Below are positions 1-64,000 of a stretch of DNA of 64,000 bases, piece after piece. How positions within the stretch are numbered: position 1 is the stretch's first letter; each line of letters starts with the position of its first letter. Location of the stretch: NCBI RefSeq assembly GCF_022045235.1, contig NW_027266265.1, forward strand, positions 34,100,001-34,164,000, read 5' to 3'. Origin of the DNA: Haliotis cracherodii (lineage: Eukaryota). The position numbers and the translations under genes were made by a program. Below the pieces are notes generated by a model that searched no databases, was not told the DNA's origin, and worked only from the letters and a program-made list of their open reading frames with translations.

Positions 1-1559
1 TTGATCCCGTATTGATTCTTGCATATTAATCGACTTAGTCATTTGATTTGTCATTTGATTATATTCCGAATAAAACTTTCAAATATCAATGTGAACATAT
101 CTATGTGTTCTTTCGTCTATCTTTAGATTTATCTTAAACACATTCAGAATGGAAATTAAAATGTCCATTTGCATTATGAGTTCTCTGAGCTCTGTGTACA
201 TACTGGTCAATGTCTGAGACATGTTAGTAGGGAACGTGTGCGTCGCAACACAAGGTAGCATGGGTGATTCTCAATATGGGTACATGATCTTGCAAATAAT
301 GTGAAGGTCCTGTCTCACTGTGTAAATGAAAACATGTTACTACTCGTAGCACTGACAAACTTAGAAACATAACCGGGGCGAACCCGGATTCAGATCACTG
401 GTTTCTCGCATGACAAATGGATGCATCTCAGAAGACTGGTTATCGGCGCGTACACATGCTGTAGAAAATGTTGGTTCAAACGAGAAGATTCATGTATTAC
501 TGTGATCGAGTTTGCATTGCAGAGAAAGTAAGTATTGGTAGGTATACGAAGGTCTTGGTTGGTGGGGTCGGGTAGGGTGGGGTGGGGTGGGAAAGTGTTG
601 GGTTGGGTTGGTTAGGGTGGGGTTATGACTGAGGGAACTATAAAAGCAAGTCTGTAAGTAAGTTTGGTTTAACAACTTTTATCAGTATTTCGTTTAGCAA
701 TGACAATACCCAAGACAATGATTTATTACACGCATTCTAATTCATTGTACATATGAAAGTGCAAACAGTTTGTATGTATAAAATGACCTGACAAACAAAA
801 AGACTAATATTGTACAGATCGTAGTAATCATTTAAGAGACAAATTCTTGATCGCATAAAAGATCTAAGAACCCTGTTTTTTTAAAACGTGGCAATAAATA
901 TCACCGGTCAGAGGGTAGAAATACATAGTTACTCTTTGTTTATAATGGTCGGGGTCAGCTACAATTTATTAAGACATGCTTTTCGTGTAAATTATCTAAA
1001 CTATCAAATGGCACACCAGCTATTTTATCCGCTGCTAATCTGGTCTAGCGTGATTTGTTTGGAACAGAAAGAGTCCATACCAGCACTGAATGGGACACTT
1101 TCAACAAAACAACGATAAAAAGAGACAATACACTCCCGATAACTCTACGAAATCTTAATTTAGGCATAAAATATAATGTTTGTTGATATTTCTTAAAACG
1201 GCATCTGTGTAGATATGTACCGGCGTGTCCGGTTTGTGTTGTAGAGAATCTTTAGTAATAATAATTGTTTTGGTTAAAAACGCGATCACTGGTATGGTGC
1301 TGACAAGAGTTGAAACATTATCTGGACTTTTCTGGTGTTCGAATCAAGAACAACGAAAGCAAAATATTGTTAGACAATATAAAAACCAGTCAACAAAAGA
1401 CAGCAATATAACTAGATTCATTGATTAGGTACATAACAAGACATTATGAAAATAGGCAAATGATCACCGGCAACCGACGTTAGGCCACAACACAAGGGCC
1501 GATGGTGGGCTTACGATAACCCGGCTAACTACACGGTGCCCCAGCACACCACCAGTTAC

Positions 1560-2215
1560 AAATTAAACACTCCCAATAATATTAACTTAAACTTTCGACA
1601 CAATTACGAATTTATCAAAATGCTCAATTTCGTTTAAGAAACCAATAATTAAATGAGAAATAACTCTATTAAAAAGATCCTTAAGAGATGATGATTTGAA
1701 ATAGTTATCCCTTGTGATAAACACAGTCAAGCAGGAAAGGCTTGACTGTGATTCGCTCATCACAAGAAATACGGAACGGATGATCCTCATCTTAGAACAA
1801 TTATACATGTGAATAACGAGAATAAGCAATGCGACATCGCCGTAACATATCCTCTTTAAATCTGGACTGACAGGAAATGTAACTTATAGTTGGTTTGATT
1901 TGATATAATTTATTTACACCCACTTGGGTGTCCCACTGCTTTTGCAGTAGATCTTTATTGTAACATCTAATTACAGGCTTAATATCATTGTATGGAATCA
2001 GTAGTGGTGGCCTAGTTTTGTTGAGTCCTGCTTTAGCTGCAGCTTGAGCCATTGGGTTACCAGTGATTTCAACATGGCTGTGTAACCAACAAAGATTATG
2101 TCGTATTGGCCAGTAGCAAGTTCATAATGTAATTCCACAATTTCGTTTAAAAGTTGATGTTTATTAATAGCCGTGAGGCACGAAAGAGAATCTGGCGGTT
2201 CAAATGTTTGTTTCT
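1560..2215 (-). mobile_element. 3' fragment of a non-LTR retrotransposon (I/Nimb-like, RNase H to C-terminal region), decayed
   Basis: Frames give NKHQLLNEIVEL..IIF(CW)LHSHVEITGNPMAQAAAK..LLQKQWD..NKLYQIKP..LRRCRIAYSRYSH, typical of the RNase H and C-terminal tail of I-clade LINEs; frameshifted. Confidence 0.75.
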
Positions 2216-5200
2216 GCTGTGAAATTGGAACAGCTATCAGGTAACCTTGATGATAGAGTCCTGATTTCAATGACAGTGGCGGAAATCAACTGTAAATCTA
2301 CATGTACATAATGTTAGCGGGACCGTATACTCGTAGATTTCGAAAGTGGGCATGCAGCCTCTTAAGGACTGTCATATTTGTAAGCACTTTTAGTGCAAAA
2401 GAAATTGAACATTAAAAGTAAAACACAAGTGCTGTCGTGGACGGAGTTGAACCACAGTCAACATCAAGGAGTGGATCTTTCCAGAGTTTTTTAAAAAAAA
2501 TAACTTGTCTTAGAATTATCTGACCTTGTGCACATGCACATGGTAGACTTGGTCGATCGAGAAGTGCGGGATGGGACTGTTTCTAGAAGGAGGCTGGATG
2601 TCCCTTACATGAGAAGTGGGCGATTGGATGCCTTTTCGAGCGGACTTGAGTCATGTTTACATTTACTTGACATATACACGAGAGCTAAACACTGCTCCAC
2701 ACTTCTGTTCATTTTTTGTAGTTTCGATTTTTAATGTAGCTCTTTGTAAAGGTAATGTTTTAATCGTCGTCATAGACAACGGTATAGGGATCTATTCCGA
2801 AACGTCGCCGTTACAGTAATTAAAGAAATTGTTGTCCATAAATTGTATCTACTTTGTCATCCGTCAAATTCTAAGTAATGCCTAACAAACAATTTGAGCG
2901 CAGAATATTTTACAAAGTTTTTTCCCTGCTCCACAAATGTTAAGCTAAAAGAATTAGACCTATCGTCATGCAAACATTTGTAAAGTTTAATTACAGTTAA
3001 TTGGCCTAAATAGGAACCATATATATAGTGATGTCATGAGTTCATTTTCCTTACTATCATATAATGTGTATTAAGTAAATGACTCGGTTTTAGAAAAGGT
3101 GTTGATATATACTTATCTTCATATTATGAAGATGACATGCAATTAATGCTTTGTCATGCCTTTTATGAACTCGAGATTAGATCACTCACTCATATCATCG
3201 GAAGATCGTCTGTGTATGTGTATTTGAATGTGTATTTATTTGTAATTGGGTTTGAGCACAATACGTATTTGTTTTTTAATTTTTTAACACCGCATTTAGC
3301 AATATTTCAGCTATATATTATATACTACCCAGCTGTATATTAGAGTTCCTGTCGGGCCCGTCACATTGATGGAATATTCCTGAGCGTGGAGCTAAACAAC
3401 AAACGTAACAGTTTTTGCAATATGCAGGTCCTCATTTCGTTTCATTGCTTCGATTTTGGACCAGCGAAACAGTGAGAGAGAGAAAATGATTTTAGTAGTG
3501 ATAGCCCTAACTGGCGTACCTAATTATCATAAATGATCGTGATAAGTTTGAATGAAACCATATCGTGGTGACTGTCCGGAATCAGATAAGATATGTCACA
3601 TGTGGCATGTTAATTGCTCCTCATCTTGGATTGTGTAACGTATGAATGGGCTGCTTCCAGTTAACGAAATACCGTCATTCCAGTTTCCTTCAGTTGATCA
3701 GGTATCTGTATGTTTGTGTGATGTATGAAGCATCTCTGTTTGTTACAGAAATATATATGCTCATCGCCAATAGACACGCGAATACCATACAAGTTTGTTT
3801 ACATGTGAAGACTTAATCATATTCAAGAGATATTATATTGGTTAAACGCACAAACGAATGTACTGGTATATTGTGTGTATTGATGCTCATGATACTGCTT
3901 TTTAAGGGTAGCAAATACAACCTGAGATTTCCGTAACGCGTGAATGTCTTTTGCATGGAATCAACCCTGTTTGGCTCACTGGAAATGTGAATTTTTTATG
4001 CTACCGTAGTATTGTAAATATTGACATAAACGTTATCGGATATGTACATGTGACTGATAAATGTCCTTTTTTATTTCTTAAGCTATAAGTTTAGGATATG
4101 ATGAGGTAGATAACTATGGCTAAAAGGAAAAAGAAAAGTCGTGATCAAAAATACTTTCTTTTTCAGTTTGGAGTGAGTGAATTAAAATTCACCCGGGCAA
4201 TATGTTAGCCATAGTGTGACAAGCACACGTTATTCAATAATACTATTTAAAAACCTGTCAGCAATACAATCACATGTCCATATTCAAATATCAGAATAGC
4301 ACTTCATGACAGCCTATCACCACACTCCCTGTTGCTTTAAGGCCATAAAATGCTAAAATGTTAAAAAGGACAATGACTATGTATCATAGATATGAACACA
4401 TCTGATAACTTTCAAAACAATTTTACAATTTCAAATCATTTCATAAATTATGTAGATTTCCTTACTATACCTCGTTATTTAATAATTTCTCCTCTGAAGT
4501 ACTAAAATCAAAGGTAACTCAATGATCATATAATTATATACATTGCCGATTTGGTTTAAAAGTTGAACGTCAGTTTTCGACATAGCTAGGGAAACATCAA
4601 TGTAAAGTTCCTGCAATTTGTGACTGTTGAATGGGTGTTTTATTTTCCTTATTGTAGTGTTGATTTTGTTTAGGTCCGACTGTGGTCGGTGAAATTCCTC
4701 GAATATTCAATCATGAAATCATGAAATATATGTTGCAATGCTAAAGAACATGTTGCTGCAATTTTGTATTGCTTGGATGAGGCACTTTCGCGACGTCAGA
4801 CTGGAATCCAGGAGTAGGAGTGATGAAAACAGGTAGAAAAGTCTATATATGGGGTACCACCTTAACACCATCGCAAACAGGTGGGGGTATCACCAGAGGC
4901 AAAGAGAGCATTACTATTCGCCTTTTATGAGCGCCTCAATAAATTGCTGTCAATAATAACCATCAGAAATTGCAGTTGCAATACCAAATACAAAATACAA
5001 TTTTCACTGTTTCAGAACAATAGCCTTTGGCTTAAATTTTACAAATAGATTCGACATATATATTATACCGAGGCTTCATCAGGGGTATATGAGGATGAGG
5101 GATGTTTATATTGGCAAAATGGTTGTTGACCAAGAGAAAACAATAGTAAGAGTTCAAATTAGGAACGTACATTTACGTAATACACAGACGATATTTGTTA

Positions 5201-6197
5201 ATCCAATCTCAATATGTATATAATTCATTAATGTCTAAAACATCCCCAAAGCATGACTAGAAAGACTTTTGTAGAAAACATGAATTTATTATATATTTTT
5301 TTTAATACTGACTGATTTTGATTGTGTGGATAAAAGTGTGTCTTTTAATTTACAACAACCTCGACGAAGACAATCGTTCAGTTTTGCATAATAATAAGAC
5401 TATACATTAACTGTACAAATATTGACGTGTGTTCATATTACTTTCTAACTGAAATCTCATGATATAGTTGGATTCATAAAATCGCCTCTGTTCTTGGCGG
5501 AGATTGCTTATGAATACAAGGAAGGGTGTTGCGCTTTTATTTTCATAATCATGATGCTATGGATTTTACTACTTAATCTTCTCATAAATGTCAAGGCTGA
5601 CTAGGGTATCTTGATGCCGTTTTAATGCGTGTTGGCATCAAAACGAAAGTGACACCTTACATGTTTCGTCTCTTGGAATGCGTTTTGGTGACTGTGAATT
5701 GAAAATAACAACTGACGACTTTCATTGCTTGGGAGAATTTGAAGTGGATTTTTTCACCTTTCCTTCAAACAAATTTTCTGTCCAATACAACACAAGTGCT
5801 AAAACAGAAATATTTTAAAAATATTAAGTTAATTGTGTCCAAAATAACCTTTTTGTTGGGGCAATAAGCTTTTGATGTATATATGTTGAACTGTTTTACG
5901 ATATAGTTCGTTGAACAAAAGTCAATATTACAATGCAATAATGAGGAACATATCTCATCTTCAATGATTAAGAGAATGAATTTGCTATAAGGCCAGCTAC
6001 ATATAACGCCTTGTCAGCATGATATGGGAGGAAAGTCCGATCATGTCCACTAAGCATGATATATATTCAGTCAGCAGCAACAGCAATATACATTGGGCAA
6101 CAAAAACAAATGTAAAATGTTTCAAATCACTTTTATTGTCAAGCAATTCGTGCATACATATCAAGCTATCGAGGGATGTCAAAGTGTCAGTGTACAT

Positions 6198-7529
6198 CTA
6201 CTGACAAGTCATCTTGTTCATGTATCCAGGCATACAGCGGAGGGATGCACAGCATCTCATGGCACTGATGCCGTTAATCTTGCATTCGCCGTTACGGAGG
6301 CGACACTGTAAAATATAGAAGAATACATTTACACATCCACGTAAAATGTATCATATGCGTACACCAACAATAATATTGCCCTGAGTATCACAAATCATAT
6401 TTCGTGTGATAGGACAGGCATTAGCTGATAGTCAAATAATCATGTTTGAGAATATGAATTGGAAAGCCCATGAAATGATGCTTCTGAAAGAACTATGGTA
6501 ACTGCATTGTACATGTATGATATCAAGCATGTGCTGGTAATGCTCATTTCTTTTGACGTATGTTATGTAGGTGGAAACTACACATATAATAATTTGCATC
6601 CAATCACATGTAAAGAGAGTAATACATGTAGCATATTCCACCAATATTCTGTCCAGACCACTTGTTATCATTCAAAATCCTTGTTTAAAGGGAACATTTG
6701 TACAGTTACATTTACATGGATATAGTTCCGTGCTACATTTCCGAATTTCATGTCTTATCTCATGGCAGAAGTCAATGTCTGGCACGTTTACTTACCCCCA
6801 TACCGCCGCCAATACCGCCACCAATACCGCCGCCAATGTTCCTCTTGCATATTTGAATGTTACCCAGACCAGACTGACACGTCAAGCCATTGCAGCAGGT
6901 GTTACCATTCATCCAATTGCATGTTTGCCCCTCGTTCTGACACTGCATAAACAAAATGAAGTAAGTTATGCATTTGTAGTGTGTAATCCAACAATATGTC
7001 ACATTTGTTGCTACTATTTATAATTCAGCAACACTGTTAAACTATGGACATATAAACAGTGGTAGGATTAACATACTAATAATATTTTTCCTTTTACATT
7101 TCAGAAATAGTATCATTGCTACATTGTGATGCATGCCAATAATCAAATGGGCAAATGACTAAAGTAATGGCATTAATATACAGGGTGACACGATTGTAAA
7201 TAAACATTTGAATATGATTTATAACAGAACAAGGGATAGCTGGATCACGATATTAGACTATCTTATTTATGGACCATGGAGCATAAGACGTGATGTGGTA
7301 TATGACTTTCGGTTCCTTTTGTCTTTTAAAACATGTAGGAAATTTAAAAGAATCAACTGATTGCACAAGCAGATTTTGATCACATATATCCCCACGGAGA
7401 GATAGTATACATATATCATAAATGAAGATTAAATGATGTGACAGCACTTACTCCAAACCCTGCTGCAAAGAGATCTTGACCCAGTACTGATACCACAAAC
7501 AGCAAAGCAAGACTCACTTTGAACATCAT
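6198..7529 (-). CDS. Gene A: secreted double cystine-knot (ICK-like) peptide, 110 aa; coding exons 7529-7452, 6942-6796, 6305-6198
   Basis: Manual splice: MMFKVSLALLFVVSVLGQDLFAAGFG | CQNEGQTCNWMNGNTCCNGLTCQSGLGNIQICKRNIGGGIGGGIGGGMG | CRLRNGECKINGISAMRCCASLRCMPGYMNKMTCQ*. Canonical gtaag donors and yag acceptors, all phase 0; hydrophobic signal peptide; two C-C-CC-C-C motifs; same structure in four other intact paralogs. Confidence 0.9.
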
Positions 7530-8084
7530 TGTAATGATAGGGTACACCTGGAAGCAAACAGAAGGCGATACATTTGAAATCCTAATACTTCTGAACAATG
7601 CTCAGTACTTCATACGTAAAACGTTAGTATGGTGTGAACACAGAGGTACTTGTAGTAATTACACCATTTATGTTAAACGATACTGAAAAGCAATGTGAAG
7701 ATTCACAAAATATTATCCTCATGATGAATAGTAATGCTATATATTGAAACGGGATGTGGTTGTCCCAGTCGCCTTAGACGCCGCACTTGTGCAGAATTGC
7801 TTCTCTTAGCCGTGCAGAGTCGGATTATCGTCGCTTCAAAAATCACAGATTATGACTTGGTTTCAGTGCACCATGCCCGAGCCCTTCTTTTTCATCCAAG
7901 TTGTAAACGTCTGAAGCCTGCACCCCTGCGAGCTTTCCTTCACCATTAGGCTTGCCCGCCGTGAGAAAACTATTTTACTGTACAAAGCGCCGTAAAGTTC
8001 AACTCACTCGTTATGCATACATGTACATACCTGTTCAACTCTGAGATCGAATTGAGAATATACAGTGCCCAACAAGTACATGTA

Positions 8085-8090
8085 TTTATA
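8085..8090 (-). promoter_or_regulatory. TATA box of gene A, followed by a short non-coding first exon (donor at 8030)
   Basis: Minus strand reads gggTATAAAtac...gttgaacag|gtatgt; acceptor ttccag just upstream of the ATG; same layout in A' (23368-23373) and in B/B'. Confidence 0.65.
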
Positions 8091-8523
8091 CCCGTTGATA
8101 GAAAACATTTCCTGAACTGCATATACAGTTATACGCAGAAAATGTGTTGCATCTGATATCACCGATCAGTTGGAACAGTTAATGATCTGACGGCAACATG
8201 TGACGTTACTTTGATCAGCTGTAGATGCTGATATGTTATCAGGATTCACATGGAATGTGTAGCTGACGCTTCACTTTGCTTTGCTCTTTGGTCGAATCTG
8301 ATTGAATATTCACCAAATACATGTTCGTACATTCTTTTCTCATCTTCCGATTATTTTGCAAATGGTCTGTATTATATTTTTTTCAAAGTAATATAGTAAT
8401 ATACGTGTGTTCAAAACATAAAATCGACAAAAGCCATTCCATACGAATTTTCTGCCATATTATGAGTCGTCTAAACGATTCCGACTATGTCATGAGCATG
8501 TGTAAATGAAACGCAATCAAATA

Positions 8524-8697
8524 GTGAGTGAGTGAGTGAGTGAGTATGGTTTTACGCCGCTTTTAGTAATATTCCAGCAATATCAGGGCGGGGATCACCA
8601 GAAATGGGCTTCACACATTGTACTCATGTCGGAAATCGAACCCGGGTCTTCGGCGTGACGAGCGACCGCCTAAACCACTAGGCTACCCGATCGCCCC
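8524..8697 (-). mobile_element. tRNA-derived SINE (family 1), full length
   Basis: A box (tagcctagtggt), B box (ggttcgatt), (ACTC)n tail; TSD aatcaaatagtga; empty site in unit 2 at ~23840. Confidence 0.9.
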
Positions 8698-8719
8698 GAA
8701 TCAAATAGTGATGATACCA

Positions 8720-9985
8720 GGACTGGTGTTGGCGAAAAAGTTAGCCTCTTGTTGACTGAATCAATAGTCCCCAAATTCACGGAAGTATTCTCATCCTGAA
8801 TATTTTGAAGGTTCATCAGATGCCCGTATTTGACATCGATTGACTCTCACCCTCATTCTTAGGGTATCCTTGTCTGTCTGATGTATCTGATGCATCCAAA
8901 ACATTGTATGGCATAGATAAATTTTGGGGAAGTACAATTCATATTTTCACTGAAACAGAACGTTTTTCCGTCTTTGAATGTAAAAGAAATACATTGAACA
9001 ACATGAGGGAAAGTAATTAGGTCTGTTACACTTTTGTACTGTTTACATTATTGTTTTCCTCTTAAGAAAGAAGCCCTAGTAAGAATCCTTTCAAAACGAG
9101 TGCTCTGTCTTTTACCTTTAATAAGTTTATTTATTTGTTTCAGCTCTTTACACTTGTTTAAAGAAAACATTGTCTCCTGAGCATTTCAAAAAATTTCCGG
9201 CTTTGGGTTATTAAAGGTTGTAACAAAAGGGAGAAGACTCCCGTTTGGTATATCTTTCGCTTTAAGAAAATTACAACGGTTTTGTGATTTAGCCTTGTTT
9301 GTGGCATCTTCTACTATTTTTCCAGTGTAATTTTCTCTCTGAAAGGAAATACCTCAGTTCACTGAGTCAAAATCGCGCAGATTCTACGTGCTAATGAGTA
9401 AGGGACATTGCTGTTTGGAATGAGGGGGGTGCAAGGAATTGTAATTGCAGTATTATTTGGAATCGTTTTTTGTAATATACATCTGTGTCCTTATTGTTTG
9501 ATATTGTAACTATTACGTCCAAAAAAGAAATACTTTCATCGTTCATCTCTAAAGTAAAAGTAAAACTTGGATGGAGCGTCTGTAAAATATCTATTAAACA
9601 TTGTAAATCTTCTCCACTCTGATAACACAGAATAAAACAATCATCTAAAAATATTTTTGATTTGTTTTGAAATCACTGTCCAAATGCAAATTCATCAATT
9701 TTCTTTATATTACATGTTGAATTAACATCCAGGGTTGATTTGTGATGGGTATCATTCCAACTTTTAAAAACAATAATTGTGGTCACTGTGGTTGAAGGTC
9801 AGATATATATTTCAAGATCTACAAGAAAAGCTTGCTAAGAAATGTAAGTTCTCCTTGTATGAATCTTATCTCACATAAAAAGCTCTCAACAGATGCATCC
9901 TCTTTTGTTTGAAGCATCCTCAAAATGTATTCTTTTGGAGCTTTAAAATTAAACGGTGCCGGGTTTACTTCTTGTAAACGTACCA
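8720..9985 (-). mobile_element. Decayed Penelope-like retroelement (RT C-terminus plus GIY-YIG endonuclease)
   Basis: Manual translation: KIFLDDCFILCYQSGEDLQCLIDILQTLHPSFTFTLEMNDESISFLDV..DTDVYYKKT (9660-9465) and ENMNCTSPKFIYAIQCFGCIRYIRQT..LRMRV (8950-8840); many stops. Confidence 0.8.
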
Positions 9986-10163
9986 TAACACTAGTACTGC
10001 AGCTATCGTAGAGTTTTCACTACCAAATGCAAGATGTTTTGCATTGATATTGTTCCTCCTTATAAATCCACGTTTTAAACTCACTCACTCACTCTTCTAT
10101 ATTCTTATAGTGGACCAATGAAAACTTTTCGATATGGACGGTCGTGTATGTTTTAACTTTGCT

Positions 10164-10321
10164 GAGGCAGTCGGCTAGCCTCGTGGTTAAAGCGTCACGC
10201 CAGAAGACTCGGGTTCGATTCCCGACATAGGTACATTGTGTGAAACCCATTTCTACTGTCCCCCGCCGTGAAACTGCTGGAATATTGCTACAAGCGGCGT
10301 AAAACCATACTCACTCACTCA
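10164..10321 (+). mobile_element. tRNA-derived SINE (family 1)
   Basis: A/B boxes, ACTC tail, TSD ttttaactttgct; copy at the equivalent site in unit 2 (25280-25452). Confidence 0.85.
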
Positions 10322-10756
10322 TTTTAACTTTGCTAGCTAAAACTGCCAAATGTACTATAGATCATGCTGCTTTGGGGACATAAATGTCCCTGTATAAGCT
10401 AAATATCAACAGAAGAAAACAAATTGTAGTTTTGCAATCCAGTATAAGGCCGCTTATAAAATCTGAAAATATTTCCAACAGGTACATTCTGTGATGTCTT
10501 TTCAAATCGTTATGTATTCGCTCTGTTCCATTTAATTGCCTTGGCTGCCTTCCCCGTTCAGTGTATGACAGGAGTAAATGATCATATGTAAAGATAGCCA
10601 TTTGTGATGAAGATGATTTATCTGTGTAGGTAGGAATCTGATCCTATCGGAGGTTGTGACTGACAGACTGCCATTGGATGCAAGATAACATTTTGCACCA
10701 CCTGCTCTGCTAATTTATCATCCTTATCTTGCTTTGCGTAAGTGTGTAGTCTGTGG

Positions 10757-10764
10757 TATATATA
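10757..10764 (+). promoter_or_regulatory. TATA box of gene B; non-coding exon ends 10814, 5'UTR intron 10815-11118
   Basis: TATATATA, then ...ctgaacag|gtaaca; acceptor cttttcag 15 nt before the ATG; conserved in B' (TATAAA 25880-25885, exon end 25937). Confidence 0.6.
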
Positions 10765-11133
10765 TGTCAGCTAAGTCAAATAGGCATATCATTGCTGTTT
10801 GTCCGGCTGAACAGGTAACATTATATTTATTGTGAACTCGTTTACACAACAGTTTACAGTACTCCACAAAAATGCAAATCCTGTTTCACGGGAGAAGTAA
10901 TTTCCTATATATTTCCCAAGACTTGAGGTAATATGTTGTTTTTCACAAATGTTATAACATAATTAATCTACATGTCTTCAATGTACTTAATCTAGTATGA
11001 TTTCAACTTAGAATGTCTATGAAGGTTTATATATAGATTATGTGCTTGAAAAATAAACCCAATATAATTTGAATGTGTGACATTGCATCACAGATGACTT
11101 CAATGAATTTCTTTTCAGTTTCACTCAATCACA

Positions 11134-12737
11134 ATGATGCTGAAAGTTTGCGTTGGTCTAATTCTCGTAGCATCCGCTCTGATTCAAGATTCGCATGGAT
11201 TTGTAAGTCTCAAATAATTTCACACTGACTGTTTAATCCAGGAACAGATTAACCATTTATTCTTATTAGAATTCAATGTCTGAAACATCACTATCATACG
11301 AAATGTCGAGTAGGCTGGGTTGAAAGCCGCTGTGGAGAATATTGTAGTTATAGTGTATATTACAGCTTGTCTGCTAGTTGTGTGAGGAAAGTACGATTGC
11401 ATATCCAAGAAATATACCATTTCATTGAGAACCTACGTGCACGGGTATGGTGTTGATAAACAAAGAGTCATAATTTTCGGGGCGTATTTGGAATTCGAAC
11501 CCACGATCATAGGCTTTTGGCATGGCTAAGGGAATCAATTCTGGACAGCGATTTGCGGCTCCTTAACACAGGTTATGATTTGGGGCCATAATACAAGAGG
11601 TATTTTATTTTACAGTGCCAGACAGAGGGACAAACCTGCAATGTGATGAATGGTAAAACCTGCTGTAATGGCCTGATGTGTGAGTCTGGCATTGGAAACA
11701 CAAGAATATGCAAGAGAAGCGCCGGCAGTGGTGCTGGGGTAAGGGTATAACAAGAATCTAAAATTTAACCCAACCCGTAAGAAGCAAGTATTGTCTTTTA
11801 GGTGTTGAGAGAAAACCGAAATCCGTATAATGTCCCCAGTCTTACCTGAATTTTCATTGTACCAGTATAGTACATTCCTCCAGACTGTAACTTGAATTAT
11901 ATCTCTTCAGTAAAGGAAATGGAAATGACCAGTTGGCTGGGACATATAATGGTTGGAAATATGTGCAAAGGAACACATTCATTGGGATTTAAAGGAAAAC
12001 ACAACAATCCACGAAATGCGTTAACTTTGATTACAAAACAATTTTATTACAGACAAAGTAGATATGAGATAAGATCACATGTTAAGCAGATTTAAGGAGA
12101 AAGCCTTTAACACTACAAAGCAACTCAAACCATCTCTTCTTCAAATTGTAACCAGGCACAGTTCTTAATGTTTTGGTCATCATTGCATACACAATTAAAG
12201 GATGTAAATGTTCAGCATGTCTGAATTTTATATATGATATATAATGAGAAATGCTATGAAATAATGACTTGGTCCGCTGCACTATGTAATATTGAGGATA
12301 TAAAATGCAAATGGTATCGATATATACTGCTTTAAAATGAACCAGATTTGGTTACATTACTGTTTATATAGGTAGGTACACGATGTAAACAGAAATCGGA
12401 AAAAATAAATAAAATACAAACAACAATGTAAGTAATATTCTTTAAGAAATAAATAATGTGTGAATAATATGAAGAATTAAAACGTTTTCGTTACTTTCGT
12501 TAAATTTTCATTCACAAATCATTGTCTATATTTGATCTTATGTGTATGCATTGTTTTTTGTCAGCATAATGCCAATCATGCCAAATTGATATGATTAGTT
12601 TATAACACATTCATGTTTCTATTTGACAGTGTCGCCTCCGAAATGAAGAATGCAAAATAAATGGTATCGAAGCCATGAAATGCTGTGGTTCACTCCGCTG
12701 TATGCCTGGATACATGAACAAGATGATGTGTCAGTAG
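11134..12737 (+). CDS. Gene B: secreted double cystine-knot peptide, 99 aa; exons 11134-11202, 11616-11738, 12630-12737
   Basis: MMLKVCVGLILVASALIQDSHGF | CQTEGQTCNVMNGKTCCNGLMCESGIGNTRICKRSAGSGAG | CRLRNEECKINGIEAMKCCGSLRCMPGYMNKMMCQ*; canonical phase-0 splice sites. Confidence 0.9.
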
Positions 12738-14329
12738 TTGTCTTCTCATGCTTGATCCCGTATTGATTCTTGCATATTAATCGACTTAGTCATTTGATTT
12801 GTCATTTGATTGTATTCCGAATAAAACTTTCAAATATCAATGTGAACATATCTATGTGTTCTTTCGTCTATCTTTAGATTTATCTTAAACACATTCAGAA
12901 TGGAAATTAAAATGTCCATTTGCATTATGAGTTCTCTGAGCTCTGTGTACATACTGGTCAATGGTTGAGACATGTTAGTAGGGAACGTGTGCGTCGCAAC
13001 ACAAGGTAGCATGGGTGATTCTCAATATGGGTACATGATCTTGCAAATAATGTGAAGGTCCTGTCTCACTGTGTAAATGAAAACATGTTACTACTCGTAG
13101 CACTGACAAACTTAGAAACATAACCGGGGCGAACCCGGATTCAGATCACTGGTTTCTCGCATGACAAATGGATGCATCTCAGAAGACTGGTTATCGGCGC
13201 GTACACATGCTGTAGAAAATGTTGGTTCAAACGAGAAGATTCATGTATTACTGTGATCGAGTTTGCATTGCAGAGAAAGTAAGTATTGGTAGGTATACGA
13301 AGGTCTTGGTTGGTGGGGTCGGGTAGGGTGGGGTGGGTTGGGGTGGGGTGGGGTGGCAAAGGGTTGGGTTGGGTTGGTTAGGGTGGGGTTATGACTGAGG
13401 GAACTATAAAAGCAAGTCTGTAAGTAAGTTTGGTTTAACAACTTTTATCAGTATTTCGTTTAGCAATGACAATACCCAAGACAATGATTTATTACACGCA
13501 TTCTAATTCATAGTACATATGAAAGTGCAAACAGTTTGTATGTATAAAATGACCTGACAAACAAAAAGACTAATATTGTACAGATCGTAGTAATCATTTA
13601 AGAGACAAATTCTTGATCGCATAAAAGATCTAAGAACCCTGTTTTTTTAAAACGTGGCAATAAATATCACCGGTCAGAGGGTAGAAATACATAGTTACTC
13701 TTTGTTTATAATGGTCGGGGTCAGCTACAATTTATTAAGACATGCTTTTCGTGTAAATTATCTAAACTTTCAAATGGCACACCAGCTATTTTATCCGCTG
13801 CTAATCTGGTCTAGCGTGATTTGTTTGGAACAGAAAGAGTCCATACCAGCACTGAATGGGACACTTTCAACAAAACAACGATAAAAAGAGACAATACACT
13901 CTCGATAACTCTACGAAATCTTAATATAGGCATAAAATATAATGTTTGTTGATATTTCTTAAAATGGCATCTGTGTAGATATGTACGGGCGTGTCCGGTT
14001 TGTGTTGTAGAGAATCTTTAGTAATAATAATTGTTTTGGTTAAAAACGCGATCACTGGTATGGTGCTGACAAGAGTTGAAACATTATCTGGACTTTTCTG
14101 GTGTTCGAATCAAGAACAACGAAAGCAACATATTGTTAGACAATATAAAAACCAGTCAACAAAAGACAGCAATATAACTAGATTAATAGATTAGGTACAT
14201 AACAAGACATTATGAAAATAGGCAAATGATCACCAGCAGCCGACGTTAGGCCACAACACAAGGGCCGATGGTGGGCTTAAGATAACCCGGCTAACTACAC
14301 GGTGCCCCAGCACACCAGCCGTCTAAGTT

Positions 14330-14990
14330 ACAAATTAAACACTCCCAATAATATTAACTTAAACTTTCGACACAATTACGAATTTATCAAAATGCTCAAT
14401 TTCGTTTAAGAAACCAATAATTAAATGAGAAATAACTCTATTAAAAAGATCCTTAAGAGATGATGATTTGAAATAGTTATCCCTTGTGATAAACACAGTC
14501 AAGCAGAAAAGGCTTGACTGTGATTCGCTCATCACAAGAAATACAGAACGGATGATCCTCATCTTAGAACAATTATACATGTGAATAACGAGAATAGGCA
14601 ATGCGACATCGCCGTAACATATCCTCTTTAAATCTGGACTGACAGGAAATGTAACTTATAGTTGGTTTGATTTGATATAATTTATTTACACCCACTTGGG
14701 TGTCCCACTGCTTTTGCAGTAGATCTTTATTGTAACATCTAATTACAGGCTTAATATCATTGTATGGAATCAGTAGTGGTGGCCTAGTTTTGTTGAGTCC
14801 TGCTTTAGCTGCAGCTTGAGCCATTGGGTTACCAGTGATTTCAACATGGCTGTGTAACCAACAAAGATTATGTCGTATTGGCCAGTAGCAAGTTCATAAT
14901 GTTATTCCACAATTTCGTTTAAAAGTTGGTGTTTATTAATAGCCGTGAGGCACGAAAGAGAATCTGGCGGTTCAAATGTTTGTTTCTGCT
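14330..14990 (-). mobile_element. Duplicate of the I-clade LINE fragment
   Basis: Near-identical to 1560-2215. Confidence 0.75.
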
Positions 14991-16884
14991 GTGAAATTGG
15001 AACAGCTATCAGGTAACCTTGATGATAGAGTCCTGATTTCATTGACAGTGGCGGAAATCAACAGTAAATCTACATGTACATAATGTTAGCGGGACCGTAT
15101 ACTCGCAGATTTCGAAAGTGGGCATGCAGCCTCTTAAGGACTGTCAGATTTGTAAGCACTTTTAGTGCAAAAGAAATTGAACATTAAAAGTAAAACACAA
15201 GTGCTGTCGTGGACGGAGTTGAACCACAGTCAACATCAAGGAGTGGATCTTTCCAGAGTTTTTAAAAAAAAATAACTTGTCTTAGAATTATCTGACCTTG
15301 TGCACATGCACATGGTAGACTTGGTCGATCGAGAAGTGCGGGATGGGACTGTTTCTAGAAGGAGGCTGGATGTCCCTTACATGAGAAGTGGGCGATTGGA
15401 TGCCTTTTCGAGCGGACTTGAGTCATGTTTACATTTACTTGTAAAGTCGTGTCTGGACACCTTTTGTAAACACCGAATTCCCACTAGTCTCCAAAAGTAT
15501 TCTGGATTCAAGAACGAGGATTTGTTTCAAGAAATTCGACAATTGAAAATTCTGAACATTCGCCATTGTGCTAACATCAATCAAACGTTACTTGTTGCTT
15601 CTGTCTCCTATTGCATCCAGAGGCTTGACTTGTTTTATTGTAAACCTAAATCTGTGTGCTTCGAAATACTTGACTGATATTCATTGATCGTGTGTGCTCA
15701 TATACTGATTTGACAATTTATTTATGTAAGCGCTGATTTCTGGGTTAACCTTTGCGTTTAATTTTGGAATTCACGTCGAAGTAACATATATGCCCTCCTC
15801 GAAACATAGACATATACACGAGAGCTAAACGCTGCTCCACACTTCTGTTCATTTTTTGTAGTTTCGATTTTTAATGTAGCTCTTTGTAAAGGTAATGTTT
15901 TAATCGTCGTCATAGACAACAGTATAAGGATCTATTCCGAAACGTCGCCGTTACAGTAATTAAAGAAATTGTTGTCCATAAATTGTATCTACTTTGTCAT
16001 CCGTCAAATTCTAAGTAATGCCTAACAAACAATTTGAGCGCAGAATATTTTACAAAGTCTTTTCCCAGCTCCACAAATGTTAAGCTAAAAGAATTAGACC
16101 TATCGTCATGCAAACATTTGTAAAGTTTAATTACAGTTAATTGGCCTAAATAGGAACCATATATATATAGTGATGTCATGAGTTCATTTTCCTTACTATC
16201 ATATAAAGTGTATTAAGTAAATGACTCGGTTTTAGAAAAGGTGTTGATATATACTTATCTTCATATTATGAAGATGACATGCAATTAATGCTTTGTCATG
16301 CCTTTTATGAACTCGAGATTAGATCACTCACTCATGTCATCGGAAGATCGTCTGTGTATGTGTATTTGAATGTGTATTTATTTGTAATTGGGTTTGAGCA
16401 CAATACGTATTTGTTTTTTTAATTTTTTAACACCGCATTTAGCAATATTTCAGCTATATATTATATACTACCCAGCTGTATATTAGAGTTCCTGTCGAGC
16501 CCGTCACATTGATGGAATATTCCTGAGCGTGGAGCTAAACAACAAACGTAACAGTTTTTGCAATATGCAGGTCCTCATTTCGTTTCATTGCTTCGATTTT
16601 GGACCAGCGAAACAGTGAGAGAGAGAAAATGATTTTAGTAGTGATAGCCCTAACTGGCGTACCTAATTATCATAAATGATCGCGATAAGTTTGAATGAAA
16701 CCATATCGTGGTGACTGTCCGGAATCAGATAAGATATGTCACATGTGGCATGTTAATTGCTCCTCATCTTGGATTGTGTAACGTATGAATGGGCTGCTTC
16801 CAGTTAACGAAATACCGTCATTCCAGTTTCCTTCAGTTGATCAGGTGTCTGTATGTTTGTATGATGTATGAAGCTACAGAAATA

Positions 16885-17064
16885 CAGTAAACTACGGTTA
16901 TAACGAACACGCTTATAACGAACTGGAGGATATAACGAACTGGGTTTTAGGCCCCTGCCATTTGCTGTGTCTCTGCTGTACATATGCTTATAACGAATTA
17001 CGGTTATAACGTTACGAGCTAGAATTTATGGTCCCTTTGAGTTCGCTATAACCGTAGTTAACTG
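16885..17064. mobile_element. MITE (Tc1/mariner-pogo type), 180 bp
   Basis: TIRs cagtaaactacggttataacgaac / gttcgctataaccgtagttaactg; TA target duplication; absent at the equivalent site in unit 1 (~3750). Confidence 0.9.
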
Positions 17065-17386
17065 TATATATGCTCACCGCCATGTTTACATGTGAAGACT
17101 TACTCATATTCAAGAGATATTAGATTGGTTAAATGCACAAACGAATGTACTGGTATATTATGTGTATTGATGCTCATGAACTCATCACGTGTGACGTTAC
17201 AGATCCTTGACGCGAGAAGCACCATTTATCTCGAGTAGGATTGAAGTAATTTTGTAGATTTTTGTGAAACAGGATTAATGTAATTGTGTATTGGAAGTAA
17301 CATGACTCTTGACATCAGAACATGTAAAATATTATTCTGTATACGGGTTGGTTAGTTTATTGTCCGTATACTCCATCCCTACAATT

Positions 17387-17788
17387 ATGTTGAACGTGTG
17401 CGTTGCTGTAATCCTTATTGCTTCAGCTCTTGTTCAAGATGCGCATGGTTTTGTAAGTCAAACATCAATATATATTTACTGTAAAAAAATAATGAATTGT
17501 GTTTTCTTGTTGTTCATATACCCATGTGTGTATCCTTGGTTAATCTGTCAACACAGTGATTTCCATTTAGCGTTCTTCAAAGTGTGGTTCCAAAATATCC
17601 CCGATCATCAGTATGGAGTATGATTTTCCATATCATCGTCTGTGTGTATATTGCACATTATGTAATTTCACAGTGCCAGACAGAAGGGCAATGAACATAA
17701 ACGGTGTAACATGCTGTAATGGTCTCATGTGGGAGCCGGATACAGGAAACACAAGAATATGCAAGAGAAAGGTCAAGGTGGTATTTGG
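17387..17788 (+). pseudogene. Gene C: disabled B-like knottin paralog (exons 17387-17452, 17674-17788; no third exon found)
   Basis: Signal exon MLNVCVAVILIASALVQDAHGF|gtaag is intact. Exon 2 reads CQTEGQ then TGA after a small deletion; the shifted frame continues NGVTCCNGLMWEPDTGNTRICKR, with Cys5 changed to Trp. Confidence 0.8.
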
Positions 17789-18180
17789 GTAAGCGAAAAA
17801 CAATAATACTAGTACTGCCAACAATAAACACCCATAGAATCACGAGGGTACTGCTTTTCAAGGGCACTGGAAATGTGAAATTTTGATGCTACCGTAGTAT
17901 TGTAAATATTGACATAAACGTTATCGGATATATATACATGCGACTGATAAATGTCCTTTTTTTATTTCTTTAGCTACAAGTTCAGGATATGATGAGGAAG
18001 ATAACTATGGCTAAAAGCAAAAAGACAGTGATGATTTATCATACTTCACAAGAAAAATCTAACTGTGAGCAAGGTCGTAATCCAAAATACTTTCTTTTCA
18101 GTTTGGAGTGAGTGAATTAAAAGTCACCTTGGCAATATGTTAGCCATAGTGTCACTAGCACATGTATTCAGTAATAATAT

Positions 18181-19638
18181 ACTGAACAACAAAAGTTCCT
18201 GTGACATTGAATAAGATTTATTGCAAAGTTATGTTTTTACCAAATCTGAAACAATTTCGGTTTGTAACAGATAGAAGACTCCTGTAAGTGTTCAAATGGT
18301 TTAATTTGCCAAACTGAAATCAGAAAATGCGAGATTTCATAAAAAACACCCCATGAACATGCCAAAATGTCATTTACAAATCAATAGCGTCTGTGTCCAC
18401 CTCTGGGTGCGATGCAAGCAACACATCTTCGTCTCATGGAATGGACCAGGCGTCTCACAAAGTCCTGCGGGATATCTGTCCATATCTGCCGGAGCATGTT
18501 TCGAAGTTCCTGGAGTGTCTGTGGAACACGTGGTTGACGTCGAAGGCACCGATTCATCTCATCCCACATGTGCACGATTGGTGAGAGATCAGGGGAGCGA
18601 CGGGATGACATTCACGTTATTTGTTGAAGATGAATCCTGAACAAGTCGAGCAATATGAGGCCGGGCGTTGTTATGTTGAAAGGTAATGCCTGTGCCATTA
18701 CGACGCAAAAACAGTAGAACAACAGACCCGATGATCTCGTCGCGGTAGCGCTGTCCATTGAGATTTCCCTCTTCCACTATCAAACGGGTCCTCTGTCTTG
18801 CTGTAATCCCACCCCATACCATGACGCTGCCGCCCCCGAACCGATCTTCTTCCATGACACAATGATTGACGTAACGTTCACCTCGACGTCGGGACACTCG
18901 AATCCGTCCATCGCTGTGGCTGAGGTGAAAACGAGACTCGTCAGTGAATAGAACTTGTCCCCACTGCATAGCCGTCCATGGGCTTGACGGTGGTTTCCTG
19001 TCAAAATGGGACGTCGGGCGGGTCTTCTGGTGACAACCCCTGCACATCAGGGGCGACTACGTACGGTTTGTGAAGAGACTCGTCGAAGGCCAGGGATGCT
19101 TCTTGCAGTCTCTGTTGCTGGCTGGAATCGATTTCGTAGGTGTGTTGTTCGAATCCAGTTCGATTATTGGTTACGCGTGGCCTGCCACTCCGAGGATGGT
19201 CTCTGACTGCATTCGTCTGTTGCAAGCGTTGCCATAAACACCAAATGGTGTTTCTGTGGACTTTAAATTGTCTTGCAGCATCACGTTGACTCGATCCTGC
19301 TTCAAGCATACGAATGGCTCGCAGACGCTGATTTTCGGATAGGCGTGGCATTTCGTAATGTTGAATAATTGCGTAATTTTGTTGTTTTTCTGAGTGATTG
19401 TTATCAGCACGATGCTAAACAATGCATATGGAATCCCGTTAACGCACATGTTTTCACACCCATTCTTGGGTAGTTAAATGCATGGGGCTTGTATAAAAGT
19501 CAACTTTTGCATGGAAAGCATGCTTTTCCGTAGTAGTTGCGTTTTTGTGACTTGATTCCATACATGTACTACAATATTGAAAACCAAACTTTATTTGTTT
19601 GAAAAATACACTAAAATATTGGTGTCACGGGAACTTTT
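18181..19638 (-). mobile_element. Tc1-family DNA transposon with frameshifted transposase (18381-19351)
   Basis: MPRLSENQRLRAI..HTH..RSGRPR; VLFTDESRF; GGGSVMVWGGI; FQHNNARPH; SPDLSPIVHMWD, split over three frames; TIR core aaaagttcctgtgaca (18191) / tgtcacgggaactttt (19623); empty site in unit 1 at ~4240. Confidence 0.95.
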
Positions 19639-21436
19639 ATTTAAAAAACTGTCAGCCATGCAATCACATGTTCATATTCAAATATGAGAATAGGACTTCA
19701 TGACAGCCTTATCACCACACTTCCTGTTTAAAGTCATAAAATGCTAAAATGTTAAAAAGGACAACGACTATGTATCATAAATATGAACACATCTGATAAC
19801 TTTCAAAACAATTTCAAAAATTCAGATCATTTCATAAATTATGTAGATTTCCTTACTATTCCTCGTTATTTAATAATTTCTCCTCTTAAGTACTAAAATC
19901 AAAGGTAACTCAATGATCATATAATTATATACATTGCCGATTTGGTTTGAAAGTTGAACGTCAGTTTGTAACATAGATGGGGAAACAGCAATGTAAAGCT
20001 CCTACAATTTATGACTGGATGTTTTATTTTCCTTATTGTAGTGTTGATTTCGTTTAGGTCCGACTGTGGTCGGTAAAATTCCTCGAATAAGTAATCACAT
20101 TAAACACAATGGGTCGAATACTAGAATATGTTACAATGCTAAAGAATATGTATTGCTTGGACTGCTTTCGCGACGTAAATTGCATAAATTGCAGTTGCAA
20201 TACCAAATACCAAATACAATTTTCACTGTCTCAGAACAATAACTTTTGGCTTAAATTTTACAAATAGATTCGACATATATGTTATACCGAGGCTTTATCA
20301 GGGGTATATGATGATGAGGGATATTTATATTGGCAAAATGGTTGCTGACCAAGAGAAAGCAATGGTAAGAGTTCAAATTAGGAAGGTACATTGACGGAAT
20401 ACACAGATGATATTTTTCAAACCCCATCTCAATATGTATATAATTGTCTAATGTCTAAAACTTTCCCAATGGATGACTATAAGACTTTTGTTAAAAACAT
20501 GAATTTATTACATATTTTTTAAATACTTACTGATTTTGACATCTGGATAAAAGTGTAATACATCTGGATAAAAGTGTGTATTATAATTAACAACAGCCTC
20601 GACGAAGACAATCGTTCAGTTTTGCATAATAAAAACATTATATTAACCTACAAGTGTTGACGTGTGTTCATTTTGCTTTATACCTGGATTTCTTATGATA
20701 TATAGTTGAATGCGTAAAATCGCCTCTGTTCTTGGCGGAGATTTCTTATGAATATGGAAGGGTGTTGCGCTTTTATTTTCATAATTATGATGCTATGGAT
20801 TTTACAAATTATTCTTCTCATAAATGTCAAGGCTGACTAGGGTATCTTGATGCCGTTTTAATGTGTGTTGGTATCAAAACGAAACTGACACCTTACATGT
20901 TTCGTCTCTTGGAATGTGAATTGAAAATAACAACTGACGACTGTCAATAACTATAACCCAAACATTGCGTGGGAGAATTTGAAGTGGATTTTTTCTCCTT
21001 TCCTTCAAACAAATTTTCTGTCCAATACAACACAAGTGCTAAAACAGAATTATTTTAGAAGATATTTAGTTCATTGTGTCCAAATTACCTTTTTCTTGGG
21101 GCAATAAGCTTTTGATGTATATATGTTGAACTGTTTTAAAATAGAGTTCGTTGAACAAAAGTCAATATAACAATGCAATAATGAGTAACATATCTCATCT
21201 GCAGTGATTAAGAGAATGAATTTGCTATAAGGCCAGTTACATATAATGCTGTGTCAGCTTGATATGGGAGGAAAGTCCGATCATGTCTCCTAAGCATGAC
21301 ATATATTCAGTCAGCAACAACTGCAATAAACATTGGGCAACAAAAACAATGTAAAATGTTTGAAATCACTTTTATTGTCAAGCAATTCGTGCACACATAT
21401 CTAGCTACCGAGGGATGTCAAAGTATCAGTTTACAT

Positions 21437-22816
21437 CTACTGACAAGTCATCCTGTTCATGTATCCAGGCATACAGCGGAGGGATGCACAACATCTCATG
21501 GCACCTATGCCGTTAATCTTGCATTCGTCGTTACGGAGGCGACACTGTAAAATATGGACGAATGCATTTACACATCCAAATGAAATTATCATCTGCGTAC
21601 ATCAATAGCAATATTGCACCGAGTATTACAAAACATATTTTGTGTGATACGACAGGCATAAGCATATAGTCAAAATAATCATGTTTAAGAATATGAATTG
21701 GAAAGCCCATGAAACGATGCTTCTGAAAGAACTCTATTGTAACTGCATTGTACATGTATGCTGTCGAGCATGTAATGGCAATGCTAATTTCTTTGGACAT
21801 ATGTTATGTAGGTGGAAATGGCACATGAATTATACTAATTTGCAACCAATCACATGTAAAGAGAGTAATACATGTAAAATATTCCACCAATATTCTTTCA
21901 GTCCGGACCACTTGTCATCATTCAAAATCCTTGTTTAAAGGGAACATTTGTAAAGTTACATTTACACGGATATAGTACAGTGCTACATTTCCTAATTTAA
22001 TATTTTATCCCATGGCAGTAGTCGATGTCTGGCACGTTAACTTACCCCCATACCGCCGCCAATACCGCCACCAATACCGCCGCCAATGTTCCTCTTGCAT
22101 ATATTAATGTTACCCAAACCCGACTGACACGTCAAGCCATTGCAGCAGGTGTTACCATTCATCCAATTGCATGTTTGTCCCTCGTTCTGACACTGCATGA
22201 ACAAAATGAAGCAGGTTTTGCATTTGTATCGTGTAACCCAACAATATGTTACATTTGTTGCTATTATTTAGAATTCAGCAACACTGTTTATCTATGGACA
22301 TATAAAACAGTGGTAGGATAAACATGCCAATAATATTTCTCCTTTTACATTTAAAGAAAAATACAGTAAAACATGGGGCATATTCATGCAGAATTAGAAT
22401 CATTGCCGTATTGTGATGCATGCCAATAATCACATTGGCAAATGACTAAAGTAATGGCATTAATATACAGGGGGACACGATTGTAAATAAACATTTGAAA
22501 ATGATTTATAACAGAACAAGGGATGGCTGGATCACGATATTAGACTATATAGTTTATGGACCATGGAGCATAAGACTTGATGTGGTATATGATTTTCGGT
22601 TCCTTTTGTCTTTTAAAACATGAAGGAAATTTAAAAGAATCAACTGATTGCAAATGCAGCTTTTGATCACATATTTCCCCACAGAGAGATAGTATACATG
22701 TATCATAAATCAAGATTAAGTGATATGACAGCACTTACTCCAAACCCTGCCGCAAAGAGATCTTGACCCAGTAGTGATACCACAAACAGCAAAGCAAGAC
22801 ACACTTTGAACATCAT
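21437..22816 (-). CDS. Gene A': double cystine-knot peptide, 110 aa; exons 22816-22739, 22192-22046, 21544-21437
   Basis: MMFKVCLALLFVVSLLGQDLFAAGFG | CQNEGQTCNWMNGNTCCNGLTCQSGLGNINICKRNIGGGIGGGIGGGMG | CRLRNDECKINGIGAMRCCASLRCMPGYMNRMTCQ*; intact splice sites. Confidence 0.9.
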
Positions 22817-23859
22817 TGTAATGATAGGGTACACCTGGAAGCAAACAGAAGGTGATGCATTTGAAATCCTAATACTTCTGAACAATGCTCAGTACTTCAT
22901 ATGTACAACTTTAGTATTGTGTGAACACAGATGTACTTGTAGTAATGACACCATTATGTTAAACAATACTGAAACACAATGTGAAAATTCATAAAATATT
23001 ATCCTCATGATGAATAGTAATGATATATATTGGAACTAAGTATGGTTGTTTCTGTCGTCTGAGACGCCGCAATTGTGCAGAGTTGCTTCTCTTAGCCATG
23101 CAAAATATGTTTATCGTGACTTCAAATCACAGATTATGATTTGGTTTCTTAGCACCATGCCCGTGCCCTTGGTTTTCATCAAAGTTGTTAATGTCTAAAG
23201 CCTGCATCCCTGCGAGCTTTCTTTCACGATTAAGCTGACACGCTGTAATAAAACTAGTTTACTGTTCCTAGAGCCGTGAAGTTCAACTCACTCGTTATGC
23301 ATACCTGTACATACCTGTTCAACTGTAAGATCGAATGGAGAATATACAGTGCCTAGCATTACATGTATTTATACCCGTTGATCGATAATATTTCCTGAAC
23401 TGCATATTCAATAATACGCAGAAAATGTGTTGCATTTAATATCACAAATCTGTTGGAACAGTTAATGATCTGACGGCGATCTGACATGTGACGTTACTTT
23501 GATCAGCTGTAGATGCTGATATGTTATCAAGATTCACATGGCATGTGTTGTTGATGCTTCATTGTGCTTGAAGAGTGGTAAAGGAATAACAAAAAATGAG
23601 GGTGTGTTTTGCTCTTTGGTCGAATCTGATTGAATATTCACCACGTACATGTTTGTACAGTATTATCCTCATCTTCCGATTATTTTGCAAGTGGTCTGTG
23701 TTATATTTTTTTCAATATACGTGTGTTCAAAATTTAAAATCGACAAAAGCCTTTCCATGTTCATGAGACTTATCTGCCAAAATATGAGTCGACTTTACGA
23801 TTCCGACTATATCGTGAGCATGTGTTAATGAAACGCTGTCAAATAGTGATGATAGCAGG

Positions 23860-25115
23860 TGTTGGCGAAAAGGTAAGCGTATCCTGTCCCACAAGTGGCA
23901 CCAGTCACAGAGTTATGCCTCTTGTTGACTGAATCAATAGTCCCTACAATCACGGCAGTATTCTCATCCTGAATATTCTGAAGTTTCATCAGATGCCCAT
24001 ATTTGTCGTCGATGGACTCTCCCTCTCATTCTGTCCAATGATTTTGGCTTCGCATACGACACATTGTATGGCATAGATCAATTTTGGGGAAGTACAAATC
24101 ATATTTACACTGAAACAGAACGTTTTTCCGTCTTTGAATGTAAAAGAAATACATTGAACAACATGAGGGTAAGTAATTAGGTCTGTAACACTATTGTACT
24201 GTTTTACATTATTGTTTTCCTCGTAAGAAAGAAGCCTAGTAAGAATCCTTTCAAGACGACTGCTCTGTTTTTTACCTTTAATAAGTTTATTTATTTGTTT
24301 CAGTTCTTTACACTTGTTTAACGAAAACAGTGTCTCCCAAACATTTCAAAATATTTCCGGATTGGGGGATTAAAAAGGTTGTAACAAAAGGGAGAATACT
24401 CCCGTTTTGAATATCTTACTCTTTAAGAAGATCACAACGGTTTTGTGATTTAGCCTTGTTTGTGGCATCTTCTACTATTGTCCAGTGTAGTTTCTTTCTG
24501 AAAGGAATTACCCCAGTTTATTGAGTCTATATTGCGCAGATTCTACGTGTTGATGAGTAAGGGACACTAAATGAGAAGGTGAAAGGAATTGCAGTATTGT
24601 TTGGAATTGGTTGGTCTGTAATGTGCATCTCTGTCAATCTTATTGTTTGATATTGTAACTATTACATCAAGAAAAGAAAGACTTTCATCGTTCATCTCTG
24701 AAGTAAAAGTAAAACACTGTAAATCTTCTCCATTCTGATTGCACCGAAAAACACAATCATCTAAAACTATTTTCCATTTGTTATGAAATCACTGTCCAAA
24801 TGCAAATTCATCAGTTTCTTTTTAGATTACATCCATGGTTGATTTGTGATGGGTATCGTTCCAACTTTTAAAAACAATAATTGTGGTCACTATGGTTGAA
24901 GGTCAGATATATTTCAAAATCACGCTTTTAACGTTTGTGTAATGTCTACAAGAAAAGCTTGCTGGGAAATGTAAGTTCTCCTTGCATGAATTTAATCCCT
25001 CACATTAAAAGCTCTCAAAAGATGCATCCTCTTTTGTTTGAAGCATGCTCAAAATGTATTCTATTGGAGCTTTAAAATTAAACGGTGTCGGGTTTACTTC
25101 TTGGGAACGTACCAT
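23860..25115 (-). mobile_element. Duplicate of the decayed Penelope-like element
   Basis: Colinear with 8720-9985, with additional deletions. Confidence 0.75.
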
Positions 25116-25279
25116 ACCACTAGTACTGTAGCTATCGGAGAGTTTTCACTACCAAATGCAAGATGCTTTGCATTGATATTGTTCCATCCACGTTTTAAAC
25201 TCACTCACTCTTCTATATTCCTATAGTGGACTTAAGAATACTTTTCGATATTGACGTTCGTGTTTGTTTTAACTTTGCT

Positions 25280-25452
25280 GGGGCGGTTGGCTTGCCTCGT
25301 GGTAAAAAACGTTCGATCGTCACGCCAAAAGACTCGGGTTCGATTCCCGACATGTCTACAATGTGTGAAACGTATTTCGAGTGTCCCCCTGCCGTGATAT
25401 TGCTGGAACATTGCTAAAAGTGGCGTAAAACCATACTCATTCACTCACTCAC
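25280..25452 (+). mobile_element. tRNA-derived SINE (family 1), duplicated copy
   Basis: Same insertion site as 10164-10321. Confidence 0.85.
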
Positions 25453-26272
25453 TTTAACTGTGCTAGCTAAAACTTCCAAATTTACTATAGATCATGCTGC
25501 TTTGGGTACTTAAATGTCCCTGTCTACACTAAATATCAACAGAAGAAAACAAATTGTAGTTTTGCAATCCAGTATAAACCCGCTTGTAAAATCTAAAAAT
25601 ATTTCCAGCAGGTACATTCTGTGATGTCTTTTCAAATCGTTATGTATTCGCTCTGTTCCATTTAATTGTCCTTGCTCGTTAAGAGCATGACAGATGTAAA
25701 TGATCACATTTAAAGATAACTATTTGTAATGAAGATTATTTATCTGTGTAGGTAGGAATCAGATCCTATCGGAGGTTGTGACTGACAGACTGACATCGGA
25801 TCCAAGATAACAATTGCAACACCTGCTCTGCTAATTTATCATCCTTATCTTGCTTTGCGTAAGTTTGGAGTCTCAGTGGTATAAATATGTCAGCTAAGTC
25901 AAAAAGGCATCTCATTCAAATTTGCCCGGCTGAACAGGTAACATTATATTTATTAATGTGAAACACAACTCGTTAACACAACAGTTTTAAGTGCTCCACC
26001 AAAATGGATAGGTTAAGTCATTTGCTATATATTTCCCAAGACTTGAGGTAATATGTTGTTTTTCACAAATGTTATGACAGTCTTAATCTACATTAACAGT
26101 ATGATTTAAACTTAGTCTGCTTATGAAGGTTTATGTATAGATTATGTGTTTGAAAATTAAACCCAATATAATTTGTGTGGGTGTGATGTTGTTTATTTTA
26201 TGAACGGTTGGATAGTTTACATTCCATCACAAATGACTTCAATGAATTTCTTTCCAGTTTTACTCAATCACA

Positions 26273-28175
26273 ATGATGCTGAAAGTGTGCGTTGCTCTAA
26301 TCTTCGTAGCATCCGCTCTGATTCAAGATTCGCATGGATTTGTAAGTCTCAAATAATATCAAACTGACTGTTAAGTCCAGCGACAGTTTAAACATTTATT
26401 CTTATTAAATTTCAATGTCTGAAACATCACTATCATACGTAATGTCGATAAGGATGGGTTTAAAGCCGCTTGGAGAATATTGTAGTTACAGTGTATATTA
26501 CAGCTTGTCTGCTTGATGTGTGAGGAGGGTACGACTGCATATCCAAGAAATATACCTTTTTTGAGAACCTACGTGCACTGGGAAGGTGTTAATAAAGAAG
26601 GAGTCATAACTGTCGGGGCGTATCTGGAATTGAACCCACTATCATGGTTTCTGGCATGTATAAAGAACTCAATTCTGCACAGCGATTTGCGGCTTGTTAC
26701 ATAGCAGGACCATGCCTGACCCTTGCTTTTCATTAGCAAGTAATGAAATGTTTTGTTCGATAGAGCTTTCCATAATCGTGTTTACAATTTATTTTTTGCT
26801 TTCGGAATACATTGCGTTTATTTTTTCTCTGATTTTAAGATGGGCATCACTTAAATATTATCATATGACGTCTATGTTAAAGGCTAATACATATTGATAC
26901 GACATACATATGTATGGTTTGGGGCCATAATATAAGAGGTATTCTATTTTACAGTGCCAGACAGAAGGACAAACCTGCAATGTGATGAATGGTAAAACAT
27001 GCTGTAATGGCCTGATGTGTGAGTCTGGCATAGGAAACACAAGAATATGCAAGAGAAGTGCCGGCAGTGGTGCTGGGGTAAGTGAATAACAAGAATCTAA
27101 AGATTACAATTTAACCCAACCCGTAAGAAGCAAGTATTGTCTTTTAGGTGCTGGGAGAAACCCGAAATCCGTATATTATCCCCAGTCTTACCTGAATGTT
27201 CATTGTACCAGTATGGTACATTCTGCCAGACTGTAACTTGAATTATATCATATCTCAGTCAGTAAAGATATGGAAGGACATGGAAATGACCTGTTGGTTT
27301 GGACATATAATGGTAGAAGCTCTGTATAAAGTAAAATGTTAAGTTTTGATTTAAAGGATGCCTAAACCTTGATTACAAAACAAATTTATTACAGACAAAG
27401 TAGATATTTAATAAGATCACATTTTAAGCAAATATAAAGAGAAAGCCTTAAACACTACAAAGCAACTCAAGCCATCTCTTCTTCAAATTGTAACCAGGCA
27501 CAGTTCTTAATGTTTTGGTCATCATTGCATACACAATTAAAGGATGTAAGTGTTCAGCATGTCTGAATTTTATACATAATATATAATGAGAAATAACATG
27601 AAATAATGACTTGGTCCGCTGCATTATGTAATATTGAGGATATAAAACTCAAATAGTATCAATAGACATGGTATATACTGCTTTAAAATGAAACAGATAT
27701 CGCTTTGTTACATGTACTGTTTATATCGTTACATGTATGTACACGATGTATACAGAAATGGGACAAAAATACTTTAAAAAACACAAAAAAAACACTGTGG
27801 AAAGCGTTTTGAATACTTTAGTTTAATTTTCATTCAAAAGTGATTGTCCATTTTTGAACTGTACATGCATTCCTATTTGTCAACATTATGCCAATTGCAG
27901 CCTCCCCCCCCCCCCCCCCCCCCCCCCCCACACACCCTATCCTCCGCACCACTTAGCAAGCAAAGAACTGAATTTGATATGAATAGTTTGTAACACATTC
28001 ATCATGTTTCTATTTGACAGCGTCGTCTTCATGTGGATGTGTAAATGTATTCGTCTGTATTTTACAGTGTCGCCTCCGTAACGACGAATGCAAAATTAAT
28101 GGCATCGATGCCATGAAATGCTGTGGCTCACTCCGCTGTATGCCTGGATACATGAACAAGATGATGTGTCAGTAG
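26273..28175 (+). CDS. Gene B': double cystine-knot peptide, 99 aa; exons 26273-26341, 26955-27077, 28068-28175
   Basis: MMLKVCVALIFVASALIQDSHGF | CQTEGQTCNVMNGKTCCNGLMCESGIGNTRICKRSAGSGAG | CRLRNDECKINGIDAMKCCGSLRCMPGYMNKMMCQ*; AATAAA at 28229-28234. Confidence 0.88.
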
Positions 28176-28344
28176 ATTGCATCTGATATACCTTGTACCC
28201 TTGTCCCTGCCGACAGACCGTTGTTGGAAATAAAATGGCTTTATGAAATCATACAAAACGTGTTTTCTGTCTGTCCTTTTGTATCATACGCACGCACTCT
28301 CTCACACAATCGACTCACTCACACACTCGTCTCACTCACTCGAC

Positions 28345-28680
28345 TCGACTCCGTGATCTAGTGGTAGCGCGTTCGCCCGCAGGGTGAAAAATATGGGGTT
28401 CGATCCCCGGCCGCATCATACCAACAGACATTAAAAGATGGTGCTTTTGGTTACCCTGCCTGACGCTTGGCATTTAGGGGTTAAAACAAGGACTGGTCGA
28501 CAGTTTATTGTGTCTGAGTGGGGTATTCATGTTGCATTACGGCATGGTATCTCAGTGGGCTAGCACTATAAAATCGGCATTAGTCCGGCCTAGTGCTATA
28601 TAAGTGCAATAATTTTGGCCACCTCACCTCACCTCACCTCACCCCACCTCACCTCAATCCCACCAAACCTCACTCACTCA
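28345..28680 (+). mobile_element. tRNA-derived SINE (family 2, ~300 bp, CACCT tail)
   Basis: tctagtggtag / ggttcgatccc boxes; shared core tgtctgagtggggtattcatgtt; other copies at 35303-35625, 41516-41733(-), 45633-45820 and 62225-62365. Confidence 0.8.
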
Positions 28681-29090
28681 CTCCAAAATATCCTTTATAA
28701 TACCTGAAGTAAAACAACACAAACTGTCTGTCTGTTTGTTTTGTTAGTCCGTTGTTTAAGGCCTCACTAATAAATATTACAGGTATAGCGCCTGCATATT
28801 ATCGAGAATGTGATTGACATGAGCTGTGACCCACGTCGTCGGATTAACATGACAAGTAATCACAGCTAGAGATCTTCTGATCCTTTTTGTCGCATCTTAC
28901 GGTCGCGACATATCCCGACATATTTGAACATAGAGATGTGTCACGACAGCATCTAGCAGAAACACATATTCAACATACATAGAAGGAATATTTGTTATAA
29001 AATGAATTTTAATTTCGAGTTTACAAGTTTCCGTTTGGAACGTTAGGGCGGCCCTGATAAGGACCTAAAAATAAAAGAAATCCGCAGCAT

Positions 29091-29513
29091 TTATAGATGA
29101 CAGTCACAACAGAGATCAAATGCCCGGAAGACAGCCATGCCCGAACACAAAATATTGTGCTTGTCAGCGAAACACTTCATTTCAATATCCCCACAGTACA
29201 TACACGTGTAGTGCGCCGAATGAGGCACTGAGTCCATCTTTGTTGACGGCGCCGCTTTGAAACAGGTCCTACACAGCACTGTTTCCACTAGTCGCTGTAG
29301 ATTGGGATGAAGAGGCGGAGGATGAGGCTGCCGTTGAGGTAGTTGTGGAGACAGTTGTTCAGGTAGTTGCGGGGTTGGTTGTGGTGGTTGAAGGGGGTTT
29401 GACGGTGTCGGTGTTGGCGTCGAGACTGACAAAGGTTGAATCCCGTGAAGAGCGTCCATCAAACTCGAGTCCATTAGGGATGAGGGTGAAGATGAAACGT
29501 CCATGAAGTCCAT
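29091..29513 (-). CDS. Intronless ~140-aa ORF, Ser/Pro/Gln-rich N-terminus plus Cys/His-rich putative zinc-binding C-terminus; origin unknown
   Basis: ORF track 29091-29585; likely start MDFM at 29513 with TATATAAA ~35 nt upstream; CRTC..H..CMYC..C..H..C..CCDC; GC-richer than flanks and not a tandem repeat. Confidence 0.45.
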   Translation of the reverse strand: MDFMDVSSSPSSLMDSSLMDALHGIQPLSVSTPTPTPSNPLQPPQPTPQLPEQLSPQLPQRQPHPPPLHPNLQRLVETVLCRTCFKAAPSTKMDSVPHSAHYTCMYCGDIEMKCFADKHNILCSGMAVFRAFDLCCDCHL

Positions 29514-31822
29514 GATTCTCAGAGTGGAGAACCAATAACGAATAAGGTTTATATAACGGGTATGCATCTGTTGTTTATGACGCACTCACATGCTGCTGAA
29601 GTGTTTCATTTCCCTTGATAGGCGATACCCTTTGTCATGGAGCATAGCACAGTCGGTGTTCTTTGTGTTTCGGATGTATGTATATATCACACGTTATACA
29701 ACAATAAGTTACACATCACATCTACCTGACACATCCACAGTTGCTGCGACAGTGTAACACACTAAGATCAGTGAAGTAATACGTTGACTTTAAATTTATT
29801 ACACAATGATGATGATGATGATGATGATAAAGTTATAGATAGGATGTATAATTATGTATACTTATGTATACTAACGATTGAGTGTGTGAGTTGGATTCAA
29901 CTCTGTTTTGAACAATATTCAAGTTTTATCATGGTTTTTCAGATTGATGTGGAGGAAAGCCCAATTATGAAGATGAAGATGAAGATGAATATTTAAATGT
30001 AGATGTTGACGAAGGTGATAACGAGGACAAAGAAGTCCACCCTAGCGGAAATCCGTTTCACTCGTTTTGAAAATACCACCTGTAAATCATGCATGTCATA
30101 TACATGTACGTATCATTTTTGTACGGCCATTCATGATCAAGCTAAGAACATAACACATCTAGATCTGGATATATGTATAACGAAACACGTGCCATATGTC
30201 ATATACATATGGATACTAATGGATACTTATTGTTAGACCCGTGGAGATTCCGGGGTAGAATCGGTCTTCAGCAACCCATACTTGCCGTAATAATGTCAGC
30301 ATTGAAATAATCCACACTGTAATATTCCTTCCAATGTCGTCCGCACTAAGAACCGGGATGTATTGAAGCTAGTAGAATCCCATTACATGAACACACTAAG
30401 GGCGTTCAATTTAGTTTGTATTGAACAGACTAGACATTCAAGTTGTAAACATAATACATCAGATTACAATGTCACGTGAAAAGTACGATTACTTTAATTT
30501 CCGTAATTTCTAATACGATATAATAATATTTTATTGCATCATCTTAATATCCCATGTATAAAAATATATATAATGTAAGTTTTAACAATGCTGACAATAT
30601 TAAGAACATGTATTCATTTGCCGAGAGTTTCCCAGAGCTTAAGTTGCTACAGAGCTTAGGATTAATTAATGCCTATTCATCAACCGCCCTTGGGCAACTG
30701 TTCACAGCTTGACCGTTCCAGTGTCAAGTACATGTTTACCTAGGAGTGTCACAAACACATCATTTTAACGGCTTTGACGCGATTGTGTGCCTTCACTGAC
30801 CTTTGTCTTTGTACTTCAACTGATCACATTAAAAAAAATAGAAAGACGACTTTGCAGAACATGGTCTATTATAATTTGGCTATGTGACATAAAAGGTTCA
30901 ATCCTGTGCAAAATTTACATTAATAATGTTTCACCCAGTTATTAACTGTGTTTAAAGTGATAAAAATAAACGTTCAATTACAGTTAAACGCCCTCGAGGC
31001 GAAAACATCGCCTTCTTCTGGGAACATACTAATATATGTACGTGTGTAAAAATGGACGCTATGTCACAGAGAAAAGTGCCAACATTCACGAATGATGTAA
31101 CAGTGATAGCCCATTGAAAACCTCAGAGGCGGGTCTGAGATGTAACCTAAATGTCGGAGTTGGAGATTAGGTCGCGTAGTGTTACATGTACGTCTAACTG
31201 TGATTGATATCCAACATGGGTACAATAAATGAAACCATTGCATTTGGCTGTTGTCTCACGTTCTGGTATTGCTACAATATTGCTGAAACGGCGTAGAATA
31301 TATCTCACTTTTACCTCAGTCCAACTGAATCCTGACATGGTTAAAGAAGAGAACTCTATATGGCAAACTGCAGTTCCTACAAACAGCTGCTTCGCATCTA
31401 CCCGCCTCAACCACAGACCGATTGCATCATTAGTGGACATGTAGTTTTCAATCTGATTAAATCCTTTAACCTTTGAGAGTGACTGTTTCAGCGTTTATGC
31501 GAACGTTGTGAAACATATGCAATAATTTGGTTGTCTAGTTAATTTACAGGCCCTTTACGCCAAATGAAACGTGTTTCGGCGGATAATCAATACTGGATAA
31601 TCAATTCTCTTGCATTGACGTCTTATATTTCGATGCATATTATTCTCACAGAAGGGCTATATATGCATGTACATGTGGATAAGCCTTTGAGATAAGTTCA
31701 CAGGCAAGCATAAAACCGTAAGTCAATATTATTATAAAACCAAATGACCATTCAATCAAAACAAACATACTTGCTTTAGTCATTTCCTTTATTAGCTAAA
31801 CACATCTGGTACAAATGTGTCG

Positions 31823-33953
31823 TTACTGACACACCAGCTGGTAATATTGGTTGTAAACGCACATCATGTTATTACAGCATCTCATCTCCTGGGCTCCTGT
31901 CTTCCAGCACTCTTGACCATATGATCGACACTGAATTATACAAGGATATGTCATGAGGAAACCAAATTATGCTATGTTATTACTGATATTTTTTTATTTT
32001 ATTTTTACAACATTTATAATGCAATAAATGAAATAACTTTTTTGCAAGAATGAAACCCTCGAATTTACGTATATGCATTATTTCATAATTCAAGAACTGC
32101 GAGTAGATTTCATATAAATATCCACAAATGTGTAACATCAGGTAACGCATTTTAGAAATAAAGAGTGATTAAGTTGAATATATTTATTTCTCATCTATGT
32201 AATTTCAAACTTCAAATATCCTTTCTCCTCACATACGTCGCGAACTACAACATTGAGTCTTTTTCATACCAGTTTAAAGGGCGGTTACAAATGTCAACCT
32301 TATGTCATAATCCTTAGCACATCTGGTTAAAGGAAACAAGGATGTTATTATTTTAAAATGCGTAATCTAATATCATTCAGTTAGCTTACACACTACTGTT
32401 ACCTCAATACTTCTATATAGACTTATCATATTTGTAGCAATGAAATTATTATCTGCAAAAAGGAGCTATTCTTGACAACCAGCCCGATGTCCTACCATAT
32501 TGTTTCCTCCATTCATGTTTCTCTGACATGTGCGAATGTTTCCGACTGAAGCCTGACAGGAGAATCCTGTGCAGCAACTTCTAGTTCCTGCCAAGTTGCA
32601 AGTCTGACCTTGATTCAGACACTAAAATGGTAAAGACATGTACAGTATGAAAATACTTATCGTCGATCAAATGATATTGCATTAACATCAATATGAAGTA
32701 TTATTGAATTATCGAGATAACCGTTATCAACAGTATAAGACAAGTCTGTAGATTTTGCGAAGTAACAGTTTAGTTGTATGTTTTAGTGTACCACCAAGTG
32801 GTACACTTTCATTTCAATGCAAATGTAAACGGTATCTTTTAAACTTGGCAAATCTATTTAAGGAAACGCCGATGCTACATATTGCTTCAACTAAACATTC
32901 TTTCAATAGGCTTACACGCCATTGTTAATCCTATGGTTAGATTTTGACTTTTTATCATTATTAATGGCAAGATCGTTATGTTCAAGTGGGTTGGACAACC
33001 AGTGAGAGGTCTTACCAGACTTCCTCCATTGATGTTTCTCTGACATGTTCGCATGTTCCCCATAGAATTCTGACAGGAGAAACCTGTACAACAACTTCTA
33101 CCACCAGCCAAGTTGCAAGTTTGACCTTGATTCAGACACTGAAATGATATGTTTTATTAACGTTCTTCGTTCTAAACATATGAGTGAGTTTAAAGTCACA
33201 TCGGCACTTTGTCAGCCATATTGGTACAAGAACAATGTATATATCAATAATAAATAAATTTAGACAACATAAAATCCTGTCCCCTTTTGGAGTCTTGGTT
33301 CAAACAGGTCTAGGCCACCAATACTGGTTATAAGAGGAAACCAAATGAATCAAATGGTAGGACTCGGTTACTTGGTTGAGGTTGAGTGACTTTTATCTGT
33401 CAGTGACTGGTCCAGATTCCATTATCGTATTGTAGCTGGAATTCTGCTGTATGCCGCGTTTATTGGCTAACAACAGCAACATTTCAAGGTTGGAAAAAGG
33501 AATTTTGCTTACCGTATTCGACGTAATAAGCGCCCCGCTCAAATAAGCGCCGATGGCGATATTTGCTAATATACTGGCTAGTGAACAATCCAGATTAGCA
33601 CCCCTTCCGATTGATCAATGTACACAAGACTTATATATTCTTGTATATTACGTGTGTTATATACATCCTTAATTATAGGAAATAAAATTCTGGAAAAATA
33701 TATCTGTTGTATATAAACATTTCAGGCTGTCAGCATAAACCACGAAATTTACGATCTTTCAACTCTGTTGTTTTTCACCAAATAAAATTCTGATCAGAGC
33801 CCCATATTTCTCAGTTTGAGAGCGCCCAGGGCGCTTATTATGTCGAATACGGTAAAAACAAATTGAATTACTTACGAATCCCATGCCGTTGCCATTTTGA
33901 GCAAAGGTTGACCCCACGAGGGCTGCGAGGGTAACACAGACAAATGCATACAT
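31823..33953 (-). CDS. Gene D: secreted triple cystine-knot peptide, 144 aa; exons 33953-33876, 33138-33016, 32621-32496, 31930-31823
   Basis: MYAFVCVTLAALVGSTFAQNGNGMGF | CLNQGQTCNLAGGRSCCTGFSCQNSMGNMRTCQRNINGGSL | CLNQGQTCNLAGTRSCCTGFSCQASVGNIRTCQRNMNGGNNM | CRSYGQECWKTGAQEMRCCNNMMCVYNQYYQLVCQ*; all phase 0; AATAAA at 31793-31788. Confidence 0.88.
33512..33852. mobile_element. MITE in intron 1 of gene D
   Basis: TIRs ccgtattcgacgtaataagcgccc / gggcgcttattatgtcgaatacgg, flanked by TA. Confidence 0.85.
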
Positions 33954-35302
33954 AGCTGTAGAATAATACTGAAAAGTAGATTAAGCATGTTAGATAGTAT
34001 GTATTATGTATGAGAAGGGTGTGCTTTAGTGAATGATTTGGATTAAGGACACCGTGAAGAGCGTAGACATATATTTCTTTGGTAATGCCAACGAGTATGG
34101 GTATGGTGTTGACAAACCAAGGTTATAATCGGGATTAGACCACGTAATCTTTACAGAGCAACTCAGTGAATTGTAGCGCTTTATACCACTGGACCTTCAC
34201 TACATTTTAACAATCTGCTTACGACACTACATGTATGAGCAATGCTAAAGCGTCCATAAATGTGACAAAACGTATTGATTCAAAACAGTGAGGAAAACTG
34301 ACAAATAGCTTCTAAGTGCATATTTAATCAATGGAAACGATAACCAAAGTGTTTATTCAATCATATATCTTATTGTTGCTTGAATTTTTCGTTTCTACGT
34401 TTTTGGGCATACAAGATTGAGTTGTTCCTTATGGAACATTGATGTCACGAGACTGGACATTTTTATCTAAATGTGATGACATTGATCATAAGCACATGAT
34501 GACTGCGTAAGATGAGTATGATGAATAATTTCAGCCGCTTTGATGTGTTTCAGTAATTCGTGGTTTTTTTTAGCTTTCTGCAGATAGAAAGCCCACAACA
34601 CGAACTGAAAACAATCCGTGCAGATGTTTTTGACGTTTAGCACTTGGTGGGGTCAACGTGCACGGGTATAGTGCTGACAAACCTGGGAATATAATCCGGA
34701 CGAACGGGGATTCGAACCCGCGATCATAAGTCTCTGGGGCACCCAAGGAACGGAACTCCGCACAGAGAATTGCTCGTATTAGACGACTGGGGCACACGTG
34801 CCCCGTGGTGATGATGTTTATCGCAATGATGATGTTAAACGCGATTGTACGATTTCGACGTTCATGAGAAGGTGTTTATGAATCACTATTAAAATGAATA
34901 ATGTTTTTTATCGCTAACAAGATCGACATGTCTTGAAAAGTGTACTTTGCAATTTTTGTCACTACTATAAGTAATTTTCCTCATAGCTGGAAAGGCTTGT
35001 GTATCAGTACACATGCAGCTATCTTTGTTAATTAATCAACGCGAAAGTTGGGATTCTAGTTCAAGTAGCGAGGGCCAAAGCGGGAATACGTGGATCAAGA
35101 CTGAGGTTGCTAGGACGAGCATATATGCATACATATGGCAGATAAAGCGGAAACGTATAAATAAAGCTACAACTTATAATCATTTTTGTGATTTGAAATA
35201 TCAACGAAATTATAACGACAACTTTTACCAATAGCGAAAATGTTTCACAAGTTATTTGCTTTCATTTAGCTTGTTAATATCACATGAACTCTTCATTCTC
35301 TG

Positions 35303-35625
35303 GACCGCCTCCGTGGTCTAGTTGTAGAGCGTCCGCCCGGAGAGCCGCGTCATACCAAAAGTCGTTAAAAAATGGTACTTGTTGTTACCCTGTCTGGCGC
35401 TCAGCATTAAGGGGCTAAAACAAGGACTGGTCGGCTCAGAGTCAGTATACTGTGTCTGAGTGGGGTATTCATGTTAAACTGCGGCATGGTATCTCAGTGA
35501 GCTAGCACTGTAAATCGGCATCAGTCCGGACTAGTACAAGCAGCCACACAAACACACACACGTCGCTACATAAGTGCAATAATCTTGGACGCGACGTTAA
35601 ACCCCATTTCACCTCACCTCACCTC
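35303..35625 (+). mobile_element. SINE family 2
   Basis: Homologous to 28345-28680. Confidence 0.8.
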
Positions 35626-37729
35626 ATTCTCTGAACAGTTGCCAACGCTCTCTCGAAGGAATGCCTATAGTGCTGTCAAAGATCATTTCGGGCACTGGTA
35701 CCCACTACCATCGACCCCGAATCCCCCGCAATTACCTCAAATCAAGAATATACTTACTGACTGTTAAATGCAACAGCGCCTGTATGTCATGTACATGTGT
35801 GAATACTTGTCTGAAGGTAACGCCTATATTTATACTGAAACCGTTTTGTACTGATGAAACGTTAACGCTTATCTGTTACACGTGTTGCCTTTCCAACTGA
35901 CATTATCTTCATCAACCATCAATTAGACGCAATTACCTTGTCACATTTGTCAATCAGTGAGTTTTACCGTTTCATAATGTATTGTCCTTCTAAAAGAGGT
36001 TCTGGAGTCACATGCTTGTAATGTACTGCAACCATATCCGTGTACTGCTCAATGTAATGTATGCTTTATGTAACTTTATGTAGTTTCAGGTTTATTCTTT
36101 TTAATTGTCATGATGAAATTCGTAACATATGTTCACATGCGTCAATCGGCAGATGTTTTTGGTACGGACTGAGTGAATTGGGTTTTACGCCGCTTTGAAC
36201 AGTATTCAAGTTATATCACGGCGTGTCGGCTTACTGTGGGAGGAAAGCCTGAAGTGATGCAGGTCTCAGACAATTGCCACTGTAGTGAAACCAATGAGTT
36301 ATAGTCGGAAGCAAAAGATGGAGTTCGTAATAATATTGTTATTGTGTGTACGGTTGTTGTGTTAAGCGTTTGTAACAAATACAGTACACATCGCACTCGG
36401 CTGACACACATATAACTCCGTTGTTGACTTAAAGTTATTTGACCTGCTTTGAACACGTTTCAACAATAATGGCGAACAGCACACGTTTGAAACGTTATAT
36501 TTGGGATACGACTTTTTCAGTAAAGTACAGATTCTCGTAGTTTTTTGGGTTGAATCCCGTAATCCCTCTGCCATCGAGGCTTTCACAAAAATGAATGTCC
36601 GTGATAAAATTTATATGACCATGGATTCGAAATTCGAATCATTCAATATTGATTGAGGGATAGATACAATGTATATCACCCCGCAAAGAAACAAATAAGA
36701 TATTTTTTAATTTCAAATCCACGCTGTATTTGAATCGGAAGGATGTTCGAAGATGCGAGCTAGCTACTCTTTTTAGTGTTATTTACGTGTTTAAGTCCTC
36801 CATGTTTTTCCAGCCCCTTATGCTATCAGCAACGATACAGCAACTGTAGCACTTCTCCCAATAACTATGAACTTTGTTTCACATGTCTTTAACAACGGCC
36901 AACTTAACACTCAAAATAGGTCTTTTTATCTTTGGTTTTCCTATTCTACCAAAATACAATTTATTACTAAGACAAATCTTACTTGTGCACGTATCTGTTG
37001 GAATTGTTTATATTTTCGCCAGTTTACACATTTTAAATAGCTGATTGACAGGATAATGACCTTTATAATGTAATGACATTTACACACGATTGATGTTACC
37101 GTTAACACTTGACGTCATCATTGTGCATTATTACGATTCGTGGATGGGTCTCTCAGTGCATTTTGACGCTTGATACAAGTGATGCGAGTGTTAACTGAAT
37201 ACTGTGCAGTTTTAAGTTTATATTTTGATACATATTGTTAATTTAGCCATAGAATTGAACATGACTTTTTCTTCTGGCAGCTTCGCGTGAGTGACCCTAT
37301 AAACATACATTTTTTCAATCCATTATTCATTTCACAAATCACTACCGACGGTGGTACAAGAGCGTATATTTACAACAATTACAAAACATTCAATGACAAG
37401 ATTGCAGTATCGGTTACGTTTTACATTTAGCGAAAACTTGGTGTCATAACTTTGTGTTAGTGATTCATAAACACGTGATATCGTCGGCATTGTTCCAAGT
37501 ATGGAGATGTTTTTGTCGTTTTGGTCTCATAGGAAAATATACTATTGTAAATACATTGTAAATGTGAAAATATTTATAGTTGTTACTTGTATTTATACAG
37601 ATTAAGCCAAAATAATTAGATGGGATATATTTTGATCTAGAATTTAGAAAGGTGTTACATTTGAAAAGTCCTTTCTTAACTTTACCATTACAACAGCCAG
37701 TCTCTGCAAGAAGATAGTGATTAAATGTC

Positions 37730-37960
37730 TCATGATAGCAACTTTCGAAATACGTGACACATTAAATATCTCAGCCCAAGTCTGATCATAGCATCTTTTG
37801 AAAAATATGACGCATCACATATCTCAGCCCTAGTCTGGTGATAGCAACTTTTGAAATACATGACACACTAAATATCTAAGCTCTAGTCTGATGATAGCAA
37901 CTTTTGAAATACATGACACATTAAATAAATCAGCCCTAGTCTGATGATAGCAACTTTTTA
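37730..37960. repeat. ~56-bp tandem repeat, ~4 copies
   Basis: atagcaacttttgaaatacatgacacattaaatatctcagccctagtctgatg repeated just before the gap. Confidence 0.8.
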
Positions 37961-38040
37961 GTTTCTTTAAGTATGGATTATTGATCTGTATTGATTATTG
38001 ACAATATATATTGATTCCTATGATCACTACTGGGTTGCTG

Positions 38041-38325
38041 NNNNNNNNNNNNNNNNNNNNNNNNNNNNNNNNNNNNNNNNNNNNNNNNNNNNNNNNNNNN
38101 NNNNNNNNNNNNNNNNNNNNNNNNNNNNNNNNNNNNNNNNNNNNNNNNNNNNNNNNNNNNNNNNNNNNNNNNNNNNNNNNNNNNNNNNNNNNNNNNNNNN
38201 NNNNNNNNNNNNNNNNNNNNNNNNNNNNNNNNNNNNNNNNNNNNNNNNNNNNNNNNNNNNNNNNNNNNNNNNNNNNNNNNNNNNNNNNNNNNNNNNNNNN
38301 NNNNNNNNNNNNNNNNNNNNNNNNN
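38041..38325. other. Assembly gap (285 N)
   Basis: Run of n. Confidence 1.
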
Positions 38326-40184
38326 TGACATTTCTGTCAGGCGCTACGTATATTTGTGAATATTTAAAGCATTGCTATTCCTCTGTTACTAAAGAAGGAT
38401 ATGGTGATCAGTTCTAAGTGAAGTGTTCCTTCCCTTAGCTGTCTGACTCATCTGGATGTGGGTTCGAACCCCATGCTTCTTGGTCTGTCAAAATACTTAT
38501 TTGTGTATTTCAAATTGTGTTAAACATGATATGATCTATCTCTGGCCTAGGCCTTTCTCCTAAACTTACCTGATTATGTGCCATCATAAAACAGAAATAA
38601 TATTCAAACCACGTTAGTTTACTACTCACTCACACTTTTGGCAGTTTCAGTGATCCATTCATATTTTGATCTACGCTGTTTTGCCTTTTACGCCCAATAG
38701 AACCTGTCTCGGTTGATAATCGAGGCTGGTTCTTCTCTGGCGTTTACATTTGCATATGTTACATGCATATGTATGAGAAGTTAGGGACGATAGGATTGTG
38801 TCATGATTGTACCGTCCGCTCATGTTAGAACTGATTCAGTTAATTTCCCTCGTGATACTATTATGATCGCTGCTTCAGCAGCGCACTCGACAATCGGGTT
38901 GCATCGGATTGTCCGGTGTTGTTCGAATGCTTCCGGGTGTGATCGAGGCACGTGATGAATCTGACAGGTGACAACAGACAGATCGAGACTGGACACGTAA
39001 CTATACGGCCGAACCAATCAACATATTCGAATTCGATTTTCCGATCATCGAGCTTATGCAGAAAGGAAAGCAGCTTTACTTTTGTTTGTTCGTTTGTTGT
39101 TTAACGCCGCACTCAGCAATATTCCAGCTATCAGACGGCGGTCTGGACCAGACAATCCAATGATTAACATCAAGAGCATCGATCCATGCAATTGGGATTC
39201 GATGACATGCATCAACTAAGTCAGCGAGCCTACCCACGCGATCCGGTAAGTCGCCTCTTACGACATTTTGCAGCTATGAGTTGTTAGTTCAATTATTTTA
39301 ACGACAATGACTGAGAAACAAGTACTCTTCTTTTGATATTAGCTTTCGTGCTTAAAACTTATACTTATAACATAAGTAACTGTCGATGTCAATTGTCCAA
39401 TATTTTAATATTTAATTTGTTTAACAACTTGACTGCAACTGCAATGTGTATCAGTAACTGATGATTCAACACCATGTTTCTACTGCGATTAATTTTGAAA
39501 GATAAATGCGAAAGATAATGGTATAATTTTTACAAACACCAATCTTGGCATTCACATATGTGTCTCGACCTGTGAAGATCCGGGTAAGCACAGGGCTTCA
39601 GCAATCCAGGCTTGGCGTAAGCGGCCACTAACTGGACTAGCGTGTCATTGTAACTTAATTGCGTAGGTCGATACTCAAGATATCAAAATACTGAATTGTC
39701 TGGTCCAGATTCGATTATTTACAAACCGCCTTCTTATCCCCTGAATACTGCTGTGTGCAGAGTTCAAAGAAAACAAACAAAGAAACAAACAAACATTCGT
39801 GTTTTTGTAGGAAAGCCACCCATCTGTGATATATGCAAGGACAATAAATGCAATCTAAATGGAAGCCGTGAATTTGTAGACTCATTTTTAAAAAATATTG
39901 TTATTGATAAATATTATCATTTGTTGAAAGTCCATGGAACAAGATCATGCGAAAGTGCATTTGAAATGTAGTTTATTTAAAACGTACACAAGATGTATAT
40001 AACCATCCTTCAGAATATCAATTTGTCGCACTGAAAATATAATAATAAAGAGAATGTGAAGCGCTTGTAAAATATATTAAGTAAAAGTAAAATGCATCAC
40101 ATTATCATTTAAAGTTTGAGAGAGAGAGAGAAAAAAATAGTTTATTTAGTTAAATTATAATATATACAAATTCAAAGTACAAGT

Positions 40185-40350
40185 TTTTGTTTGTTGTTTA
40201 ACGCCACACTCAGCAATATTCCAGCTTTATGACGGCGGTCTGTAAATAATCGAGTCTGGACCAGACAATCCAGTGACTGACAATATGAGCATCTATCCAC
40301 GCAAATGGGATCGATGACATGCATCAACCAAGTCAGCGAGCCTGACCATA
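40185..40350 (-). mobile_element. Dispersed SINE-like repeat (family 3) fragment
   Basis: gtttaacgcc.cactcagcaatattccagct...ctggaccagacaatccagtga; also at 39095-39265, 40915-41010 and inverted at 57725-57905. Confidence 0.7.
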
Positions 40351-41515
40351 AGTAAAAAATGCAAGGCGCAGCCATAGGGCTTATGAGACATGACGAAAAC
40401 ATATATAACATATACATGTATGATTTATGAAAAGTATGAAGCTGTAACAATTTCAGCACTGCATAAGTATTGTTAAAGACAATTCATATAAAAGATAATA
40501 ATCGTTTATACATTACTAAGAGGGTCTTAGATAAATGCTACTGTAAATCGTCCGATTTCAATATAAAACAAAACTTATGCATATCATCAAGGGTATAAAA
40601 ACTCTGGGAAACATTTGAAGCTTCATAAAATAATTCATATCTTAAATCTTCATAAAAAGGACAACATATTAGAAAGCGCTTTTCATCATCAATAGATTTT
40701 AAGATTTGAAATAGATTTATTATTTAATAATTCAATATGTGTAGTAATAAATCAATATTCATGTCGATTTCCCAAATTATTTTTTTACCACGAGTTAGTA
40801 GTTTGTAGAATTCCCCATGGCTACGAATAAAGTTGATCACGTGTTCACCAACATGTAAAGCCCAATCTAAACACACTCAATTTGTGTGTTTATGTGTCCG
40901 GTGAAAAGTTTTGTTTGTTTGTTGCCTATCGCCGCATTCAGTAATAGTTCAGCTAAATAACGGCAATCTATAAGAAATCGATTCTGGACCAGACAATCCA
41001 GTGACTAACATCCTGAGCCACTGACACCATAACGAATTTATTATGCCGGAAACTTTATACTATTTTGTCGCACATGTCATGTTCAAGCTTAAAACTCAAA
41101 ACTTAACACTTACAACCTGTGGCGTAAAGGGTCAAAGGGAGACTACTCTTCAAACCTCAGCGTCCATACCTTGTGGATAATTTTAACTTTATATAATCTT
41201 TATTAAATTCACCAAGCACATCACAATTAATGATATTAAGACACAAAACAGTGTCGAATAACGAATTTCTGTACCAGAATTTCCATGTGAAATTTGTGAT
41301 GGAAAATCCAAAATGGTTGTTACTGACGGTATACGGTCTCATATAAGGTCAGTAACAACCATCTTGGATTTTTACTGACGGTATATATGGGGTTAGAAGA
41401 TCTGCTCTCTGATTGGTCAATCTGACTTTAAGGCATAATACATAAATATATCTATTTAAGCCTAGAACTGAGGTCAAGTTATTCTAACTATGTTAATGAT
41501 TTATAGCCGATTTAT

Positions 41516-41733
41516 AGTGATAGCTCACTGAGATACCATGCCGCAGTTTAACATGAATACTCCACTCAGACACGGTATAATGAATCCGAGCCGACCAGTC
41601 CTTGTTTAAGACCCTAAATGCCGAGTGCCAGACAAGGTAACAAGAGGGACCATCTTTAAACGTCTCTTAGTATGACGCGGCCGGGGATCGAACCCCGGAC
41701 CTTCCGCTCTACCACACGACTACGGCGGCGGAC
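41516..41733 (-). mobile_element. SINE family 2 (3' truncated)
   Basis: Reverse-complement homology to 35303-35510, including the B box. Confidence 0.8.
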
Positions 41734-43164
41734 CCCTTTCAAAAGAAAGTATCCCGGATATATATAAAAATATCCCGGATATATATAGGAGTATTGAAAT
41801 TCAATCACTATCTCAAGCACACAGCTATCAACAGTGTTATTACAAAGTGAAAAATGTACGTAACATCACTTCGTGTCATGTTCGGGATAAATACCCGACA
41901 AACAAACGAAATTACCAATACTGAAATAAAAAATAGATTAACAAATCTAGAGTGGTCTAGTGGAACAGATTGATAGATGTAAACGAGAATTGGCTAGCAT
42001 GGAAGTCCCCTGTTCACCACTTCTGCAATACCTAAGTTCCTCAGTTTCATGCATTCAATGGGATTACTCCCTCAGGCGACATTTCTGTTCTTGGTTTACG
42101 GATGCGCCGCTCTTTCAAAGTCCCAATGTTGAAAAACAAAATGTGAATACATTTACAACTGCTTTATTTGTTACCGCAGACCTAATGCATAAGCAGTTCG
42201 GACAAATAATATGTTTATTTATATTAAAATCATAGTACAAGTTCGTATTGTCAGCGACTTGAAAATAACAACGGAAAGATATAAGTCGTTGACTGTAAAA
42301 CAAAAGGGAAGTCACTCTGGCATTTCTCGCTGAGATCCTTCTCTGTAACCATCAACGCAAAGCGCAGTGGCGCCAAGTGTAATCGTCGCCCATGCCTGTC
42401 TGCCGTGCTTACAATGTGTGAAGTCAGTTTCTGGTGTTCCCCGCCATGATATTACTTGAATAATACTAACAGCGTCGTCAAATCCAATTCCGACGTTGCT
42501 TCATTCTTTCATTAAGATAGAAATGTATAAATTGTCTTTCACGACCGGCCAAAACACAAATAGTATTTAAAGTTTCAGAGAAGATGTTTCCAGAGGATGA
42601 CTAAGAAAGAAAACACATGAATGACATGAACTCGGATATGTATATACAGCTAATAACTTTAAGTGGTGTTTTCCAGATTAAAGCAGAACAGCACAGTTCA
42701 CTGGATCCTACAATAATGCAAACTTCAACATCAGTAATCTGTCCTAACCAAAGTCGACACATCTTCAAACCGATCTACTTGTGACATAGAAATGACATAT
42801 AAATCAGATATGCTCTAGTAAACTTTGATGAATATAACTAAAGTATTTCAATAATGTGAGGGCTTTTTACCCTTAATGCGGACAGAATTGATGGATTGAG
42901 TGGCATGCTAGGTGGTAGGTTCCCCACCGTAATGTACGACTCAAAAGAGGTTTAAGACAATCCGATTCCTTCATATTTCTATAGTTAATCTGTCATGGCA
43001 TGATATGGTATGGAACAGTACTAAAACGAGATAAAAATCAAACCAAACTCATGTATGAAGTGCAACTATCTTTCCATCAAGTCTTGGAAAAAAAGATCTT
43101 CTCTACGGAAAACTAATTAAAAAATCTGGTGAAATAGTTTATTCAGTGTGGTTAACAAGAATAA

Positions 43165-45718
43165 CTAAACTTTGGGATATGTGGCGTGAAGCTTTCTTAC
43201 GCATTGAGTAACCTGGTCAAGATTTCCGACGCAGATGTAGGTGACGTAGGATAACTTGTGCAAGCTTCCATTTGGGAAAGCCTTCTTGCGGAACCCCGAT
43301 CCCCATTTACTGGTTCCACTACCAAAGGCACTTCCGAAAAGTGCCCCATTGTAAAAGTGAGCATCTGTGTCTTGGCCTTCTGGAGAGTAGACTCCCATTG
43401 CATGCCTGTGATCTGATGTTGCAAGAATAACAGGGTATTTGCTGCTGTACGGTTGTATCTGGCCATTACCCAAATTGAGACTTTTAAGGATTTGGAACTC
43501 TCCTGTCAAATAACCAGTTGGAGCTGCAATATTATGTGAAACATACCCAGCTGGCCAATGGCCACCAATAGTGAACATTGACTCATATTTGATGCAATGA
43601 GACATTTCAGCACAACCTATTGTCACAGTCTTTGAGAAGTCGTATTCGTAAGTGTCCACAGTGTTTTTTGTAGGTACACCTGGTAAGCATGAAGGATTCT
43701 TCGAGGCTGCCGACCCGTGGTCACCGTGACGAAGCCAGAAAGCTGGGTGATTCTGAAAAACAAACAAGAATAAGCCTTCAGCTCGTGATGTCATTTATTT
43801 AAATATTTGTAACGTGACATTTTTTAAAGTTTACCTTGGAAGAAAGTAGCGAGGTTATGCATGAGTCAGGTGTGATTACCACTTTGGTGAAACCCACGAG
43901 CACGATATGGTGTTGACAAACCTCGAAACCTAATCAGGGCGAATATAGAATTCGAATCCACGATCATACATTTCTCACACGCCTGACAGCTGCAGCTGTG
44001 CTCAGTGGGTTGCGGAACCTAGACGGCTTGGCTACTCGTACCCACTTAAAGCTTAGGAAAACTGTTGACCAGATTATAGATATTATACATTTTGACGCCA
44101 ATCAGTAGTTATATGACTTGTTATCTTCTCAGTTGACTTTGAAAACATGAATATGTGAAATGGCCTTCATGAACATACAACAAAATCCACCACAACAGTT
44201 CAAATATCGTCAATGAATTGTATATAGAATAGTATATGAGTAATAGTATACATGGTTACTAAATAGCATGCACATGTCGTCTTTTAAAATCGTATTCAAA
44301 TATGTTAACAATAATACATACTGTCGTTTTTAAGATATTCCTTTGTGCTATTACACTTATTATCTTGGACGTCGTGGTCGATCGTTTGCCGTCATCTCTT
44401 CCTCCCGCTTCGGTAGGGTTGAAACACTCCCCGTATGGGTGAACGTTGACCACCATCTGAAGCTCTCTGCCATGGTCCCATGCATTAATGAACTCCTTGT
44501 TGTCCCAGACCAGACTGTCAATCGCTCCTCCCATCCTAGCAGAGGCACTGATGAAGAGGTCATGGTGTTGATTTGATATGGTCCACCTTCCGTTATAGCC
44601 TCCTTCGACATACCCTAGCTTTTTCTCACTCTGATGTGTCAAGTAGTGGTTAATAGCTTGATGATAGTTGGTGCCAAACGTTTTGGAAAGGTCAGCATAT
44701 CTGAAATGAATTTTTTTTTTTTAAAATAAAAACATTCTGAGGCATATAGGGGTAACCTCATGGTTAAAGCATTCGCTCGTCACACCGAAGACATGCGTTT
44801 GATTCATAACATGGATGCATGTGAGGCACAGTTCTGTGTCACATTGTGAAATGGCTATGATATTGCTAAAAGCGGCATTGAGAGGTATGGACTAACCTAC
44901 CAGCAACGAGAAATTACGGATTTTCCGGAGCAAACTAATGACGTTTTCGATCTGGGTATAAGGTACTCTCAACATTAAGTCACGACAGATAATCCGGAAT
45001 TCCGAACAGTTTATTGTTTTTTTATTATCCGTCTTCTTGTTTCTGAGAGAAAAATAAGTTTCCTGAACTCAAATCAGAATGAACAGTTGATGACGTCTTC
45101 TTCATATGTGTGAGTCCTTATATAACACAATCAGTTGTTGGAAGAGAAAGGCTAAATTGTATCTTTTTAAAGCGACAAATCCCTCTCCTCATCCATAAGA
45201 AATCTTAATCTGCTTCAAACGTGTCATTATATGATATCTTGTCCTCATCGTGTTACTCATGTAAAAACCAATGGACGCCAATTTCACACAATCCAGAAGA
45301 TGTACAATCATTGAAATCCTCCACTCAGACACAGTAAACTGACCCGTTTACTGACCTACACTCATTGAAATCCTCCCCAGTGTTTGAAATGGAATAGAGT
45401 GTCTAAAATGTTTACAAACTTACTCACCTAAACTGCATTGCGTTATCATTTGGAAAATATGCGTAAAGAAATGTCCTCGGAATTTGCACTTCAGACGTTT
45501 TTTGTCTGTACATACTCATAGTGGGATCTATATACCACTATACATGTCTAACTGCCTATGAATGACTGCCTGTTATATGTAAAGACATACCATATAAAGT
45601 GCTTATTGGAAGAACTTTTTTTTATAGACATACTGTGTCTGAGTGGGGTATTCATGTTAAATGGTATCTCAGTGAGCTAGCACTATAAATGAGCATTTGT
45701 CCGGACAAGTACAAGCAG

Positions 45719-45753
<35 letters not shown>

Positions 45754-47221
45754 CATGCACGTCGCTATATAAGTGCAATAATCTTGGACGCGACATTAAA
45801 CCCAATTTCACCTCACCTCACACAACACTATTCTAGATATCAATAATGGAGTATGGACCTGGCAATCCAGTGACTGATATTTTGAACAACATCGATCCAG
45901 GCAGTTTGGATATCTGACCACTTAGTCACCTCGTAGACAAGGTTGATGCGGTAGCGTATACCTTTTAAGATACTGTTTCGAGTGGAAGCTACCACAACCC
46001 TGCCTTCCCTCGCTGATCCCCTTTGAAAGCCAGTGTTGTTTAGCGGCAGCTTTAGAGTTGATGCCCATCTGGTGAAGGTCTGCGTGAGTGTTGACATAGA
46101 ATGTTGGGTCAAACACCAAGGGTGACGCCAGGTCCACAGCAGCATCTGGAGTGTAAAGTCTAAAATGTATTGGGATACAGAAATTCGTTAATTCAGAGTG
46201 ACAAAACACTTCGTACAAGAATACAGTACAAGAGGGATGACTTTAACTTTTTGATAGTCAACTTCCCTTTATGTTGAGCAATAGTTCAGCACCAGCCTTT
46301 GGTGTCCACGTTTCACAACTTTAACAATGTTACAATCGAACATGCTATGATGATTTCACATATAACACTATTGTTCACAAGTTGTTTTTGTTAACGTTAC
46401 AACCACCCATGCCTCCTTTCCCAAAACGACAACTAAAATTAGGTCGCATTATATTACAACGCGCGGCCTGATTGGTCCGACTGTGTCTGGTTGAGCATTA
46501 TTCAGAAGCTACCTTAAAACAAGTGCAATAGTACTGACTAGTGTAGACGAAAATAAAGTTACAAGAGAGAGACCCATTTCAGCTGTGCATTCAAAGGACA
46601 TCTATACCTCCTGTAATTTAAGTGACATAATAAATATAAAATACGTTGTTTCGTACTGAATCATAGTGAGTGATTTCGCTTCACGCCCATTAAAATCAGA
46701 TCTTGAATTCCGATACGATACATCTCTGCGTGAAGGTCACTTGCACAGAAGTTGGCATCCTGTGAACTTTCTAATCAATCGGTTAGCGTCGACGTTTCTA
46801 TATTTCGGTACGAGTGAGCTCTGCATGCAAAACAGCATATCTCTTTTTTTTCTACCTTGAAAACGAACCAGAACGACAAGTTCATAAGTTAGAAAGTTTA
46901 GCGACGCCATTGTGTAGGTGTGTATATTCCATACACCCTGTTGTTTCTGACCATCTTCACACAAGACGGAAAACGGAGTATCATCGCAGGAATTTTGGAA
47001 TCAAGGTGACAGAACTGAACTGCTTCCCTTGCCAAAACAATACATAAAAGTCTGGACAACACTCAGATCTTATTCTCCAGATGGAATCAACCCCACACGC
47101 ACGTTAAAGGAAAATTTATGAGACGAATGAGTATCCATAACAATACGCTAGCATACAATACGTATCTATACATACCAACAAAACAGAATACTGCTGGGAG
47201 GATAGTCACAATGAGCAACAT
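43165..47221 (-). CDS. Gene E: uncharacterised secreted protein, 398 aa; exons 47221-47176, 46145-45962, 44700-44322, 43752-43165
   Basis: Intron phases 1, 2, 0 join into one open frame: MLLIVTILPAVFCFVDA-AVDLASPLVFDPTFYVNTHADL...HWLSKGISEGRQGCGSFHSKQYLKRYADL...GAIDSLVWDNKEFINAWDHGRELQ...ECFNPTEAGG...ILKTTNHPAFWL...HATYPKV*. TATAAA 47266-47261; AATAAA 43143-43138. Confidence 0.88.
46225..46400 (+). mobile_element. Penelope-like RT fragment in intron 1 of gene E
   Basis: Translates YKRDDFNFLIVNFPFMLSNSSAPAFGVHVSQL, matching the DKRDDFxFxIVNFP..YGVYxSQL motif. Confidence 0.65.
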
Positions 47222-47739
47222 TGTGATGTCTATCTGTATAATTCCTTGTCTTGAACTGTTTTTATAAGGTATGCCACCTGGTTAGATCACTTGCCATGAC
47301 ATGAACATGACATTTTGAGAGATTAGATTTGGTGTAACAAAGGCGTCAGATTAAAAAAACATTAGCAGATAAAGGTATTTATAAATACATTGTGTGTGGT
47401 AAGAGGCGATTAAGATGGATCAGGGGACCAGGCTTCATCGACGGCATGGGACGTTGCCCATTCTATTGCCCACTGCTTTGTTTAGTCTACACTCCGTTAT
47501 CTACAAACCGCGTAATATAATTGAAATATTGCTGACTGTGGCGTAAAACAACATTATGACTCATCATGTTTGATCCGTTTCTACAATGCAGATGCTTCCA
47601 TCATCTAGACGCAGTGATAATGCGACGCCATCATTTAATGGAATTTAGTAAAACGGTATCAACATTGGCTAGTGAAAGAATTTAGCTTCATAAAAGTAAT
47701 GCACCCAACAACAATAAAGTGTGTAATTATAAGTGAGAA

Positions 47740-50222
47740 CGCATGTGTATTGTGTGACGTGTTCGTGTAACACTCCATGTGTATTGTGTGACGAGTGCGT
47801 GAAACCCTCCACGTGTATTGTGTGACGAGTGCGTGGAACCTTCCATTTGTGATGTGTTCGTGAAAGCATCCACGTGTATAAGGTGATGTGTTTGTGAAAG
47901 CATCCACGTGTATTGTGTAATTTGTTCGTGAAACCCTCCACTTGTATTGTGTGACGAGTGCGTGAAACCCTCCACGTGTCATGTGTTCGTGAAACCCTCC
48001 ATGTGTATTGTGTGATGTGTGCGTAAAACCCTCCATGTGTGTTGTGTTCAGGAAAGCATCCGAGTGTATTGTGTGATGTGTTCGTGAAACCATCCATGTG
48101 TATTGTGTGACGAGTGCGTGAAACCCTCCACGTGTAATGTGTGATGTGTGCGTGAAACCATGCATGTGTATTGGGTGAGGAGTGTGTGAAACCCTCCACG
48201 TGTAATGTGTGATGTGTGCGTGAACCATACATGTGTCATGTATTCGTGTTTCATAAAAGTAATGCATCCAACAACAATAAAGTGTGTAATTATAAGTGAG
48301 AACGCATGTGTATTGTGCGACGTGTTCGTGTAACACTCCATTAGTATTGTGTGACGAGTGCGTGAAACCCTCCACGTGTATTGTGTGATGTGTTCGTGAA
48401 ACCATCCATGTGTATTGTGTGACGAGTGCGTGAAACCCTCCACGTGTATTGTGTGATGTGTTCGTGAAACCATCCATGTGTATTGTGTGACGAGTGCGTG
48501 AAACCCTCCGCTTGTATTGTGTGATGTGTTCGTGAAAGCATCCACGTGTATTGTGTGATGTGTTCGTGAAACCCTCCACGTGTATTGTATGATGTTTTGC
48601 GTGAAACCATCAATGTGTGATGTGTTCGTGAAAGCATCCATGTGAATTGTGTGATGTGTTCGTGAAACCCTCTACGTGTATTGTGTGACGAGTGCGTGAA
48701 ACTATCCATGTGTGACGTGTGCGTGAAACCATCCACCTGTAATGTGTGATATGTTTGTGAAATCATCAATGTATGATGTGTTTGTGAAAACATCCACATG
48801 TATTGTGTGATGTGTTCGTGAAACCCTCAACTTGTATTGTGTGACGAGTGCGTGAAACCCTCCACGTGTATTGTGTGTTGTGTGCGTGAAACCCTCCACA
48901 TGTATTGCGTGATGTGTTCGTGAAACCTTCCACATGTTTTGTGTGACGTTTTCGTGAAACCATCCATGTGTGATGTGTGACGTGTGCGAGCAAAAAAGCA
49001 TCCATGTGTGATATGTGATGTTTTCGTGAAACCATCCATGTGTGATTTGTGACGTGTGCGTGAGAGCATCATTGTGTGATGTTTTCGTGAAATCCTCCAC
49101 GTATATTGAGTGATGTGTGCGTGAAACCATCCATGTGTGATGTGTTCGTGAAACCATCCACGTGTGACGTGTGACGTATTCATGAACGCATCCATGTGTG
49201 ATGTGTTCGTGAAACCCTCCATGTGTATTGTGTGATGTGTTCATGAAACCTTTAACGTATATTCTGTGATGTGTTATGAGACACTTGTAACACTACTTTC
49301 CATGGGCATTTTGTGAGCCCAAACAGCTGCACTGTATAGTCGTGCAACTGCACTGTATAATTGACCAACTCAGCAGAATAATGACTGGTCAGCTGACGTA
49401 CTTATGTAAGCAGCCTAATTGCTGACAGAGTGAATGTCAAGTACTTATATAAACAGCATAATTGCTGACATAGCGAATGTCAAGTTAATCAGAACTGACT
49501 AGCTCAGCAGGATAATGATCGGTCAGCTGTCTGTAAAAGCAGGCATGTTGTGTTAACAAGAGAGAACCGACAAACCATCGGAGGAGCGCAGTCACAGTAT
49601 TAGAGAGGAAAACCAGGGACAAGGAGAGCTCGAGACAAGCACTGACCAGCCAGTCCAGCCCTCAGCTGCCCAAGTATCAACGTGACTTCGTCGTCTTCCT
49701 ATGTTCGACTCTGTAACTAGTAATCGCCCGGTTCTGTAGTTCTACTGTGTTAATAAAGAAACCATTTTGCCACCACCACAACTTGTTGTTCAAGTGCACA
49801 GAGGTGTTACACACTACACGTATATTTTGTTATGTGCTGATGAGACACTACGCGTGTATTTTGTTATGTGTTTATGAGACACTACACGTTTATTTTGTGA
49901 TGTGTTAATGAGACACTACACGTGTATTTTGTGATGTGTTGATGAGACACTACACGTGTATTTTGTGATGTGTTAATGAGACACTACACGTGTATTTTGT
50001 TATGTGTTTATGAGACACTACACGTTTATTCTATGATGTATTTGTGAGACACTACACGTGTTTCTGTGATGTGTTTCTGAGACACTACACGTGTATTCTG
50101 TGATGTGTTTATGAGACACTACGCTTGTATTTTGTGATGTGTTTATAAGACACTACACGTTTATTCTATGATGTGTTTATGAGACACTACACGTGTATTT
50201 TGTGATGTTTTATGAGACACTA
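47740..50222. repeat. 34-bp minisatellite array, two subtypes separated by a solo LTR
   Basis: gtgaaaccctccacgtgtattgtgtgatgtgttc (47740-49250) and gagacactacacgtgtattttgtgatgtgtttat (49812-50222); a ~100-bp unique flank is also repeated (47686 and 48250). Confidence 0.95.
49286..49811. mobile_element. Solo LTR (526 bp), probably Gypsy-type
   Basis: Begins TGTAACAC, ends GTGTTACA; 4-bp TSD CACT; internal TATATAA (~49446) and AATAAA (~49752). Confidence 0.8.
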
Positions 50223-50228
50223 TGCGTA

Positions 50229-50965
50229 TGATATGGTCCACCTCCCGTTATAGCCTCCCTCGACATACCCCAGCCGTTTCTCATTCTGATGGTCCAAATA
50301 ATGTTGAACAGCTTGATGGTAGTTTGAGCCAAATGCTTTGGAAAGGTCATCATATCTAAAATGATAATATGATTACAATCTGGCAAGTGAACGAAGAGAC
50401 ATCAGGGCATGTGTGATTGGTGTGTAAAATGTATCAACAGGTCTCAAATCGCAATAACAACCTCTGATTGAAACAACGGATTTGACGGTCGCTTCACCGG
50501 TGACACAATTATTTGTATAGAATTACTTCTTTTCAGTTACTGCAGGCAATTTAAATAGTTACATACAAAATGACAGGTGATAAATTGCAGCCTTGTGTAA
50601 CTGGAATTGTCAATGTATGTGTGCCAAAGGGCAACTTTGATTTGATTGACTATCATGGTTTCTGTCACAAATGTGAATCTCAACACGTACTGTACTATGT
50701 ACCATGCCTGTCAGTAGTTAACTGCATCCATGCCTCGCAACTCCTAGTGATCTATTAAATATCATCCTATGTTGATAAAACTACCTTTGGAGGTACTGTT
50801 TGGAATGAAAGCTGCCACACCCTTGTCGCCCCTCGCGTATGCCTTTGGTAAGCCAGTGAGTCCTTGCAGCACCAGTGGTGTGTATTCCAAGTCGGTAAAG
50901 GTCGGGATTGGTGTTGACATAAAATGTCGGATCAAAGACAAGGGGTGATGCAAAATCCTCTCCGG
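50229..50965 (-). pseudogene. Gene F: truncated paralog of gene E (exon-2 equivalent 50965-50785; exon-3 equivalent 50355-50229, cut off by the minisatellite)
   Basis: GEDFASPLVFDPTFYVNTNPDLYRLGIHTTGAARTHWLTKGIREGRQGCGSFHSKQYLQR | YDDLSKAFGSNYHQAVQHYLDHQNEKRLGYVEGGYNGRWTIS, then homology stops at the 34-bp array; same intron phases as E; signal exon not confidently located. Confidence 0.75.
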
Positions 50966-52899
50966 CTGCAATACATGATCATTGCACTCTGCACACATTT
51001 AATGCAGTCAGTTACAGTATCATCAAAGTTCTTTTTGATAAAATTGTACATGTTTCTTTTCACACTTTACGTCCAAATTGACTCGGTGGATAATCGAGAT
51101 GTTCTTTGGCGTTGAGGTTTTAGATTTACAATATCGACCGGTGATTTATGAAGCTATTTTTCCATATTTTTCTTTGGGATTTACAGACTGATATGACTGA
51201 CGGAGAATGTACATACCCGCGTTCAGAAACCACATTGCAAGCAGTGTTGCCACGCCAAACGTTGTGGTGTGCAACATACTGTTTTGTTATCCTTCAACAG
51301 ATGCATATATTGTGACTTGATTTGTAATGACATTTTTGCCTTTAAAACCAATCCTACATTTGTTATCTACGAAGGCTTGACATCTGGCACAGGCGTGTCT
51401 CATCACGAAACCTGGAACGTGTTGGCATTCTATACCATTCAATTCATACCGCTATACTTTTCCAGTGAGTATGGGAGGTTGGGGGTGGGGGACTAACTGA
51501 CTTACTGACTAATGAGCTCCATTTAACGCCGCTTTGAGTAATATTTCCGTCATTTCGTGGCCTTTAAAATTATCCTCTCTCATTGTACCCGAGTCTTGTA
51601 TACCCGTGTCACTATCTGAGGCTACCATTTGATGATGATATTGTTGCTTTCTGGGGCAATTTAAATGTTAGATGCCTGCCAGTTTAACAGGTTGTCAGCG
51701 TTCTGAATGTTCTCCATGTAACGGGTATCAGCGGGTGTCTGATAGATTCAGTGTCACTGTCATTAATCTGACACACCGTGCTATGCCTCCGAAGCACAGC
51801 GTCAGACCTGAGGTGCTGACAAACCAAGCGGCCTTAACTCCAATATTAAAATGACATAACTTGACATCACTATACATGTTTTAAAAATGGTGTCGAGCCG
51901 AAATCTCGAATTCTATTTCCCCCATGATTCCATGATTCCTATGTGTGTTTTTTAAATTGTGATATAGTTTATTTTATTCTGAAACCGTGATACACCTCAC
52001 TGTTTCACTGTCCATTGTGGACAGATATCTTAAAACGACTACCTTAATTCCATCGCTACATGGCTCAAATATCGCCGATGCGATGTAATTCTTTATTTAC
52101 TGTTTATGCAAATTGTGTGAGTGGCGGGTGCTACCAGTAGGACACGCTTCCCCTTTTCACTGATGGCATCATTGATTTTCATACAATATTCACCGTTATT
52201 TTGCCTTTCACGCCTAGTGGAATCTGTTTCGGTGGATAATCGAGACTGGTTACACTCTGGCGTTGACGTTTTATGTTTACAGTGTACTCACGGGAACTAA
52301 CATTGTGTAAAAAGAGTTAAGATATGTATTTTAGAAAAAAACGTACCATGATTAACATGATCACGAAGTCAAAGATCATGACAATGTACAATATTGAAAA
52401 TATTTCAACACCGAACGATCGCCTTAAAATAATGATTCTTTGAGGTAATGTGACAATCTCACGTCTTGACCATAACATGGACGTCGGATGATGTAATTAT
52501 AAATGCCTGGCCGTTTACAGTGCTGAGTTGCGTCCCTTGGCACTTTCAAAATCCCTTGAACATGCGTTCGGAACTCATTTCAGTAATGGGAGACAAACAC
52601 ACAAATGAAGGCAGTTACATCACTAGATGTCATTAGCAGGTCTTACCCCTTTGATAAACATAATGAGAACAGATAGGATGTTGCGAGATGTCGATCATAT
52701 GTAGATTTTAACCTATACTCAGCGGATCCTGACACACGTGGTGGCATTGGTCCTGTGTACAGCGCACAAGTTTCAAATGAGGCGAAGTTAAGAAACGTCG
52801 GTCGCGGAATGCAGATGCATTAGTGACCACGTTCTGCAGCATAACGGGAGCCTTTCCAGGGCTTTGGTCCTGCCCCAAGCTGCAGCACAAGAGTGTGTG

Positions 52900-53170
52900 T
52901 GTGTGTGAGTTGGGTTTAACGCCGCTTTTTACAGTATTCCAGTTATATCACGGCGTGTCAGCTTAATGTGGGAGGAAAGCCCGAAGTGATGCAGGTCTCA
53001 GACGTTTACCACTTCGGTGAAACCCACTAGCACGGGTATGGTGCTGACAAATCCTGAAACATAATCGGGGCGAACCGGGTTCGAACCCACAATCATAGGT
53101 TTCTCGCGTGCCCAAGGGACGCAACTCTGCACAGCGAATCGCGGCGCCTTAGACGACTGCCCCCTGGCCC
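52900..53170 (-). mobile_element. SINE family 4 (long tRNA-like head)
   Basis: Reverse complement of 58513-58795; fragments at 34660-34800, 43895-44040, 11440-11570 and 36170-36290. Confidence 0.75.
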
Positions 53171-53789
53171 CTGCAGCACATGAAGCATATAGGGTGACTC
53201 CCTATGCGATAATGAGTAGGATATACCCCTCTGTTCATCCAGTCATACAAAAGGGTGCCCAGAAGGATGAGATGATGAGCGCTTTGAGCATGCGCTGAGT
53301 GTATGGAGGCAAGCGCAATATAAGTGCAAACATTATATATTGTAAGTAAAGGAAGGGACACTGCACCAAAGTCCACAGGTCAACATTTGTATACAACTCG
53401 CTGCCAATTCAGTCGCTGCCCATACCGAGTGATTCACCGATAACATCATTATGAAAGTTCTGAAGTTGCAATGTTTCCATACTGGATCCAGAATTAGCTT
53501 TTATTTTGTCTGTGTAACATGTTCAGCAAAACAAACTTCAGAAAACTCACGTTCTGACAGTTGAACCCACGTATCTGAATAATGGTATATCACCAGATCA
53601 AGCGGAAAATATGAAATCTAAATGTTCATATTTATTAATCTGCTTTCCTGAAAAAATAAATTTATCGACATTCTGAATATCAATATTGGCTGTGTGGTTA
53701 GACACTTTTGAAATATTTTGAAGTACAAGGGGTTGGACAAAGATATGACATGCACGCAGACTGTGTTTACTGCAAACAAGGGTGGTGAG

Positions 53790-55300
53790 TTTCAGTACAG
53801 GACCTGCACATTGGGGTCTGTACTGTACACTAGGGTGGTAGGCTTCATTATAGGGCCTGCACGTAGGAGTCTGGAATGTACACTAGGGTGGTGGGTTTCA
53901 ATATAGGACCCGCACATAGGGGTCTGTACTGTACACTAGGGTGGTGGGCTTCAGTATAGGACCTCAACACTGGAGTGTGTACTGTACACTAGGGTGGTGG
54001 GCTTCAATATAAGACCTGCACACTGGAGTGTTTACCGTACACTAGGGTGGTGGGCTTCAGTATAGGGCCTGCATATTGGGGTCTGTACTGTACACTAGGG
54101 TGGTGGGCTTGCATTAGGACCTGCCTATTGGGGTCTGCACTGTACACTAGGGTAGTGGGCTTCAATATAGGACCTGCATATTGGGGTCTGTACTGTACAC
54201 TAGGGTGGTGGGCTTCAATATAGGACCCGCACATAGGGGTCTGTACTGTACACTAGGGTGGTGGGCTTCAGTATAGGACCTCAACACTGGAGTGTGTACT
54301 GTACACTAGGGTGGTGGGCTTCAATATAAGACCTGCACACTGGAGTGTTTACTGTACACTAGGGTGGTGGGCTTCAATATAGGACCTGCACATAGGGGTG
54401 TGTACTGTACACTAGGGTGGAAGGCCTCAATATGGGACCTCAACACTGGAGTGTGTACTGTACACTAGGGTGGTAGGTTTCAATATAGGACCTGCACATA
54501 GGGGTGTGTACTGTACACTAGGGTTGTGGGCTTCAATATAGGACCTGCACATAGGGGTGTGTACTGTACACTAGGGTGGTGGGCTTCTATATTGGACCTG
54601 CAAACTGGAGTGTGTACTGTACACTAGGGTGGTAGGTTTCAATATAGGACCTGCACATAGGGGTGTGTACTGTACACTAGGGTGGTGGGCTTCAATATAG
54701 GACCTGCACACTGGAGTGTGTACTGTACACTAGGGTGGTGGGCTTCAATATAGGACCTGCACATAGGGGTGTGTACTGTACCCTAGGGTGGAAGGCCTCA
54801 ATATGGGACCTCAACACTGGAGTGTGTACTGTACACTAGGGTCGTGGGCCTCAATATGGGACCTCAACACTGGAGTGTGTACTGTACACTAGGGTCGTGG
54901 GCCTCAATATGGGACCTCAACACTGGAGTGTGTACTGTACACTAGGGTCGTGGGCCTCAATATGGGACCTCAACACTTGAGTGTGTACTGTACACTAGGG
55001 TCGTGGGCCTCAATATGGGACCTCAACACTTGAGTGTGTACTGTACACTAAGGTCGTGGGCCTCAATATGGGACCTCAACACTGGAGTGTGTACTGTACA
55101 CTAGGGTCGTGGGCCTCAATATGGGACCTCAACACTGGAGTGTGTACTGTACACTAGGGTCGTGGGCCTCAATATGGGACCTCAACACTGGAGTGTGTAC
55201 TGTACACTAGGGTGGTCGGTTTCAATATAGGACCTGCACATAGGGGTGTGTACTGTACACTAGGGTTGGATGTTTCGATATAGGACCTGCACTTAGGGGC
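53790..55300. repeat. 53-bp minisatellite, ~28 copies
   Basis: actgtacactagggtggtgggcttcaatataggacctgcacataggggtgtgt and variants. Confidence 0.95.
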
Positions 55301-55640
55301 GTGGTATATTCGATGGACGAATGTTTTCTTATTCGCTTTTCAACACTGGACAAGTTAGACAATTTCAGGAAGATTCTTGATTCGATCCATCTTTTGATTT
55401 CATTAACTATGGAATGGGACCATAGTAAGATTTCATTTTTGGACGTGAAAATTATAAAGGAAGGACACCTACTGAAAACGGATATTTACTACACGCATCA
55501 ATACCTACAATTCAATTTATTTCATCCGCGGCACACTAGGGTTAATATTCCATATCCAATGGCAAAGAGTGTGTGACACAAGAAACCTAAGATCAGAAGA
55601 ATTAAAAAAGCTATCTACAGTTACAAGGAAGTCGATCTGG
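55301..55640 (+). mobile_element. Penelope-like RT fragment
   Basis: DECFLI..ILDSIHLLISLTMEWDHSKISFLDVKI..LKTDIYY..THQYLQF..HPRHTRVNIPY. Confidence 0.8.
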
Positions 55641-56045
55641 AGTTGTTGAAGACACTGGAAAAATAAAAGATGTTCATTAGACTTTTGAAACCTAAACTTA
55701 ATTCAAAAGAACTATACACGTCACTAACTGTCACGTCATATGCATTATGACGACGTTTGTGCGTCGCGTATGACTACGTTGAAGTTTTCGTTAAACCTGC
55801 GAGCCGTTGGGCGGCGAAAGATTATTGACAAGCACAAATATCTGGACTGTCCAGTTCTTAAAAATATATATACATGTATTCAAGCAACGTTTAATTATTC
55901 AATTTACTCTCTGTCAGGGCTCCGGTTATATTTTTTCCAATACAAATCCCACAAATCTAGTTTTGCATTTTACGTTCCATAAACCCATAATATAAAAAAA
56001 TACAAACTGATTGGACTGTAAGTAAAATAATAAGTAAGTGTAATG

Positions 56046-56046
<1 letters not shown>

Positions 56047-56129
<83 letters not shown>
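56047..56129. repeat. (AC)n microsatellite
   Basis: ~41 AC units. Confidence 0.98.
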
Positions 56130-56130
<1 letters not shown>

Positions 56131-56668
56131 TTCCATATCAAAGGGGCCCAACACCGACCTCACTCACGTACCCACGCACTTACGAAATAGCCTTTCAGCT
56201 GTATATTTCATTTTGAAAATTCCTTTTAAAATCATAAACTTTTATGACATGCCGTATAATTTAATCTGTTCAAATCTACACGTTGCAAAGAATAGATACG
56301 AGACATCTTTTCACACTCTACATGAGTGTTTCGCAATGAAAAGCTTTGAAACACAACCGTGACTGGTTACCCATTAACTGGAAAGTGACAATGCAAACCG
56401 CAGCTTGACATTCTCGCCATAAACACAGAAACGTGCATAAACAAAGTCATTATTAGTCAGCAAATTGTCCTTTTGATATTGCTCTGTCCGGGTAGACGTG
56501 GCGACGTCATGCTAGGGAACAGGATGCATGTGCATGCTCGACTAAACGCATGGTCAAAAACAGGTACGCTGGGAGCAGGTGTCATCTCACACCCTCCCCA
56601 GCGTCTCTATATAAGGACCATGGCCTCTGTGTTCTGTGTAAGACATGAGCGATCAGCGGTCAAACATC

Positions 56669-59600
56669 ATGAAACTTCAGGTAAGTTATACAACAGCATT
56701 CTTTACGTACGGTTGGCTTCGTCGTATATTCCGCATGCTAGACTACTTTGATCTTGGGTTCGAATCCCATATCCTTAGATTTTTAGCTCTGCATCCGTGC
56801 TCGTTGATTTTACCAAACTGGTAAACGTCAAAGATCTGTACCTCTTCAGTCTTTCATCCTGCATCAAGCTGACACGCCATGATATGACGGAAATAGGGTT
56901 CAAAGTGGCGTTAAACTAATCTCATTTCTTTATGGTCCATAACTAATCGATAATTTCCTTATGATTTCACAATGATTTTGCAAATGTTTACAATGTATCT
57001 GTATTTTATAAATTATTTAAGCATGATACACGTTTGAAAAAAATAAATAAAACGTCAACGCCAGAGAATAACCAGTCAGAGAATAGTCCGATGAAATTTC
57101 ATTCGGCATAAAATGCGAAAAAGTGGTAAACAAACCAGACAATCAAGTGATTGACCAGAAATCCAGCCACACGATATCAATATCTCTATGATAGGCTATC
57201 ACCTCTTAAATGCTTTTATTTATCATACTAATTTGATATATGATGCAGGATTTTAAGGTACAGAGGCATCGAGAAAAAAGCATTCATCTTTCAGGGTTAG
57301 GATGGTGCTCTTTTATATCAGGACTGAAATTTATTTTATGTGCGCTGATAGTATCTAACCGTTGTTTTCGTATTTGAAATAAACGCCTGCTCTGGATTCA
57401 TCTGTTGTAATATGGTACATGTACGTCATGTATCGTTCAATTCAAACCGGGATCTTCACAGGGGGACTTAACAGCCAGCAGAGAGTATGGAGCAGTTTAA
57501 AACTTCGATGTCGGATAAAAATCCGAACGACTTCAGTTGTGTGGTGGTTGTGGGGGTGGATGGGCGGAAGGGGGCGCCTGTCAGTTTACCATGATGGCAT
57601 CCGACAGTGATGAACAGCATCACTCTCCAAGGTATAACGAGATAACACATACAGCCACTGATCATTAGCAGCATTTGCATCAACCTTCTCAAAGTTTATA
57701 CTGTTTCATTTTAAAATCTCATCAGGATCAGCAACCCATGCCTGCAATAAAAAGCCACTATGCTTGTCGTAAGGGGCGACTAACGGGATCGGGTGGTCAG
57801 GCTCGCTGACTTGGTTGATGCATGTCATCGTTTCCCAATTGCGTGGATCGATGCTCATGATGTCAATCACTGGATTCAATATTGCTCAGTGCGGATTTAA
57901 ACAACAAAAAATTAAATCCTCAATTAAATACAGAAGGAAATAAAAAATCCTAATTCTCGTCATAGAGTTGGGGCACTGGAGTCCTGGTTTTTTCAATATG
58001 TATTTCAGTGTACAACTTAGGCTGCTTAAACTGAGTAGTGCATTTCGTTAAATAGTCTCATGTGGCCTCTTCCACTGTATTATACGCCTCAGTGAACTCA
58101 TGCATTAGATCATCTGGGATAAGATTTACTCATGCGTTTATAGATCATCTGGGATGGTTTAGTTTAGAAATCAGATTACGTGGGTCTAAAACAAAGAGGG
58201 GCCAAAGATCATACCATTAAGATTTCATACCATAAATGTAAGGTTAGTGTCACAGCCAGAACTTTTGCCGTGCTATGTATGGATAACATTTTGCATTGTA
58301 CTATGATTTCTGTGTTTGGAAATATTTTTCGGAGGATGTTAACACTTTCACAATTATGTTTTAGAAGGGTGTGTCGTTTAAAGTATGTGCCATAACTCAA
58401 GAAATTAAATCAGTATCCGACATCGAATGTATGAACTGCTCGAGCTCCCCATGGGCCCTTGCTCCTATTCTATTGGTTCCGTTACGACCTTATGTTTTTT
58501 CTCAGGAAAGCTGGGGGCACGGGTGGCCCAGTTGTCTAAGGTGCCGCGATTCGCTGTGCAAAGTTGCGTACCTTGGGCACGCCAGAAACCTATGTATTGT
58601 GGATGGAATCCCGGTTCGCCCCAATTATGTTTCAAGGTTTGTCAGCACCATAGCCGTGATCGTGGGTTTCAACGAAGTGGTAAACGTCTGAGACCTGCAT
58701 TACTTCGGGCTTTCCTCCCACATTAAGCTGACACGCCACGATATAACTGTAATACTGTTAAAATCGGCGTAAAACCCAACTCACTCACTCACTCTCAGGT
58801 AAACTGATAATTCTAGGAGTATTTCAATGCGTTCAGGGGTAAAATTTAACCATCGCTAAACGGTATGTTTTAAGAGTGTATTTCAAATATATCCTTGGAG
58901 TGAAAGCGAGTAATATACGTTTTTAAATATACGAGTTGTAATAAAAATGTATTTTTTAACGGAATGTAAATGTATATTTATTTCATAGTATTTTTTTCAC
59001 ATCATCTGAATCAACGTTGATGACATGATATCGCTCGTGTAAGGGTGGCACATAACTATTCATAACTAATGAATGGACCCATTTCTCTGTATGACCTGGT
59101 CATATGATGCGCAGCTGTGTATGTATTTACAAGGTCATAGTTTGAAATTAACCGACAGACTACATAGATATTGATTAATCACCACAACACTCAGAACCAC
59201 TGTAGATACGACCTCAGACAGTCCAGTCGCCTTTCTGGTTTAACGTACGGTTCAAGGACGAGGAGGTCATTTGGTTCCAGTTCAGACTTTGAACACGTTC
59301 ACACATACCGGTTGACTGGTTTCGCCACAATGTACCACACAAGATTAGATCTTAGCCCTTCGATAACAGACCCGATTGTTATGTTATCGCATATATCGAT
59401 AAGGTGCCGTAGTTCGTATGGGTCACGGGGCGAGTGGAAAGGAATGCGTAATGGTTTTGACAACTGACAGGCATTACTTAAGGATAACATGAAAATAATC
59501 ATTTCGGCATCATCTCCGTTTGTTCAGTGAGTGAGTGAGTGAGTGAGTTGGGTTTAACGCCGCTTTTAACAATATTCCAGTTATATCATGGTGTTCCGTT

Positions 59601-62600
59601 TGTTCAGAGTACATAGGTGAGTGAGTGAGTGAGTGAGTGGGTGGGTGGGTTGGTGGGTGAGTGAGTGAGTGAGTGAGTGAGTGAGTGAGTGAGTGAGTGA
59701 ATGTTGTGTAAAGCCACTTTTAACAGTATTTTAGTAACTGTTATATTACGACGTCTTGGCTTTGTGTGGGAGGAAAGCACATGGACAGTTGAGTCGTGAT
59801 CCGGTTTGGTAAAAGTAACGTGATGGTAATTCTAGCTGTGGTGGTGTGGTGATGGTAGTTCTAATCTTGACTGGAACCAAAGGTCAGCTATGGCCACAAG
59901 GGGCGTAAACTACAAAGCCTCAGACGACTTTGTTCTTTGGCCAGTGAGTGAGTCTTCAAAAAGTTTGAACAGTATTCCAATTGTATAACCATCATACGTC
60001 TGCGCTTTGGATGAAAGTAAAAAGTAACAAAGGCCATTGGCGTTAATAATTTGCCAGAAACACGTGTATGTTCCTGACAGACCATTGATTATGATCAGGG
60101 GAAAGCTGGGATTCTAACTAACACGCGGATTATGGCACTTCCAATAGTGCCAAACAGCACAGCCAATTAATATGCTTTTTACTTCACAATTCCATACTGA
60201 TTAATGAACACATACTTATGATATTGATTTGTACAATGGACAATACTTTAAACAGGTTGACATCCATGTGAGATCCCTTAACATGTGACGTATAATTGTT
60301 CATTAACCTGTACTTTAGGTTCTACTTCTGGTTTTCCTGTTCACCCCTGCTGTCGTAGGCTATGACATTGATGACGTCGATGTTGATGAGGACTCAGTTG
60401 ACGTCAACGTGAGAGATAAACGCTTCATCAGGAGATACATCCTAAATTGTCCTCAACAAACTGACTTCTCACAGCCGTTCATGTTGTCCAGCAACGCCAC
60501 GGGATATCCCGAGTAAGAGGACTGGATTTGTCTATCTCACTGTAACGGGTGACGTGATGCTAATTCAGGGGTTCATGCGATATACATATTACGTTCCCGA
60601 ATTTAATTAAGTTACCCCAATGTAACTGAGGATTAATTCACTGAATCGGTAAGTGGCCGTGAGTGCCAACTTGATACCGTGATATCCTGCAGTCTCCATG
60701 ACAGTGCATGTGCCATGGTAGCTGAGATATCCTGCGAGTCTCCATTACAGTACATATGCCATGGTAGCTGAGATATCCTGCAGTCTCCATTACAGTACAT
60801 ATTCCATGGTAGCTGAGATATCCTGCAGTCTCCATGACAGTGGATATGCCATGGTAGCTGATATATCCTGCAGTCTCCATGACAGTGCATATGCCATGGT
60901 AGCTGATATATCCTGCGGTCTCCATTACAGTACATAGGCCCTGGTATCTGATATATCCTGCAGTCTCCATGACGGTGCATATGCCATGGTAGCTGAGATA
61001 TCCTGCAGTCTCCATGACAGTGCATATGCCATGGTAGCTGATATATCCTGCGGTCTCCATTACAGTACATATGCCATGGTAGCTGAGATATCCTGCAGTC
61101 TCTATTACAGTACATATGCCATGGTAGCTCATATATCCTGCAGTCTCCATGACAGTGCATATGCCATGGTAGCTGATATATCCTGCGGTCTCCATTACAG
61201 TACATATGCCATGGTAGCTGAGATATCCTGCAGTCTCCATGACGGTGCATATGCCATGGTAGCTGAGATATCCTGCAGTCTCCATTACAGTGCATATGCC
61301 ATGGTAGCTGATATATCCTGCGGTCTCCATTACAGTACATATGCCATGGTAGCTGAGATATCCTGCAGTCTCCATGACAGTGCATATGCAATGGTAGCTC
61401 ATATATCCTGCAGTCTCCATGACAGTGCATATGCCATGGTAGCTGAGATATCCTGCAGTCTCCATTACAGTACATATGTCATGGTAGCTGAGATATCCTG
61501 CAGTCTCCATGACAGTGCATATGCCATGGTAGCTGATATATCCTGCAGTCTCCAGTACTGTGCATAGGCCAAGGTAGCTCATATATCCTGCGGTCTCCAT
61601 TACAGTACATATGCCATGGTAGCTGAGATATCCTGCAGTCTCTATTACAGTACATATGCCATGGTAGCTCATATATCCTGCAGTCTCCATGACAGTGCAT
61701 ATGCCATGGTAGCTGATATATCCTGCAGTCCCCATTACAGTGCATAGGCCCTGGTATCTGATATATCCTGAGATGTATTTGTAATCTCCGTTTTGCAATT
61801 TTATGCGTCTTGATCTCCTCAATCGAGATCAGCTGAAGGTCCTGTTACAGGTCATAACTACAACTGACAAACGCATTCATTCACTTTTTACCTTCTTTGT
61901 ATTTGAATTAAGTAGTTGATTCCTGCATTTCTTTTATTGTCATCTTGATGTCTGTTTGATAGGGAAGCTATCAACAACGAAACTGCTGATGCGAACCTAA
62001 CTCCATGTCTCAGTTTATTCAACGCTTCGTCAACTGACCCCAAATTTCCAGAGGATCCTGTGTAAGTATCGTTTTGCAAATAAAGTCGAACGCAGTCGTC
62101 TCGAACTTGGATATGTCGAATCCGGTTGTGTCAAACTCACAGTCCAGTCCCGACACAATCTTACCAAATTAACCACTAGTTCAACGACAGCCGTCAAGTT
62201 TGAGTCGATAGAGCTCCTGTCCCGAAAGCGGAAGATCCGAGGTTCATACTAAATGGCGTTAAAAGATGGTACTTCTTGTTACCTTGCCTGTTGCTCGGCA
62301 TTAAGGGTAGAAAACAAGTACTGGTCAGCTATGTGTTAATATTGTGTCTGAGTGGCGTATCCATGATAAATTTAGGGGCGGTCGGGTAGCCTAGTGGTTA
62401 AAGCGTTCGCTCGTCACGCCGAAGACCTGGGTTCGATTCCCAACATGGGTACAATGTGTGAAGCCCATTTCTGGTGTCCCCCGCAGTGATATTGCTGGAA
62501 TATTGCTAAAAGCGGCTTAAAACCATACTCACTCACTCACCCATGACAAATTTAACCAAATATAATAAGAGAAGTATTATTATGCACCTACAAATTACGG

Positions 62601-63112
62601 TAGGCGTCAGCATCATGCTCGTGGGTTCACCTGCATCACTTGAACCTTTTCTCCAACATCAAGCTGACATGCCTTGATATAACTTGAATACTGTTCAAAC
62701 TGGCATTACACCCAAGTAACTCACACATTCAGTGACTACACCACAGTGTTAAGAAAAGCGAGAAGATCCCTATCCAGTGCGTATGTTTTTACGCCGCTTG
62801 TAGCAATATCACGGTGTGGGACACCAGAAATTGGCTTCACACATTTTGCCTATGTGGGGAATCGAGCCCGTCGAGCGGACGCTTAAACCACTAGACGACC
62901 CCACCACCCAGTATGCTGGTCAGTTAGAACTAGGTTGGTGATAGCTGATGTTCGCATTAACTAAACCTTGTGTGGTGTTTCAGACTGGCCAACGTGACCA
63001 AGGACCCGTGTCCAGCCGACGTGAAGGTGCTGCAGAGCTACATGGGAGATAACAACGACACATGCTGGGTCATACGGAACATCCAACCACTCATCCACTT
63101 TGCTGTCTGCCG
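56669..63112 (+). CDS. Gene G (5' part, continues beyond the window): secreted prepro-protein, possibly Spaetzle/cystine-knot cytokine-like; exons 56669-56680, 60319-60512, 62984-63112
   Basis: TATATAA 56608-56614; MKLQ | VLLLVFLFTPAVVG-YDIDDVDVDEDSVDVNVRDKR-FIRRYILNCPQQTDFSQPFMLSSNATGYPE | LANVTKDPCPADVKVLQSYMGDNNDTCWVIRNIQPLIHFAVCR; splice phases 0 and 2 are compatible; signal peptide, acidic pro-region and R-x-K-R site. The family call is tentative. Confidence 0.75.
58513..58795 (+). mobile_element. SINE family 4
   Basis: tggcccagttgtctaagg A-box-like head, degenerate B box, cggcgtaaaacccaactcactc tail. Confidence 0.75.
59527..59700. repeat. (GAGT)n microsatellite runs / SINE tails
   Basis: gtgagtgagt arrays flanking SINE 3' remnants. 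Confidence 0.85.
60680..61770. repeat. 45-bp minisatellite, ~24 copies, in intron 2 of gene G
   Basis: gccatggtagctgagatatcctgcagtctccattacagtacatat. Confidence 0.95.
62375..62540 (+). mobile_element. tRNA-derived SINE (family 1) inserted in a family-2 SINE remnant
   Basis: ggggcggtcgggtagcctagtggttaaagcg...gggttcgattccc...actcactcac; TSD ccatga(t/c)aaattta. Confidence 0.9.
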
Positions 63113-63136
63113 GTAAATTTTAGCGGTGAAATAGAG

Positions 63137-63280
63137 AATCTCACCCTCGTGTATTTCGATATCAAATATATCAACCCGAGTTGATAAAAGTGGGAAAACT
63201 CCGAGGCTTGCCGAGTATTTTTTCCACTTTTATCAACGAGTGTTGATATATTTGATATCAAAAGACATGAGGGTGAGATT
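63137..63280. repeat. Long imperfect palindrome, probably part of a non-autonomous DNA transposon
   Basis: aatctcaccctcgtgt..gatatcaaatatatcaac..gttgataaaagtgg / ccacttttatcaac..gttgatatatttgatatc..acatgagggtgagatt. Confidence 0.8.
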
Positions 63281-64000
63281 TTATTTATCATCCAAAATCA
63301 ATCTTACAACTTTTTCAGTTTGTAGACAGTAATAAGCAGTGTCTTAAGTGTAAAAAATACTGCTAACAGCTTCAGTAGCAGGGCCATTAGAAATATCATT
63401 TGATTATGACGTCATGGTAACCAATGACGTCATAATGGTCTGCAAAGCATTGTGATGCAATTGATGATATCTACAGTGTAGATATCGCTTGACCTTTCCA
63501 AGCGATATCTCCTGTGGGAGCCAGTTTTGGATGATAAATTAAATGCAGTTAAAAAGCAGTATTGTATACTCCCGTGGGAGCTGAGAATAAAATTGAATGC
63601 ACACTAATGCATTGACCGGGGTAATAATAGTTTTGTTTGTTGGTTGGTTTGTTGTTTAACCCCGCTCGCAGTGCTTGCCGGAAAAGTCACCATTTGATAT
63701 TCCTGTGAAAACTAGATATAATCTTTTTAATTACTATAGGCCTAAATATTTATATAAAAAAATCTCATCTTGCAACAGTGTAGATTTTGTGGCTGATAAT
63801 CTCTTTTCAACAGTTTGAAACATAAATAATTGTTCCAAGCAATTTCTGGGACAATTCATTGTAATCGATAAAAATCATTCCCCCCCCCCCCCCCCCCCCC
63901 CCCCCACCACCACTACCAATATCCACTTTATAATGGTCGGTCCCTTGCTGTCGAAAAAACATAACGAAGGCCATCTTTTACGATTGCCCGCTAAGAATAA

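What the first reader, a model, noticed from the sequence alone, without database searches (positions are those of the whole stretch)
6198..33953. Hidden cluster of secreted double- and triple-cystine-knot (ICK/knottin-like) peptide genes
Seen: five intact spliced genes (A, B, A', B', D) and one pseudogene, none recoverable as a complete gene from the ORF track. Each encodes a signal peptide plus 2 or 3 modules, C-x6-C-x7-CC-x4-C-x9-C (first type) or C-x6-C-x9-CC-x4-C-x9-C (terminal type), joined by Gly-rich linkers. Known: C-C-CC-C-C is the inhibitor-cystine-knot framework of conotoxin framework VI/VII and spider knottins. Tandem bivalent knots such as DkTx and Hi1a are rare and gain avidity for ion channels. 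Inference: this is an expanding family of multivalent knottins in an apparently molluscan genome, for defence, antimicrobial, mucus/shell-matrix or gamete function. I do not recognise the sequences as a named family.
Basis: partly seen in the sequence, partly recalled or inferred. Interest (0 to 1): 0.92.

Follow-up and report, generated by a model that had tools for sequence, protein, structure and literature searches.

The report
Abalone cluster of chained knottin genes
An abalone chromosome carries a cluster of spliced genes for small, likely secreted proteins built from two, three or (next door) about eighteen six-cysteine modules predicted to fold as cystine knots, a design known mainly from spider venoms, here likely serving as a grip on microbes or surface polymers in a non-venomous grazer.

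Summary
Five intact genes (A, B, A', B', D) and one pseudogene lie at the stated coordinates. Each has one signal exon and one six-Cys module per exon, and all introns are GT-AG, phase 0. Contigs of related organisms carry the predicted A, B and D junctions. D equals a RefSeq Haliotis cracherodii protein auto-named 'egg protein CP422-like', so the cluster is only partly hidden. It continues about 63 kb upstream: 14 loci, 12 intact-looking, including one gene with 19 knot exons (one dead). An AlphaFold2 model of one module (pLDDT 84) matches solved inhibitor cystine knots over its whole length (TM 0.71-0.77); the disulfides are not shown. The distant knot-bearing hits are all double-knot proteins of limpet and sacoglossan slugs. 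Knot exons are under purifying selection (dN/dS 0-0.22), with no pro-region and a phase-0 first intron, unlike conotoxins and mussel CRP-I. Best reading: an uncharacterised gastropod family of tandem knottins that bind a fixed, repetitive target by avidity, most likely in surface or gut defence (0.4). An ion-channel toxin is unlikely (0.1). Tissue and activity are unknown.

The parts
7452..7529 (-). Gene A exon 1: ATG and signal-peptide-like segment, 26 aa, phase-0 donor
   Evidence: junction to 6942 seen in contigs of X1 and X3 (one letter differs) and as exact loose ends in X1, X3, X6
6796..6942 (-). Gene A exon 2: internal knot module plus 17-aa Gly-rich linker
   Evidence: junction 6305/6796 in X6 and X3; AF2 model and fold search of this module
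6198..6305 (-). Gene A exon 3: terminal knot module and stop
11134..11202 (+). Gene B exon 1: signal-like segment, 23 aa; head-to-head with A, ATGs 3.6 kb apart
   Evidence: junction 11202/11616 in X1, X2, X3
11616..11738 (+). Gene B exon 2: internal knot module plus 9-aa linker
   Evidence: junction 11738/12630 in all 4 runs laid
12630..12737 (+). Gene B exon 3: terminal knot module and stop
17387..17788 (+). B-type pseudogene: signal exon 17387-17452 and a broken knot exon 17674-17788 (frameshift, stop, lost Cys); no terminal exon found
21437..22816 (-). Gene A': exons 22816-22739, 22192-22046, 21544-21437; two knots, 110 aa
26273..28175 (+). Gene B': exons 26273-26341, 26955-27077, 28068-28175; two knots, 99 aa; head-to-head with A'
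31823..33953 (-). Gene D: exons 33953-33876, 33138-33016, 32621-32496, 31930-31823; three knots, 144 aa; equals RefSeq XP_071087194.1
   Evidence: all three junctions in single contigs of X1 and X3
4244..26694 (.). Segmental duplication carrying the A/B pair: 4244-11560 versus 19638-26694 at 82% identity; 5536-15441 also matches an upstream unit at 92%

Best explanation
These genes encode likely secreted proteins made of two or three six-cysteine modules predicted to fold as inhibitor cystine knots, which likely stay linked and grip a fixed, repetitive target such as a microbial surface or polysaccharide by avidity, most likely as protective agents of mucus, gut or blood. SHOWN: gene structure, one module per symmetric phase-0 exon, spliced forms in contigs of relatives, tandem expansion as head-to-head A/B pairs, module number from 2 to 19 exons, purifying selection. 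PREDICTED: secretion (hydrophobicity only) and ICK fold. INFERRED: exon duplication sets valency; gene duplication raises dose rather than diversity; the flexible Gly linker lets neighbouring knots bind adjacent sites; the target is conserved and the role defensive.
For: Structure and splicing. Fold: single-module AF2 pLDDT 83.7 with a C-terminal hairpin; the top Foldseek rows are ICK peptides matched over the full length, TM 0.71-0.77, rmsd 2.1-2.3 A, probability 0.97; the double-module model ranks DkTx, xibalbin-3 and Hi1a first. Fixed target: dN/dS per exon 0.00-0.22 within and between A and B, D1-D2 0.13; D differs from its H. rufescens orthologue at 3 of 144 residues, and A's knots match H. 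asinina P0003 at 28/34 and 27/35. Linked modules: the dibasic pair after Cys6 in A and B is QR or ER in D, E and H. asinina P0001 and absent in limpet; seven consecutive identical knot regions, within a longer run of near-identical ones, in gene F fit a bead chain on a repeating ligand. Defence: mature parts of the 11 database proteins are basic, pI 8.3-9.2, and terminal A/B knots carry net +3 to +5; the best solved-structure match for D is the chitin-binding antimicrobial knottin tachystatin B, E 0.006. All distant knot-bearing hits come from non-venomous algal feeders (diet from general knowledge).
Against: No tissue, proteomic or activity data. No fold or family match is formally significant: Foldseek E>0.2 for the single module, Pfam scores of window modules are all below cut-off, and the double-module model has pLDDT 55. 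A and B knots have only 0-1 aromatic residue, which is poor for chitin binding of the tachystatin kind (recalled). Gene F modules are neutral to acidic, so one cationic-antimicrobial role cannot cover the family. Mussel CRP-I peptides with the same array showed no antimicrobial, antifungal, insecticidal or cytotoxic activity and a non-knotted topology. Near-identity among copies could partly reflect recent duplication or gene conversion. The runs are RNA only by the tool's guess, and contig depth cannot give expression level.
Confidence: 0.4

Rival explanations
1. Multi-headed enzyme inhibitors or protectors: each knot blocks a protease, amylase or oxidase, own or microbial, in gut or mucus.
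For: Knottin trypsin and amylase inhibitors and sponge asteropsins appear among the fold and profile matches. A conserved enzyme target would explain low dN/dS, and multiple copies would supply stoichiometric dose.
Against: These matches are no better than those to toxins. No inhibitory-loop motif was identified. A run of identical heads in gene F is more than an enzyme inhibitor needs.
Confidence: 0.2
2. Structural cross-linkers of an extracellular matrix (chitinous radula or gut lining, pedal mucus, shell matrix, egg coat), with knots as repeated binding units.
For: Gene F has 18 intact-looking Tyr/Asn/Gln-rich modules and an acidic tail, and D's last knot has 5 aromatic residues. The RefSeq name points to a secreted schistosome egg protein.
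Against: The CP422/UPF0506 match is below cut-off (15.7 versus 23.2 bits). There was no chitin- or cellulose-binding-module hit for D3 or F modules. The limpet pedal-mucus paper gave no match in the passages read or its two supplements (a different Patella species).
Confidence: 0.2
3. Bivalent ion-channel ligands like DkTx or Hi1a, secreted in mucus to deter predators such as sea stars or crabs.
For: The same tandem-ICK design and flexible linkers of similar length (9-17 aa versus 12 in DkTx). DkTx, xibalbin-3 and Hi1a rank first in the fold search, and xibalbin-3 is the best profile hit, E 8e-5.
Against: Abalone has no known venom system (general knowledge). Purifying rather than positive selection. 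Few aromatic residues for a membrane-binding face. The resemblance rests on the Cys scaffold.
Confidence: 0.1
4. Polyproteins: the precursor is cut at the basic residues after each knot and releases single knottins, so the tandem design serves co-production, not avidity.
For: A and B have Lys-Arg right after Cys6. This was proposed for multi-MgCRP-I. Knot 1 and knot 2 are only about 27% identical.
Against: The site is not dibasic in D, E, P0001 or the limpet proteins. It abuts a disulfide-bonded Cys, which is unfavourable for convertases (recalled). The long Gly linker is retained across the gastropod hits.
Confidence: 0.2
5. Endogenous signalling or pheromone-like ligands for the animal's own receptors (neural, reproductive or settlement cues).
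For: Strong conservation between abalone species. Colipase/prokineticin/Dickkopf folds appear at lower ranks.
Against: Twelve intact-looking copies and an 18-module member are unusual for a hormone. There are no amidation or neuropeptide-type cleavage patterns.
Confidence: 0.08

Closest known systems
Tandem double-ICK venom peptides DkTx, Hi1a and xibalbin-3 Xt3a (SCREP class; PMC6262176, PMC9950431)
   Same: Secreted, two ICK-type domains joined by a linker; top fold and profile matches.
   Different: Those are arthropod venom toxins with two domains and linkers of 4-12 aa. Here the host is a non-venomous mollusc, there are 2, 3 or about 18 domains and 9-17-aa Gly linkers in the window genes. 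No significant pairwise sequence identity.
Mussel MgCRP-I and multi-MgCRP-I (PMC4558851)
   Same: Molluscan, secreted, C-C-CC-C-C array, multigene family with pseudogenes, precursors with 2-4 modules, function unknown.
   Different: CRP-I has a pro-region with a dibasic site, a last loop of 3-5 residues, all modules in one exon, phase-1 and phase-2 introns, 2-4-aa spacers and positive selection. Here there is no pro-region in A, B or D, the last loop is 9, there is one exon per module, all introns are phase 0, and selection is purifying.
Framework VI/VII conotoxins and Vexillum vexitoxins (10.1101/2022.01.15.476460)
   Same: Gastropod ICK-type array; some vexitoxins are predicted to have two ICK-like domains.
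   Different: Those are venom-gland products with pre-pro-mature layout and a phase-1 first-intron bias. No conotoxin was hit at E<=0.001.
Tachystatin B (horseshoe crab chitin-binding antimicrobial ICK)
   Same: The first four Cys spacings align without gaps; best solved-structure hit for D, E 0.006; non-venom role.
   Different: Single domain and aromatic-rich; Pfam score 22.2 bits is under the cut-off of 25.
Schistosoma egg protein CP422 / UPF0506 (PF11703)
   Same: Source of the RefSeq name of gene D; small secreted Cys-rich protein, itself uncharacterised.
   Different: The Pfam score is far below cut-off and the family is from flatworms; the name is an automatic best hit.

Membership tests
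Inhibitor cystine knot (knottin) | Six-Cys framework C-C-CC-C-C in 30-40 residues | tested here: met
   11 of 11 window modules; six Cys invariant in 27 aligned modules
Inhibitor cystine knot (knottin) | C-terminal beta-hairpin and overall ICK fold | tested here: met
   By prediction only: AF2 pLDDT 83.7, strands 20-24 and 30-34; full-length matches to ICK structures at TM 0.71-0.77, none at E<=0.001. Only the internal module type was modelled alone.
Inhibitor cystine knot (knottin) | Disulfides 1-4, 2-5, 3-6 with one threading the ring | not testable with these tools
   The tools return no bond list; MgCRP-I is a counterexample for the same array
SCREP (secreted cysteine-rich repeat protein) | Signal peptide | tested here: inconclusive
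   Hydrophobic core KD11 2.75-3.10 in all five first exons; no signal-peptide predictor available
SCREP (secreted cysteine-rich repeat protein) | 20-500 aa, at least 4 Cys, self-aligning repeated domains | tested here: met
   99-144 aa with 12-18 knot Cys; D1 versus D2 about 87% identical; A and B knots align by Cys but only about 27%; gene F would exceed 500 aa
Bivalent ion-channel toxins (DkTx, Hi1a, Xt3a) | Venom-gland expression and avidity-enhanced channel activity | not testable with these tools
   No tissue or activity data
Conotoxin framework VI/VII | Signal-propeptide-mature layout | tested here: not met
   The first knot Cys follows the 23-26-aa first exon directly in A, B and D
Conotoxin framework VI/VII | Phase-1 first intron (bias reported in 10.1101/2025.09.26.678268) | tested here: not met
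   All coding introns are phase 0
Conotoxin framework VI/VII | Hypervariable mature region under positive selection | tested here: not met
   dN/dS 0.00-0.22 for A, B and D1-D2; 0.36 for the near-saturated D3 versus A/B comparison
Mussel CRP-I | Spacing C(3-6)C(1-7)CC(3-4)C(3-5)C and conserved pre-pro region with KR/RR | tested here: not met
   Last loop 9, no pro-region
Mussel CRP-I | All modules in one exon; phase-1 and phase-2 introns | tested here: not met
   One module per exon, phase 0
UPF0506 / CP422 | Pfam PF11703 above gathering score | tested here: not met
   15.7 versus 23.2 bits
Pfam Toxin_7 (Ptu1-type) | PF05980 above gathering score | tested here: inconclusive
   Window modules reach at most 25.3 and D 20.2, versus 27; H. 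asinina P0001 passes at 29.1 summed over two stretches
Tachystatin B | PF11478 above gathering score; chitin binding | tested here: not met
   Best 22.2 versus 25 bits; binding untested

The most novel reading that the evidence does not exclude
An ancient, gastropod-wide, non-venom family of modular knottins in which one knot equals one symmetric exon, so valency is tuned by exon duplication from 2 to about 18. The neighbouring gene F would be a natural poly-knottin far longer than the two-domain ICK peptides in the papers read here. The family would show that chained cystine knots arose in grazing snails outside venom, and would be a candidate gene pool to test against the ICK toxins of cone snails and their kin (that last link has no support here, about 0.1).
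Probability: 0.35. Interest if true: 0.8.

Novelty: new variant of a known kind. Interest (0 to 1): 0.6.

Why it matters
In the papers read, the characterised tandem ICK peptides are two-domain arthropod venom toxins valued for avidity (PMC9950431). A 2015 survey placed the C-C-CC-C-C array in molluscs only in mussels and Conoidea and reported it absent from three other gastropod genomes (PMC4558851, section 20). A conserved family in abalone, limpet and sacoglossans, with a natural series of 2, 3 and about 18 knots, widens that picture. It gives a direct test of what valency does for a knottin outside venom. It may also name an overlooked defence or matrix component of a farmed and threatened mollusc group.

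Full report
OBSERVATION. Six are internal (spacing 6, 7, 0, 4, 9) and five terminal (6, 9, 0, 4, 9). Every one starts on the first codon after an AG acceptor. In 100 dinucleotide shuffles the strict pattern never appeared, and the 36 loose matches never followed AG. Exon by exon, five genes are intact: A (minus; 7529-7452, 6942-6796, 6305-6198; 110 aa), B (plus; 11134-11202, 11616-11738, 12630-12737; 99 aa), A' (minus; 22816-22739, 22192-22046, 21544-21437), B' (plus; 26273-26341, 26955-27077, 28068-28175) and D (minus; 33953-33876, 33138-33016, 32621-32496, 31930-31823; 144 aa). All introns are GT-AG and phase 0, and first exons have a hydrophobic core. A polyA signal follows each stop. A B-type pseudogene at 17387-17788 is broken in its knot exon and lacks a terminal exon; a Tc1-like transposase lies just behind it.

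SPLICING. A run search with gene A listed 12 runs, 9 holding a small share of its words, from 3 studies; none is on record as RNA. Laying four of them on A and B showed joints at 6305/6796 (2 of 4 runs), 11202/11616 (3 of 4) and 11738/12630 (4 of 4). The A first junction appeared with one differing letter in 2 of 4 runs and as exact loose ends in 3 of 4. For D, single contigs in X1 and X3 cross all three junctions, X2 shows one plus a variant of another, and X10 does not cover the knot exons. These are contigs of related organisms, cannot tell paralogues apart, and give neither tissue nor level. Gene D equals RefSeq XP_071087194.1 of Haliotis cracherodii, named 'egg protein CP422-like', at all 144 residues; its H. 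rufescens orthologue differs at 3.

THE CLUSTER IS LARGER. The window is G000:C2:34100001-34164000. Neighbouring stretches show 14 loci over about 97 kb (C2:34,037,000-34,134,000), 12 intact-looking and 2 broken. There are five head-to-head A/B pairs in total. One upstream A copy has two internal exons and would make three knots, like H. asinina P0001 and P0002; one upstream B copy is frameshifted. Farther up, gene E (equal to RefSeq XP_071090831.1, two knots) faces gene F head to head. F has a signal-like first exon and 19 knot exons on the minus strand (34053358 to 34037061), all after AG and phase 0. Exon 5 carries a stop and lacks a donor, so F would give 18 knots if that exon is skipped, or a short five-knot form. 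Seven consecutive knot regions are identical and spaced about 1.05-1.09 kb apart, and the last exon adds an acidic tail. F's splicing was not tested. No further knot exons lie in 187 kb upstream or 130 kb downstream. Searches with five queries found no second locus, and five weak hits that were fetched held no knot pattern. Duplicated units are 82-95% identical, so most copies are true paralogues.

RELATIVES. Word-based searches returned only Haliotis asinina 'uncharacterized' proteins. A full HMMER scan of 1.84 billion representatives with P0001 gave 8 hits at E<=0.001: four Haliotis, one fish phosphatase that I drop as false, and three double-knot proteins from Plakobranchus ocellatus, Elysia marginata and Patella caerulea at E about 2e-5. 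A profile search added a second Patella protein four locus tags away. These share the signal, two knots, a Gly-rich linker and a single residue after the last Cys. That the distant knot hits are all gastropods, while arthropod and flatworm double knots did not pass, favours homology. The module tree could not confirm it, and their gene structure was not examined.

FOLD. Pfam gave only sub-threshold scores for window modules: Toxin_7 up to 25.3 of 27, Tachystatin_B 22.2 of 25, UPF0506 15.7 of 23.2; P0001 passes Toxin_7. AlphaFold2 of a double-knot homologue was poor (pLDDT 55.5), yet Foldseek ranked DkTx twice, xibalbin-3 and Hi1a first, none at E<=0.001. A model of A's first knot from 27 aligned modules reached pLDDT 83.7 with a C-terminal hairpin. 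Its best matches are spider ICK toxins over all 37 residues (TM 0.71-0.77, rmsd 2.1-2.3 A, probability 0.97), followed by sponge asteropsins, tachystatin B and plant inhibitors, none at E<=0.001. By sequence, D's best solved match is tachystatin B (E 0.006) and the double-knot profile's is xibalbin-3 (E 8e-5). I put the ICK fold at about 0.85. The caution is real: synthetic mussel CRP-I peptides with the same array folded 1-2, 3-4, 5-6.

EVOLUTION AND CHEMISTRY. Nei-Gojobori estimates per exon gave dN/dS of 0.07 and 0.22 (A-A), 0.00 and 0.10 (B-B), 0.13 and 0.13 (A-B), 0.13 (D1-D2), and 0.36 for the near-saturated D3 comparison (the pairs are not independent). This is the reverse of conotoxin and CRP-I evolution. 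Terminal A/B knots are basic (+3 to +5) and Met-rich, A/B knots have 0-1 aromatic residue, D's last knot has 5, and F's repeated knots have 3 with net charge -2. The Lys-Arg after Cys6 in A and B is not kept in D, E, P0001 or limpet.

HOW IT LIKELY WORKS. Shown: a cassette of one knot per symmetric exon, duplicated within genes to change module number and as paired genes to change copy number, kept under purifying selection. Predicted: secretion and ICK fold. Inferred: the knots stay tethered and bind neighbouring sites on a fixed repetitive target, and extra copies raise dose. The role I rank first is protection at mucus, gut or blood interfaces against microbes or fouling organisms (0.4). 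Rivals are enzyme inhibition (0.2), matrix cross-linking, most plausible for F (0.2), anti-predator channel toxin (0.1) and endogenous signal (0.08). Separately, cleavage into single knots has about 0.2. Members may differ in role.

KNOWN SYSTEMS. The design is that of SCREPs (PMC6262176, passages) and of the double-ICK toxins DkTx, Hi1a and Xt3a (PMC9950431, passages). The closest molluscan parallel is multi-MgCRP-I (PMC4558851; abstract, sections 16, 20, 21 and passages), which fails membership on spacing, pro-region, exon layout and intron phase. That paper reported the array in molluscs only from mussels and Conoidea; two-domain ICK-like vexitoxins were predicted later (10.1101/2022.01.15.476460, passages). 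Conotoxin genes favour a phase-1 first intron (10.1101/2025.09.26.678268, passages). CP422 is itself called uncharacterised (PMC10547495, passages). A review of aquatic antimicrobial peptides named no abalone knottin in the passages shown (PMC11767717). The limpet mucus paper (PMC7333891, passages and two supplements) and the Plakobranchus genome paper (PMC8079154, supplements 1-12 of 32) gave no match. Ten searches of the open library found no description of this family. Subscription papers, most supplements, bioRxiv supplements and ScrepYard were not searchable, so prior listing in a table is possible.

VERDICT. A real, spliced, partly auto-annotated but uncharacterised family: a new variant of a known kind. 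The features that raise interest are the non-venom setting, the exon-per-knot design, the reach across gastropods and the 19-exon neighbour. Interest 0.6.

Noticed in passing
G000:C2:34054205-34036700 (L001, L025, L024), minus strand, upstream of the window: Gene F: signal-like exon plus 19 knot exons, one dead, with a run of identical modules at about 1.09-kb period and an acidic tail; the most striking member of the family. Splicing and annotation were not checked.
   Followed up: partly
L001:6772-8761 (+): Gene E, a divergent double knot equal to RefSeq XP_071090831.1, head-to-head with F about 2.6 kb away; with the five A/B pairs this suggests shared bidirectional promoters.
   Followed up: partly
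G000:C2:34073892-34099983 (L003-L005): Six more A/B loci in two oppositely oriented blocks; one A copy with two internal knot exons, one B copy frameshifted.
   Followed up: partly
window 18589-19414 (-): Tc1/mariner-like transposase remnant (HTH and DDE hits) just behind the pseudogene; it may have displaced the terminal exon.
   Followed up: partly
window about 46200-43165 (-): An intron-containing gene with no Pfam match whose last exon resembles hypothetical proteins of Planctomycetota and Verrucomicrobiota (Atlas 0.94, recognition below threshold). Possible old horizontal transfer; a lead only.
   Followed up: partly
window 1-3731 versus 12752-16874: 98% identical duplicated segment with a 368-base interruption; a recent tandem copy or an uncollapsed haplotype.
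   Followed up: no
window 33510-33855, intron 1 of D: A very high-copy interspersed element with joints on opposite strands in contigs, possibly MITE-like.
   Followed up: no
window 8529-8700, 10166-10321, 25280-25451, 62372-62543: Copies of a roughly 170-base high-copy element ending in a tetranucleotide run, SINE-like.
   Followed up: no
window 47745-49275, 49811-50222, 53763-55292, 60682-61770: Minisatellite arrays of 34, 34, 53 and 45 bases; they account for the long Cys/His-rich ORFs there, which look non-coding.
   Followed up: no
window 38041-38325: A 285-base run of N outside the cluster.
   Followed up: no

Follow-up and report, generated by a model that had tools for sequence, protein, structure and literature searches.

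Current papers leave open how peptides with several knots originate, and the question is taken up below for gene D of the abalone Haliotis cracherodii, which lies among its relatives in the 64,000-nucleotide stretch of DNA analysed here (the window). A sequence-only reading of this locus had proposed that each knot occupies one symmetric phase-0 exon, so that the number of knots in the protein, its valency, could change by exon duplication or, within a single gene, by in-frame exon skipping. Our analysis indicates that the exon architecture, the exon duplication and a dominant three-knot mRNA very probably hold together for gene D; the more striking claim, that valency can be switched by splicing, is without support.

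A six-frame scan of the window identified 11 segments with the cysteine pattern C-C-CC-C-C. The strict form of this pattern has no match in any of 20 second-order Markov shuffles of the window, and a looser form matches zero to two times per copy in 20 second-order Markov copies. The segments belong to five intact genes, designated A1, B1, A2, B2 and D, that are predicted to encode secreted C-C-CC-C-C peptides (Table 1); a hydrophobic N-terminal stretch can be recognised by eye in all six signal exons of the cluster. The A and B genes each encode one first-type knot followed by one terminal knot, and D encodes two first-type knots and then a terminal knot. Gene C is a sixth, broken member of the cluster: its first-type exon (from 17674) carries premature stops and a frame break, and no terminal exon for it was found in the window. 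A degenerate transposase-like stretch follows gene C on the minus strand (~18400-19335; DDE_3, E 0.006, below cut-off). The A-B pair is itself a duplicated block (4244-12576 versus 19638-27895, 81-87% identical), and a second segmental duplication is nested with it (1-3731 versus 12752-16874, 98% identical). Since the second copy of the 1-3731 block comes after a B-type terminal exon, the sequence immediately preceding the window probably contains a further knot gene.

Table 1 Knot genes of the window and the intron footprint in gene D (all positions are window positions)
Feature	Position	Strand	Details
A1, two knots	6198..7529	-	signal 7529-7452, knot 6942-6796, terminal knot 6305-6198
B1, two knots	11134..12737	+	signal 11134-11202, knot 11616-11738, terminal knot 12630-12737
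Gene C, probable pseudogene	17387..17789	+	signal exon 17387-17452 intact-looking
A2, two knots	21437..22816	-	signal 22816-22739, knot 22192-22046, terminal knot 21544-21437
B2, two knots	26273..28175	+	signal 26273-26341, knot 26955-27077, terminal knot 28068-28175
D signal-peptide exon	33876..33968	-	ATG at 33953, 26 codons, phase-0 donor gtaagt
D knot exon 1, first type	33016..33138	-	41 codons, phase 0-0
D footprint, first ~196 nt of intron after knot 1	32820..33015	-	matches start of intron after knot 2
D knot exon 2, duplicated first type	32496..32621	-	42 codons, phase 0-0, donor gtagga
D footprint partner, first ~208 nt of intron after knot 2	32288..32495	-	intron alignment
D terminal knot exon, coding part	31823..31930	-	35 codons + stop; AATAAA at 31793

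The four exon translations of D tile exactly the RefSeq protein XP_071087194.1 (P0002; Haliotis cracherodii, 144 aa, three knots), and the H. rufescens ortholog, also of 144 aa, differs from it at three residues. The span first proposed for D left out the signal exon. Upstream, a TATA-like word with a gtaagt donor ~70 nt further on (~35755-35836, minus strand) was noticed by eye and is a candidate 5' UTR exon of D.

The exon architecture is highly regular. A TGT or TGC codon for Cys1 directly after the acceptor AG opens 11/11 knot exons of the window, exactly as the sequence-only reading had described. Its further statement, that each knot exon ends in phase 0 after the Gly linker, is correct for the first-type exons, where the best donors are in phase 0 after a Gly-rich linker in six cases out of six, and does not extend to the terminal exons, which close with a stop codon; only the first-type exons are symmetric 0-0 cassettes. 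The signal-exon donors are likewise in phase 0 (6/6), as are all coding introns of the cluster. The ground plan of the family comprises a signal exon, a first-type knot exon and a terminal knot exon, joined in phase 0 and with each knot starting at Cys1. In D the marks of symmetric exon duplication are all present: equal phase on both sides, a domain whose borders are those of the exon, and a duplicated flanking intron.

This last mark is readable in the DNA. Local alignment of the two first-type units of D pairs 33149-32820 with 32632-32288 and extends from ~11 nt before the acceptor, through the exon, over ~200 nt of the intron that follows. Beyond those ~11 nt, no homology was found ahead of the acceptors. 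The intron parts alone are identical at 135 of 189 aligned letters (71%) and give an alignment score of 92, compared with a maximum of 52 in 100 shuffles, 46 for the best non-overlapping tile among 1010 tiles of the window, and 21-31 when the D introns are aligned with the matching introns of the A and B genes. The match marks a genomic duplication whose breakpoints lay in introns. The two exon copies differ at 14/39 codons, mostly silently (dS 0.53, dN 0.086, Fisher p 0.0005), the pattern of an old duplication held by purifying selection. With 83% identity in protein and 86% in DNA, together with this dS, the copies are alike but not the near-identical pair they had been taken for; the third, terminal unit is diverged from both, as expected from the sequence-only reading. 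In the D lineage, a tandem duplication with breakpoints in introns copied a first-type exon and no less than 200 nt of the intron behind it; it predates the split of H. cracherodii and H. rufescens, as shown at the protein level, and both copies have stayed under purifying selection.

What kind of domain was duplicated? The six cysteines are invariant in 11/11 window domains, with loops of 6/7/4/9 and 6/9/4/9 residues, and by prediction the domains are ICK-like. A model of knot 1 (pLDDT 78) contains a C-terminal hairpin with strands at residues 20-24 and 30-34. Foldseek returned no match at E 0.001; the top structure match of the knot 1 model, a weak one, is tachystatin B (2dcv, 2dcw; TM 0.61, E 0.18), and a comparison of the knot 1 sequence with the PDB likewise ranks tachystatin B first (E 0.0013). 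Alignment with spider knottins is similarly weak, at a level usual for domains of such size (VIA Z 4.3, rmsd 2.3 over 37 residues). The AlphaFold model of full-length D is poor (pLDDT 52, pTM 0.26) and uninformative on domain packing; searched with Foldseek, it has DkTx, remipede Xt3a and Hi1a among its top seven rows (E 0.002-0.17). Leads from the ESM Atlas to short ICK clusters all scored below 0.9. For the same C-C-CC-C-C pattern, synthetic mussel peptides are reported to have folded in vitro with cysteines paired 1-2, 3-4 and 5-6 (PMC4558851).

Neither P0002 nor any of 10 window segments reaches the Pfam gathering cut-offs of Tachystatin_B (PF11478), Toxin_7 (PF05980) or UPF0506 (PF11703). 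The Tachystatin_B score is 22.2 bits, below the 25-bit cut-off, and that for UPF0506 is 15.7 bits against 23.2; H. asinina protein P0001 passes Toxin_7 (29.1 versus 27). By the tests made, the abalone family is not a member of CRP-I or of the Pfam toxin families. Two functional labels can be set aside here. RefSeq names XP_071087194.1 'egg protein CP422-like', and we reject an egg role on this basis, the label being no evidence and the UPF0506 match lying under its cut-off; a venom-toxin role suggested by the Pfam toxin names is rejected because the window proteins all score below cut-off. Abalone is not known to be a venomous animal, and D most likely acts as a multivalent binder at a secreted or mucosal surface rather than as a venom toxin.

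To speak of valency is to assume that the linkers stay uncleaved, and the basic residues around them bear on this. The sequence KR directly follows Cys6 in A1, A2, B1 and B2; D has QR, two H. asinina units have RR, an Arg lies two residues past Cys6 in 13/13 first-type units, and KR is found within the linker of a sea-slug relative, P0016 of Elysia. The KR pairs of the A and B genes and of the Elysia linker make cleavage possible in the family, and for mussel multi-CRP-I cleavage has been proposed (PMC4558851). All of these observations would fit a polyprotein whose linkers are cut, in which case a duplicated exon would yield more single knots, or more varied ones, without raising valency. We regard this as a serious possibility, albeit one that we would bet against. 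The linkers are long stretches rich in Gly, the basic pair sits immediately next to Cys6, and D has no dibasic pair in its two linker-bearing units; another exon-built rosary of cysteine-rich modules, Spod-11-tox, is reported not to be processed into active defensins (PMC2728511). The units of D carry net charges of +3, +3 and +1, and it is these charges and the missing dibasic pair, unlike the situation in A/B and Elysia, that shape our assessment of its product. We lean slightly towards an uncleaved, multivalent chain, and a defence role, like that of tachystatin or mussel CRP-I, is a reasonable if not quite even prospect. D itself is best read as an expressed gene for a secreted protein with three ICK-like domains on short Gly/Asn linkers.

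Relatives in other species allow the history of knot number to be followed. Three knots are found in the H. rufescens protein and both two and three among H. asinina paralogs, where P0001 and P0004 have three and P0003 has two, under consecutive accessions. The variation in H. asinina, together with the intron homology behind both copies in D, supports the central claim that knots are gained by exon duplication. The H. asinina repeat unit, 45 residues long, begins at Cys1 and closes with the Gly linker, the same borders as those of the A exon in the window (the A-type linker is 17 residues long in the window and 13 in H. asinina). P0001 contains one unit twice with a single difference in 45 residues, a near-identity that could be an assembly or model error, and P0004 contains a P0001-type unit followed by a unit 85% like that of P0003. 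Among themselves the H. asinina terminal knots share 91-97% identity; the figure drops to 69-83% against those of A/B and to 31% against that of D.

A further two-knot H. cracherodii paralog, P0006 (XP_071090831.1), lies outside the window and has an ortholog in H. rufescens. It was among 18 matches of a profile search, alongside three of the query proteins, two sea-slug proteins and 12 others that we took to be generic cysteine repeats after inspecting 6 of the 12. The sea-slug matches, P0007 of Plakobranchus and P0016 of Elysia (E 8e-9 and 7e-5), are secreted-looking two-knot proteins with Gly-rich linkers. In a second homolog search, with P0002 as query, 2/22 candidates matched and both were already known.

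In a tree built on 36 columns the four D first-type units form a clade (support 97/99) and the D terminal knot sits on a long branch. An AU test rejects orthology of the second knots (p 0.0001), and the three-knot paralogs of H. asinina, whose knot type differs from that of D, most likely represent a second, independent gain. Knot number would then have changed again among the A-type paralogs of H. asinina, perhaps by the same exon route. The alternative is a single ancient three-knot origin followed by losses (in A1, A2, B1, B2, P0003 and P0006) and within-gene conversion. A single clade of all first-type units from three-knot proteins is not rejected by the AU test (p 0.22), nor is one that unites their terminal knots (p 0.26), and spider Hc1a is a documented case of loss and unequal crossing-over (PMC13172734). 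We nevertheless consider a single origin unlikely: by signal peptide and terminal knot, the three-knot genes of H. asinina belong with the A-type genes that have two knots and not with D, two knots are present in 6/10 abalone genes (D and its ortholog counted apart) and in both sea-slug relatives, and several losses would be required.

Exon duplication alters the genome; whether knot number also varies among transcripts of one gene was addressed with assembled contigs from 4/11 runs (X1, X3, X5 and X7), which carry no tissue label and were guessed to be RNA. X1 and X3 come from one study, X5 from a second and X7, with a depth of 2, from a third. Contigs were compared with window positions 21200-36000; the four junctions of A1 and B1 fall outside this region. 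Within it, 7/7 coding junctions match prediction, in phase 0 and with GT-AG borders, six as joints and one by loose ends. For D, the junction 33876-33138 is present in X1, X3 and X7 (93, 90 and 93 letters on the signal-exon side), 33016-32621 in X1, X3 and X5, and 32496-31930 in X1 and X3 and also in X5, which lacks three letters of the knot 2 linker in frame (window 32503-32505). Both A-type junctions are seen as joints in contigs that could originate from A1 or A2; of the B-type junctions, from B1 or B2, the first is a joint and the second is indicated by loose ends. A second B-type contig in X3 differs over nine letters where the signal exon ends (26332-26955) and may come from another paralog or allele.

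Unbroken contigs cover all three knots of D in X1 (504 nt), X3 (489 nt) and X5 (412 nt), and at the listed D exon places in these three runs the total depth equals that of the one three-knot contig. X7 shows the D signal exon and knot 1 only, the next exon not being visible; ahead of the signal exon its contig has ~64 more letters that are unplaced. The predicted D transcript, with both internal exons included, is thus present in the contigs, and the three-knot form dominates D mRNA in these samples (three runs, two studies).

The sequence-only reading had pointed to the weak donor of knot exon 2 as a route to two- and three-knot isoforms. On a rough matrix built on generic frequencies, gtagga does score lowest of the six knot-exon donors (2.6, the other five 4.2-5.5); it scores above all six signal-exon donors, however (0.5-2.5), three of which are seen used in contigs, and gtagga itself is used. 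Since both first-type exons of D are 0-0 cassettes, skipping would keep the frame, and alternative splicing is reported, in a paper cited in PMC4436361, for lepidopteran X-tox genes, whose exons hold one defensin motif each. That D makes substantial amounts of both isoforms in some tissue or condition nonetheless seems to us quite improbable. The three-knot contigs are unbroken in 3/4 runs from two studies, no skip joint is present among the 15 joints listed of 333, donors scoring lower than gtagga are used, and the cluster entries of each of two species hold a single 144-aa model. Contigs of this kind are described as derived from simplified assembly graphs with short contigs dropped (PMC12424806), so rare splice forms can vanish from them; a frequent skip form would be expected to show as a branch in the graph and so to interrupt the contig. 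We infer that skipping in D, if any, is minor, and no two-knot isoform of the gene appears among these contigs and the joints listed. As to knot exon 2 being an assembly duplication or a dead exon, a notion prompted by the 98%-identical block elsewhere in the window, the chance is negligible and the notion is refuted by the 14/39 differing codons, mostly silent, and by the presence of both exons in spliced contigs and in H. rufescens.

A three-knot protein built by exon duplication and expressed as such can be compared with several known systems. In the spider toxin Hc1a, the second knot is reported to have arisen inside one exon, in a gene with a propeptide and introns of phase 1 and 2; exon shuffling was the starting hypothesis of its authors and was rejected, and they state that none of the bivalent toxins so far described is reported to have used the intron route (PMC13172734). 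Like Hc1a/Hi1a and DkTx, the abalone proteins, predicted to be secreted, have tandem ICK-like domains joined by a linker, with gain and loss of domains; unlike Hc1a, their genes give each knot its own phase-0 exon and have no propeptide exon. Mussel multi-CRP-I is a molluscan parallel, with clustered genes and pseudogenes, C-C-CC-C-C modules in variable number and a function as little settled as that of the abalone proteins, but its modules are described as lying all in one exon, 2-4 residues apart, in genes with a dibasic site in the propeptide, phase 1 and 2 introns and positive selection, and its authors ruled out exon duplication (PMC4558851, PMC10138031). The abalone genes have one exon per knot and linkers of 8-17 residues, and the D copies are under purifying selection; the propeptide with dibasic site, the modules in the last exon and the phase 1/2 introns that define CRP-I are absent from the window genes. 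For both Hc1a and CRP-I the exon route was rejected because the knots are not separated by an intron.

In gene mechanics the abalone family resembles lepidopteran X-tox, with one cysteine-rich module per exon (PMC4558851), and Nasonia nasonin-6, with a module per exon and phase 1 introns (PMC2853521), as in all of these module number is altered by exon duplication. X-tox and nasonin-6 have the defensin CS-alpha-beta fold, whereas the abalone domains resemble multi-ICK proteins by prediction, and the alternative splicing reported for X-tox (cited in PMC4436361) has no counterpart among the D contigs. Schistosome egg protein CP422/UPF0506 (PF11703), from which the RefSeq label derives, shares six-cysteine knottin-like repeats with D, the match being weak. 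Tachystatin B is a cationic ICK from non-venom tissue; it is a single domain where D has three, and the likeness comes from sequence and structure matches. D also fits the SCREP class of secreted cysteine-rich repeat proteins, having the tandem cysteine-rich domain repeats named in the description of that class (PMC6262176).

The mechanism of exon duplication is in itself ordinary. What is new, relative to spider Hc1a and mussel CRP-I as described in the papers cited above, both intron-less at this point, is a multi-knot gene of ICK pattern with an intron between knots. The cluster presents the textbook exon route in a family with the ICK pattern, complete with an intron footprint that can still be read, a duplication that is dated, and paralogs of two and three knots that are closely related. 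We found no paper on this abalone knot family in the literature searched, which takes in few subscription journals. A 2015 paper gives mussels and Conoidea as the only molluscs with the C-C-CC-C-C motif, and a vetigastropod family, with sea-slug look-alikes, can be added to this range.

A broader reading, speculative and in our judgement more doubtful than not, is that abalone, and perhaps gastropods more widely, possess a modular kit of knots, in which phase-0 exons are repeatedly duplicated and swapped among tandem paralogs to vary the number and type of knots in uncleaved multi-ICK proteins. Its instances might be the D duplication, the doubled unit of P0001 and the mixed units of P0004, with the terminal knot fixed behind, though we hold this list just as tentatively. 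If true, the papers searched would contain no earlier multi-ICK family that uses the intron route, and this one would stand outside any venom and provide a natural series of two- and three-knot proteins for avidity tests.

Three other features of the window may be recorded. An N gap of 285 bases lies at 38041-38325, and tandem arrays with units of 34, 53 and 45 nt are found at 47700-50300, 53700-55400 and 60650-61900, respectively. Between B2 and D, on the minus strand (~29100-29520), a GC-richer, Thr/Ser-rich coding-like fragment can be recognised by eye.

Follow-up and report, generated by a model that had tools for sequence, protein, structure and literature searches.

The closest described counterpart of the protein considered here is the finger protein P19 of the chlorovirus PBCV-1, the product of gene a286r, which in its structural account is an arch-like beta-sandwich whose trench contains rod-like density, is present in 125 copies per virion and is proposed, as a proposal only, to be a wall-degrading lyase (PMC9617893). 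The closest solved enzymes are the GH174 endo-1,3-fucanases, whose beta-sheet-dominated domain is itself catalytic and whose key residues are D119, E120 and E218, according to the respective papers (PMC12534559, PMC11943901; a further source is PMC11685898). With regard to distribution, a comparable case is offered by patchy animal carbohydrate-active genes such as the GH13_1 alpha-amylases, which one paper places also in protists and in some animals, with molluscs prominent (PMC7003070). Here we describe a gene of the abalone Haliotis cracherodii whose family, unlike the GH13_1 alpha-amylases, is unnamed and uncharacterized and extends to viruses and to bacteria of many phyla. What is new over the first-pass annotation of this DNA, which lacked the links to P19 and GH174, are those two links and the presence of an alanine at position 279 of the abalone copy.

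The gene was found in a stretch of 64,000 nucleotides (the window; positions are counted from its first letter). It lies on the minus strand, as do its parts and the truncated copy described below, and its four exons join in frame to 398 codons and a stop; the three GT-AG introns between them measure 1030, 1261 and 569 nt and are in phases 1, 2 and 0. A candidate TATA box (TATAAA, 47261..47266), read from the sequence, precedes the start codon by 45 nt. Exon 1 (47176..47221, residues 1-15), called from the sequence and from a joint 47176/46145 present in two of four runs, encodes a hydrophobic N-terminus that is probably a signal peptide; the hydrophobic stretch comprises residues 1-17, which makes secretion of the protein probable, and a stretch of this kind is found in 165 of 200 homologs. 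Exon 2 (45962..46145, residues 16-77; sequence, model and spliced contigs) holds the first repeat of a helical N-domain, and exon 3 (44322..44700, residues 77-203; sequence, spliced contigs and conservation) the second repeat and the start of the core, including D152, H153, R155, Q158, V160 (alanine in the family), E168, N171, E174 and D180. The remaining beta-supersandwich core and the stop lie in exon 4 (43165..43752, residues 204-398; sequence, model, spliced contigs and conservation), which carries W209, K244, A279, Y284, Y337, K352 and W353.

The locus is confirmed as a real spliced gene. Its product is letter-for-letter identical to XP_071087217.1 (P0001), an 'uncharacterized protein' of H. 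cracherodii. The 569-nt intron is absent from contigs in all seven compared runs that we presumed to be RNA (none of those listed is recorded as such), and the 1261- and 1030-nt introns are absent in two of the four runs compared across them; the single run not presumed to be RNA retains the 569-nt intron. Artefact or contamination is ruled out by the splicing, by the 59 Mb contig and by orthologs in 12 named mollusc genera. Frame, GT-AG introns, the identical database protein and the intron-free contigs thus uphold the intact four-exon gene of the first-pass annotation, and its TATA box and signal peptide are likewise found, as TATAAA at 47266-47261 and as a hydrophobic N-terminus read from sequence only. 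Its polyA signal fared differently: an AATAAA is indeed present at 43143, 21 nt past the stop, but contigs pass through it in four of four runs, in each of which the exon-4 contig reaches 42900, where the compared stretch ends, and has another 568-768 letters. Distal AATAAA motifs at 42219 and 42168, in a region where about 0.9 is expected by chance, are the likelier signals, and together with the read-through they suggest a probable long 3' UTR (42163..43164), of which we infer the part below 42900 and the end.

What kind of protein does the gene encode? The AlphaFold2 model (pLDDT 93, pTM 0.90) predicts a helical repeat domain at residues 20-110, with six helices within residues 29-98, and a beta-supersandwich core at residues 112-398, composed of an 18-element beta core and a C-terminal helix; exon 2 modelled from its own sequence alone scored low (pLDDT 58). 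The two N-terminal repeats and the core motifs that had been noted before are both as described. The best structural match is GH174 Fun174A (8jd7; Z 22.8, rmsd 3.1, 260 aligned residues, 12% identity; Z 21.9 in the wide search), followed by PBCV-1 P19 (8h2i; Z 21.1, rmsd 2.8, 233 aligned) and the fucotetraose complex of GH174 Fun174Sb (9k1g; Z 20.9, rmsd 3.2, 261 aligned). Foldseek and two VIA-align runs concur on these three entries, and the next one stands at Z 18.1. Domains of PL26, GH36-like, GH38, GH2, PL4 and mutarotase proteins match at Z 12-18, the PL4 match (Z 14.5-15.3) being one at domain level that covers residues 2-241 of a 508-residue chain, the remainder of which has no counterpart; in PL4 rhamnogalacturonan lyases two more domains follow the catalytic supersandwich. 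The earlier expectation of a beta-sandwich is therefore borne out by the model and the fold search, and that of a carbohydrate-binding or carbohydrate-modifying protein is supported insofar as the nearest solved structures to the predicted one are carbohydrate-active enzymes. The beta-supersandwich fold serves as an accessory domain in many other enzymes of the structural match list, and the shared fold alone demonstrates no function for the family. Galactose-mutarotase-like supersandwich proteins (aldose 1-epimerase, PL4 domain I and the PL26, GH2 and GH38 accessory domains) belong to the same fold class but differ from the abalone family in their conserved residues; aldose 1-epimerase (PF01263) was rejected as an identity, given the lack of a Pfam match and an hhalign probability of 0.1 against seven members.

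The two leading matches stand in different relations to the abalone family. The GH174 enzymes (8jd7, 9k1g) share the beta-sandwich fold predicted for its core at only 10-12% identity, and a 150-sequence family profile did not match GH174 at E values up to 10. Membership in GH174 was rejected for want of a sequence signal, CAZy families being defined by sequence. We know of no repeat domain in GH174 enzymes. P19, by contrast, is homologous to the abalone family: with the 150-sequence profile it was the only PDB entry matched (E 1.3e-5), in an alignment spanning 174 of its residues that pairs the equivalents of K244, E279, Y337, K352 and W353 and does not reach the DHGR region. Searches of PDB sequences with the single protein and with a 38-sequence profile gave no matches, and chlorovirus models at 14-18% identity head the viral fold search. 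Like the modelled abalone core, P19 is an arch-like beta-sandwich with a C-terminal helix; it is a virion protein that lies under the capsid at the unique vertex and has an N-terminal hinge, whereas in the abalone protein a probable signal peptide precedes the helical repeat domain, disulfides are predicted and residue 279 is Ala.

Conservation within the family suggests a putative active site. At least 230 profile positions were covered by 488 cores, of which 267 remained at below 70% identity; in these D152, H153, G154, R155, Q158, A160, E168, N171, P172, T173, E174, G176, D180, W209, K244, E279, Y284 and K352 are 93-100% conserved. About 12 of them are polar (D152, H153, R155, Q158, E168, N171, E174, D180, K244, E279, Y284 and K352), a pattern that suggests an enzyme. 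Mean-field covariation at an effective depth of 340 couples, within the top 120 pairs, strand 275-286 with strands 157-164 (four pairs) and 350-360 (five pairs); E174-K244 ranks sixth, and 279-352 ranks 86th, a coupling that may partly reflect the shared ancestry of gastropod paralogs losing both residues. The strand of residue 279 would thus lie between those of Q158/A160 and of K352, with these residues side by side on the trench face. Disulfides C169-C225 and C256-C377/C387 are also suggested. At codon 279 (43525..43527) the abalone gene encodes Ala, where 472 of the 488 cores and P19 have Glu in the alignments, 16 cores being without it; at codon 160 (44451..44453) it encodes Val, where 96% of the non-redundant family has Ala, and in the close relatives seen this codon changes together with codon 279.

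How might such a protein act on glycans? We envision that the family likely cleaves a polysaccharide and that the abalone copy, which has lost the near-invariant Glu279 and for that reason is likely restricted to binding, holds a glycan without cutting it efficiently; we give this reading a probability of a little under one half (about 0.48). R155, Q158, E279, Y337 and K352 would line the trench in which P19 shows ligand density, and Glu279 beside Lys352 might serve as the catalytic acid/base of a hydrolase or lyase reaction. The repeat domain might anchor the enzyme at a cell surface. Its likeliest substrate, at low confidence, would be a glycan rich in fucose or rhamnose from the wall or capsule of microalgae or bacteria, and a copy with Ala279 would retain glycan binding while cleavage would be reduced. 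Alternatively, Glu279 may be structural or substrate-binding, because the abalone copy keeps every other conserved polar residue.

The family itself is unnamed and comprises hundreds to thousands of members without a Pfam, NCBIfam or PHROG model. The 38-sequence profile retrieved 2160 proteins among 8000 scored candidates, with 1126 representatives at E <=1e-30. Pfam and NCBIfam gave nothing meaningful for three exons of the abalone gene, Pfam had no family for core or repeat in 21 members, none of five sequences matched PHROGs, and queries on mollusc transfer, P19, A286R and mollusc gene identifiers found no paper on the family in the open-access literature. A relative is encoded at 279 of 435 GTDB pattern matches; among the best 80 of these loci the core occurs in no fewer than 12 bacterial phyla, of which Planctomycetota (26), Pseudomonadota (16) and Bacteroidota (11) are the most frequent. 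The repeat domain is in frame with the core in six of the 80 (four Myxococcota, Ideonella and one unassigned deltaproteobacterium), and full-length bacterial matches at 35-39% identity come from Cystobacter, Pyxidicoccus and a Lysobacteraceae genome. The bacterial look of the protein, remarked on before, is therefore real and extends to two-domain homologs at about 38% identity. Of the two relationships suggested earlier for the repeats, the one to GH25 lysozymes found no counterpart in the six repeat-rich proteins scanned. The one to glycosyltransferases stands in part: a fold search returned 83-93-residue matches to giant-virus glycosyltransferases (26-35% identity, E 0.005-0.016), which have the size of the repeat domain, the aligned ranges not being given. 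The core is also encoded in three of 18 viral-contig matches, and the named mollusc homologs among the matches listed fall into four gastropod and eight bivalve genera. The family is retained in Solemya velum, which has a reduced gut.

Domain architecture bears on whether the family cuts at all. Accessory domains occur in 14 of the 51 homologs scanned, among them T9SS tails (six homologs), peptidoglycan-binding domains (two), PKD, SprB, Ig, SASA esterase, DUF5648 and DUF4214, and the ESM Atlas adds a sulfatase fusion in Planctomycetota that is a lead only, all named clusters there scoring <0.9. It is conceivable that the whole family is non-catalytic and serves lectin-like glycan binding or adhesion on bacterial surfaces, at the vertex of the virus and in the mucus or immunity of molluscs, with Glu279 as a binding residue. 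The fusions to PKD, SprB, Ig and peptidoglycan-binding domains would suit such a role, as would the persistence of the family in S. velum and the nature of P19 as a capsid component at 125 copies per virion. We nevertheless regard this as unlikely, since some 12 polar residues conserved at 93-100% across bacteria and eukaryotes would be more usual in an enzyme, a GH174 domain that is catalytic heads the fold matches, and the carbohydrate esterase and sulfatase fusions (the latter the Atlas lead) suit degradative enzymes. Bacterial neighbourhoods are not conserved: no cluster of neighbours was present at more than eight of the 80 loci, as judged with a crude ORF caller that miscalled some GC-rich loci. 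This speaks against an enzyme, in that unconserved neighbours lend it no polysaccharide-locus support.

Given a glycan-cleaving family, the abalone copy turns on the history of residue 279. H. rufescens, whose protein is 97.5% identical, has Ala279 and Val160 as well, and four coded organisms (A-D) show no difference at codon 279, hence Ala. Two further organisms (E and F) share about 98% identity with the gene in exon 4 and carry differences at 43526 and 44452 that yield Glu279 and Ala160; the same pair is kept in H. rubra (XP_046559949.1) and H. asinina at 74-75% identity, possibly as a sister paralog. The replacement of Glu by Ala reads as a single base change, and as a recent one because sequences about 98% identical retain Glu. 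A Littorina paralog has V279. Codons with synonymous and non-synonymous changes number 9:6, 12:6, 9:4 and 10:9 among the differences listed. Perhaps the abalone copy of a glycan-cleaving family is still active through D152/H153, E168, D180, K352 or Y337, and A160V together with E279A merely retunes its specificity. All other near-invariant polar residues are retained, the spliced frame is intact in every organism compared, with synonymous differences at least as numerous as non-synonymous ones among those listed, and 16 of 488 homologs also do without Glu279. We consider continued activity rather unlikely, however, because Glu279 is conserved out to P19 (in an alignment that does not cover the DHGR region), because position 279 couples with K352, and because a paralog has lost E279, K352 and W353 together.

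That paralog is one of four loci found in searches of the abalone's own genome, a lower bound, the others being the gene itself, a broken copy and a truncated tandem copy. The intact paralog (P0377, 51% identical) lies 23.6 Mb away, shares the intron positions of the gene and has V279, S352 and M353; the broken copy derives from it and bears one stop and one frameshift. The truncated tandem copy (50226..50965) consists of an exon-2-like piece, a GT-AG intron and the first 43 codons of an exon-3-like piece, and ends at a 34-bp satellite (49811-50222). None of the copies found in the genome has the full set of conserved residues. The truncated and broken copies, and the change of two near-invariant sites on one branch, might be taken to mean that the gene is an enzyme in decay whose function is no longer maintained in the abalone lineage with Ala279. 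Such decay is very unlikely in our estimation: organisms A-D and the 97.5% identical H. rufescens have an intact, spliced frame, and synonymous changes outnumber non-synonymous ones in the three informative comparisons among these organisms with Ala279. We retain, as the preferred reading, a likely binding protein from a family that likely cleaves glycans.

From where did molluscs obtain the gene? All trees were unrooted. Molluscs were recovered with a support of 99 among 324 cores in FastTree, and with SH-aLRT values of 93 and 99 in quick IQ-TREE trees of 75 cores hand-picked from the 488 and of 57 hand-picked two-domain rows; molluscs plus a sister clade received 96, 89 and 97, respectively. 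In the 57-row tree a eukaryote-like group of 31 rows (82) lies amid bacterial two-domain sequences, with Myxococcota outside. Several short GT-AG introns mark locus L092 as eukaryotic; it is outside the trees and was placed in the sister clade by its 54% identity to P0057. Locus L100 (P0168) has one intron, L102 (P0026) adjoins a MIIP gene, and P0090 and P0114 come from EukProt, P0114 being the foraminifer Bolivina argentea; the other rows are called eukaryote-like by clade and short single-gene contigs only. In the best trees, the nearest relatives of the mollusc clade thus appear to be other eukaryotes, namely an intron-bearing lineage and a foraminifer, within a group that includes protist sequences, and for this reason a transfer from a bacterium to molluscs is not favoured. 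A bacterial origin of the eukaryotic genes is plausible because bacterial diversity is far greater, and the family, probably bacterial in origin, may have entered eukaryotes either earlier than the mollusc lineage or outside it.

Independently of function, a bacterium might instead have passed the gene directly to an early mollusc, with the other eukaryotic sequences representing separate transfers. This finds some encouragement in the named animals among the matches listed, which are gastropods and bivalves only (no named non-mollusc animal stands among the best 120), and in the introns identified in L092, of the sister lineage, which by eye are not at abalone positions, one being 4 nt from intron 2 and none at intron 3; intron 3 is common to another mollusc locus, L136. 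Forcing molluscs together with all bacteria cost 11.9 and 24.6 log-likelihood units, and AU tests did not reject that arrangement (p 0.318 and 0.0705). Because the best trees pair molluscs with an intron-bearing clade of eukaryotes (96, 89 and 97) within the 31-row eukaryote-like group (82), and the constrained trees are worse, we hold a direct transfer to be improbable. Horizontal acquisition as first proposed therefore survives in its bacterial homologs and in a spliced, integrated host gene, while the route from bacterium to invertebrate is disfavoured by the best trees at the AU values just given.

A broader scenario is possible though doubtful: one unnamed secreted glycan-cleaving family may tie together a chlorovirus wall-penetration protein, predatory or epibiotic bacteria, grazing protists and molluscs through a single microbial surface glycan, with more than one loss of the catalytic Glu among gastropod paralogs, and with a recent one-base natural knockout in black and red abalone from enzyme to glycan-binding protein. 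Soluble secreted homologs should be easier to assay, so that the lyase role proposed for P19 becomes testable. If active, the proteins would add to the carbohydrate-active families a new one built on a GH174-like fold, and they would be a candidate means by which molluscs handle surface glycans of algae or bacteria, and close abalone relatives that differ by Glu or Ala at position 279 would offer a natural pair for studying the switch from enzyme to binder.

Satellite DNA lies upstream of the gene, with large arrays of a 34-bp period at window 47745-49275 and 49811-50222 and a further large array of a 53-bp period at window 53763-55292, and it is these satellites that give rise to the long His/Thr-rich open frames in the window. 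Another tandem array, at window 60633-61844, contains Cys/His-rich open frames on both strands and is probably a satellite as well. A truncated tandem copy of the gene is located on the minus strand at window 50226-50965 (70-81% identical in protein sequence); this copy is broken off at a 34-bp satellite, and no counterparts of exon 1 or exon 4 were found in its vicinity. Separately, two overlapping open frames on the minus strand at window 18589-19414 resemble remnants of a Tc1/mariner transposase.

The second paralog, an intact copy elsewhere in the same genome, also has a broken duplicate (L175:4043-4959; G000:C2, 58.37 Mb), whose exon 3 carries one stop and one frameshift, and a search for its exon 4 found none. 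Mytilus species harbour several family copies adjoining one another (the P0295 cluster), some of which have been automatically annotated as 'SCP domain-containing'.

How are the core and the repeat domain arranged in more distant relatives? On a viral contig (L171:1565-3765), a core gene immediately follows a gene that seemingly bears the repeat motif, the two occupying separate frames. In a single case (L101:1101-4924), a bacterial two-domain homolog is found about 1.2 kb from a gene of the WbsX glycosyltransferase family.

No Pfam model was found for the repeat domain. In P0150, P0164, P0207, P0210 and P0256, five to eight copies of it are arrayed in tandem without the core; the repeat domain is a mobile module.
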